Source: a virus | Lineage: Duplodnaviria; Caudoviricetes | IMG/VR virus record: IMGVR_UViG_3300033434_000014 | Span: 1-36,851 of that record | Length of the DNA stretch: 36,851 nucleotides | Strand: one strand, 5' to 3' | Part shown: piece by piece, positions 1-36,851 of the stretch | Layout: every line of letters starts with the position of its first letter | How positions within the stretch are numbered: the stretch's first letter is position 1 | Notes under the pieces: model-generated | Database searches by the model: none | What the model was told of the DNA's origin: nothing | The model's input: only the letters and a program-made list of their open reading frames with translations | Translations under genes and position numbers: made by a program

Positions 1-190
1 TATCTGCCGAGTACTCGTTATATAAATTGTTGCAATTATGACAAACATATTGAGATACTAAATCGCCGTCATATTTACCTGATTGATAAATGCAGCTACT
101 ACCTTTTGGTATTTTAATTGAGCAGCAGACACATTGATGATCTTTTTTAGTTGACTTTATGGTTTGAAAGCTGTAAAAATCCCAGCCCAT
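1..190 (-). CDS. Partial Cys-rich (zinc-finger-like) phage protein, runs off the window edge
   Basis: ATG at 190 after GGTGA; reads MGWDFYSF..HQCVCC..YVCHNC, open to position 1; not in the ORF track. Confidence 0.7.
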   Translation of the reverse strand, partial: MGWDFYSFQTIKSTKKDHQCVCCSIKIPKGSSCIYQSGKYDGDLVSQYVCHNCNNLYNEYSAD

Positions 191-393
191 TATTCACCAC
201 CCGCAGAATCATGTAGTTTAAAGGGGAAGGTAGGCTGTATACGCCGTTCTTCATGCCTTATAGCCGCGTAGACAGCCGCCTCCCGAAGTTCGGAAGGCGT
301 GAATTGGCACTCGTTGATAGCTTTTTCCATCATGTCAACCAGTGTATGAAATTTCGCGTCAGTATAGTAACGTTGCTCAACAGATTGCATCAT
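190..393 (-). CDS. Hypothetical phage protein
   Basis: ATGA overlap with upstream stop and GGAG RBS favour a start at 393 rather than 498. Confidence 0.7.
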   Translation of the reverse strand: MMQSVEQRYYTDAKFHTLVDMMEKAINECQFTPSELREAAVYAAIRHEERRIQPTFPFKLHDSAGGE

Positions 394-641
394 AGTTCTT
401 TCATCTCCTGCAAACAAAGTTGTCTCACTAATTTTAGCTTTTGGGCTACCGTTGATTTGTGGGGTATTTGTCCTCCCCAATTTAAATAACGGTAACAAGA
501 AACATAACTACCTGTCTTTTTCTGCTCCTGCTGCGCTGTTTTCTCGGCGGCGTCTTCAGCTCTTTTGTAGGCATCTAACAGTTCTTCTTCTTTTCGAGCA
601 TCTTCTACAAGGAACGCAATAACCTCTAATCGTGTTGTCAT
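390..641 (-). CDS. Hypothetical phage protein
   Basis: Coupled ORF with 4-nt overlaps at both ends. Confidence 0.7.
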   Translation of the reverse strand: MTTRLEVIAFLVEDARKEEELLDAYKRAEDAAEKTAQQEQKKTGSYVSCYRYLNWGGQIPHKSTVAQKLKLVRQLCLQEMKEL

Positions 642-931
642 ACTGCTGCCCGCCCCCTCAAGGTAGCCGCCAGCGTAGCAATAGTGAACTGCAGGTCGGG
701 TATTGTTCCCTTGCCGGCACGTAACCTTTCTTCAGCATCTACTACTTCTTGAGCATACGTTTCTAGGTCACCGATCCACAGCGTCATATTCCGGAACGCT
801 TGCGAAGTACGAATCAATTCTTGCTTTTCAATAGCCTCTATTTGCTGTTCATGCTTGTTAATTCTGGCTTGTGCGCTGGCTAACTCTTCAGCCAGGGTAT
901 TCATTTGCGCTTTCATCGGTACTCTTGGCAT
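638..931 (-). CDS. Hypothetical coiled-coil protein
   Basis: GGAGG RBS; heptad-like N-terminal half. Confidence 0.7.
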   Translation of the reverse strand: MPRVPMKAQMNTLAEELASAQARINKHEQQIEAIEKQELIRTSQAFRNMTLWIGDLETYAQEVVDAEERLRAGKGTIPDLQFTIATLAATLRGRAAV

Positions 932-932
932 G

Positions 933-1208
933 TCATACTACCTCCCACTTATCAAATACCTGTACTCTACGGGTTTTTCTCTTAACATTTATAAGGATGT
1001 AGCTGTGTACGGGCACAGCCCATATTGGGTGGCCGGTAAAGGTTTTCATGAATCTGTCTGCCGCCGCCTCTGTCCTGAAGACTTTTAAGTCATCTGGAAT
1101 TTCGCTATTAGGTACAATTCTATCTGTTGACGCATCAACCCAGTCGTCTGTCGTAAGCCAAAACGAGGCGTGGTCTTTACCGGCTATTAGTTTTACAGCT
1201 AAAGGCAT
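933..1208 (-). CDS. Hypothetical phage protein
   Basis: GAGGG RBS; tight packing in operon. Confidence 0.7.
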   Translation of the reverse strand: MPLAVKLIAGKDHASFWLTTDDWVDASTDRIVPNSEIPDDLKVFRTEAAADRFMKTFTGHPIWAVPVHSYILINVKRKTRRVQVFDKWEVV

Positions 1209-1212
1209 TAAA

Positions 1213-1578
1213 TCAAACCCTCTTCCCAGATTTAAAAGCTGTAGGCGGTAATATTTTAGCGTAAGCAGCTAATTGCTTTGCTCGGCAATCCAGTTTGTCG
1301 CAAGTGATACAATACTCAATTTGCGGTAATAAGAAGGGGAATAGGCAGTTTTTAGCAAGGTTCCACCAGTCTCCATAGGCCACGGTTTGGGCTAGGAAGG
1401 TTTTACCATATTGGCGCCCTGAAAAGATTTTATAATCCATCTGTATTTGATAATTAACTAGCCGTTGCATAACGCGTGCCGCTTTAGCTGCTTTCTTAAA
1501 CCTGGCCTTAACTGCGGCTAATAGTGGCGGGTTACTGATTCGTTTGGCTCTTTTCTTGTTACACTGTCGAATATTCAT
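1213..1578 (-). CDS. Hypothetical basic protein
   Basis: GAGGTG RBS and ATGA overlap give a start at 1578. Confidence 0.65.
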   Translation of the reverse strand: MNIRQCNKKRAKRISNPPLLAAVKARFKKAAKAARVMQRLVNYQIQMDYKIFSGRQYGKTFLAQTVAYGDWWNLAKNCLFPFLLPQIEYCITCDKLDCRAKQLAAYAKILPPTAFKSGKRV

Positions 1579-2195
1579 TCTGCACCTCTCCTTATTAGAT
1601 ACACTTTTCGTGAAACTTTGCCACACTGTAAAGCTTGTTTATGGTCGTCCATAAATACATCAATACGCTTACCTTTAATGGCTCCCCCGCGATCCTCAAC
1701 ATACCTAGTACCCACACCATCTATGTATACGATGGATCTAGGCGGCAAAACACACCAGTCTGCGGCTATTGTACGCCCCTCTACAGCCGTAGATCCTATA
1801 GCGGTAATACCATAGTCTTCGTCTCCTATATCTTTTCCGGTACTCTCTGGCCCTGCCGTGTAGAAGGTTATGGTAAAATTACCAAGAGGTACGCCACGGT
1901 GAACGCCGCCCCTGCTAGTACTCCCGTAAGAAATATCCTCAAGTGCGTATTCGGAAGGTGCTTCTTCGGGGGCGGTTGTGCTGCCTGTGGCCCCAGTGAC
2001 TGGTAATATTCCTCTAGCTGCGTCTTCAGTTGTCGGTTCTCCGCTTCCATGTCGGCAATCGTGGACCACAATTCCCTCTCCTTGTTCCGTGGTGGCTTTT
2101 TCCTTTTCGTGTAAAACTTCCCCATACAGCGCACCCCTCATTATTAATATCGATAGGATCACCAAACATAAATTACTTTTTACGTTTTTTAGCAG
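1575..2195 (-). CDS. 3D-domain (MltA-like, peptidoglycan-related) exported or membrane-anchored protein; probable CTG start (TTG 2165 is the alternative)
   Basis: C-terminal TFYT..TAIG..TIAAD..VEDRGGAIKGKRIDVF with the three Asp of 3D domains; SRGG pre-domain motif; basic plus hydrophobic N-terminus. Confidence 0.85.
   Translation of the reverse strand: MLKNVKSNLCLVILSILIMRGALYGEVLHEKEKATTEQGEGIVVHDCRHGSGEPTTEDAARGILPVTGATGSTTAPEEAPSEYALEDISYGSTSRGGVHRGVPLGNFTITFYTAGPESTGKDIGDEDYGITAIGSTAVEGRTIAADWCVLPPRSIVYIDGVGTRYVEDRGGAIKGKRIDVFMDDHKQALQCGKVSRKVYLIRRGAE
1599..1615. repeat. 17-bp dispersed palindrome, 1 mismatch
   Basis: ATACAC TTTTC GTGAAA. Confidence 0.65.
1868..2125 (-). CDS. Nested out-of-frame gene: coiled-coil protein with a C-terminal transmembrane helix
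   Basis: Own RBS GAGGGGTG 6 nt before ATG 2125; basic N-terminus, coiled coil, Pro-rich linker, TM segment IFLTGVLAGAAFTVAYLLVILP. Confidence 0.6.
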   Translation of the reverse strand: MGKFYTKRKKPPRNKERELWSTIADMEAENRQLKTQLEEYYQSLGPQAAQPPPKKHLPNTHLRIFLTGVLAGAAFTVAYLLVILP

Positions 2196-2394
2196 TACCC
2201 ATCACTTCCTTTCTCCACTTAGTAACCCACGGACTGGGTATGTCGGTTGTCTTGCATGCCATGCCACAGCTTCCTTTCTTCTCACAATGGAAGCAGCAGG
2301 CTTTAGGGTTTTTATTACTGCAGAGAACATCGTTTTCGCATTCTTGTGCTTCGTAACGAGGGCATAGCTTAAAGTTAAGTTTAGATTTAGTCAT
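2173..2394 (-). CDS. Small Cys-rich hypothetical protein
   Basis: Many Cys (CCFHC, CGMAC); AGGTGG RBS. Confidence 0.65.
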   Translation of the reverse strand: MTKSKLNFKLCPRYEAQECENDVLCSNKNPKACCFHCEKKGSCGMACKTTDIPSPWVTKWRKEVMGTAKKRKK

Positions 2395-2797
2395 TACAGC
2401 TTTTGTCCACCTTTCGAGCATTAATTAAAGCCGTAGCAACCATATTGACGCTTTCCTCAAGTCGGTGTTTTAAAGCTGTTGTGCTGAAATCCTTTAGTTC
2501 GGCAGGCAAGTATTCAATAACCTCCTCAACCAATAACTGAAAAGGATCTAGCAGCATATGGGACAATTCATGTACTAAGTCCTCTTCAAGGTAAATGGTA
2601 TCTACTAAACTGATTACAGAACCATGGTGGTGCCAATCACGCGAATTCATACCTGTACACTCCTGTCCGGCATACTTCGGGTATTTATAATCAAATTCCG
2701 CACGACTAATTACTTCTACCGTAATATCCCAGTCCATTAACCGTAAAGCTTGTTGCCATTCTTTAGCTTGCTGCTCAATAGGTTTATATACTGTCAT
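2387..2797 (-). CDS. Putative HExxH metallopeptidase-like protein
   Basis: LVHELSH motif followed by a downstream EE. Confidence 0.55.
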   Translation of the reverse strand: MTVYKPIEQQAKEWQQALRLMDWDITVEVISRAEFDYKYPKYAGQECTGMNSRDWHHHGSVISLVDTIYLEEDLVHELSHMLLDPFQLLVEEVIEYLPAELKDFSTTALKHRLEESVNMVATALINARKVDKSCND

Positions 2798-3092
2798 TCT
2801 TCTTACCCTCTTCCATGTTGCTAAGTTTGTGAGTAGACCAGTTCAGTAATGCGGATAGCGCGGCTTCCTCAGCTTGTTTTTCACAATCATAACCGTTTTT
2901 ACCTACGCGGATTTGCGCACCATGCCTAAGTTTATACATTGGAATATCTACAGCAAACCGGTCTATTGTGTCCCCGTTAGGCTCTATGTCGCACCCACAA
3001 TATAGTATTTCACCTATAACTATGTTGTTTCGAAGAACCTTGTAGTATCCTTTTCGTATTTTTTTAGCTATAAGCATAACCTCAGTCACCAC
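2784..3092 (-). CDS. Hypothetical phage protein
   Basis: Coupled ORF in operon. Confidence 0.65.
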   Translation of the reverse strand: MVTEVMLIAKKIRKGYYKVLRNNIVIGEILYCGCDIEPNGDTIDRFAVDIPMYKLRHGAQIRVGKNGYDCEKQAEEAALSALLNWSTHKLSNMEEGKKNDSI

Positions 3093-3630
3093 CCTTCCCC
3101 ATCAAAGCATCCACCATAGCGGTCTCTACAGCCGTTTCCTCATAGTCCTGATACTGGCAAGTATCTTCATCGGCACAGCAATTCAGGGCTTCTACGCCTG
3201 TGTCCATCAAAGTGGTACGTAAGGTACATTGGCATATTTCCCCTGCACCGTGAGCCTTACAGCGTTTGCAGTAGCCTGCAATAGCGAATTCCACTATTGT
3301 ATAAAAGGCGTCCTTATCAATTTTTACAGTGCTGTTTAGGTTTTCTATCGCCTTTAGTTCACGAATTGCATCATCCGTGTACTTCGTAATAACTTTGACC
3401 TTGTTGCTTTCGGCTGTGACATATGCTAGTTCTTTGGTGTCCAATGGCTGTAGCAGTTCTTCCTTAGCCTTTTTTGTCCAGGTTCCTGCTAATCTCAGAC
3501 ACTTGACTATCTCTTTACGTTGCGGATACTTAGCCATAACATCAGCAGCAGCGCGGGACCAGGCATATAGAGCGCTCATGATATAACAAGTATCCCGTTC
3601 GGCATTATTCAGATATCTTCTTACAGCCAT
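3082..3630 (-). CDS. Conserved Bacillota prophage protein (DUF5651-like) with C-terminal Cys cluster
   Basis: N-terminal RYLN..ER and C-terminal CxxC..C..C pattern recalled for this family. Confidence 0.5.
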   Translation of the reverse strand: MAVRRYLNNAERDTCYIMSALYAWSRAAADVMAKYPQRKEIVKCLRLAGTWTKKAKEELLQPLDTKELAYVTAESNKVKVITKYTDDAIRELKAIENLNSTVKIDKDAFYTIVEFAIAGYCKRCKAHGAGEICQCTLRTTLMDTGVEALNCCADEDTCQYQDYEETAVETAMVDALMGKGGD

Positions 3631-3830
3631 TTAGTCATCATCCTTTTGTAGCTATTCTCGACGTAGTCACTAGCTCTGTAGCAAGGATTCTTTACACCAG
3701 GACCGACGACTACGCCGGTCCTTTTGTCTTTACGGGATTCGTTTACAGTAAAGCCTATAATGTTATATGGTCTGCCTGTTCTTGGATTTACGTCCTGGGA
3801 TATGATTTCCGCTAGTTGTTCACTTTGCAT
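3621..3830 (-). CDS. Hypothetical phage protein
   Basis: AGGGG RBS before ATG 3830. Confidence 0.6.
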   Translation of the reverse strand: MQSEQLAEIISQDVNPRTGRPYNIIGFTVNESRKDKRTGVVVGPGVKNPCYRASDYVENSYKRMMTKWL

Positions 3831-4302
3831 TGTAATAACCCCTAACCCTATTCTTTTCGATAACCTTTTTTCGTAGGTCGCGCCGCTGCTGTTCATCTAA
3901 ACCCCGAATAGCCAGCAGGGTTTCGGCACTCATTTGAATGTCAACAATTTCCATGTTCATAGCTAAGTCGTTTTTTGCGTCGTTTTCTGCGTACTCCCCT
4001 TGCCTGTCCCACAGGCACTTATCCCATGCGAGTTCTAATTCGAGTACTTCAGACTTTAGGTGTCCGATTTGAGTGTATTCAACATTGTTTAGAAAAGCTG
4101 TAGCCGGTCTTAGGTCGGATTCTCTGCGCTCCGTCAACTCGTCCAACAATGACCTTATATCTTTTATACTAATATTGGTGACGCTTTTCTGTGGTTCAGT
4201 TACAGGCGGCGTCCAGTCTGGGCAACCAGAGTTAGGCGTTCCGTGAGATGGGCATGAATTTTCATTACAGTTTACACATGTTTCTTTAGGCATTTTGTTC
4301 AC
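3820..4302 (-). CDS. MazG-like all-alpha NTP pyrophosphohydrolase with N-terminal Cys cluster
   Basis: SEVLELE (ExxE) and EIVD (ExxD) motifs, C-terminal KN..RGYY. Confidence 0.6.
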   Translation of the reverse strand: MNKMPKETCVNCNENSCPSHGTPNSGCPDWTPPVTEPQKSVTNISIKDIRSLLDELTERRESDLRPATAFLNNVEYTQIGHLKSEVLELELAWDKCLWDRQGEYAENDAKNDLAMNMEIVDIQMSAETLLAIRGLDEQQRRDLRKKVIEKNRVRGYYNAK

Positions 4303-4864
4303 TCCTTTTCTTAGGTTTTAATAAAGGCAGGTATATTGTCTGTTTCGCAGGTTCAGTACCCCAAACAGTCCAAATACATTCCATTGTAGGACGTCCACCC
4401 TTTGTGCCAAAATGGAAGTCCGGTCGCCATGTTAAGGGCAGTACAGCCATAGGTGGGAATTCCCAGAATAGTTTCGCGCCCCGGCATTCAGCATGCCAGC
4501 ACTGCGACTTTGCTAATAACGCAAATGGTTTGCCGTGTACTATACTCCTGCGAACAAATTCCTCAAATAAATTGAATGGTGGGTTTGTGATTATCCAATC
4601 ACACCTGGGTATACTTGCTTCAAGGTAATCAGTATGAGGAACACCGAATCCATAATCATGCAGGTCTGTAGGAAATACAGTATATCCACAGCTTCTTAGA
4701 GCTTTTACCATATGTCCCTCTCCGCAAGCCGGTTCCCATATTACTGTGTCTTCTGGCAGGTTTAGGAAATCCAGCAGAGCGAGCGTCACGTTCTCTGGTG
4801 TAGGGTAGAAATCAGTTTTCGGTCTATCGGCGGCTGATTCATTCGCAAGTGTTGTGCCTTTAAT
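4286..4864 (-). CDS. DNA N6-adenine methyltransferase; probable ATT start
   Basis: DFYPTP, WEPACGEG (SAM binding), IITNPPF (catalytic); GAGGTG RBS 6 nt before ATT at 4864. Confidence 0.85.
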   Translation of the reverse strand: MKGTTLANESAADRPKTDFYPTPENVTLALLDFLNLPEDTVIWEPACGEGHMVKALRSCGYTVFPTDLHDYGFGVPHTDYLEASIPRCDWIITNPPFNLFEEFVRRSIVHGKPFALLAKSQCWHAECRGAKLFWEFPPMAVLPLTWRPDFHFGTKGGRPTMECIWTVWGTEPAKQTIYLPLLKPKKRSEQNA

Positions 4865-7445
4865 GCTGATCACCTCGTTTCGTTTCCAGCCATTTTTCGA
4901 GAGACATCTTTTCACCCCAACGATAACCGACTGATGCTTCAGCTATTATCGGTACAGGGAAGTCCGGGATAGGTGGCTGCTCCATTAGAGCCTTAATAAA
5001 GTTACCCGCTTTTTCCACTAATAGTGGATCATCATCCATTTCCAGTATAATTTCATCGTGAATCTGACCTACCATGTCCGTCTTACCGTGCTGTAAAATG
5101 TCGCTCTTACCTATTTCTTCGTATACAGCATTTTGACACTTCTTCATAATATCTGCAGCTCCGCCTTGGATTCTCGTATTCCCCGCTCTACGTTCGTCAG
5201 ATCCACGTAACGTGTTATTTGATGTGTTGATATTTGGCAACATTCGAATATAGCCGTAAATAGTCTGGACATAACCATTTTCCCTTGCAAAAAGGGTTGA
5301 GTCTCTTTGGTACTCAGGTATCCGTTTGTATGTCCCCATAACTGATTGAACAATATGGTCACACTCAGCTAATGTTTTACGAATACCATTTTGCGTTTTA
5401 AGGGTTTTTTGAAGCGCGTGAGGGCCTCCACCATAGTTACACCCGAAGTTGCCTGCCTTGGCATTCGTTCTCTCAGCTTTAGTTATTTCTGATTCAGGCT
5501 TGCCTGTCATCGTGGCCGCGGTCTTTCTATGAAGGTCGCCACCATGTAGAAAAGCGTCAATCATTGTTTCATCCTTAGACGCCCACGCCATTAACCGTAA
5601 TTCAAATCCGGAGAAGTCAATAAAGAATAAGATTTTACCGGAAGGTGCTTCATAGAAGTTACGAACATTGATACTTCCTATAGGATCACGGCTGACATTT
5701 TGTTGATTAGGCGATTGTGAATTAAGTCTAGAAGTTTCCGTCCACTGCGTATAACCAGCGTGGATACGCCTCGATATAGGGTTTATATACTTTTGTCTGC
5801 CTATAATGTGGCTGGAAATCAATGTTGTATATGTTTGAACTGTTTGAATTAAGTCAATAAACCGTAAAGCGGTTTCCTTATGCTCGTAGTCCGGACGCTG
5901 TTTAACTCTAACCGCGGCTCGTTCATCTTTCCCGAAATCCGGATCACTACTTACGTCCCGCGTTTCCCAATCTTCAGGAAGTTCTACAGCTAGGTATTTT
6001 TCTTCTTTAATGTCGTGTAATTTATTTTCCAGCATGAACCGCATATCAATTAGTGATTCTTCATCCAGTGAGGGTCTGTCTGTCTTATCACTGACCTTCG
6101 CTATCGGGGCACCTAAGACATCGAACAGGAAGTACTGTACACTACCCGTCTTGCCTGTCTTCCCGGTATCCAGGTCATAGTCAAACTGCTCTTTAGCAAT
6201 CTTAACCATTTCAGTGATAGCCGCGTCCCTTATGTTCTCGGCTTCTTGTCTTTTTTGCTCGGCAAGATCATCGTCCCAGGCCATACCCCAGTACTCCATC
6301 AAACCGATTACACGTGTGAAGGGCATTTCAATATTGTGTAACCAATCATCGTACATTGGTATTTGTTTAGCTATCTCACGCCAATACAGGTAATGCTGTA
6401 CTGCGTAATCAGAGTCCTCCGCGCTGTAAATGAGCGCGTCTTGGTGGTCCGCGGAAATCTCTGAGAAAAACTGCACTCCGTGTTTCTTGAGCAACTCTTC
6501 GAAGTTACCCATCTTAACCCCGAAGTACTCCCACGTCATTGGCTTGAGACCTTTGCCCGTAGCCGGACGCTTAACATCAAGGATCTTCTGCGGGGCTACC
6601 ACCTGCATACATCTTACCCACATAATCAAGGGGTCAGCAACAGGCTCCATGATGTACATACCTAGTTTAGTGGTTTGTTTGGTTTCAAAGGAAAGGTTTA
6701 CAGCTACCTTAGTTATCTTACGGTTTTGGAAGAGGTGTTTATTGAGAATTTCGAATACTTCTTTTCTGACAAGGTCGGCATAGTCACTGGGGAGCATAAA
6801 AGATGAACCACTTTTATACTCCATATTTTCTTTTATATTGTTAACATTTAATTTATACTGATTAGCACCAGGATTACCTATAAACACAACCCGCGCTTCA
6901 TGTGGAGCAGCACTTAGGGACACCGTACATATTTCTGACTTCCATGGATCAAGCGGCGCTCTTAGGAAGTCAGCACTTGCAGCTTTTTCATACGCCTTGT
7001 TCACAGCTCCAAGTTCTTTGTCGCGTTCCTTGTCGAGCTTTTTAAAAGTTGTAGACGACGTAGGGTCAAGCCTGTCTAATGTGTCCATTTCACACTGGTA
7101 TTCGTCGTTGATTCTGTCAATCTCTGACGCAAACTCACGCTCTTTTACAGCCCATATAGCACGGTACTCGTCTGTTACCGTAGTTTCATAATCGAATCCG
7201 CATATGCCTTTTTCTTCACAGCGTTTCAGGTATTTAATTAGTTCGTTTGCTGTGGTAATTACTTTGTAATCCTTTGCCTGTTGAATAGGCATCGGGGGCC
7301 AAGTGATATTAAACTCCCCTGGCTTCTTTTTAGGCTTCACAGGGGACAGCGTTTTTTGCTGTTCCCCTGTAGACTGAATTTGTACTGCCCTGCTCGCTAG
7401 AGGCTTCTTACCTCCTATAATAAATGATCCGTCTCCGAATTTCAT
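4860..7445 (-). CDS. polA: Family A DNA polymerase with 3'-5' exonuclease domain
   Basis: ExoI FDYET; motif A DFSGFELR, motif B RTNAKAGNFGCNYG, motif C IHDEI. Confidence 0.95.
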   Translation of the reverse strand: MKFGDGSFIIGGKKPLASRAVQIQSTGEQQKTLSPVKPKKKPGEFNITWPPMPIQQAKDYKVITTANELIKYLKRCEEKGICGFDYETTVTDEYRAIWAVKEREFASEIDRINDEYQCEMDTLDRLDPTSSTTFKKLDKERDKELGAVNKAYEKAASADFLRAPLDPWKSEICTVSLSAAPHEARVVFIGNPGANQYKLNVNNIKENMEYKSGSSFMLPSDYADLVRKEVFEILNKHLFQNRKITKVAVNLSFETKQTTKLGMYIMEPVADPLIMWVRCMQVVAPQKILDVKRPATGKGLKPMTWEYFGVKMGNFEELLKKHGVQFFSEISADHQDALIYSAEDSDYAVQHYLYWREIAKQIPMYDDWLHNIEMPFTRVIGLMEYWGMAWDDDLAEQKRQEAENIRDAAITEMVKIAKEQFDYDLDTGKTGKTGSVQYFLFDVLGAPIAKVSDKTDRPSLDEESLIDMRFMLENKLHDIKEEKYLAVELPEDWETRDVSSDPDFGKDERAAVRVKQRPDYEHKETALRFIDLIQTVQTYTTLISSHIIGRQKYINPISRRIHAGYTQWTETSRLNSQSPNQQNVSRDPIGSINVRNFYEAPSGKILFFIDFSGFELRLMAWASKDETMIDAFLHGGDLHRKTAATMTGKPESEITKAERTNAKAGNFGCNYGGGPHALQKTLKTQNGIRKTLAECDHIVQSVMGTYKRIPEYQRDSTLFARENGYVQTIYGYIRMLPNINTSNNTLRGSDERRAGNTRIQGGAADIMKKCQNAVYEEIGKSDILQHGKTDMVGQIHDEIILEMDDDPLLVEKAGNFIKALMEQPPIPDFPVPIIAEASVGYRWGEKMSLEKWLETKRGDQH
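5013..5029. repeat. 17-bp dispersed palindrome, 1 mismatch
   Basis: TTCCAC TAATA GTGGAT. Confidence 0.65.
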
Positions 7446-7458
7446 AGGACACCTTCTT

Positions 7459-7475
7459 TTTCACGTTTAGTGGAA
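7459..7475. repeat. 17-bp dispersed palindrome, exact
   Basis: TTTCAC GTTTA GTGGAA, beside the polA RBS. Confidence 0.8.
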
Positions 7476-8472
7476 TTGGTTATCTGATTCTGTGCTTGGC
7501 TTCATACCTGAGAGTATATGGGCTATTACGCTAACTGTCCAGCCATTACCGAGCAACTTATACCTTTGATTATCAGAGCAACTAGCTGTATACATTTCTG
7601 GTACTGTTTGAAGTCTTTCACATTCCAGTGGAGTTAGTTTGCGGATGAAGTTATTGGTTAATATCCCATGTTTATCCTGAGCGGTTAACGTATAAAATTT
7701 ACTGTGTGGTGGTTTAAATCTTCTTCCGTTTTGTTTTTTGCTTAACCTATCTGGTGTTAAACACGGTAATGCATACAGCCCCGTTTTAGCTCCAAGACCA
7801 CAGGCATCCCCACACAAGGTTACAGACTTATCGTGTATGCTGTATATCCGATTACCCTGGTTGTCTGAGCCTATATAAGCTATTTTTCTTCGCTTAACTT
7901 CGTTTTCTAGAATAACAACTAGTCTGTTAGGGTTGATAAGGTACTTAGCGTCTACAGTATCTTCGAGTACGTCCTCAACCGTTTCTGGACATTTGGTCCA
8001 CTCTTTTTCAAAAGGGATATTTGTCCAATACCATCTTACACGGTCTTGAGCAGAAAAGTCAGCAGAGTTTATTTTTATGGGTTCAACTTTCATGTGCTCT
8101 GTAATAATGTTTAGGTACTCTTTTTTCATGTTAACATTTTCAAGCAAAAAATACTTTGGCTGTAGTTCTTCTTTTACTCTTATGTAGTCAAAAAAACAGC
8201 CTACTCCTTGGATCGGAAAAGTTTAGTTGTTTACCCGCGAAACTAAACCCTTGACAGGGGCTACCACCCATCAATAAGTCAATTTCTGGTAACGTACTGA
8301 GGTCTATACTAGTCACGCCCCCTAGTTGCTTGGTTTCAGGAAAGTTATTTATTGTAACTTGAATTGCGTACTTATCAATTTCGCTTGCAAAATAGTTGCT
8401 CACGTGTATCCCAGCTCTTCGCAGTGCTAGCTGACCACCGCTCATACCATCGAATAGTGATAAGACATTCAT
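7467..8472 (-). pseudogene. C5-cytosine DNA methyltransferase split by a +1 frameshift in a T7 run (8190-8196)
   Basis: 5' ORF has SLFDG and GGSPCQGFS; 3' ORF has ENV, Q.R.R, RKLTPLECERLQ and LGNGW; removing one T restores LFFDYIRVKEELQPKYFLLENV. Confidence 0.9.
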
Positions 8473-8831
8473 AAATCATCGGCCCCAACTTCTTCATAAG
8501 TCATATGGAATATATCTGGCTTGCATGGGTATCTTTCACCTACCACACCCGTAATGATGTAGTCGCCCTCGGATATTTCATGCTTTCCTTCCTTAGTCTT
8601 AATATAGGGCATAGGCGTTTCATAAATAATGTCGTCATATTTCCGGTCTTCGTCTTCCATAAAAATAAAACCCAGATTAAGTTCCACGAATTTTTCAGCT
8701 CTTTCTTTGGACTCAAATACCTTTTCATAGTTGAATGCATTACCACTAAAATGGACTACCCAACCATCTTCCACTCCAGGGTGGTAAACTTCAGCGTCGA
8801 CTACAACAGGTCTTTTACGATACTTAGCCAC
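8469..8831 (-). CDS. Widespread phage protein of the KYRK.PV / GDYII / YPCKPDIF type
   Basis: Characteristic motifs KYRKRPVVVDA, IKTKEG, GDYIITGVVGERYPCKPDIF..TY. Confidence 0.75.
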   Translation of the reverse strand: MAKYRKRPVVVDAEVYHPGVEDGWVVHFSGNAFNYEKVFESKERAEKFVELNLGFIFMEDEDRKYDDIIYETPMPYIKTKEGKHEISEGDYIITGVVGERYPCKPDIFHMTYEEVGADDL

Positions 8832-8843
8832 GGACTAACCCCC

Positions 8844-9257
8844 TTAAACGTAACAACCGTAGTTCACCACAATATACTTCATGGCGTCTTCTAACGTCCT
8901 TAACCTTGCCGTGACGTTAACATCAACCCACGGATAAACAAGTGATGGACTGTCACCAAAAGCAATAACAGGTTTTCCTAACTCTCCTGCAAGTACTATT
9001 TCACATATAGTACCTATGCTCGGATCTTTCCTGTTAATCATTTCGGCTAAAATAATGTCGCTGTGCATAAGCATGAATTTGTTACTGTCAACAATTTCTT
9101 TAGCTGTAGAAGAACCGTCAAGGAGAGTGCTCACCGGATTCCAAACTCTGAAGTCATTTACTCGAAGCATATAAGTAGCATCATCACGCCATTCCGTCAT
9201 TTCCTCCCTAGTTAAACCCGTCATAGCCCCTGCTAAGTACACCGCAATCTTACTCAT
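8844..9257 (-). CDS. Nucleoside 2-deoxyribosyltransferase / nucleotide N-glycosidase family protein
   Basis: VYLAG, VWNP, SDIILA, SIGTICE, GKPVI motifs. Confidence 0.8.
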   Translation of the reverse strand: MSKIAVYLAGAMTGLTREEMTEWRDDATYMLRVNDFRVWNPVSTLLDGSSTAKEIVDSNKFMLMHSDIILAEMINRKDPSIGTICEIVLAGELGKPVIAFGDSPSLVYPWVDVNVTARLRTLEDAMKYIVVNYGCYV

Positions 9258-9868
9258 AATGTTCCTCCTAGTAATTTTCTAGCTTTCTTCCTTGTACGTT
9301 GTTGCGCGTTATCGAACGCCTTATACCGGATTCCCATCTTTTCAGCTATTGCAGGGCCAGAATACCCTGCGTACTGAAGCTGCAGCACACGTAGTTCCAT
9401 AGGTGTAAGGCAAGCGGACAAGGCGCTGTATATCTCAGAGGCTGTAAGTTCGTCAACGACTTCAGCCTCTATGTCCGCCTTATCTACTATCATTTCTTCC
9501 AGAGTCCGTGGTTCGCTTGAATTCCGCTCCATCATTAAGGAAAGGGAGAGAGCTGTAAAATCCCCTTTGCGTTTTTCGCGGTTCTGATTCTTCAGCTCTG
9601 TATTAATCTTACGTTGAGCTACCTTCAACAGCCATGATTCCGCTGGTACGCCTATACTCGGGTCGAATTTCTTAATACCTTCCAGAATGCCGATCATTGA
9701 TGTTTGTGCTAAATCTTTAATTTCGTATCCTATACGAAACCTCATAGGCAACCCACTCAAGTACTTTCCTACGATCTTAAACATAATCTTTAGCATGCGT
9801 TCCATAGCGTCGTTATCTCCAGCTTTAGCCTGTAAACACAGGTCATCGTAAAGATGTGGCATAATCAA
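9254..9868 (-). CDS. Sigma-70 family factor, SigH-like
   Basis: AKAGDNDA, DLAQ..GILEGIKKFD, region 4 IAEKMGIRYKAFDNAQQRTRKK resembling SigH KSIDNALQR. Confidence 0.8.
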   Translation of the reverse strand: MIMPHLYDDLCLQAKAGDNDAMERMLKIMFKIVGKYLSGLPMRFRIGYEIKDLAQTSMIGILEGIKKFDPSIGVPAESWLLKVAQRKINTELKNQNREKRKGDFTALSLSLMMERNSSEPRTLEEMIVDKADIEAEVVDELTASEIYSALSACLTPMELRVLQLQYAGYSGPAIAEKMGIRYKAFDNAQQRTRKKARKLLGGTL

Positions 9869-12800
9869 TCATCCTCGTCATCATCGATATTATCAAACAA
9901 TCCAAGCTCGAAGCACTTAGCAATGTATCCGTTAAACTTAGAAGTCTTTCGAAATCCTCCGCTAGTGTTCTCAATCATCCTGAGCTTTGTTAGAGCTGCT
10001 ACTATAGCCTTTGCCTCTTCCTTGTCGATAGAGAGCATAGCCTCTACGTCCCCCAGCCTTAAGTACCGCTGTTGTGCAAAGAGCTTAACAAATTCGAAGA
10101 ACTTTCCGTCACTTTTAATTGTGTCAACTTTCTTCAAGCCGTTGGTAATCTTCGCATACTTTTCATCGTCAATCTCCGTTTCCTTGATAGCGAGTTTAGC
10201 GAAGTAGTTTAAACCACAGCCAGGAGCATTGTATATGCCTTTGAGATACCCGAGCAAGAATTCCGCGTGTACCGACTTAACTACCACTATTTCGCCAGTT
10301 TCATCCACGCTATGCAGCAAAGCCGCCAAAGCTGTAGATAACCGGCACATCTTGTTTCTTTGATCAGAAGGACTAACTAACGGGGTGTCGTTTGCTCTTC
10401 CATAAGTTTTCGACAATTCATTAGAGACATCAAGAATGGTTTTGATTGCACCGGGAGCGAACTGCACTTGTGTAGGCGTACGTGACCACGCGAACAGCAC
10501 ATTATTTTTCAGTAATTCGGAACTAATAGACTGCGGGTAGATGGGCAATTCCTGGTTGTATTTGTCTGGGTCAACATCTGCAGCTCTCATGAAGATACCG
10601 AAGTCAAAACGCCGGATATCTTCATTGTTGAATATGTCTTTTAGGGATTCTACACCGTGGCCGTAACTAGAAAGACGTTTTACGGAACCACTACTTGCGA
10701 CATTACCACTGAGGATAGCCCTAACCCTGCAAGGCGTTTCGGCAGTTACAGCTCTTTTGACTTCTAGGCGTCCGTCTGAGCGCGCCAGCGTCATTTCTCC
10801 ATACTGTTCTTTAGTGATACCTGTATCTTCGTCAATCCAAATCATTTCGCCGTCTGACAGAGGCCAAGCTCCCCAAACGATATACCAAGCACCCTGGCCG
10901 CTCCCCTGTTCCATTCGGTAGGTAAGCCCTGTACGGCTGGCAGATTCTGCATTAACCCTTGTTCCTAAGCCTGTGTACTTAAGTATGTGGCTGACCATTT
11001 CGCTTTTGCCCGTAGCTGTATCACCTACGATCTTAAGTTCCACCCACCCACGTATTGGATCGGTACTCCACGGTACACTAAAGCGTAAGATACTATGCTG
11101 TACCAGAAGTACGCCTAGCAGGGTTTCGTCTCTTTCCACGATTCGTGTAACATTGTAGGTAAGATCAGCGCAAATCTGAGCCAACTTGACTTCAATACCC
11201 GCCGCCGTCTCGTCTGCAGGCTGGAAGAATTTCAATGATTCTCCAATTTCCGGTGTAAGTTTAAAGCTTTCTACAATATCTTGCAGTGGTTTAGCTGACT
11301 TAATAACGATTGTCCCCTCTTGATTCTTTGGGTGGGGAAATACGTATCCCGTAAGCTCGTAGTACTTATTCTCGCTTATCTGCATGCCACCTACGGAATA
11401 TATCTTTCGTAGTACATACCTGCCGTCAGCGTTTAAGTCACCGGATACCCCTGTTTCCGCCATTGGAATAACCAGTAGTTCTTCTACGTTGGTAGTTTCC
11501 AACACTTCGTATTTGTACTTAGTGCAGCTAGGTGTACCCGACATACCTTTAATTATAGTTTTAAGATCATTGTCATGCGCGCCGGCCATTTGAATCAGTT
11601 CCCGGTTATTCTGACCTAAGTCGTGGTAAACTTCCGGCACATCAAACAGAGGACAGTGAACTTTCTTGCAGGTAGATCGTCCGTAACAGTGAAATTCGAT
11701 ACGCCGGGGAACAATATACGGGGTCTGCTTACGTCCGGCTATCATTACTCTTGTCTTTACCAGCTTGCCTGTGTAGTCCGCATTTGCTGTCCCATCAAGG
11801 TGCATGACAGTCGCTTCTGCTTCATCTTGTTCTATCCCGGCTTTCGTACACGAACAATGAATACCGGAACACGCAACACGATCATACTCGGAATTCCCCG
11901 GAACCTTTGGCCCATGGAGGCTGCGAATAAAGGCACAACCAAAACGGCATTCAGCGTTGTATACTGAGTCGAGCGCGCTACGGGTATTCGCTACACGTGC
12001 CTGCTTCTGATAATTCCCGGACGCCGTGGTATACTTTAGTACCCACGGTTCCAAGAGAGCGAGGGCCTCGGCTTTTGTATAACCTGCGTCCTTCATATAA
12101 CAAGCAAGCTGTAAGGTAGCCGGGTTACGATCTCCATCTTTCTTCCAGCCATTTTCAAGGATATCCTTAACGCATATAGGCGGGTTCTCTTTGTTGAACT
12201 TGTAAACGTCTTTAGAGTACCGCGCACCCGCTGTAGCCAGCATTTGTTGGTATTCTACTAACTTATCCTGGTAGAAATGAGCCGCCGCCTTGCGCGTTCC
12301 TTGTGCTGTTTCCCGTACATCTTCAGCTATTATGGGCTGTAAACGCGGAGTTTTAGCTAGTACTTTAATACCGTCAAGGGAAAGAGTTTTTAGTTCTTCG
12401 ATACTGATTTCAATTTTAAACAGCCTTGTTGTTTGGTGTACGGAATTCGGAATTCGTAGCATACGAGGCATTGTGTATACAATAGGGTCTATAGTCGCCA
12501 TTTCCAGCCTGTGTGTTAGGTAGCCGGATATATGCTTAAATACTTTTGTCAAGTCGTTGCGTGGTTGAATATTAAAGGCTACGTGGTTTATAAGAATATG
12601 GAACCCTTTACTACCTGAGAAATACACGTGTATATCCGTAGGCTGTATGTCGAGTTCCGAAGTAAAAAAGTCGATTATCTTAACTGAATCTACTTGAGCG
12701 ATAGCGGGATCTTCCGCACAATCAAGGTCGAAGTAAAGAGGGGACAAACACTGTTCCCCCTTGATTCTTTTAGAATTGGCAAATCTTTGTACAGTAGCAT

Positions 12801-12951
12801 AGCAGCTATAGTTTGCTGCTTTTTCTTGCTGATGCTTCTGTATATCGTCTGCTAGGATTCGCGTCCAAGGACTGTTGGTTCCATCGGGTAGTGTGTGCCA
12901 TACATCGGTATATTTAAAGTCAGCTAGTGGGTCCATTGATGGTCTTGGCAT
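9865..12951 (-). CDS. Archaeo-eukaryotic primase (PrimPol) fused to an MCM-like AAA+ helicase
   Basis: AEP motifs LYFDLD and YFSGSKGFH; Cys clusters; Walker A GDTATGKS, ASRTGLT, Walker B IWIDE, arginine finger RRFD. Confidence 0.85.
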   Translation of the reverse strand: MPRPSMDPLADFKYTDVWHTLPDGTNSPWTRILADDIQKHQQEKAANYSCYATVQRFANSKRIKGEQCLSPLYFDLDCAEDPAIAQVDSVKIIDFFTSELDIQPTDIHVYFSGSKGFHILINHVAFNIQPRNDLTKVFKHISGYLTHRLEMATIDPIVYTMPRMLRIPNSVHQTTRLFKIEISIEELKTLSLDGIKVLAKTPRLQPIIAEDVRETAQGTRKAAAHFYQDKLVEYQQMLATAGARYSKDVYKFNKENPPICVKDILENGWKKDGDRNPATLQLACYMKDAGYTKAEALALLEPWVLKYTTASGNYQKQARVANTRSALDSVYNAECRFGCAFIRSLHGPKVPGNSEYDRVACSGIHCSCTKAGIEQDEAEATVMHLDGTANADYTGKLVKTRVMIAGRKQTPYIVPRRIEFHCYGRSTCKKVHCPLFDVPEVYHDLGQNNRELIQMAGAHDNDLKTIIKGMSGTPSCTKYKYEVLETTNVEELLVIPMAETGVSGDLNADGRYVLRKIYSVGGMQISENKYYELTGYVFPHPKNQEGTIVIKSAKPLQDIVESFKLTPEIGESLKFFQPADETAAGIEVKLAQICADLTYNVTRIVERDETLLGVLLVQHSILRFSVPWSTDPIRGWVELKIVGDTATGKSEMVSHILKYTGLGTRVNAESASRTGLTYRMEQGSGQGAWYIVWGAWPLSDGEMIWIDEDTGITKEQYGEMTLARSDGRLEVKRAVTAETPCRVRAILSGNVASSGSVKRLSSYGHGVESLKDIFNNEDIRRFDFGIFMRAADVDPDKYNQELPIYPQSISSELLKNNVLFAWSRTPTQVQFAPGAIKTILDVSNELSKTYGRANDTPLVSPSDQRNKMCRLSTALAALLHSVDETGEIVVVKSVHAEFLLGYLKGIYNAPGCGLNYFAKLAIKETEIDDEKYAKITNGLKKVDTIKSDGKFFEFVKLFAQQRYLRLGDVEAMLSIDKEEAKAIVAALTKLRMIENTSGGFRKTSKFNGYIAKCFELGLFDNIDDDEDD
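11134..11150. repeat. 17-bp dispersed palindrome, exact
   Basis: TTCCAC GATTC GTGTAA. Confidence 0.8.
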
Positions 12952-12962
12952 AATTAAGCTCC

Positions 12963-13280
12963 TTAAGATAAACGTAGTTCAGTATCTAAGTTCTGGTTTA
13001 AAACGTTTAAAACTGCTATCATTCTGTTATTAATAAGGGATACACTGTCATAAACAGAGGCAAGTTCAGCGTCTACAGTTGTTACAGGGCTTTTAAGTGG
13101 GGTAGTTGGGGCTGTGTTGTCTACTGTTTGTGGCTGAGGTAGGAATACCAAATCCTCCACCTCATTTAAAATGCTGGCAGATTCCCGCAGCCCTGATTGA
13201 ATTTCCCGTAATCTGACAGAGAGCGAACCTTTTTTCGTTTCCGGTGCTTGTGGTGAACCAATTCCGCACGGTATGTTCAT
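12963..13280 (-). CDS. Hypothetical phage protein
   Basis: AGGAGG RBS; helical ends around a Pro/Thr linker. Confidence 0.7.
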   Translation of the reverse strand: MNIPCGIGSPQAPETKKGSLSVRLREIQSGLRESASILNEVEDLVFLPQPQTVDNTAPTTPLKSPVTTVDAELASVYDSVSLINNRMIAVLNVLNQNLDTELRLS

Positions 13281-13310
13281 GTTTCAAAATACCTCCTAAT
13301 TTTTTAAGTC

Positions 13311-13332
13311 ACCGGGGCGCGATGGCCCCGGT
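13311..13332. repeat. GC-rich hairpin ACCGGGGC-N6-GCCCCGGT (copy 1)
   Basis: Perfect 8-bp intergenic stem; no U-tract in the sense (minus) direction. Confidence 0.75.
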
Positions 13333-13347
13333 ATGTTCTTTTACTAA

Positions 13348-13668
13348 CTAAACATGACAAACTTTATCACAAAAACAAGTTGGAACTAACTTTCGAGGAT
13401 TAGCCTCTTTATCTAACATAACACTTGGCACGTAGGTAAGTGCCTCGGCTACAGCATAACTGCCGTCCGGATTCTTTTGCTGCGTAGTAATTTGAACAAT
13501 GCAGCCGCCGGGAACATTAGCTACTTTCGTAGATTTCATCCAGCCCTGTTCTTGCGACGAAGCCTTGCAGAGTAGGGCGAATGTGTCCCCATCGCCATAA
13601 ACCTGTAAATCTGAGATATTTGCTTTCGCTCCCCGTACTTCGGTAATATTTAAGTCTTTTTCTTTCAT
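13348..13668 (-). CDS. Conserved phage protein (GWMKSTK..GC.VQ.TTQQ type)
   Basis: AGGAGG RBS; motif pattern I recognise from small phage proteins; function unknown. Confidence 0.7.
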   Translation of the reverse strand: MKEKDLNITEVRGAKANISDLQVYGDGDTFALLCKASSQEQGWMKSTKVANVPGGCIVQITTQQKNPDGSYAVAEALTYVPSVMLDKEANPRKLVPTCFCDKVCHV

Positions 13669-13684
13669 AAGATTACCTCCTAAG

Positions 13685-14254
13685 TTAATTTCGTGCTACG
13701 CTTGCGTTAGCCCAGAATACCGCTGTTTCTAACTCGAACATAGCCATAGATTTTTCCCTGCCATTAGGGCATAACTCTTCAATCACGTAAGCTAATTCTT
13801 TAGCCTTACTCCGGATAGTGTCGTACTTTTCTGGTTGGCCGTCTTTTGGTGTGTGGTAGTTAAAGTTGTTTTCGATTTTCGGGTTTAGTTTAGCGTCACT
13901 GTCATTATCATCAATTAGCGCCTCAAGTTTAAGCGCGACTTCTGCAGCCCTGATGTACACAGCATCACCCCACGACTTCATAGGGTCATTGATTTTGGCT
14001 GCTAGGTTTCTTATAGCTTGCACCATACGCTTTATAAATTCTTGATTGTCGTAAGAGTTTACAATGTTATAGCCCTCTTTTTCGCTAATTAGGTTTATTG
14101 TTCTAGTATCATAGTGGCCACACATACCACCATCTGTTGGTATGCCAAATAAGTTATTCGGTGACTGCTCAAATATGACGTACTCACCGGAACCGTAGTC
14201 ACTCTCGCTAGACTTACGTTCAACATACACAATTTTACCTTTGTAATTTTGCAT
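13685..14254 (-). CDS. Two-domain protein with a C-terminal Acb2/Tad1-like helical hairpin (candidate nucleotide-signal sponge)
   Basis: C-terminal NFNYH.P..IR..AKELA..I..LCP.GREKSMA..LETAVFWANASVAR; AGGGGG RBS before ATG 14254. Confidence 0.6.
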   Translation of the reverse strand: MQNYKGKIVYVERKSSESDYGSGEYVIFEQSPNNLFGIPTDGGMCGHYDTRTINLISEKEGYNIVNSYDNQEFIKRMVQAIRNLAAKINDPMKSWGDAVYIRAAEVALKLEALIDDNDSDAKLNPKIENNFNYHTPKDGQPEKYDTIRSKAKELAYVIEELCPNGREKSMAMFELETAVFWANASVARN

Positions 14255-14267
14255 TGATTGTTTCCCC

Positions 14268-14774
14268 CTATCTCTTATTCCAAGGTTTAAAGCTTTTAAT
14301 CTTTTCCAGCAGTGTTTCCGGGTGGCCGTCAAACGTGATACCCCTATCGTCAATCGTGACCACGGCTGCGGGTTTCTCCCCGGTTACGTCGTCAACCTCA
14401 ATACTATGAAGCTGTAGATAGTCCTTGATTGCTTGAATACCGCCCTCTTGATAGCACCGCGACGATACCACGACTACTTTATACTCTTTTCGAATCTCGG
14501 CAATCGCTTCACGAATACCGTTTACAGGTGGATCGGGTATTACAGCAGGGCCTTTCCAGCCACTAGAATAGCTGTGAATAACGCCGTCAAAATCGAATAT
14601 TACGGTTTGCATTTTATTTGTCTCCTTGTCTACAGCTTTAATGAAATCATCTAGTCTTTTTACATATTGTGTATACCAATCAGGGTTTGGTAGTCTATTG
14701 TAATCAAATCCCTGTAAATCGCAAAACCGTTTTACTGTTGCCTTTACTACTAATTCTTTAGGAACGTCTGGCAT
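14268..14774 (-). CDS. HAD-superfamily phosphatase with N-terminal extension; internal start at 14612
   Basis: FDFDGVI (DxD), VVSSR, K and IDDR motifs; AAGGAG RBS before internal ATG 14612. Confidence 0.8.
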   Translation of the reverse strand: MPDVPKELVVKATVKRFCDLQGFDYNRLPNPDWYTQYVKRLDDFIKAVDKETNKMQTVIFDFDGVIHSYSSGWKGPAVIPDPPVNGIREAIAEIRKEYKVVVVSSRCYQEGGIQAIKDYLQLHSIEVDDVTGEKPAAVVTIDDRGITFDGHPETLLEKIKSFKPWNKR

Positions 14775-14799
14775 TCTGCTTGCCCCCTATTTATAGTTA

Positions 14800-14820
14800 C
14801 CGGGGCCACCTAGGCCCCGG
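14800..14820. repeat. GC-rich hairpin CCGGGGCC-N5-GGCCCCGG (copy 2)
   Basis: Perfect 8-bp stem with the same core sequence as the 13311 hairpin. Confidence 0.75.
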
Positions 14821-14843
14821 CACACTACACGCGTAAGCTACAA

Positions 14844-14912
14844 CTAATCTCGAATCATCGTAAACAGTATAGAGACGTACGTCACAATGATAACAAGTAA
14901 CAGAATCCACAA
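14844..14912 (-). CDS. Possible 22-aa hydrophobic peptide MWILLLVIIVTYVSILFTMIRD
   Basis: TTG start just after the upstream stop, single TM-like sequence; weak RBS. Confidence 0.35.
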   Translation of the reverse strand: MWILLLVIIVTYVSILFTMIRD

Positions 14913-14915
14913 GGA

Positions 14916-15638
14916 TTAAATACTACCAGCCACAATTAAATGATTAGGAAGCGCGATTTTCAGCTTCTCAATTTCTGCTTTTACCGCGTCGTTGTAGTAC
15001 CTTTGGTATTTCGGGCAACTAAGTAAGAACTTCGGTTTTTCATCTTCGGATTTCGGTTTTTTAACTTCCAGTTCGATTTCCACAAACTGCATAAAACTTG
15101 ACTCATTAAGGATTTCGATATGCACGTCAAATGTTTGTGGCAACTTAATAGTACCTTCTGCGTCCCCTACCTTGATCATGAAGGTATAATTGCTGCTGTC
15201 GGTTTGTGAGAAATCGCCGGTGATGTTCGTAACAAATTTGAACTGCTTCAGGGTAGCCATAAGCTTATCAATACCTATAATTTCCCCAGGCTCCCGGCGC
15301 TGTAAGAACTTAATGAATTCGGCTTGATCCATAGTTACACCTTGGGTAAGAATATTAAACCACTCTCGGCACTGCTGTGACAGCTTGTACTGATAACTAA
15401 GTCTGTCTTTAGAGTGGCTTATCACGGTATCATCAAGAATAACCCGGACGTAGTTCTCGTTGTAAGATATTACTGTGCTTTTAACGGAACCTTTGCTTTC
15501 TACCAATGCTATCAGGCTTTCCACAGAATCTGCATTGTACTCATATCCTTTAAGTTCATATGGTTTGTTTGCCTGACCTTCGAGAATCGTTAGTGTGTCA
15601 CCGTTAACCGTTACATTAATCTGTTTTTCGTTGCTCAT
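14916..15638 (-). CDS. Conserved phage protein (YfdQ/DUF2303-like)
   Basis: MDQAEFIKFLQ and KLP..F patterns; typical pairing with the small upstream gene. Confidence 0.55.
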   Translation of the reverse strand: MSNEKQINVTVNGDTLTILEGQANKPYELKGYEYNADSVESLIALVESKGSVKSTVISYNENYVRVILDDTVISHSKDRLSYQYKLSQQCREWFNILTQGVTMDQAEFIKFLQRREPGEIIGIDKLMATLKQFKFVTNITGDFSQTDSSNYTFMIKVGDAEGTIKLPQTFDVHIEILNESSFMQFVEIELEVKKPKSEDEKPKFLLSCPKYQRYYNDAVKAEIEKLKIALPNHLIVAGSI

Positions 15639-15640
15639 TT

Positions 15641-15949
15641 TTACATAACCTCCAAATTATATTTTGGTAACTGGGTTACTGTAGCCCCTACAGCTTCTGA
15701 TTCCTCTTCTTCAACCTCGATAGCGAACTTGTTGTCGAACTGGTACACAGCGGCTTTCGATAGCCCTGGCAGTGCGCATTTTACCCCTGCTTTGATTTTA
15801 GCCATGGTAGCGGTACCTTCGACTGTGGTTATATCAATGTTGATTGTAATTTTGCCTCCCCCTGCGGCAAGTGCTTCTCGGTAGCAGCGCTGAAACTCTT
15901 CGTCAATGCTGCCCTCGCATACGTTGGATAATGTTAATTCTTGTGACAT
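15641..15949 (-). CDS. Conserved small phage protein, partner of the downstream gene
   Basis: L..V.EG.I.EEF..KITI.I pattern; AGGAGG RBS. Confidence 0.65.
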   Translation of the reverse strand: MSQELTLSNVCEGSIDEEFQRCYREALAAGGGKITINIDITTVEGTATMAKIKAGVKCALPGLSKAAVYQFDNKFAIEVEEEESEAVGATVTQLPKYNLEVM

Positions 15950-15980
15950 TTGTATAGCCTCCTAATTTTTTATATAAAGG

Positions 15981-16121
15981 CTGCTGAGTACGGGATTCGA
16001 ACCCGTCAATCTCATTCCCGTAAAATACAGGACTTGTTGACTACTCCCTGCAGGTCTAAGTACGTGTGCCGCCAGTGTAACTTAATCACCGTGCCGGATA
16101 CCCACCACGTCGCCCCAGCAG
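15981..16121 (-). ncRNA. tRNA-like structured RNA (acceptor-like stem and canonical T arm, expanded central region)
   Basis: 5' CTGCTGGG pairs with 3' CTCAGCAG; T arm ACGGG-TTCGAAT-CCCGT directly before the 3' strand; internal hairpins; fills the intergenic gap. Confidence 0.65.
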
Positions 16122-16141
16122 TTCCCTCTATAACCTCTTAA

Positions 16142-16855
16142 TTATTCTTGGATTCCGAATTCTGCAGGGATGAACAGACCAACCGGTTCAAATTTAATAC
16201 CAACATAGCTATCTGTGCTACCTTTAACATCCCGCACTTCAGAAATCAGACGAGTGATTACCGTGTTAGCCCCTGAACCTTTAGGGATTTTATGGGTAGT
16301 TTTATAATGACCATTAAACACATTTCGTGTAAATGTACCCCAGCCGTAGCTATCGCCAGGTGCATAGCTAATTAGGTAGATAGGTGGTACATCTTCCGCG
16401 TTAATATCTTCAGCGAACACGATATAGGCGAGGTAACGCAGTTTAACATTGTCAAGATTATACCGTTCCTTAGCTTCCGGATTTTGGTCTAACCAGGCTG
16501 TAAGTGCCGCTTCAGCATCTTCCCGGTTACGTTCAGCAACAATCAACTCACCTTTTTCCGGAGATTTGTCAGCCCCCCATACCATGTAGCGCTGCTCACC
16601 TTTGCCAATAACGACGTCAATACTATCCCCAAAGGATACAGTTTCATCACTGGAAAGAACAAAGTTACCCTTTCTGTTGATTTTAACCCAGTCACCCATA
16701 CGGACGTAGTCAAGTTCGAGTCCCTCATTTACAGCTAGGAAGTTGGTCATTGTTGATTCGAGGATTTGGGTAATGTAACCTTTTTTGTGTACCTCTGCTG
16801 GAAGGTTTTTTTCTACTACTGCTACCGCCGCTTCTTTGTTTTCTTTGTTTTCCAT
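16142..16855 (-). CDS. Hypothetical replication-module protein, possibly ssDNA-binding
   Basis: Acidic, aromatic and beta-rich; position near primase/helicase; function is inference only. Confidence 0.5.
   Translation of the reverse strand: MENKENKEAAVAVVEKNLPAEVHKKGYITQILESTMTNFLAVNEGLELDYVRMGDWVKINRKGNFVLSSDETVSFGDSIDVVIGKGEQRYMVWGADKSPEKGELIVAERNREDAEAALTAWLDQNPEAKERYNLDNVKLRYLAYIVFAEDINAEDVPPIYLISYAPGDSYGWGTFTRNVFNGHYKTTHKIPKGSGANTVITRLISEVRDVKGSTDSYVGIKFEPVGLFIPAEFGIQE
16316..16332. repeat. 17-bp dispersed palindrome, 2 mismatches
   Basis: AAACAC ATTTC GTGTAA. Confidence 0.5.
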
Positions 16856-16909
16856 TAATTTATATCCCCTTTATATTTTAATTTTGCTTAACGTGGAACT
16901 TAACTGGTT

Positions 16910-17227
16910 TTAATTTAGACAAAGCAGGAATAACATCGCAATGTGAATTGCTTGGTCGATGTATAGGCTTGTCGTCAATGCTGTGTCTTTCGGTGCATAG
17001 TGGCACTTCCAATAGTCAACAGTGAAGTGTGACACGAATAACAACCACAGCTTCGGTGTGGTGAACATTCCGAAAAACGTAAGTATGGCACCTAATATTA
17101 AGGTGTAGATTAAAACGTGGCATAACAGTAAATAGTTGTTCTTACCCTTCATGCCCGATAGGAAATCTCCCTGTAGCGGGAAATCAGCAAGATAGTGACC
17201 TAGTAGCAGGTACAGAAATTCACTCAT
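16910..17227 (-). CDS. DUF3307-type membrane protein
   Basis: GHYLADFPLQ, HFTVDYWK and DQAIH motifs with TM helices. Confidence 0.8.
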   Translation of the reverse strand: MSEFLYLLLGHYLADFPLQGDFLSGMKGKNNYLLLCHVLIYTLILGAILTFFGMFTTPKLWLLFVSHFTVDYWKCHYAPKDTALTTSLYIDQAIHIAMLFLLCLN

Positions 17228-17315
17228 GTAACTCCCCCAATCATCAGTTATTTGAACATTAGTTAACGTTTACAAGATAATCACCACCCTTCATACGCTG
17301 TACTAAGCGTGTGAT

Positions 17316-17945
17316 TTAGTAGTTGATATCGTCAAACACTATCGGAATACAGGCTTTAAGAGCATTGAGTAGCGGACACATTACTTCCCGCATTTGGGGA
17401 TGGGCGGCGGCTGCTGTGCGTAATTTCAATATGGTTCGCCATTCTCTTAAGTTGGTTGTAACCACGATTTCCGTTTTCAGGCTATTAGGTAACACGCTTC
17501 GGGCTTCTTGCGGCGGTGCACCTAATTCCAACAAAGACAAGTACGCGTTTTCAGCCTCTTGCATGGCATTAAACCAATTGAGATACTTTCTGTCGTCGTC
17601 AAGCGTATCCTGCCCCCAGAAACAAGGTTCAATTACGGTGATACCTTTATCGTTGTTCCCGTAATTACAGTACCTGGTTGACTCCTGAGCATAGCTGCAA
17701 ATTCTGTGTCTTACGATTTCGTGGGATACGCCCCGGTCAACGGTAAACCTAACTGATAAACTAACGTGTTCAATCATAGCTTCGTGTCCACGGTCAATAA
17801 GTGACTTTACAAATTTCAGAGCAGAACCATCAGTTATTTTATTCTCTGACTTGTAACATACTCGGCCAATGCGTTCCAGCTTCTTTAGAATTTCCATGCC
17901 GTCAATTTCATCAATGACTTCGAAACTAGGTTTAACTATTCTCAT
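17316..17945 (-). CDS. thyX: Flavin-dependent thymidylate synthase
   Basis: GHEAMIEH, SHEIVRHR..SYAQESTRY, ARSVLP, AHPQMR. Confidence 0.95.
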   Translation of the reverse strand: MRIVKPSFEVIDEIDGMEILKKLERIGRVCYKSENKITDGSALKFVKSLIDRGHEAMIEHVSLSVRFTVDRGVSHEIVRHRICSYAQESTRYCNYGNNDKGITVIEPCFWGQDTLDDDRKYLNWFNAMQEAENAYLSLLELGAPPQEARSVLPNSLKTEIVVTTNLREWRTILKLRTAAAAHPQMREVMCPLLNALKACIPIVFDDINY

Positions 17946-18391
17946 AGTCTCATCAACCCTTCCTGACACTCTGGGCAGAGGTTTACGTCTCTGAATTTAA
18001 TCAAGTCACCTGTTCTATGGCACGCACTGCAGCGTTCTTTGTGCTTTTTGATGACAACTGTATCACCTTCTACGGTAACATCTACTAGTGTACTGTAGTC
18101 AATACCAAGCGCACGCCGGATATTTACTGGGATAACCATGTTCCCCATGTCGTCTACCTTTTTAACAAAGCACCTATTATTCACAAAACTTTCCTCCTTG
18201 CTTTTAGTGACTATTTTGCGGCCCCGCTTATTGTTTAGGAATTCGATGTGACTTTCCAGCACTTTGATTGCGCTGTCAATTTCGTCCATATCCACCGTAA
18301 TACTCAGTTCCATTTTGTTGACTGTATGTTTACACCCGACAGGCTCCCCACAATGCTGACAAACTTGCTTATCTGGAATAAGACAGAACAT
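17942..18391 (-). CDS. AbrB-family DNA-binding protein with N-terminal extension and C-terminal Cys motif
   Basis: VKKVDDMGNMVIPVNIRRALGI..VIKK..CSAC..LCPEC; GGAGGTG RBS before ATG 18391. Confidence 0.8.
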   Translation of the reverse strand: MFCLIPDKQVCQHCGEPVGCKHTVNKMELSITVDMDEIDSAIKVLESHIEFLNNKRGRKIVTKSKEESFVNNRCFVKKVDDMGNMVIPVNIRRALGIDYSTLVDVTVEGDTVVIKKHKERCSACHRTGDLIKFRDVNLCPECQEGLMRL

Positions 18392-18403
18392 CTGATCACC
18401 TCC

Positions 18404-18420
18404 TTTCACTTTTCGTGTAA
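18404..18420. repeat. 17-bp dispersed palindrome, exact
   Basis: TTTCAC TTTTC GTGTAA, within a 24-bp identity to 27966-27989. Confidence 0.85.
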
Positions 18421-19152
18421 TTTAACACGTTCTCTGGCAATAACGCAGTAGTCCTCAGCGGTGTCAATACCTATAAAGTTTCTGCCTGTGTTCTTAGCTG
18501 CCGCCAGAAAACTACCGGAACCACAACAGTTGTCTAAGACTAAGTCCCCGGGATTCGTATAGGTATTGATTAGGTACTCCCCAAGTAATATTGGCTTTTC
18601 GGTTGGATGCCGGACTTTTGATGGGTGTACCTTCTGAAACCTTAGTATTGATGTTGGAAACTTCATGTTTCCGTGCTCCTCGACATTGTCAACAGTAGAG
18701 GCCTTATTGTAATTCGTACCCCCTACATCTTCTCTTTGGCTGTGACCTTTAGAATGACTCTTATTACCCACTGTCTTCTGTGGGTTGTATACTGGCGGTT
18801 TGTTATAAAACACTACGATATCTTCGTGACACCGTAAGGGCATTTTATTAGCGTTAAGGAATCCAGTGGTCATTTCTTTATCCCATATCAAATTATATCT
18901 GTGAATTTTTTCGTTTGATAGTACTAAATGCGCTGTAAACTTATCTTGAGCAAACAGCACAATAGCTGCATTGTCTTTGGTAATTCTTTCGTACTGCTCC
19001 CAAAGTTTATCAAAAGGTATTATAGTGTCCCACTTATTACGTGCCGTAACGCCGTAGGGCAAATCGCAAAGTACCATATCCACAGTACCGCTTTCGATTT
19101 CCTTCATTAGCTCTATACAGTCCCCTTGATGGACTTTATTAATAGTTAGCAT
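18406..19152 (-). CDS. Site-specific DNA methyltransferase, N4C/N6A beta class
   Basis: GDCIELM, DLPYG, HPTEKP, LDNCCGSGS. Confidence 0.92.
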   Translation of the reverse strand: MLTINKVHQGDCIELMKEIESGTVDMVLCDLPYGVTARNKWDTIIPFDKLWEQYERITKDNAAIVLFAQDKFTAHLVLSNEKIHRYNLIWDKEMTTGFLNANKMPLRCHEDIVVFYNKPPVYNPQKTVGNKSHSKGHSQREDVGGTNYNKASTVDNVEEHGNMKFPTSILRFQKVHPSKVRHPTEKPILLGEYLINTYTNPGDLVLDNCCGSGSFLAAAKNTGRNFIGIDTAEDYCVIARERVKLHEK

Positions 19153-19158
19153 ATAGCA

Positions 19159-21933
19159 TCAATCCCACTTCATTCCATCAAGGAACGCTTCAATATCATC
19201 CTTGTTGGTTCTCGGTTTCTTAGGAACTGTAAGCCCCAACCTCTGGTATACTTTCCTCCGGCTGTAATACTGCGATTTAAACACCCCGACATTCGCGTCC
19301 ACTATATCGATCCACAGCGCTTTCTTCTCTGGGTTACGGGGGTCTGGCCGCTGTATTCGCCCGATGGTTTGCTCTACCCCTATACCGTTCTTCGCGCTTC
19401 CTGTATCGCCTCTTTGTGGTATTGCTAGAAGTCCTACACAAAGGTTAGGTAAGTCTAAGCCCTCTTTAGCAATACTGGAAGCTATTAGAATATCAAGTTT
19501 TCCAGCGCGGGACTCTTCCATTACTTGTTTCCGATATAGTGGAGTGCATTGCCAGCTTCGCATTTCACTTTCCGTGTAATTCTCAACCTTGATTTCCCAC
19601 CGTTTAGCTTTAGCATTAAACCTGTAGGCTACCGCTTTACCTTGCTGCATAAGTTCTTGGGCTGCAAACTCGCTACGAGCTACGCGCCACGAACACTGGC
19701 TTATAGGGCCGTGAACTACTGCTGTACGAATTCCTTTAAAACCCCGCTCGGCGGCTCTCTCAAGAATTAAGCCGTGTAACTTGTGGGCATACTTAATGCT
19801 CTCACTTACTACGATAGTAAAGCCCTGCTTTAAATTATTCAACGTGGTGTCTGCAATTAGTATAGCACGGTCATCATCTACGATCAAATGCTGTATAAGG
19901 TCGTGATAGTCCAATTCTTCGCCACCAGCGTCCACAGACGTCCCATTCCTCACTGATGCTGGCTCATAGTCGAAATCGCTATAAACGAATTTTATCTCCG
20001 GTTTAATTAATCGTCCCGACTCGTATAGGCCGTCTCTCGTGATTCGGTATACCTCAGGCCCTATTGCGCGATACATGTACTCTTGCAGCATATCCTTACG
20101 CTCTGGTGTGGCTGTAAGTCCCATTATTCTGCGTGCTTTAAACTTATTTAGCACTTCGATAAACGTGGTACTTGGCGTGTGGTGGCAATTATGCGTTAAG
20201 ATCCCGTTAGCAATAAAAGTATGGTCTGTGGTGGTAAAATCGTAAACTGCGGTGCCATGTAGCGGCGATACCTTCTTTATAGCCGTTAATCTATAAGGTA
20301 ATCCTTTATAGGTAATTTCACGATCAGTGTAAAATGTCCTCTGTTTAGAGAATCTGGCTAGTGTTTTACGGGAGTTACCTAAATTACCAATATTCTCTAT
20401 AAAATTAATTAAATCCTGACCACGTATTGTTATTCGGTGAACATCATTGTGGCCCTTAAGCTTATCAGCAGGTTTCTTAGACAGTGTACGGGCGTGTACC
20501 CCAAACTTCATAAGTAATTGTCTCATCTGTTCTAGGAAAGCGTATGCAGTCATGTCAAGAATCAAGCGTTGGCAACCGTTTTTTTCTGTAACTACAGCCC
20601 CCTCTGCGGCGAATACCGTGGTGATAAACCCCCGCAGGGCGTCTGACGGCGCCGTAAAAACCGTATCAGTAATTACTAGCTTATAGGCTTTCTTGCCCGC
20701 AGGGATAGCAAATGTCACCATTAACGTAGTTATTATCTCTTTGTTTGCAGACCATAAAGTTAAATCGCCCCGACAATTAATTGATTCTTTATAACTACTA
20801 CCGTATCCAAAAGCCGTCAACCCCGCCTTAAACACTCTTCTATAGTAGTCTAAATCTGTTCTTACAGCAACTTTCACCCTGGAGAGATTTTTCTCAATAT
20901 GCCCATCGGTGCAAATTAACGCCACGAAAGCCAGTTGTTCGGGCGTCCATTCACTCTTTTCTACGTGTGGTGTACTTAGAGGCAGCAGCAAGTAGTCCCC
21001 TTCGGTCAGGTCTTTTGTCTGTATTGCTTGAACACAGTCACCATCGGGAGGCACATACCCCCCTTTAGAATACGTCTTGAACTCTTTTTTATACACAATA
21101 TGCTTATGTGTATCGGTACAGTTAAGTTTTCCGTTTTGTGTAACTACTTCGTAAACAAGTCCAGTACGTTGGAATTTGTTGCTCACTACCCCACCCACGA
21201 CTAAATCACCATTCATTACGTCGGCTATTGGTTTAGCTGTGCCGTCTGCTAGCGTAATTAGCGTGTCACCGGCAAGACACTCGTCAACTACAACGTTCCC
21301 TATCAAGGGATCAAGTGCCTCGATAAGTTCTGGACGTTGACTTAAAGTCTGGGCCATCGCCACAATTAGCTTACCATCCCCGTAATCCACAACACCGTCA
21401 GCAATTCTACCAACACGCCCGATATCACCTGAAACTGCCTGAGCTTTAGCTATAGTTTGCTCCAAAAGGTCTTTCGTGTGAGTAAGCCATATTGTAGGTT
21501 TCCCTGTATCGTGTACATACTTAAGACCCATTACTGTCTTACCACTACCTGCGGGGGCTATCAAAACCCCGTTCTGCTGCATCATTGCAGCTACTGCGGG
21601 CAACTGGTCGTCCTTAAGGCTGTAAGCGGTATTCCATTCCCCGAAGTCTACAGCTTTTGTGTCGTTGTATTGTTCAAGAATTATGTCAAGTGGGATGTTC
21701 TGCTGCTGCATAATGTTTTTAAGGTCTTTTAAGAACCCTCTAGGACATACGATATCCGAACCTTCCAGCCTGTATAGTTTTAACTTCTTTTCAATGCCCC
21801 AAACCTTTTGGCGTTTCTTTTGCTTTTCAATGTATACCGGGTTGTCGATTTCCAGGGCTTTGGTTATTGCAGACCGGAGGGGAACCGTAGCCCCTCTGAT
21901 CCATATTTGATTTGATATAGTGATCTGTAGCAA
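19159..21933 (-). CDS. SF2 DExH helicase precursor containing an intein
   Basis: PAGSGKT, DE|CHH split by the intein, GLTATPER, EGLDLP, QTIGRIQR. Confidence 0.92.
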   Translation of the reverse strand: MLQITISNQIWIRGATVPLRSAITKALEIDNPVYIEKQKKRQKVWGIEKKLKLYRLEGSDIVCPRGFLKDLKNIMQQQNIPLDIILEQYNDTKAVDFGEWNTAYSLKDDQLPAVAAMMQQNGVLIAPAGSGKTVMGLKYVHDTGKPTIWLTHTKDLLEQTIAKAQAVSGDIGRVGRIADGVVDYGDGKLIVAMAQTLSQRPELIEALDPLIGNVVVDECLAGDTLITLADGTAKPIADVMNGDLVVGGVVSNKFQRTGLVYEVVTQNGKLNCTDTHKHIVYKKEFKTYSKGGYVPPDGDCVQAIQTKDLTEGDYLLLPLSTPHVEKSEWTPEQLAFVALICTDGHIEKNLSRVKVAVRTDLDYYRRVFKAGLTAFGYGSSYKESINCRGDLTLWSANKEIITTLMVTFAIPAGKKAYKLVITDTVFTAPSDALRGFITTVFAAEGAVVTEKNGCQRLILDMTAYAFLEQMRQLLMKFGVHARTLSKKPADKLKGHNDVHRITIRGQDLINFIENIGNLGNSRKTLARFSKQRTFYTDREITYKGLPYRLTAIKKVSPLHGTAVYDFTTTDHTFIANGILTHNCHHTPSTTFIEVLNKFKARRIMGLTATPERKDMLQEYMYRAIGPEVYRITRDGLYESGRLIKPEIKFVYSDFDYEPASVRNGTSVDAGGEELDYHDLIQHLIVDDDRAILIADTTLNNLKQGFTIVVSESIKYAHKLHGLILERAAERGFKGIRTAVVHGPISQCSWRVARSEFAAQELMQQGKAVAYRFNAKAKRWEIKVENYTESEMRSWQCTPLYRKQVMEESRAGKLDILIASSIAKEGLDLPNLCVGLLAIPQRGDTGSAKNGIGVEQTIGRIQRPDPRNPEKKALWIDIVDANVGVFKSQYYSRRKVYQRLGLTVPKKPRTNKDDIEAFLDGMKWD
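19563..19579. repeat. 17-bp dispersed palindrome, exact
   Basis: TTTCAC TTTCC GTGTAA. Confidence 0.8.
20188..21279 (-). mobile_element. Intein (364 aa) with LAGLIDADG homing endonuclease, inserted in Walker B
   Basis: Begins CLAGDT, block B CTDTHKH, LAGLIDADG-like FVALICTDG and FITTVFAAEG, ends ANGILTHN before Cys+1. Confidence 0.93.
20316..20332. repeat. 17-bp dispersed palindrome, exact (inside the intein)
   Basis: TTTCAC GATCA GTGTAA. Confidence 0.75.
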
Positions 21934-21942
21934 TTAATTCAC

Positions 21943-22113
21943 CTACTTTAATATATTGACTAACCCTGTAACTTCTAACGAAGCACCACCCCCGAATATA
22001 CCCATAACCAATAGAACTAAGACAACTATCCATATGCATAACGTACCTGTCCATTCGATAGCCATTACCGCAACTTCAGTTACTTTTTGGATTTTAGTCT
22101 TATCTGCTAACAT
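21943..22113 (-). CDS. Small membrane protein (56 aa), not in the ORF track
   Basis: ATG 22113 after AAGGGG; TM segment LCIWIVVLVLLVMGIF; fills the gap before the helicase. Confidence 0.6.
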   Translation of the reverse strand: MLADKTKIQKVTEVAVMAIEWTGTLCIWIVVLVLLVMGIFGGGASLEVTGLVNILK

Positions 22114-22384
22114 TCACGTCGCCCCTTTCCGTCATAGTTAAACCGCTATAGGTAAGTCTAGGATATCTATCTCGGTCTAAAGCGAATCCAGGAAAACCAG
22201 CGGGTAGCTTACAAAGTACAACAGATCCGTTTTGGGTTATTTCTAGTACTCTAGCTTGGTATTTAAGGTCTTTGCTTACAGCTACAACGGCTACACCTAG
22301 GGATTCCCCCACACCACCATTACGGATATCACACAACTTGAGATACACATCTTTGTCATTTTTGTTTTTTGCAGTTTTAAACAT
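22100..22384 (-). CDS. Hypothetical phage protein
   Basis: Coupled ORF with RBS. Confidence 0.65.
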   Translation of the reverse strand: MFKTAKNKNDKDVYLKLCDIRNGGVGESLGVAVVAVSKDLKYQARVLEITQNGSVVLCKLPAGFPGFALDRDRYPRLTYSGLTMTERGDVNVSR

Positions 22385-22643
22385 CAGCCTTAACCCCTGT
22401 CAAAGGGAAAACCCTTTTTAGTAACTTATCACTGGGATACCACTTATCGCAGCCTTTGTCCTGGTCGTACCAAGAAGCGCCTTGCGTCTTAGACTTGTAG
22501 TGACAACTTACCTGCACTTCACCGTCAACATCGACATACCAACAACTACAACAACCGAAGCATGTTCCTGGGTTTCCAGCCTCATTGCTGCGTACAAAAT
22601 CCTGAACAATTTGCTCACGTTCTTCTCTTGGTTTTAAATCCAC
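22377..22643 (-). CDS. Cys-rich hypothetical protein
   Basis: AGGAGG RBS; CFGCCSCW..C..C. Confidence 0.65.
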   Translation of the reverse strand: MDLKPREEREQIVQDFVRSNEAGNPGTCFGCCSCWYVDVDGEVQVSCHYKSKTQGASWYDQDKGCDKWYPSDKLLKRVFPLTGVKADV

Positions 22644-22661
22644 AATGTCCCCTCCTAAGAA

Positions 22662-23153
22662 TTATTTGCAGTAATCAACCACAGGCTGTAAATAATATGT
22701 CCTCTTTTCAGCTTCCATTAAAGGTATTTCCACGAATTGTGTAAATAGAGAACCGAAGTCACCTAGCTTTATATGATTCTTACCTTCTCGCTTCATAAAC
22801 CGTAGCGCGTCAACCAGTCTAAAAACAAGCGTCCTATCTGTATCTGCGTTTAAGAAGGATACAAACACCAGCCCCTTGTTGTGCTGTAGAACGCATTCGA
22901 AATCGAGTAATCCACGAATCTGCGGAGGACGTAGGAAACTTAGTTCGAACTTGTCTCCCGCTGTTCGCTTGTGTTCAGCTAAGATATTACAGCTCTTTAA
23001 GAGCACTACTTCATCTGCCGGCCTGGTCCCGGCTCCGGCATCAGTAATCCGGAGCCTCCAACTGTTTGGGACTAGCGCCCACGATCTACGCATTTCATCT
23101 TGGAAATCCTCGCCTCTGTCCCGGCGTTCCTTTTGCTTATTCGTGTTCGCCAA
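22662..23153 (-). CDS. RecU-like Holliday junction resolvase (PD-(D/E)xK)
   Basis: [22 protein letters not shown] motifs; TTG 23153 after GGGGA. Confidence 0.7.
22728..22744. repeat. 17-bp dispersed palindrome, exact
   Basis: TTCCAC GAATT GTGTAA. Confidence 0.8.
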
Positions 23154-23385
23154 TGCGGTCCCCAATGTATTCAACAATAGCTATAAACGGCATATCACCA
23201 AATTTTTCCGCTGCTTCATCAGGTATTTCTATATTGAAACCAGCTTCGAAATCCATAACTGTTTCAACAATGTCAAGGGAATCGGCACCAAGGTCATCTA
23301 TTAATTGTGCGTCATCAGTAACATCAGCCGGATCAATACCTAATTTTTCTACAACAATATCTTTAACTCTTTCAAATGTTGTCAA
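23137..23385 (-). CDS. acpP: Acyl carrier protein
   Basis: Acidic 82 aa with [12 protein letters not shown] phosphopantetheine site and [10 protein letters not shown]. Confidence 0.92.
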
Positions 23386-23397
23386 TTTATAGCCCCC

Positions 23398-23979
23398 TTA
23401 TCTATTAGCCAGGAACAGCAATAGCGCCGCCTGAAGTCCCGCTTTTGCTTTAGCGCTTTCCAGTGCGTCTTTCGCGCCATATAATGCGTCTTTCGCCTGT
23501 TGCATGTCTACGTCAATCGAAGCAAGATCCCCGTTTACAGTAGCCAATTCCTTTCGCTGCTCTTTACTTGCCTGCCTGCGGTAAGCGTCACGCATAACAT
23601 CATTTGAAAGCGGAATTTGTTGACCATTAACTACAACGAACTTTCCAGAAGAATCAATCAGCATAAAGGCATCAGCTTCAGTTAACTTTACGGCAGTTTC
23701 CAGCTCAAATTTTCTCTTGAGCAACGGGGACTTTTTTTGAAACACGTCTTTCTGTGCTCCGCTTTTTTCGACAACGTCATGGCTGCAAATGTCTAGTTGA
23801 TCAAGGGTTTGCTGAATAGCATTTAAAGTAATTAGGGACGTGTACTCACTACTTAAGTCTTTTTTCTTAGCCTCCAGGAGCTGTGAAGCGAAGTGCTTTA
23901 CTTTTTCGGGACCATAAACAGCAATTAGATTTTGTAGTTGTTCCTCAATCTTATTTTTTACTTCCGCATTTTCAATCAT
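23398..23979 (-). CDS. Hypothetical coiled-coil protein
   Basis: Long helical sequence; coupled ORF. Confidence 0.7.
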   Translation of the reverse strand: MIENAEVKNKIEEQLQNLIAVYGPEKVKHFASQLLEAKKKDLSSEYTSLITLNAIQQTLDQLDICSHDVVEKSGAQKDVFQKKSPLLKRKFELETAVKLTEADAFMLIDSSGKFVVVNGQQIPLSNDVMRDAYRRQASKEQRKELATVNGDLASIDVDMQQAKDALYGAKDALESAKAKAGLQAALLLFLANR

Positions 23980-24416
23980 TTTTCTTCCCCCATTTGAATT
24001 AATTTTACGCCTGCCGCCCCCGCTAATATATCGGTCAGCGGATCAGGATACCAATAATAGAAGTAAACCTCTTTAATGCCTGCAGCTATAATCAGCTTCA
24101 TACATGAGCTGCAAGGGCGGTGTGTTACAAACATTGTACAGCCTCTTGTTGGTCGTCCGGCGAATGCCGCACTGGCTATAGCGGCCTGTTCAGCGTGGGT
24201 AGCGTAGCACTCGTTAAGTTTTTCACCAGACGGTACACCATCCCTGGAGCATATCGTGCATATTTCCATACCTCTACCTGGTCCATTAACCCCTAGGGCT
24301 ATCGCGCGACCGTCTCGTACGATTACAGCCCCCACCTTACGTCGTAAGCAATGCGACTGTTCGGCTACAATTTTTGCTCTGTTCATATACGCATTATTAA
24401 CCATATCGGTGCTCAT
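23976..24416 (-). CDS. dCMP deaminase (ComEB-like)
   Basis: SHCLRRKVGAVI, HAEQAA, PCSSC zinc motifs. Confidence 0.92.
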   Translation of the reverse strand: MSTDMVNNAYMNRAKIVAEQSHCLRRKVGAVIVRDGRAIALGVNGPGRGMEICTICSRDGVPSGEKLNECYATHAEQAAIASAAFAGRPTRGCTMFVTHRPCSSCMKLIIAAGIKEVYFYYWYPDPLTDILAGAAGVKLIQMGEEK

Positions 24417-24700
24417 AACATAACCAGTATAATAACACTGTCAGCCACATACTTTACAGGAATTTTGACGTAACCACTGTTACCATCGCTATCAAGACAA
24501 CACACGTCCAGAGTAAGCGGCCCGACTTTCGAAATCAATCCATATGTTTTTATTTCCAGGTTCTTCAGTACAGTATCAAAGGCATACGAAACCCGATTTA
24601 AGGTAAGAGAATCTTTTGATAGTAGTACAGGTCTACCTATCTTGATTGTCTCAGTATCGAACTGTGGTCTTAGAACTACGCCAAATGGTTGGTTTTCCAT
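24413..24700 (-). CDS. Hypothetical phage protein
   Basis: AGGGGG RBS, coupled. Confidence 0.65.
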   Translation of the reverse strand: MENQPFGVVLRPQFDTETIKIGRPVLLSKDSLTLNRVSYAFDTVLKNLEIKTYGLISKVGPLTLDVCCLDSDGNSGYVKIPVKYVADSVIILVML

Positions 24701-24966
24701 GGAGCAAGACCCCCTTGTATTTTATAAGAGTATCGGTTATTGAATAGATAGCCCTTGTCTACGTAGACAGACGGCAGCAGGGCTAGTGGTCCATATCTCG
24801 TGTGTAGGACATGCTCTTGCGTAATCCCTGTGGGTATTATAAGAAACAGGTTTTCGATTTTCGCTCCGTTAGCTATCATCTTATCTAGTTCGGGAAAGGT
24901 TGGCATAGTTTTTCTTAATTTTTCCATGGCCTGCTTAATTACTTCTACGGTTAACTTTTGTTCCAT
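24676..24966 (-). CDS. Hypothetical phage protein
   Basis: GAGG RBS, coupled. Confidence 0.65.
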   Translation of the reverse strand: MEQKLTVEVIKQAMEKLRKTMPTFPELDKMIANGAKIENLFLIIPTGITQEHVLHTRYGPLALLPSVYVDKGYLFNNRYSYKIQGGLAPWKTNHLA

Positions 24967-24969
24967 AAA

Positions 24970-25302
24970 CTAACCTCGGTTAAAAGAATGACCGTGAGTA
25001 ACAGCAACCCCATCTTGATTCCCGCATTCTCGGTTAATTACATCAACCATTTCCTGGCTTCTACTGCGGATAGCGGCAATAAATTTATTGATATCCCGGC
25101 CAGCGAAATCATTATACCCTACGTATAGTTGAGAGCCCCGAATGTTCATATCGTCCAAAGACAGTAGGTCAGTAAATAGCATTTCAGGATCTTTAGTCAT
25201 CATAGTGTCTATCACGGTTAACGCCCCAATATTCCCGTCACTCATTGAAGTTATCAAGCCTATCCGGGACTTAATAAACGCAGCTCTTTGTCTCTCTTCC
25301 AT
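24970..25302 (-). CDS. Hypothetical phage protein
   Basis: AAGGGGGTG RBS; MSDGNIGAL..LDDMNIRG pattern. Confidence 0.7.
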   Translation of the reverse strand: MEERQRAAFIKSRIGLITSMSDGNIGALTVIDTMMTKDPEMLFTDLLSLDDMNIRGSQLYVGYNDFAGRDINKFIAAIRSRSQEMVDVINRECGNQDGVAVTHGHSFNRG

Positions 25303-25383
25303 ATATACGCACCCCCTTACTTTTTGCTTTGGTGTTTTTAGTCGGTACAGTCACAGCTTTAATTGGGTCCCAACCAGCCTTTG

Positions 25384-25968
25384 TTATTTCTTATAAAAGT
25401 ATGTGGCCGCCATGTCCGAAAGGTGTAAAGCAGATACCAACGGATACATATCCATTGCTGTACCCATCGACGCGCTACCAGAAAAACCGCCACGAGCCGC
25501 ATCGTCGAAACCACCCATATGAAACCTAATAGCCAAGGCTTCTTCATCCGATAAGGCTACAAAACGCTGTAAAAGTATTATACTTTTTTCTCCATGACCT
25601 GCCGGGAACTTATCATCTACAGAGTAGTAAGGAACTTTCTCCCACTGACCAGTTTTTTCGTTTTTAGCATTGCGGGTAGACACAGTATAATAGTTAGCTT
25701 TACACAAATCGTGTAATAAGGCTGTAATTTTCATTGATTCTAGACCAAAATTAAGCTGAAAAGCTTCGTTTATCTTTAACAGGGCGTCGTATACGGCCAA
25801 GCTGTGAATAAGTAGACCACCTGTTACAGCTCCATGGTGACGGGTACTAGCCGGGGCAGTGTAGAAATCAGTAGTATCTATCCACTGTAACAGCTCTGGT
25901 ATTCCGGGGCGCTTAACCTCATTCAGTAAGCTAATAAATACGTTTTTCAAATTATCAAGTCCTCTCAT
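25384..25968 (-). CDS. HD-domain phosphohydrolase (start ATG 25968 or TTG 25950)
   Basis: FYTAPAST.HH, HSL.V, LLHDLCK, GHGEKS, RFHMG, LHLSD. Confidence 0.88.
   Translation of the reverse strand: MRGLDNLKNVFISLLNEVKRPGIPELLQWIDTTDFYTAPASTRHHGAVTGGLLIHSLAVYDALLKINEAFQLNFGLESMKITALLHDLCKANYYTVSTRNAKNEKTGQWEKVPYYSVDDKFPAGHGEKSIILLQRFVALSDEEALAIRFHMGGFDDAARGGFSGSASMGTAMDMYPLVSALHLSDMAATYFYKK
25700..25716. repeat. 17-bp dispersed palindrome, exact
   Basis: TTACAC AAATC GTGTAA. Confidence 0.85.
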
Positions 25969-25975
25969 CCTATTG

Positions 25976-26164
25976 TTAGTTGTGTGCTCCTCTAAGTCTA
26001 TGAGGCATAATAGCTGTAGCATCTATACCTAAAACTGATGCCAACGTCTCAACTTTCCTTTTTACACCTTTACAAACAAAGCAATCTTTACTGTTACAGA
26101 CTTCCATACGGTCAAGCAACACCTGTAGTGTCTCTACAACATATGCCTTTTCAGCTTCAATCAA
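25976..26164 (-). CDS. Small hypothetical protein
   Basis: TTGA overlap with upstream stop; AAGGGG RBS; Cys cluster. Confidence 0.55.
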   Translation of the reverse strand: MIEAEKAYVVETLQVLLDRMEVCNSKDCFVCKGVKRKVETLASVLGIDATAIMPHRLRGAHN

Positions 26165-27141
26165 GGTGCTATCATCCCCTTCATTTCTTCTATCTTTTCA
26201 AGGGCCTTTTGGATTACTTCAACCGGCAACCCTTCCTGCTTGGCAATCGTTTCGACAATATCATTAATAGGTACGACTGCCTTTTCTCCGGTGCCGGTCT
26301 GGATTAATGCTGCAAACTCTGACATAGCATACTCCCGACGATCATCAGCCTCGATCTTAGACCGGTCAAGTACCTCGTTCCCCGGCTTAGCACACTTAAG
26401 GGGTACGAGTTCAATGTCTCTTGTTTCGGTGTCAATTACAGCTACTTGGATAGCTCGCTCTAGTGCCTCTGTGCTTGCGCTTGATCTGAGTAGGCTACCC
26501 GGATTGCAGAATACCTTGCCGTCTTTACGCTTGTAGACTCCATATCCCGTGTGGCAGTGACCTGTGAGAATTATATCAGCATTTGTTTCTACATCTTGGA
26601 CCAGCGTATAGCGGTCAAATGGTGGTACGTGATCAAGTAAAAGCCCATGCGCTACGTGGATTCTAAGCCACCTGTCATTTGGTGGGTCAAGCTGCTGACC
26701 GTAGCCATACCCACCAATATCCATCTTGCTGGTATAAGGTTCAAAAGTAATCCATACCCGTTCTCCAGGTAGGTTGATACCGTAACCACGATGACGAAAA
26801 ATACCATAAACCTGTAGCTGAGGTACTAACATTTCCAGCAAACAAAGGCTAGTACGCTCGTAGGTATCCAGGTTGTAAGAAAACAAATCATGATTCCCTA
26901 TCGTGCTGTAAATAGGTACAGGCGAATTACTAAGCAGCTTCGTGAATTCCAGCAGCACACTAATGGACACTTCCGGCCTGTCAAACACGTCACCAGGACA
27001 AATTATCGCTTCAGCCTTTACTTCTTTTGCAATTTCGAAAACCTCTTGGATTTTTGCTTTTGCAGCTTCTTTGTAATCGTCAATACGGTTGCGGGGGTTA
27101 CTACCCCTTATATGCCAGTCCCCCGTAAATAACAGTTTAAT
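26161..27141 (-). CDS. SbcD/Mre11-like metallophosphoesterase nuclease; ATT start
   Basis: Extension to ATT 27141 adds KLLFTGDWH (motif I) and GDVFD; also GNHD, AHG, GHCH, NPGSL.R. Confidence 0.9.
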   Translation of the reverse strand: MKLLFTGDWHIRGSNPRNRIDDYKEAAKAKIQEVFEIAKEVKAEAIICPGDVFDRPEVSISVLLEFTKLLSNSPVPIYSTIGNHDLFSYNLDTYERTSLCLLEMLVPQLQVYGIFRHRGYGINLPGERVWITFEPYTSKMDIGGYGYGQQLDPPNDRWLRIHVAHGLLLDHVPPFDRYTLVQDVETNADIILTGHCHTGYGVYKRKDGKVFCNPGSLLRSSASTEALERAIQVAVIDTETRDIELVPLKCAKPGNEVLDRSKIEADDRREYAMSEFAALIQTGTGEKAVVPINDIVETIAKQEGLPVEVIQKALEKIEEMKGMIAP

Positions 27142-27349
27142 GGCTGTTCACCCCCTGCTCTATACTGTTTAGCACATCTTTGCTGGCAACTATAGCGCAG
27201 TTTCCTTTTTGGTCAAGCGCGCTATCTCCGCAATCCGTATAGGGAACCCACCAAGCGCACTTTTCTTTAATACAAACGTGTATATCAAGACCGTCTTTCA
27301 GCAGCTTAAAGGTTAAAGGGCAGAACTTTTTGCCAATTTTTTTCTCCAT
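27137..27349 (-). CDS. Small Cys-rich phage protein
   Basis: KFCPL..CIKEKCAWW..CAI; GGAGGG RBS. Confidence 0.7.
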   Translation of the reverse strand: MEKKIGKKFCPLTFKLLKDGLDIHVCIKEKCAWWVPYTDCGDSALDQKGNCAIVASKDVLNSIEQGVNSH

Positions 27350-27576
27350 TTAGAGTTACCCCTCCGTTCACCTCTTGGTTTAAGAACACCGTCAATATGC
27401 TCTTTGCAACGGTACTTACCGTTCGCGCCCTTGATTAAGGTAGCACCGCCTACTGATGCCCCGGTTAAACCCAAACGCGACTTACCTGCCCCGCACTGCT
27501 CACACGTGATAAAGCTAACCTGGTCACTGTAAACGAGATTCGTTAACTGTTTGTAGTTCTTAAACATCTTTTTCAA
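27313..27576 (-). CDS. Small zinc-finger-like basic protein
   Basis: CEQC..CKEH; GGGGTG RBS. Confidence 0.65.
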   Translation of the reverse strand: MKKMFKNYKQLTNLVYSDQVSFITCEQCGAGKSRLGLTGASVGGATLIKGANGKYRCKEHIDGVLKPRGERRGNSKWRKKLAKSSAL

Positions 27577-27595
27577 ATAAATCCACCCCTTAAAA

Positions 27596-27955
27596 TTAAT
27601 CTAAATATGGCTCACGAATATAGAATGAGAATCCTTTACCGTCTGACATTTTACCGAAACCTTCCAGCTTGTTGGAGTACCAATTGTTGCCTGTATTAAA
27701 TTGTTTTCTTAGGTATTCTCTTACCTCGTCTTCGGTCTTCGTGGAATAAGCTTCGTATTTAGTAACACGATCTTTGCACTTACCGCCTGTGCTGCTTCCG
27801 CGTACTATCCACACACCACTTTCAGAGAAGTTTTTAAAAGGCACACAAGGATCTGTGGAGCAGTCACGGTTACACATTATACTCCCGGCCAATTGACAAT
27901 TGAAAGATTGATCATTAATACAGAGCTCTGGATATCGTGGTTTTTCTTCTTGCAT
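27596..27955 (-). CDS. Hypothetical protein, paralog of 27986-28336
   Basis: Shared YPE.CI.D, EVREYL..FN, GFSF..EPY.D. Confidence 0.75.
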   Translation of the reverse strand: MQEEKPRYPELCINDQSFNCQLAGSIMCNRDCSTDPCVPFKNFSESGVWIVRGSSTGGKCKDRVTKYEAYSTKTEDEVREYLRKQFNTGNNWYSNKLEGFGKMSDGKGFSFYIREPYLD

Positions 27956-27967
27956 AATTTTATCCCC

Positions 27968-27984
27968 TTTCACTTTTCGTGTAA
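27968..27984. repeat. 17-bp dispersed palindrome, exact
   Basis: TTTCAC TTTTC GTGTAA, intergenic, next to an RBS. Confidence 0.85.
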
Positions 27985-27985
27985 T

Positions 27986-28336
27986 TTAATCCCGGTAAGG
28001 TTCAACAACATCAAAACTAAAACCGCCGTCTACAGCTTTTAAGTTCTCCACGCTTTTAGGTACAACCGTCGATTTAGCGTTAAAGTACCGCTGTAGATAC
28101 TCGCGAACTTCGGACTCTGGCTTTGTAGTCTTAACGCTCCATTGGGATATCGTATCCCCATTACCATACGTACGATTACCGTTAAGCGTCAACAGTATAC
28201 CGGATTTCTGGTACTCCCTGATCACTCTGCAAGGCATACTCTCGCATGGACGAGTACGGGTTACTTGGTACTTGTAGAGATAACACGGTACTTCTTTGTC
28301 ATGAATACAATTCTCTGGGTAAAGTTCTCTTTCCAT
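27986..28336 (-). CDS. Hypothetical protein, paralog of 27596-27955
   Basis: Shared YPE.CI.D, EVREYL..FN, GFSF..EPY.D. Confidence 0.75.
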   Translation of the reverse strand: MERELYPENCIHDKEVPCYLYKYQVTRTRPCESMPCRVIREYQKSGILLTLNGNRTYGNGDTISQWSVKTTKPESEVREYLQRYFNAKSTVVPKSVENLKAVDGGFSFDVVEPYRD

Positions 28337-28351
28337 TTGATCACGCCTTTC

Positions 28352-28612
28352 TTATTTATAGTGTATAGTGTACGTCTCCACAATTGCATCAGGTGGGAAT
28401 GCGCTGAACTTGCTAGGAAAGTCGCCCACATCGTCCACATACGCATTACTGATAGCCGCTCTTTTAATACTGGCGAAAGGAACATCTGGATTACCACGCC
28501 CCAGCTTATACCATTCATAAGCCTTGATAGAATGACCTTCCACCTGTTTTTTATCGTCCACGTAGATCGCTTCCCACTCGTCACTGAACGCTAAAATGAT
28601 TTCTTTTGGCAC
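28352..28612 (-). CDS. Hypothetical acidic protein
   Basis: GGAGGGG RBS before GTG 28612. Confidence 0.65.
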   Translation of the reverse strand: MPKEIILAFSDEWEAIYVDDKKQVEGHSIKAYEWYKLGRGNPDVPFASIKRAAISNAYVDDVGDFPSKFSAFPPDAIVETYTIHYK

Positions 28613-28625
28613 GTTTAACCCCTCC

Positions 28626-29270
28626 TTATAGTGTTGTGATCTTGCTGACCCCACTAATCTGCGATACACCTAGTGAAAGCTCTCCTATAGCAGCAAGTGA
28701 GCCGTTATGCGTGATAAGAAAAATCTGTCTAGCGAATCTTTCACTGTACTGCTTTAAGAAGTAGCCGACATTTGCCGCGTACTCAGCACTAACCATCTTG
28801 CCTATTTCGTCCATGAACAAAGGCCCTTCAACTCCGGCCAGTTCGCTAATCGCTAAGCGTAACGCGATAGTAATAACATCGACGATCCCACCACCCCTAT
28901 CGTAATCGGGGGGCTTTAACTGAGTAACAATACCATCACTTTCCAGCCAGTAGGTGGCCTCCGGCCGGTTCCCTCTCACGTCAAGCTGTATACGAAACAC
29001 GTAATTCTTTTCAAAGACCACGGATAATGCTGACGTAACAATTTCTTCTATACGTGATTTAGCCTGCTGCCGTGCGAAGTCCGAAGTCTTTTGTAGTAAG
29101 ATCTGAACTAAGTCGAAAACGCCTAGTTCTATTTCGGCTTTCGTTTTCTTGTCAACAGCTTCTTGTAACTGCTGGTCAAGCAAATCTTTTTGCCCCTGCC
29201 GTGCTGCTACTTTCTTGTCAGCCTGCTGAACATCGAAGTGAATTTTATTTACTCGGTAGGTGTTAATCAT
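28626..29270 (-). CDS. C-terminal half of a split SbcC/Rad50-like ABC ATPase
   Basis: Coiled coil, signature-like RGGG, Walker B LFMDE, H-loop LITH; no Walker A. Confidence 0.85.
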   Translation of the reverse strand: MINTYRVNKIHFDVQQADKKVAARQGQKDLLDQQLQEAVDKKTKAEIELGVFDLVQILLQKTSDFARQQAKSRIEEIVTSALSVVFEKNYVFRIQLDVRGNRPEATYWLESDGIVTQLKPPDYDRGGGIVDVITIALRLAISELAGVEGPLFMDEIGKMVSAEYAANVGYFLKQYSERFARQIFLITHNGSLAAIGELSLGVSQISGVSKITTL

Positions 29271-29484
29271 TTGAGCTACGGCCTTTACCAAAAATATCTT
29301 TCAGAATCATTAGTATAAGGGAAACCCCTACAGCTTGCGGCCAACTTAAGCTATAGCCCGTATTAAACACAAACAAGATAAAATTCCACAGATAGTAGTT
29401 AATAACCACAGCTAAACCGAAACAAGCTACAGCTAATCCACAGACACAAATAGAGGCCCCTATCAATGCTATCAACTTACTCAT
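29263..29484 (-). CDS. Small membrane protein
   Basis: Two hydrophobic segments; GGAGGTG RBS. Confidence 0.7.
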   Translation of the reverse strand: MSKLIALIGASICVCGLAVACFGLAVVINYYLWNFILFVFNTGYSLSWPQAVGVSLILMILKDIFGKGRSSND

Positions 29485-29487
29485 TTA

Positions 29488-29724
29488 CTACACCTCCGGT
29501 ATCAAACTTTCCACCTGCTGTAAATCTGCTTCAATTGCCGCTTCCAACTTCTCAATCTCCGCTGCAATCGTTTCCGGAGTAACCCCCTGTTCAGTCATCT
29601 GCTTAACGACTTCAGCCTGCTGCTGCTCGGCATTCTGCAGATTTGTTTCTGCTACGGTACGCGCTTTCTCCGCGTTAGCGAGTTTCGTTTTTGCTGTTTC
29701 AATACGGGTTTTTACATCTTCCAT
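29488..29724 (-). CDS. Small coiled-coil protein associated with the split SbcC
   Basis: Helix-GVTPE-helix hairpin; strong RBS. Confidence 0.75.
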   Translation of the reverse strand: MEDVKTRIETAKTKLANAEKARTVAETNLQNAEQQQAEVVKQMTEQGVTPETIAAEIEKLEAAIEADLQQVESLIPEV

Positions 29725-29739
29725 TTACATATCCCCTTT

Positions 29740-30009
29740 TTATAATTTTTCAAATTCTTCTTTAAGCTCTTCAAGTTTACCCATAACAGCTTCCGCAATC
29801 AATGGAGCAAATAGTGCATAAGCCTCGTCACTACCCAGCCCACCGCGACCAGCACCTAACGTAGGATTAGTGCTGCCTGATAAAACAATGTACAGCCCTT
29901 CAGCTTTACCTAGCCCGTATAAAGCACCATCTAACTGCATTATCTTACCGCGAAGTTCCTGAGCCTTGTTCACCTTACTTTGTAAGTATTCAAGTGCTTT
30001 GTCATCCAT
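29740..30009 (-). CDS. Hypothetical phage protein
   Basis: GGGGAGG RBS; coupled. Confidence 0.7.
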   Translation of the reverse strand: MDDKALEYLQSKVNKAQELRGKIMQLDGALYGLGKAEGLYIVLSGSTNPTLGAGRGGLGSDEAYALFAPLIAEAVMGKLEELKEEFEKL

Positions 30010-31564
30010 TGCAAATTTCCTCCCCTATCATCTGCCCGCAAGTAGGGCATACGTCAATTTCTTTCCACATTTCGTGTAGCTCTTTTTTAGCAGTAGCTAA
30101 CGAATCACTATGTACCGTCAACCGTGAACTAGCTACAATTGCTTCTGCATTACGGGCTTTATACTCTTCTTGCAGCTTCTTAAAAACCATAAGTGTACTC
30201 TGTTTTACGCTCATGGTTTTTAAGGCCTCTGCTGCCTGACTTAGCCCCGCTGTAGTACTTACGGTATCCGAACACTGCTTCATTCGTGTACAGGCTACGT
30301 TGTACTGCGCTCTCATAATTCTAAACTGCTGTAAGCGTTCCAACATAACTTCTGACTTTTTAAGAGTTTCGATTACACTATGGTCAACCGCTGTAGACTC
30401 AATTAGAGCCTTATAGCGCGCCACACCCTGAGCTGAGGAAGTATGTGTCCCCACTAAGTTTTGAAGTAACTGTGACCGTGTTATGGCGGCCTCTGTATGA
30501 GCTAACCTGTCTATCGCTTTTGGTAGGTTGATTGTACTGTTTATTACAGCTTTGTTGATATCAATTTCCTGGGAGCCGAATCTATGAAGACCGGCAAGCT
30601 TTTTGATTGTTACCAGTTTCTCATTGTTGACAACTACCTGACTAAGCGTACTTTTAATAGAAGGAAGAAGCGAGTACCGCCCTATTTCGTTTACCAAATT
30701 CGTACGCTGTAAACAGTTATCGGTAAACCTACACAATAAGTTTTTCCAGTTACTGAGTTTTGTAGAGCAATCGTCTACAGCTTTTAATGACTCTTGCAGC
30801 TTCTTAACATTGCGGAACCGTAGCACGAATTCCGTGTACCCGCTGACCTTAGCCGCTAAACTACTGTAAGTATCCCGTAATTCTGCTACCACTTTATACT
30901 TTACTGACTTAGCGTCCACACGTTCAAGCAAAACGCCACATACATGTAACTGCTCAACCTGCTGGGGAAGATCGTAGAACTGCGCTAATGCTGCTTCGGT
31001 TTTCTCAATATCTTTTATAGACTGTAACCGCTGCTGATTTGCCGCATAGTTGTCTTTAGCTACAGCTTTGATAGCCATATCAACTACTTCAGTACCCGAC
31101 AGCTTGCCAAGAACTTTAGCCCCTGCGGATGACGGTTCACTTAATAGAAAAGGAGCGGCTAATTGATAAGCAAAGTTTAGCTCTGTCTCAAAGTCACCGA
31201 ACTGCGTTTTTACTATTCCGAGAGCTTTGATAATTTCCTCAGGCGTTTCGGCTTTGTCAAAAACCATGGGATCTTCACCGGGGTTTTCCAACGTATAGGA
31301 TGTCTTAGCGCCTTTACGCTGCTTCGTAACTACTGTCCCGGTAGTTAAGTGGATACTAACTTTAGTCTGTCCTATGGCTTTATTGACAAATGAGTCACCT
31401 GCCGGCTCTCCAAATACTACCCACCGGATAGCGCGAATAATAGCTGTCTTGCCCGAGTCACTTGGGCCTGTAATAACTGTTAGTCCAGGGCTTACACTAA
31501 TGGTGGAATCTACGTGAGACTGAAACCCTGTTAATTGAATTTCGTTAATCGTTGAATTATTCAC
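30002..31564 (-). CDS. N-terminal half of a split SbcC/Rad50-like ABC ATPase ending in a zinc hook
   Basis: FQSH, Walker A GPSDSGKT, Q-loop AYQ, long coiled coil, terminal CPTCGQ. Confidence 0.88.
   Translation of the reverse strand: MNNSTINEIQLTGFQSHVDSTISVSPGLTVITGPSDSGKTAIIRAIRWVVFGEPAGDSFVNKAIGQTKVSIHLTTGTVVTKQRKGAKTSYTLENPGEDPMVFDKAETPEEIIKALGIVKTQFGDFETELNFAYQLAAPFLLSEPSSAGAKVLGKLSGTEVVDMAIKAVAKDNYAANQQRLQSIKDIEKTEAALAQFYDLPQQVEQLHVCGVLLERVDAKSVKYKVVAELRDTYSSLAAKVSGYTEFVLRFRNVKKLQESLKAVDDCSTKLSNWKNLLCRFTDNCLQRTNLVNEIGRYSLLPSIKSTLSQVVVNNEKLVTIKKLAGLHRFGSQEIDINKAVINSTINLPKAIDRLAHTEAAITRSQLLQNLVGTHTSSAQGVARYKALIESTAVDHSVIETLKKSEVMLERLQQFRIMRAQYNVACTRMKQCSDTVSTTAGLSQAAEALKTMSVKQSTLMVFKKLQEEYKARNAEAIVASSRLTVHSDSLATAKKELHEMWKEIDVCPTCGQMIGEEICNG
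30063..30079. repeat. 17-bp dispersed palindrome, 1 mismatch
   Basis: TTCCAC ATTTC GTGTAG. Confidence 0.7.
31492..31508. repeat. 17-bp dispersed palindrome, exact
   Basis: TTACAC TAATG GTGGAA. Confidence 0.8.
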
Positions 31565-32693
31565 TTCGCGGCCCGCTCTTAACAGAAATTGAGTAACTCA
31601 TTAAAGGTACGTCAAATGTTTTTACCTTGCTCAAAGCTTGGTCAAACACCTTTTTTAACCAATCATAATCAGCACCACAGCCCTCTAGTGTGATACCTAT
31701 AGATGCTGTCGGTTGTGGGTATTTAACGCTACATACAGGCACACCCGTAAGTTCACGAACAGACTCTTCTGGCACAAACTTTGACGCAACCTTATTCCGT
31801 AAGTCTTCAAACTGTTTTTCTGGTGAATACCAAGGCTGTAAAGGAGCAACAGCAATTTCAATACTATCACCCTGAAACAACTCGCCTGATCTTCTCAGTT
31901 TTTTCTTAAAGTTACTGACAGTTCCTTGAAGACACCATGAAGCTTTACATATATCAACTACGGGCATACCTGTCGTTTTTAAAAGTTCTTTAGCTTTTTC
32001 GTGATCATCTACAACCTTAATCACTGTACCATCACTCTCCTTTAAGTACTCTCGCACTTTAGCCTCTATTTTTACCAGCACCCTTGAAACCTGTGGCTGA
32101 CTGATACCAACGTTAGAAGCAACTTCCCTTTGACTTAAGTCCTCTATGTAACGATTACGAAATACAGCTAGTTCTTTTTTGCTAAACTTTGCGCACATAT
32201 CACCAATGTTAAAAGTAGAGTCAAAGTCAACGTCAGATCCTAGTACATCCCTGCGCAAGATAATACCACCGTCGACACCGTCATTAACATGTTCATCCAT
32301 TGAAACAAGCAGAAGATTATTACCATAAGCCAGGGCTTCTAATACATTGGGTACGCTTATTTCTAATATGGCAGCTATGTCTTCCGGAGTCTTGTCTTTA
32401 ATACCATCATCCTTATTAATGAGATACCAGTTGTCTTTTACGGACCTTGTAAAGTGCACAGGATTATCGTCGCGTATGGCTCTCTGCAATTCACCATGAA
32501 TCATAGGCACCGCATAAGTAGAGAACTTAACACCGTACGAAACATCAAACTTTTTAGCGGCCTTTATTAGCCCAATATTACCCCAGCCAACTAAATCGTC
32601 CATGTCAAACCTATTCTGGAAACCACCTAAATATTTATGTATTGTGTAAGGAACTAACCTAAGATTAGCCTCTATCAGCGCGTTTACGTCCAT
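31557..32693 (-). CDS. SigF/SigG/SigB-like sigma factor with a ~150-aa C-terminal extension
   Basis: NLRLV, DDLVGWGNIGLIKA, KFSTYAVPMIHGEL, SQREVA..GISQPQVSR. Confidence 0.9.
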   Translation of the reverse strand: MDVNALIEANLRLVPYTIHKYLGGFQNRFDMDDLVGWGNIGLIKAAKKFDVSYGVKFSTYAVPMIHGELQRAIRDDNPVHFTRSVKDNWYLINKDDGIKDKTPEDIAAILEISVPNVLEALAYGNNLLLVSMDEHVNDGVDGGIILRRDVLGSDVDFDSTFNIGDMCAKFSKKELAVFRNRYIEDLSQREVASNVGISQPQVSRVLVKIEAKVREYLKESDGTVIKVVDDHEKAKELLKTTGMPVVDICKASWCLQGTVSNFKKKLRRSGELFQGDSIEIAVAPLQPWYSPEKQFEDLRNKVASKFVPEESVRELTGVPVCSVKYPQPTASIGITLEGCGADYDWLKKVFDQALSKVKTFDVPLMSYSISVKSGPRSE

Positions 32694-32697
32694 ACGC

Positions 32698-33102
32698 TTA
32701 TCTCTGTATATGTGCTGCAGCGTCTAAGGAATAGCCCAGCGTGTTAACTACCTGCGCTAATTGCGTAGGTGTAATGTCACGGGGTATCTGCTGTAGCCAC
32801 CCACTAGGTTTACCAATAACCGTGTTTAGTGTATCGGGATCAGTACCTGTTTTAATACAGTCAGCTAATGCACTTACAATTACCCGCTGCTCAGGTGTGA
32901 GATACTTACCAACCCCATAAAAGTCCCGTATCGGAATGCGCATCACGTCAGCTACAGCTTTTAAGTCCACCGCCGATATGTCGTTTCGGCCACTTTCGAT
33001 ATTTGACAACCAGCCTGTAGAACGGCCTAACTGCTTGTTCACATGCGTGGCTCGAATGCCGTGGGCTTTTCGGATTTCTTTGATTCGTGCTCCTATTGAC
33101 AT
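32698..33102 (-). CDS. XRE-family regulator with two tandem HTH-like repeats
   Basis: IGARIKEIRK..LGRSTGWLSNIESG and a second IGKPSGWLQQI..DITPTQL repeat. Confidence 0.8.
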   Translation of the reverse strand: MSIGARIKEIRKAHGIRATHVNKQLGRSTGWLSNIESGRNDISAVDLKAVADVMRIPIRDFYGVGKYLTPEQRVIVSALADCIKTGTDPDTLNTVIGKPSGWLQQIPRDITPTQLAQVVNTLGYSLDAAAHIQR

Positions 33103-33113
33103 TTTTTCTCCCC

Positions 33114-33166
33114 CTAAAAATAATTTACGCAGCGTGAAACATTTTAAACGTTTTGTGGTATAATAG
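33114..33166 (+). promoter_or_regulatory. Extended -10 promoter (TGGTATAAT; -10 at 33159-33164) with two degenerate 17-bp sites (33123-33139, 33144-33160); copy A of a duplicated block
   Basis: Manual alignment to 34074-34125 gives 43/52 identities plus one gap. Confidence 0.65.
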
Positions 33167-33211
33167 GTTTAATGATTTGATTTAAGAGGCTTGTTGGCCT
33201 TTAGCAATCAT

Positions 33212-33427
33212 TTACACTTCTTTCCTGTTAATTTCACTTTCTTCTAGCAATGTTTCAGCCGGTATACCGAAGAACTTAACTAACCGTTGCTGTAAATCCC
33301 ATCCTGGATTGTGTCTACAGATGATTATGTGACTAATCATCTGCCGACTAACGTCTGTTGCAGCGGCCACAGCGGCTTGAGTTAAACCGCGCCGAGTTAT
33401 TTCGTCCTCTAAGAATTGCCTTTTCAT
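33212..33427 (-). CDS. Cro-like XRE HTH protein
   Basis: RRGLTQAAVA..VSRQMISHI..NPG; GGAGGGGGTG RBS before ATG 33427. Confidence 0.85.
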   Translation of the reverse strand: MKRQFLEDEITRRGLTQAAVAAATDVSRQMISHIIICRHNPGWDLQQRLVKFFGIPAETLLEESEINRKEV

Positions 33428-33447
33428 TTCACCCCCTCCTTTCAATC

Positions 33448-33503
33448 AGCAAGCACCACTTGCTTCGTAGTCTTAGTATAAGGCAAGCATTGCTTGCCGT
33501 CAA
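33448..33503 (-). promoter_or_regulatory. Leftward sigma-A promoter TTGACG-17-TATACT with two 17-bp GCAAG-N5-CTTGC operators (33448-33464, 33482-33498)
   Basis: -35 at 33498-33503, -10 at 33475-33480; perfect palindrome GGCAAGCATTGCTTGCC in the spacer. Confidence 0.8.
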
Positions 33504-33513
33504 GAGGTGTTTT

Positions 33514-33741
33514 ATGTTTAATAAAAAACTTTTTTCTGACCGTATTAACCTACTAATTAATGCCAATAAAGTAACGCATCAAGCATTAGCAGATAGTGTT
33601 GGGATTAAGCGTCAGGCTGTAGGGCAATTTACAAATGGTAATAACCTACCATCTATCGAAACCCTTACAGCTTTGGCCTGCTTCTTCAACGTTAGCGTCG
33701 ACTACTTACTCGGCTTGTCCGATAAGCCGGAAAGGAGGTAA
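33514..33741 (+). CDS. XRE HTH repressor-like protein (75 aa)
   Basis: GAGGTG RBS before ATG 33514; THQALADSVGIKRQAV..PSIETL..FNVSVDYLLG. Confidence 0.88.
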   Translation: MFNKKLFSDRINLLINANKVTHQALADSVGIKRQAVGQFTNGNNLPSIETLTALACFFNVSVDYLLGLSDKPERR

Positions 33742-33748
33742 CGCAATA

Positions 33749-34063
33749 ATGAAAAACTTGCTGACTACTACACGTAATGCAGCGGCTGGTTTAGGGCGCT
33801 CGGTCGGTATTATTACGTACTTTTCTTTTGGGTTAATAGGCGCCGCAATACATCTTTGGACTATTTCATTAGCTTGGTATCACCTTGGGATTTTATCAGC
33901 CGTAGCAGCTCTTTGCCTCCCAGTAGTAGCACAAATAGCTATGTTCATATACTTATTAGTTGGCTTCAAAAGCTTTATCCTGTTCCACTACGTTATCATA
34001 ACGTTCCTGATAAGTTGGTTACTATTTATCACCTTAGTTAACAGGGTGCTAGACAAGGATTAA
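33749..34063 (+). CDS. Small multi-pass membrane protein (candidate superinfection exclusion)
   Basis: GGAGG RBS before ATG 33749; about three hydrophobic segments; co-oriented with the repressor. Confidence 0.7.
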   Translation: MKNLLTTTRNAAAGLGRSVGIITYFSFGLIGAAIHLWTISLAWYHLGILSAVAALCLPVVAQIAMFIYLLVGFKSFILFHYVIITFLISWLLFITLVNRVLDKD

Positions 34064-34073
34064 CAATTATTGA

Positions 34074-34125
34074 CTAAAATATTTTACGCACGGTGTAATA
34101 TAATACACGATTTGTGGTATAATAG
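34074..34125 (+). promoter_or_regulatory. Extended -10 promoter (-10 at 34118-34123) with two 17-bp sites (34082-34098, 34103-34119); copy B of the duplicated block
   Basis: TGTGGTATAAT just upstream of the HTH gene; sites TTTTAC-N5-GTGTAA and ATACAC-N5-GTGGTA. Confidence 0.75.
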
Positions 34126-34146
34126 ATACAAAGGACGGTGATCATA

Positions 34147-34479
34147 ATGGCTGTAAGAGAACCATTAAAACCAATTTCGCGTGATTCCCTTGGATGGAGA
34201 CTAAGGAAGTTGCGTAAAGACAAAGGGTACACGTTAACCGATGTAGCTAAGTTTCTTAATATGAAAGGTCCATCACTTATATCTAATTACGAAACCAACT
34301 ACCGGGAACCAGATTTAAGAACTATAAAAATGTTTGCTAATTTCTACAACGTGTCTATGCAGTTTCTAACGACGGGTGAAGAACCTGAGATAACGCAAGA
34401 AATGCTTGATCTAGTTGAACGCATTAAGGGTTTGTCTGACAAGGATAGAAAAATGCTTACCGTTGTTTTGGGTGATTAA
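34147..34479 (+). CDS. XRE HTH repressor-like protein (GTG 34138 is an alternative start)
   Basis: LGWRLRKLRK..TLTDVAK..ISNYETNYREPD..YNVSMQFL. Confidence 0.88.
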   Translation: MAVREPLKPISRDSLGWRLRKLRKDKGYTLTDVAKFLNMKGPSLISNYETNYREPDLRTIKMFANFYNVSMQFLTTGEEPEITQEMLDLVERIKGLSDKDRKMLTVVLGD

Positions 34480-34484
34480 TATTC

Positions 34485-34679
34485 TTAAGGCTCAAAACCA
34501 GGCTGTAAAACATAACCATCTTCAACTACCTTATAAAACATTGGAGCCTGGTCACCACTAAACCTACTGTTCAATGCCTCACACATCACTTTTGCAAATT
34601 CTGCATTGCTGATATTATCGGTAACAACCCTCTCGTCAGGGTAATCACCACCGAAATTATCTGTACTGATGATTTTCAA
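34485..34679 (-). CDS. Small hypothetical protein
   Basis: AAAGGGG RBS before TTG; downstream of xis. Confidence 0.65.
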   Translation of the reverse strand: MKIISTDNFGGDYPDERVVTDNISNAEFAKVMCEALNSRFSGDQAPMFYKVVEDGYVLQPGFEP

Positions 34680-34706
34680 CTTTTACCCCTTTCTTGTGGC
34701 ACCAGA

Positions 34707-34880
34707 TTAGTCACATTTAGCCAGCCCTACCACCCATTTTTCGAACAGCTCTCGGGGTATTAGTATTTTGTTACCAACTTTAAAGTAAGGAAACTTTGGA
34801 TTGTTTTTGATTTGGTGGTATATCTCATTAATACCAATCCTAGACAATTTTGACGCCTCTTTCACCGTTATTGTTAACAC
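34707..34880 (-). CDS. xis: Excisionase (HTH_17 type), not in the ORF track
   Basis: GGAGGTG RBS, GTG start; MLTITVKEASKLSRIG..FPYFKVGNKILIPRELFEKW. Confidence 0.8.
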   Translation of the reverse strand: MLTITVKEASKLSRIGINEIYHQIKNNPKFPYFKVGNKILIPRELFEKWVVGLAKCD

Positions 34881-34921
34881 CGTTTCATCACCTCCCGTTT
34901 CGAATTACTTGGTATGCTTGT

Positions 34922-34950
34922 ATTATATTTCAGTTTACCGAAACTGTCAA
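34922..34950 (-). promoter_or_regulatory. Consensus sigma-A promoter TTGACA-17-TATAAT for xis, with palindrome CAGTTT-N4-AAACTG (34931-34946)
   Basis: -35 at 34945-34950 and -10 at 34922-34927 on the minus strand. Confidence 0.85.
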
Positions 34951-34994
34951 TAGGTTATTTTCGATATATATAAATATTTTTAGAAGGTGTTTTT

Positions 34995-35345
34995 ATGTTC
35001 TACAAACAGGTAACAATCCTATGCAATCAACGTGGTATATCGCTGTCAAAACTGATAGCTGAAATAGGGCTAAGCACATCAAACGCCACGTACTGGAAGA
35101 AGGGATCAACACCTAAAGCTGATACAGTACAAAGGATAGCAGACTATTTTAATGTATCTACTGACTATTTGCTAGTAGGAAATAAGAACAACGCTAACCA
35201 ATCTACATTTTCAGAGGAAGATATTGCCTTACTATGGCAAATAAAGAACCTCTCTCCCATAAGTAGGAAAGAGGTTGAGTCTCACATACAGTTTAAGCAG
35301 TTTGAGGAATCAAAAAAGAATACATCAGCAACGATAGCCACCTAA
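34995..35345 (+). CDS. CI-like XRE repressor
   Basis: RGISLSKL..IGLS..WKKG.TP..IADYFNVSTDYLL; directly upstream of the integrase. Confidence 0.88.
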   Translation: MFYKQVTILCNQRGISLSKLIAEIGLSTSNATYWKKGSTPKADTVQRIADYFNVSTDYLLVGNKNNANQSTFSEEDIALLWQIKNLSPISRKEVESHIQFKQFEESKKNTSATIAT

Positions 35346-35429
35346 AAATTTTTAACGAAGGCTGTAAAAAAGTATATCAATTTACATAAAAAGGAACGAA
35401 GCTGACCGCGCCTTTATATAGGAGGACTT

Positions 35430-36599
35430 ATGCCTAAGAAAAAATCACAACGCGCTGACGGTAGATTCGTAGTAACCAAAGTGATTGCAGGCAAGAAAAA
35501 ATACTTCTACAGCCTTATATCGAAAAAGGATGCTGAAAAGCAACTTAACGAGTATAAAGAATCCTTAGAACATAAACCTAAAAATTACAGGAATATTACT
35601 TTATCGGAATGGCTCGACGAATGGCTCACTACTATAAAACAGGATAGTATATCAGATAAGGCGTTTCAGAGCTATGAAAGTAACTGCCGCGTACATATTA
35701 AACCCGCGCTAGGTGACTATAAGCTTACAGAGCTGGAAACGCCCGCAATCCGTAAATTCTTAGCAGACTGTAAGAATAAAGTAGTATGCAGGAAAAAGAA
35801 ACCCACTGAAGACGATCTGCGAATAGCGAAGAAGATTAGTCCCAGGACGTTGCAGTATATCTACGTAACGCTTAATGCCGCACTTGAGCAAGCAAGAAGG
35901 GACAAGATTGTTTTAGAAAACCCCTGTGATGCTATTGACAGACCTACAGTTAAGCCTACAACTATTACCCCTTATACTGATAAAGAGAAGACTAAACTGC
36001 TGTCTACAGCTTTTAAGTCTGATCCAGTACTGTATATTCTGATAGCACTCGCATTAGACACAGGTGCAAGGTTAAGCGAATTCTTAAACCTGAAATGGCC
36101 GAAGGTTGACTTACAGGTAGGTAGAATTATAATCGATCAAGCTACGGAACAATCTAAGGATGAAGGCCCCAAGGAAGCAGCGACTAAAAACCGCACATCA
36201 GTCAGGGCTATAAAGCTAACAGAAGAGTGTCTAAAAATTTTAACTGAGTATAAAGATATTCAAGCATCACAAATCAAAGAAATCGGAACAAGGTATATCG
36301 ACAACGGTTATGTATTTGCCAAGCCTAATGGTAAACTAATCCCGAACTACGAGATAAGTAAACGATTTAAGAAGATAGCGCTTGCAGCAGGGTTAAGACC
36401 GGACGCCCACTTCCACGAAACCCGGCACACGCTGGCCACCGAGCTAATCGAGATGGGAATTAATCAGTTTAAGGTACAAGCACTATTGGGACACGCTACC
36501 CTTGATATGACTAAGAGATATACGCATTTAACAATTGATAGCCAGGATGAAATAATAAATAAGCTGAACAAAAAACGAAGTAAACGTAAAAAGGTCTGA
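35430..36599 (+). CDS. int: Tyrosine recombinase (phage integrase)
   Basis: N-terminal arm-binding RADGRF; catalytic GARLSE, HETRH, LLGH, RYTH. Confidence 0.96.
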   Translation: MPKKKSQRADGRFVVTKVIAGKKKYFYSLISKKDAEKQLNEYKESLEHKPKNYRNITLSEWLDEWLTTIKQDSISDKAFQSYESNCRVHIKPALGDYKLTELETPAIRKFLADCKNKVVCRKKKPTEDDLRIAKKISPRTLQYIYVTLNAALEQARRDKIVLENPCDAIDRPTVKPTTITPYTDKEKTKLLSTAFKSDPVLYILIALALDTGARLSEFLNLKWPKVDLQVGRIIIDQATEQSKDEGPKEAATKNRTSVRAIKLTEECLKILTEYKDIQASQIKEIGTRYIDNGYVFAKPNGKLIPNYEISKRFKKIALAAGLRPDAHFHETRHTLATELIEMGINQFKVQALLGHATLDMTKRYTHLTIDSQDEIINKLNKKRSKRKKV

Positions 36600-36664
36600 C
36601 AACTTTTTGACAACTCGGTTTGAAAATTGTATGGAACTTAATAACATCGTGTAATTGCGTGTAA
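36597..36664. repeat. Probable att arm-type and accessory-factor direct repeats
   Basis: TGACAACT at 36597 and 36608 (11-bp period); CGTGTAA at 36648 and 36658 (10-bp period). Confidence 0.55.
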
Positions 36665-36688
36665 CTTGTAAACGTTTATAGAAAGACT

Positions 36689-36729
36689 AAGGGATACGAG
36701 GCTTCGCAGCCTGTATCCCTTTTATTTTC
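36689..36729 (+). terminator. Intrinsic terminator between convergent int and tRNA (possibly bidirectional)
   Basis: AAGGGATAC-G-AGGCT-TCGC-AGCCT-GTATCCCTT followed by a T-rich tract. Confidence 0.8.
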
Positions 36730-36805
<76 letters not shown>

Positions 36806-36851
36806 ATATGAGGTTGTAAGCAATGTATAGGATGTTCTTCGCTATCGCTCA

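Follow-up and report, generated by a model that had tools for sequence, protein, structure and literature searches.

Scattered along the early arm of a tailed-phage prophage from a Bacillota bacterium, for the most part within genes for DNA replication, are 14 copies of a 17-bp palindrome (consensus TTACACG-AWT-CGTGTAA) that are most likely operators of a phage switch protein, because a matrix built from one promoter-borne pair of sites finds the dispersed set and because related phages carry the same layout of switch operator plus distal copies. That the reader of the motif is a protein of the phage switch appears very probable from the sequence. The fuller reading, in which the sites are bound by the repressor of the prophage switch and act as elongation brakes, falls a little short of an even chance; that repressor is probably the 110-aa XRE-family protein (XRE-110), and the Cro-like protein paired with it may use the sites too.

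The window, by which we mean the whole stretch of 36,851 nt that was analysed, contains nine exact copies of the degenerate form TTHCAC-N5-GTGDAA against about 0.05 expected, all at the positions given in the original prediction (Table 1). An unbiased dyad scan (four wildcard positions by 16 spacers) ranked TTnCAC-N5 first among hexamer dyads with one wildcard, with 9 copies against 0.046 expected and a -log10 p of 17.6, quoted before some 65,000 tests. The very large excess claimed originally is thus borne out, and the two internal comparisons proposed with it agree: there are no exact matches at spacers N2-N4 or N6-N9, and synonymous-codon shuffles that preserve the proteins (n = 300) average 1.0 exact copies, with a maximum of 3. 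The spacers are AT-rich as described, the central three bases being A or T at 25 of 27 positions in the exact copies. The four one-mismatch copies (1599, 5013, 30063 and 34082) were correctly placed; as a class, however, they show no clear excess, since other spacers give 0-5 such copies and the codon null gives 4.35, and a further proposed weak site at 14658 scores at background (8.2 bits). The motif is confined to this phage and, in the genomes scanned, is not a host motif. Among 401 genomes from the class to which the host is inferred to belong, each holds 0-7 exact copies, like the reversed control. Moreover, the window matrix gave only three matches of at least 16 bits in 3.15 Mb of other loci, and a pattern scan of viral contigs returned 117 stretches; among the 80 listed, nearly all were single chance-level matches and one locus had two.

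Table 1. Motif sites, switch genes and associated features of the window
Feature	Position	Strand	Description
Distal site	1599..1615	.	in 3D-domain gene, 24 nt ahead of stop; one mismatch, 19.5 bits
Distal site	5013..5029	.	in DNA polymerase (PolA-like) gene; one mismatch, 19.6 bits
Weaker distal site	5201..5217	.	in DNA polymerase gene; 17.2 bits after iteration; absent from the original prediction
Exact site	7459..7475	.	over stop codon just ahead of DNA polymerase gene
Exact site	11134..11150	.	inside AEP primase-MCM helicase gene; closest to consensus
Weaker distal site	16316..16332	.	inside conserved 237-aa gene; 16.7 bits
Exact site	18404..18420	.	over DNA methyltransferase gene stop codon, adjoins next RBS
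Exact site	19563..19579	.	inside superfamily-2 helicase gene, C-terminal part
Exact site	20316..20332	.	inside helicase gene's intein, aa 534-539 (intein domain 256-582)
Exact site	22728..22744	.	inside Holliday-junction resolvase gene
Exact site	25700..25716	.	on HD motif codons of HD-domain gene
Exact site	27968..27984	.	intergenic, adjoins RBS
One-mismatch site	30063..30079	.	inside SbcC-like gene, 61 nt ahead of stop
Exact site	31492..31508	.	inside SbcC-like gene, 56 nt past start
134-aa XRE-family HTH (HTH-134)	32698..33102	-	in the place of Cro, as the gene that leads into sigma factor and SbcC; candidate reader
Duplicated block copy 1 (~59 bp)	33116..33174	+	weak sites 33123-33139 and 33144-33160; extended -10 33156-33164
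71-aa Cro-like HTH	33212..33427	-	of inserted second switch
Strong leftward promoter match (33503-33475)	33448..33503	-	TTGACG-17-TATACT; reads into early arm
75-aa CI-like HTH	33514..33741	+	of inserted switch
Duplicated block copy 2	34075..34133	+	extended -10 promoter of XRE gene (34115-34123), covered by sites 34082-34098 and 34103-34119
110-aa XRE-family HTH (XRE-110)	34147..34479	+	CI position; predicted as most likely motif reader
Tyrosine integrase	35430..36599	+	70% to a Propionispora protein
Intact tRNA-Lys(CTT)	36730..36805	-	integration junction; identity with L240 attachment region stops mid-tRNA

Eleven of the 14 distal sites lie inside ORFs, using all three frames and in one case an intein. 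The description of the copies as mostly intragenic holds for six of the nine exact ones; two overlap stop codons and one is intergenic. A stop codon lies within 75 nt of 7 of 12 window sites (background 26%, p 0.017), and intragenic sites are found up to 1.3 kb from the gene end. The regular lattice originally envisaged is at most suggestive, with evenness p values of 0.16, 0.08 and 0.02 for 9, 12 and 14 sites and gaps of 0.75-7.3 kb between exact copies. The better half is upstream in nine sites, downstream in three and tied in two, a weak orientation bias given a background strand bias of 65:40. A sense-strand sigma-A promoter score of at least 9 was found at 1 of the 14 distal sites (background 5.7%), and around 12 window sites there is no -10-like element or other common flank at any fixed offset. 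At the codons of the sites, sculpting of the amino acids looks striking by eye (helicase S789 was seen in 0 of 50 homologues and SbcC V24 in 0 of 34), but the overall excess of unusual residues is not significant (p 0.10-0.50).

The dispersed sites are tied to the control region. Two pairs of sites 21 bp apart cover the duplicated extended -10 promoters, as originally noted, and when 32,599 positions are scored with a matrix from the 34082 and 34103 sites alone, 12 dispersed sites come out among the best 15. Each of the four sites in the control region lies on a promoter that points rightward, towards a repressor gene, and none on the strong lytic promoter 33503-33475, an arrangement that fits a Cro-type reader equally well. 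Another match to a rightward promoter is found at 33096-33124, beside block copy 1. The latter promoter, overlooked originally, carries two 17-bp operators of GGCAAGC type, at 33448 and 33482, which belong to the inserted cro/cI pair and have no dispersed set in the window. The two HTH proteins proposed at first as readers, XRE-110 and HTH-134, are the right candidates, as predicted from position and recognition-helix likeness: both have S-N-x-E in the recognition helix, and the other HTH pair shares R-Q. HTH-134, formerly read as a tandem HTH, has one significant HTH domain, the second not being significant, and matches the Cro of relative L176 at 35%. A fold search with the candidate readers returned XRE-type entries only, none at E <= 0.001. 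XRE-110 has one 43% match, without an associated locus, and four window proteins that were looked up are singletons. No close relatives of the prophage were found: its primase relatives are 57-65% identical, a primase profile search gave nothing in the 401 class genomes or in 15 family genomes, and the two integrase relatives, L240 and L241, lack the motif and represent different types of phage.

The same layout with other sequences, which the original prediction had missed, is found in phBC6A51-like phages. These relatives carry their own, different palindromes at the CI/Cro switch plus 0-10 stronger distal copies; an own-switch palindrome with 1-10 distal copies was found in 14 of 15 relative loci examined, with 0-2 in spacer controls. 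Their operators comprise at least seven different half-site sequences. One copy lies in or beside the lytic promoter spacer, the role of a CI, and sites without a promoter are found again and again at corresponding places in the early operon: at the end of cro and after the helicase, primase and polymerase genes. In the window and in most relatives, distal copies are nearer the consensus than most switch copies. At 18 of 57 distal sites in relatives, a run of at least four T on the transcribed strand ends 16-17.5 bp before the operator centre, against 2 of 57 antisense and an AT-rich background of 1.7%; the relatives are not independent of one another. Eleven of the 18 runs lie outside any ORF, mostly without a stable adjoining hairpin, and the other seven consist of Phe codons in the 3'-terminal part of cro. 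The run at a fixed distance in non-coding distal operators suggests repressor-dependent termination. The window prophage, with such a run at 0 of its 14 sites, is most likely an unusually dense version of this layout. In the XRE interval of the window itself, our blind palindrome picker did not arrive at the right register, and it gave no valid result for G808, G793 and G806. Blind dyad matches that are terminator-type hairpins by appearance (G817/L020 and L002/L004/L005) or look like composition effects (G797, G800 and G806) stand outside the family tally.

Dispersed phage operators are already known as a principle. Lambda CI/Cro operators are 17 bp long, and the temperate phages P1, with its C1 operators, and phiC31, with its conserved inverted repeats, have numerous repressor sites spread over the genome, intergenic or promoter-associated. 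The window resembles a CI/Cro system in that the two rightward promoters next to the genes of XRE-110 and HTH-134 carry four dyad sites with the same motif as the dispersed set, and in that the motif is phage-specific and changes with the switch among relatives. With the Cluster A stoperators (L5, TipsytheTRex), as portrayed in the cited account, it shares many genome-wide sites, both on promoters and promoter-less, a proposed stop of elongation and one immunity repressor (PMC9283540). Its 14 distal sites are likewise many promoter-less sites along lytic operons. However, stoperators are described there as 13-bp, asymmetric, oriented and mostly intergenic, and their repressor as a 183-aa monomer with HTH and Stoperator domains (PMC9283540); neither an asymmetric oriented 13-mer nor a two-domain monomer was found in the window, which has 17-bp dyads, 11 of 14 in ORFs, and XRE candidates of 110 and 134 aa. 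The 17-bp repeat of Cluster O mycobacteriophages is also a dispersed 7-3-7 palindrome with an A/T-rich centre and a host without copies, about one third intragenic and mostly off promoters in the published description, but it reads TGTTCGG-N3-CCGAACA, with invariant arms and 34 copies, and its phages are not obviously temperate (PMC4351075), whereas the window motif is tied to the lysogeny switch of an integrase-bearing, integrated prophage. SPbeta of Bacillus subtilis offers a Bacillota prophage master repressor, MrpR, with a repeated element (SPBRE) at about ten places; MrpR has a recombinase fold and sites in promoter regions, going by that source (PMC10516654), unlike the XRE-type candidates and promoter-less, mostly intragenic sites seen here. 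Finally, TP901-1 CI is likened to our candidates as an XRE/CI dimer with palindromic operators (OL, OR, OD), pairs at a divergent switch and an extra operator off the promoter pair, a single extra site in the report cited as against 14 (PMC11149083). Our literature search, mostly of open papers, found no palindromic intragenic version described in Bacillota phages, in line with the original statement for that type; the Cluster O palindromes and the dispersed SPbeta sites had been overlooked.

Roadblock or looping by an HTH protein on the early arm is the leading candidate function. Occupancy by an XRE dimer would begin at the strong distal sites and reach the weaker pair on the promoter of the XRE gene only afterwards, and this late filling would be an autoregulation that sets the XRE level. 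Bound dimers would stall RNA polymerase, and the 14 promoter-less copies may limit read-through into the nuclease, helicase, primase and polymerase genes. Release of the stalled polymerase would occur over the U-tract at a fixed distance in relatives, and probably through a host factor such as Mfd in the window phage, which has no U-tract. Many sites could offset the weakness of single blocks. Published work documents phage proteins that act as roadblocks inside genes, and also roadblock termination that depends on Mfd (10.64898/2026.02.23.707548, PMC10310618). Against braking, the CI and Cro proteins of lambda and the CI of 186 block polymerase poorly in the accounts cited (10.1101/2021.10.29.466366, PMC5001618, PMC10310618), Cluster A stoperators need orientation and are not a simple steric block (PMC9283540), and the window's sites have no T-run at the set distance. 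On LacI stall distance, our search of mostly open papers found nothing on point. Given a phage switch protein as reader, we put braking as the function at even odds. It is doubtful, though conceivable from the sequences compared, that phBC6A51-like phages as a family have palindromic stoperators at which a CI-type repressor stalls polymerase over a hairpin-less U-tract 17 bp upstream, making repressor-dependent terminators of exchangeable specificity, and that the window prophage wrote a dozen such sites into replication-gene coding sequence, one in an intein.

The same repressor could instead use the distal sites as high-affinity sinks, which titrate it and make the threshold follow the number of genome copies, or as anchors for loops back to the switch that tighten repression, with no local polymerase stop; we regard this as rather unlikely. 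The stronger distal sites of the window and most relatives would fit, intragenic position would be immaterial to a sink and the window is without a U-tract; moreover, lambda and 186 CI are described as looping or wrapping DNA and not as roadblocks, and TP901-1 CI is reported to have a third palindromic operator, OD (PMC11149083). Yet a sink needs neither sites at matching early-operon points nor a strand-specific T-run at a fixed distance, and the proximity of window sites to stop codons also argues against it. A distinctly unlikely variant makes Cro-like HTH-134 the reader during lytic growth, when it would shut the repressor-gene promoters and later damp the replication genes. The control sites overlap rightward promoters that would express XRE-110 and, antisense through cro, the 75-aa CI; the protein most similar to HTH-134 is the Cro of L176, and the L176 operator, TTAACGG, resembles the window motif. 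The copy at the lytic promoter spacer of relatives speaks for CI. Within a single switch, CI and Cro generally recognise shared operators, as established for lambda, so this variant is not exclusive.

It is very improbable that the sites are ordinary operators on internal promoters, antisense or served by the phage's own two sigma factors (9254-9868 and 31557-32693), with the relatives' T-run as a promoter element. Several distal sites in G801, G804 and G805 do overlap good sigma-A matches, comparable to the SPbeta MrpR sites as described (PMC10516654), and in several relatives the T-run reads on the antisense strand as an A-rich -10-like stretch, but the window sites show no such element at a fixed offset and lie mostly inside ORFs, at distances of up to 1.3 kb from gene ends. 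Least probable of all is that the sites serve a host protein, are parS-like or mark the phage DNA as self against the SbcCD-like nuclease. In favour, the phage has genes resembling SbcC and SbcD, the half-sites resemble parS halves and the motif density comes from the inferred host class, the true host genome being outside that scan. Against it, where relatives share these nuclease genes such sites are few, different or absent, those present matching their own switch, G797, in which no HTH switch was detected, is without the sites of its close relative L176, no ParB-family match occurs among the 65 window ORFs (the virion arm lies outside the window), parS is a contiguous 16-bp palindrome with half-sites TTNCAC/GTGNAA and the dyad here is spaced, and host-class genomes hold the motif at background density.

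Taking the switch operators as brakes bears on why some temperate phages scatter repressor sites off promoters, given that Cluster A phages need an asymmetric, oriented site and textbook CI proteins are poor roadblocks. The phBC6A51-like family is a testable set: its XRE repressors are small, its operators come in at least seven sequences, several lineages keep a fixed distance from U-tract to operator, and the window prophage is its intragenic extreme without the U-tract. If braking is true, these phages would offer protein-dependent terminators as a set both compact and orthogonal, and it would help to explain why a phage of this kind may stay subject to immunity after a mutation in one operator.

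The palindrome TTHCAC-N5-GTGDAA is a real, phage-specific motif. The nine exact copies and the four with a single mismatch listed in the original prediction were all confirmed at their positions, and an unbiased dyad scan ranked the motif first, with 9 copies observed against 0.046 expected. The N5 spacing also stands, there being no exact matches at other spacers. Codon shuffling with all proteins kept gave at most 3 exact copies in 300 runs. The sites occupy all three frames, therefore no protein motif accounts for the palindromes, as had been argued. A host motif was not borne out either: each of 401 genomes of the inferred host class has 0-7 occurrences of the pattern, a density like that of the reversed control, against 9 in 37 kb here. 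On 3.15 Mb of other loci the window matrix found 3 matches at 16 bits or more. Separately, two matches to the window pattern lie 132 bp apart at L048 (433-449 and 301-317), the only viral-contig locus with two among the 80 listed.

An iterated matrix, with the symmetric consensus TTACACG-AWT-CGTGTAA, returned 14 distal sites, that is, copies away from the control region (spacer controls 0-1). Eleven are within ORFs, two at stop codons and one is intergenic; site 31492 was assigned to SbcC by homology, the gene caller having missed SbcC there. One site lies within the helicase intein and, because no homologue aligns there, at least this copy most likely arose after the arrival of the intein. 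The even spacing that had been described did not hold up (p 0.02-0.16, depending on the site set). Unusual residues were not significantly enriched at the sites (15/42 vs 873/3328, p 0.11), and a stop codon occurs within 75 nt at 7/12 window sites, a modest enrichment (p 0.017).

The window represents part of an integrated prophage, its early arm together with its control end. The primase shows 60-62% identity with the primases of Bacillus phages phBC6A51 and vB_BboS-125, and in a quick tree the window falls on a long branch without a well-supported sister. We infer a Negativicutes host, since the integrase shares 70% identity with a protein from Propionispora and LpxC is present in four of the genomes that gave the best tRNA matches within a 401-genome sample of the phylum. 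Identity with the attachment region of L240, a locus with a related integrase (79% identity), ends mid-tRNA, and therefore this point is a host junction. Integrase, excisionase and a divergent HTH gene are common to the window and the unrelated phages L240 and L241. The best half-site, CGTGTAA, occurs twice in direct orientation between integrase and tRNA, the copies lying 10 bp apart (36648-36675), and both are missing in L240; nearby TGACAAC repeats, resembling arm-type sites, are common to both.

Features of the window and positions of non-coding T-run cassettes in related phages
Feature	Genome	Position	Remarks
AEP primase-MCM helicase, PolA-like polymerase, SbcC/SbcD-like proteins, methyltransferases	Window		All encoded
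Five small HTH proteins (71, 75, 110, 116 and 134 aa) and tyrosine integrase	Window		Integrase adjoins intact tRNA-Lys
Cytosine methyltransferase-like gene	Window	7467-8472	Split into two ORFs, 226 and 94 aa
Phage sigma factors (two)	Window	9254-9868; 31557-32693	One has a long C-terminal extension
Helicase with LAGLIDADG intein	Window	19159-21933	Intein missing in aligned relatives
Acyl carrier protein gene	Window	23137-23385	
SbcD-like ORF	Window	26161-26988	Apparently without its first part
Block of ~59 bp, two copies	Window	33116-33174; 34075-34133	
Perfect-consensus promoter, excisionase operon	Window	34950-34922 (region 34872-34950)	Leftward, head-on into XRE-110 gene
Cassette	G804	L262:11774, 15771; L263:13919; L264:13434	
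Cassette	G805	L266:1880; L267:5183	
Cassette	G801	L252:9777, 13756	
Cassette	G794	L249:11905	
Cassette	G810	L274:14085	
Cassette	G799	L281:1590	

The dispersed motif is tied to the control region, as originally proposed. In each copy of the duplicated block two weak sites, 21 bp apart, cover an extended -10 promoter pointing rightward. The gene expressed from copy 2 is that for XRE-110 (an XRE-family HTH protein in the CI position), and copy 1 adjoins the start of the leftward gene for HTH-134 (its counterpart in the Cro position). A matrix built from the two copy-2 sites alone placed the 12 strongest dispersed sites at ranks 1-15 of 32,599 positions; these seeds had been noticed via the motif itself, and therefore the test speaks to the identity of the motif and is not an independent discovery. 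A fully blind palindrome picker missed the right register in the XRE interval of the window. A second cro/cI pair lies between the block copies, with its own operator on a strong leftward promoter (33503-33475), and this operator has no dispersed set in the window. The recognition helices of HTH-134 and XRE-110 share S-N-x-E, and those of the second pair share R-Q. In keeping with this, the simplest history would be that HTH-134 and XRE-110 are the original divergent pair and that the second was inserted between them. The interval 33116-34133 also holds a gene for a 104-aa membrane protein alongside the second switch; the control end here carries three stacked divergent HTH pairs with different palindromes, and a weak copy of the second operator occurs within the XRE-110 gene at 34394.

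None of the relatives examined, mostly phBC6A51-like phages (G, genomes; L, loci), contains the window's motif. They share the layout of a switch plus distal sites, with other palindrome sequences. When palindrome pairs were picked blind in 18 switch intervals from 17 relatives, counting one of the two top pairs, distal copies were clear in 11 (G798, G811, L176, G804, G801, G794, G810, G799, phBC6A51, L021 and L172), or in 12 loci on adding L003, which was counted apart from L021. Recovery was partial in G805 and G812, and distal copies were not recovered in G808, G793 and G806. Hand-fixed seeds gave 1-10 distal copies in 14/15 relative loci (spacer controls 0-2), a set in which the L216 seeds form a cluster where no HTH pair was detected, and one of the G812 seeds was misplaced. 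The distal copy nearest the switch usually lies at the 3′ end of cro, and further copies recur downstream of helicase, primase and polymerase genes. Most are intergenic, with intragenic copies, as in the window, in L176 (6/6) and L216 (4/7). Three alignable L176 sites are missing in relatives at 73-82% DNA identity, the difference at one site consisting of synonymous changes only; in G797, among the relatives without the L176 sites, no HTH switch was detected. The motif thus tracks each phage's own switch, which points to its own repressor or Cro as the reader. The window palindromes are very probably operators read by the prophage's own switch protein, in line with the phage HTH reader originally predicted.

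Two further dyad sets were observed. G793 has four intergenic composites (L245:16546, 17796; L246:2769, 7422), each a 17-bp dyad followed after 5 bp by TGTACAAA; they are unmatched to the G793 switch and are possibly promoters of its SigH-like factor. L216 (811-20670), a distant phage with 28% primase identity, carries a different 7-3-7 dyad at least 10 times, in several cases within genes, and no HTH gene was detected in the 23 kb covered.

In the relatives, 18/57 distal sites are preceded on the transcribed strand by four or more consecutive T, the run stopping 16-17.5 bp ahead of the operator centre, a distance independent of operator width or sequence (antisense control 2/57; AT-rich background 1.7%). 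Seven of these runs correspond to Phe codons in the last part of cro, and 11 lie outside any ORF in four lineages (p ~4e-10 with sites taken as independent, ~0.01 counting the four lineages only); a stable adjoining hairpin is missing at most of the 11. The non-coding cassette consists of an A-run and 4-7 T, is strand-specific and mostly hairpin-less, and each copy is placed relative to its own operator. Polymerase halted by Lac repressor stops at about the same distance from its operator centre. A polymerase stalled with a U-rich hybrid would release, making the cassette a candidate repressor-dependent terminator.

Several known systems resemble the window set. Cluster A stoperators work in a similar way, but their defining asymmetric oriented site and two-domain monomer are both unmatched here (PMC9283540); the 17-bp repeat of Cluster O, to which no function has been assigned, has the same geometry (PMC4351075); SPbeta MrpR is the repressor of a Bacillota prophage and its sites too are scattered, but they lie at promoters (PMC10516654); and a third operator exists for TP901-1 CI (PMC11149083). 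Searches of a partial literature collection turned up no description of a palindromic set lying mostly inside genes in Bacillota phages, nor of operators in phBC6A51-like phages.

A sigma-A promoter match occurs at 1/14 window distal sites (background 5.7%) and no common flank was found among them, therefore these are not ordinary promoter operators. The main rival to a brake on early transcription is that the distal sites act as a repressor sink or as looping anchors, since they are closer to consensus than the promoter sites. Late shut-off of the Cro type via the same sites also fits, the control sites covering repressor-gene promoters only. Less probably, the distal sites serve promoters recognised by the sigma factors that the phage encodes. 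Against braking, lambda CI, Cro and 186 CI roadblock polymerase poorly (10.1101/2021.10.29.466366, PMC5001618), and for the window the reading is an extrapolation, because the T-run at 16-17.5 bp is found at 0/14 distal sites. However, intragenic roadblocks by phage proteins (10.64898/2026.02.23.707548) and Mfd-dependent release at roadblocks (PMC10310618) are documented. Between the roadblock and looping first proposed, we tentatively favour the former; braking of early transcription is the single most likely function of the distal sites, though at somewhat less than even probability.

Follow-up and report, generated by a model that had tools for sequence, protein, structure and literature searches.

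Fully nested, out-of-frame genes in tailed phages are known mostly as spanins of phages that infect Gram-negative bacteria. In the Rz/Rz1 pairs, which occur in embedded and separated layouts, the inner gene occupies the +1 frame and the product of the outer gene has a membrane segment at its N terminus (PMC6139136). Phages of Bacillota encode SPP1 gp24.1 and PBSX XhlA, membrane proteins of about 70–130 amino acids with one C-terminal helix. They are harmless alone and required together with a second holin, and gp24.1 has a second in-frame start with its own ribosome site, giving gp24.1* (PMC6316719). XhlA is predicted to work with XhlB, and yorM is repressor-bound (PMC10516654, PMC5589764). 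In lambda, the longer and more basic S107 is the antiholin (PMC6116005).

Wall enzymes of two kinds are also relevant. The YuiC/Sps family (PF06725), with catalytic residues named in PMC4499186, combines a signal with a catalytic domain, and 3D proteins with this fold serve survival in stationary phase, with YorM as the member carried by SPbeta (PMC1084345, PMC4499186). Kayviruses encode Tgl, a secreted lytic transglycosylase distinct from their main endolysin. It is an early-transcribed auxiliary lysin that is triggered by nisin or depolarisation and resembles IsaA/SceD (PMC7150955). Finally, some small membrane-bound phage proteins act during replication. SPO1 gp56, a 79-residue N-in protein with one helix, blocks division and needs a 20-residue outside tail (bioRxiv 10.1101/2020.02.06.938217); phi29 p1 is found in association with FtsZ, and p16.7 of the same phage organises replication at the membrane (PMC11476376).

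Here we describe a pair of genes in Bacillota phages in which a conserved, selection-supported gene for a small membrane protein is nested within the gene for a 3D-domain wall enzyme. Inner proteins of this kind form an unnamed family, many of them with two predicted starts. The pair is real and conserved, and appears to be previously undescribed. A literature search of listings and the openings of abstracts, with few subscription journals covered, turned up no description of a gene lying inside a phage 3D gene, and neither '3D domain' nor 'overlap' occurs in the main text of the genome paper of Bacillus phage vB_BboS-125 (PMC6375668) or in that of PMC11674121.

The nested locus

All features of the locus lie on the minus strand of the window, the whole 36,851-nucleotide stretch of viral DNA analysed. 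The outer gene (1575..2195) is open from 2201 to a stop at 1577–1575 and encodes 206 amino acids from its likely start: an N-terminal hydrophobic helix, a disordered linker and a 3D (YuiC/MltA-type) lytic transglycosylase domain. The protein matches Pfam 3D (E 8e-12; 45.6 bits against a cut-off of 23.8) and Bacillus subtilis YuiC (E 1e-15), with all three aspartates (codons starting at 1760, 1694 and 1661) and the conserved, orienting threonine of FTIT aligned within the domain (1590..1892). The predicted model has a helix at residues 5–24 (2124..2183), either signal-peptide-like or an anchor, low confidence from about 30 to 100, and a confident barrel from 102 that matches 4wlk (Foldseek, E 6e-9) and MltA (3e-5). 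The linker (1893..2123), encoded by the same DNA as the inner protein, is predicted to be disordered (pLDDT about 45–57 over residues 31–100). By sequence and predicted fold, the outer protein belongs to the 3D/Sps lytic transglycosylase family, and it is predicted to be exported and to cut the wall; the view in the earlier note that this frame is real thus stands.

We place the outer start most likely at CTG 2195 because the frame has no good canonical start and a near-perfect ribosome-binding site (2201..2214) lies 5 nt before the CTG, with a duplex energy of −16.7 kcal/mol as opposed to −1.0 kcal/mol at the nearest canonical starts, among them TTG 2165. Starting there yields a basic-then-hydrophobic leader. 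Apparent ATC or CTG outer starts behind good ribosome sites are seen at L007:2261, L022:2156 and L072:981 as well as at window 2195; such starts are not enriched over non-nested 3D genes overall. The counts do not support systematically weak outer initiation in nested loci: an ATG with a site is present in 10 of 24 nested and 77 of 130 non-nested genes (p 0.12), and any canonical start in 14/24 and 88/130 (p 0.48).

The inner gene (1868..2125), noticed earlier as an 85-residue open reading frame (ORF) in another frame of the 3D gene, runs in the +1 frame from ATG 2125 to TAA 1870–1868. The strong ribosome-binding site claimed for it is present (2132..2139; GAGGGGTG-6 nt-ATG), with an anti-SD duplex of −10.2 kcal/mol, and in the outer frame reads as the helix-ending Arg-Gly of the signal. 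The long form begins with a basic head (+6 over 18 residues), followed by a short segment resembling a coiled coil, then a Pro-rich stretch and finally a hydrophobic C-terminal helix, predicted to span the membrane (1874..1930; 19-residue Kyte–Doolittle mean 2.24). This architecture is as first described, except that the Pro-rich stretch, clear only in the window, L007 and L022, is not a trait of the family. A second in-frame start that the earlier note missed, TTG 2071, is preceded by a ribosome site (2083–2074, −8.7 kcal/mol); the predicted short form (1868..2071) has 67 residues and lacks the basic head.

The earlier note placed the inner gene wholly within the linker. In fact, its helix and stop extend into DNA that, in the outer frame, encodes SRGG and the first beta-strand of the 3D fold. 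The two genes are therefore not merely adjacent, as they would be if the 3D domain began at a downstream start: no start with a ribosome site occurs between the inner gene and the domain, the inner gene ends within the first strand of the fold, and the outer frame is open from the hydrophobic N-terminal helix through the inner gene.

Nested genes in related phages

Scans of viral, genome and metagenome sequences gave 198 distinct 3D loci, from which 31 with fewer than 60 open codons before the domain were dropped. Among the remaining 167, the +1 frame holds at least 45 open codons ending near the domain start in 41, and 25 of these 41 encode a C-terminal helix; as the loci were selected for resemblance to the query or to nested loci, 25/167 is no population estimate. 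Every one of the 25 helix-bearing ORFs has a ribosome site; of the 16 long +1 ORFs that encode no helix, 2 do. The +2 frame served as a control across the same 167 loci: 7 are open, 1 has a site and none has a helix. The 25 nested loci are the window and 24 others, and L420 is a further nested copy; L001, 100% identical to the window over 1101 bases, adds no evolutionary evidence.

The nested relatives share 44–58% identity with the window in the 3D domain, and their named hosts are Bacillus, Paenibacillus, Brevibacillus and Lysinibacillus. Relatives keep the inner frame, its ribosome site and its membrane helix, which is what the earlier note had proposed to check. All 25 loci retain the three Asp motifs, and an N-terminal helix of the outer protein was scored in 24; in 23 of these 24 the distance from the end of that helix to the first inner start is −2 to +6 codons. 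In the outer protein, the inner ribosome site corresponds to Gly-Gly or Arg-Gly and the inner start codon to [Y/H/N]-Gly/Ala. Phage vB_BboS-125 has the nested gene, and its annotation lists the 3D gene only. Annotation thus misses the inner gene, and this cultured phage, together with Paenibacillus prophages such as that of Paenibacillus sinopodophylli (L214), makes the system testable.

A quick 3D tree places 22 of the 25 nested loci in one branch (SH-aLRT 94), along with L021, a 3D gene of this branch that has no inner gene; the window, L012 and L058 have no firm placement. A single clade of nested loci was not rejected (p-AU 0.617, 50 chosen rows), which is not proof of a single origin. With 25 of 167 3D loci, the inner frame is narrower in range than the outer, range being a criterion for telling a new frame from an old one (PMC8227390).

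Two further sets of loci have +1 ORFs of other kinds. In L086 (2421–2498) and L088 (2424–2501), whose 3D genes belong to another branch, a 25-residue ORF that encodes little more than a helix follows a ribosome site of −17; this may be the same overprint in a reduced form, or one that arose independently. Five related phages (L099–L102 and L111, about 2445–2582) have a 45-residue ORF with a strong ribosome site that enters the 3D domain and encodes no membrane helix. As to neighbours, an unnamed gene of about 200 residues (for example, L006:2811–3434) follows the pair in 16 of the 25 nested loci and another unnamed gene precedes it in 10; the copies tested had no Pfam match, and neither gene is seen beside the pair of the window.

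Chance and selection

Several features of the window would suit a chance origin of its inner frame. Its inner protein is on a long branch and has no detectable homolog when searched alone, the outer gene needs a rare CTG start, and the stop position is partly forced by an [IV]T motif, the triplet being present in 50 of 142 non-nested loci; we accordingly discounted the fixed inner stop as evidence. Against this, resampling synonymous codons with the codon usage of the window rarely preserved either frame: with the inner protein fixed, the outer frame remained free of stops in 10 of 2000 trials, and with the outer protein fixed, the inner frame did so in 62 of 2000. In the window, both frames are thus open more than chance predicts. 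The +1 and +2 frames of 21 further window genes, 7117 codons in all, contain 6 nested ORFs of at least 45 codons, none with both a ribosome site and a membrane helix. The frame, the start position at the helix end, the stop and the architecture also match those of the 24 other loci, and in nearly every one of the 25 both frames are open beyond the synonymous-codon expectation. We consider it very improbable that the inner ORF of the window is a chance frame, or a mere neighbour of a 3D gene that starts downstream of it.

Of 300 homolog pairs, 20 passed a 36% identity filter. Their median uncorrected pN/pS is 0.63 for the inner frame, 1.10 for the outer linker and 0.35 for the 3D domain, and the inner value is below that of the outer linker in 18 of the 20 pairs (exceptions, L007/L022 and L013/L016). 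These results support the family more than the window, because the pairs share lineages and the sole pair that includes the window is poorly aligned. Taken with the arrangement in relatives and the open frames, they bear out the earlier reading of both frames as genes: both frames are under selection and the two genes are genuine.

Inner-protein family and dual start

A profile built from 8 inner proteins and searched against 1.84 billion representatives gave 42 matches, 41 of them of matching length (41 clusters). All 41 have the C-terminal helix and 23 have the long-form motif; GKGYxxR and YxxAWEAEK are conserved in the inner frame. The family has no name in Pfam, PHROGs or NCBIfam. None of 49 and none of 15 inner members matched the XhlA family (PF10779), no member matched the holin families, and Atlas matches of 0.80 and 0.85 are leads only. 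The family model has two helices (8–34 and 43–115), and fold searches with it found no match. Sampled genomes matched the profile in 4 of 401, 2 of 401 and 0 of 61 cases. Among 119 loci from a metagenome motif scan only L294 and L317 are full-length family members; 7 other short matches, which have the motif only, were set aside.

We assign the inner protein of the window to this family by position and architecture, with a weak profile match. The family HMM does not match it, hhalign gave 39% and E 3e-4 over 26 columns that include the conserved Tyr, a single-sequence search returned 4 candidates with none at E 0.01, and a viral scan found only the identical phage and two short, weak matches.

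A second inner start, 15–45 codons in and with a site of −8.5 or better, is present in 15 of the 25 loci, compared with about 6% expected from other frames. The inner gene is thus predicted to have two conserved in-frame starts, one for a long basic form and one for a short form. The extension carries a charge of +3 to +12 over 18–38 residues, and 0–9 residues follow the helix at the C terminus. This dual start, the likely CTG start of the enzyme gene and the four un-nested copies described below are new here.

For topology, the positive-inside rule was used with hydropathy. It would place the enzyme outside the membrane and the inner coiled coil inside. With the soluble parts on opposite sides in this prediction, contact within the pair would be possible only via the two helices.

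Un-nested copies and origin of the overlap

Four inner genes are un-nested (L317, L415, L421 and L422), two with a separate 3D gene just upstream and two without. L317, on a contig of only 1063 bases, and L415 retain the inner gene in its usual syntenic position and lack a 3D gene in the vicinity. L415 keeps both inner starts and a remnant hydrophobic leader, with 8 stops in the outer frame, and the 3D genes of its genome are far off; the open outer frame of L317 was dismissed as a sign of selection (279/2000, not significant). Genome G476 has one nested copy (L420) and two free ones (L421 and L422), one with 5 and the other with 8 stops in the outer frame. A separate, compact, signal-bearing 3D gene lies directly upstream of L422 and one gene upstream of L421; both upstream 3D genes are of an unrelated branch. 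These copies establish the inner ORF as a true gene by itself and show that outer read-through is preserved only where the enzyme is.

The un-nested copies do not form one clade (p-AU 0.0003) and are positioned among nested relatives, although bootstrap values are rough. Repeated un-nesting from a nested ancestor is therefore the simpler reading. Overprinting would have given rise to the inner gene, with the sequence for the Gly-Gly...[Y/H/N]-Gly end of a signal peptide also serving as its ribosome site and start codon, and the inner gene would then have outlasted several losses or un-nestings of the enzyme gene. With nested, separated and solitary states side by side, both the birth of a gene by overprinting and its escape from overlap can be studied in one family.

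As evidence for a partnership, the un-nested copies cut both ways. The two real genes may be functionally independent, nested only because the end of a signal peptide easily spells a ribosome site and a start and a disordered linker tolerates a second frame. The survival of the inner gene in L415 beside a decayed outer frame, its occurrence in L317 likewise without a 3D gene, the enzyme without an inner gene in L021 and the predicted placement of the soluble parts across the membrane all fit independence. However, nesting is retained across very diverged phages, and just upstream of 2 of the 4 un-nested copies there is a 3D gene from an unrelated branch. That adjacency may itself be positional, because 3D genes are common in such regions and both copies come from one genome. 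On balance, we think independence unlikely.

Genomic setting and function

The window is the integrase–repressor–replication arm of a temperate phage. The pair lies just downstream of DNA polymerase A and the primase-helicase, inside the replication operon and on the strand opposite to the integrase; the view in the earlier note that it is not part of the lysis cassette holds. A promoter scan near the pair found 6 signals when 7.6 were expected, which is chance level. An identical sister contig (G001:C1:1-34499; L413 and L414) adds, as judged by eye, terminase, portal, capsid and short-tail-type genes and a run of small genes in the opposite orientation; no lysis cassette was spotted by eye in this 44-kb contig with head and tail genes, which is about 52% complete. 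In vB_BboS-125, a separate amidase–holin cassette is around 27 kb away from the pair, and 3 of 5 near-complete relatives have an amidase elsewhere (two amidase families).

The pair might change the envelope of a lysogen or infected cell, in superinfection exclusion or in control of dormancy with the 3D enzyme acting in a Sps-like manner. The role of related 3D proteins in stationary-phase survival, the presence of YorM in SPbeta and the temperate nature of the phage of the window, with its two sigma factors, would suit this. We nevertheless judge it quite improbable, as the pair is in the replication operon opposite to the integrase with nearby promoter signals at chance, and the literature search linked no paper on the 3D domain to superinfection.

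A role in host takeover is a more serious possibility, to which we give a limited weight. The inner protein would block division or anchor DNA replication at the membrane, the basic long form would bind nucleic acid, and the enzyme would loosen the wall for elongation. The position just downstream of DNA polymerase A and the primase-helicase, the existence of a separate lysis cassette, the long basic helix (H8–34) followed by a continuous helix to the membrane in the inner model, and the precedents of gp56, p1 and p16.7 are consistent with such a role. No sequence or fold similarity to these three proteins was found, however, and none of them is nested in a wall enzyme gene; the C-terminal tails here are far shorter than the outside tail that gp56 needs, and host takeover alone does not explain the conserved second start.

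Comparison with Rz/Rz1, first drawn in the earlier note, holds for the gene layout and fails beyond it. Here the hosts are Bacilli, the pair lies outside the lysis cassette, the outer product is an enzyme with a disordered linker, and the inner protein has no lipoprotein signal and carries a C-terminal helix and a coiled coil that is predicted to be cytoplasmic. Neither the inner protein of the window nor those aligned to it have an N-terminal hydrophobic signal or a lipobox Cys. We rejected a two-component spanin on the basis of the absent lipobox, an outer protein that is a 3D enzyme and not a periplasmic coiled-coil i-spanin, the replication-region location and the Bacilli hosts.

Our preferred reading, held tentatively and at somewhat less than even probability, is an accessory lysis (wall-weakening) pair of a gp24.1/XhlA-like membrane component and a Tgl-like secreted enzyme. 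We favour it because the inner layout matches SPP1 gp24.1/XhlA, because the longer basic form of lambda is an antiholin and because Tgl provides a precedent. Both proteins would be made from one replication-region transcript. The enzyme would be exported by its own N-terminal signal, with no holin needed for its release, and be held in the wall on its long disordered linker, restrained by the energised membrane as Tgl of kayviruses may be. The inner protein, N-in with a cytoplasmic coiled coil and, similar to gp24.1/XhlA, harmless alone, would help the main holin, its short form being active and its long basic form a brake or timer. The separate signal-bearing 3D genes upstream of the un-nested L422 and L421 also speak for an accessory lysis pair.

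Several observations argue against this reading. The inner family has no XhlA or holin family match and no fold match, and the family profile misses the inner protein of the window. L415 and L317 have the inner gene without a nearby 3D gene, and L021 has the 3D gene without an inner gene. In relatives the main endolysin is elsewhere, and location among replication genes equally fits host-takeover roles. The differences from the proposed models are also clear. Unlike gp24.1 and XhlA, the inner gene is nested in an enzyme gene, far from holin and endolysin, and its extension is strongly basic and, at 18–38 residues, much longer than in known dual-start holins, compared with 9 residues in gp24.1 (PMC6316719). 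The enzyme resembles YuiC/Sps, including YorM, in sequence, fold, three aspartates and domain plan, but here the linker carries a second gene and the location is a phage replication region. It would share with Tgl a secreted, early-type role apart from the main endolysin; Tgl itself is not a 3D protein, and its abstract reports no membrane gene nested within it (PMC7150955).

A bolder version of the accessory lysis reading is a Gram-positive counterpart of the embedded spanin cassette, in which a self-exporting lytic transglycosylase is paired with a de novo, dual-start membrane trigger (the short form) that carries its own brake (the long basic form). We regard this as rather unlikely but worth stating; if true, it would be a second, independently evolved switch for lysis or wall remodelling, with overprinting birth and un-nesting traceable in present-day genomes. 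The family may also help to explain why an exported 3D enzyme is encoded in the replication region of many Bacillota phages.

Several further genes of the window are of note. On the minus strand, an acyl-carrier-protein-like gene (23137–23385; PP-binding, E 3e-11) lies amid the replication genes, and a helicase gene (19159–21933) is split by an intein with a LAGLIDADG domain. Two sigma-70-type factors (31557–32693, and 9254–9868 on the minus strand) are encoded in this one phage arm, and an apparent DNA cytosine methylase on the minus strand, recognized by eye, spans two ORFs (8188–8472 and 7467–8147) over 7467–8472.
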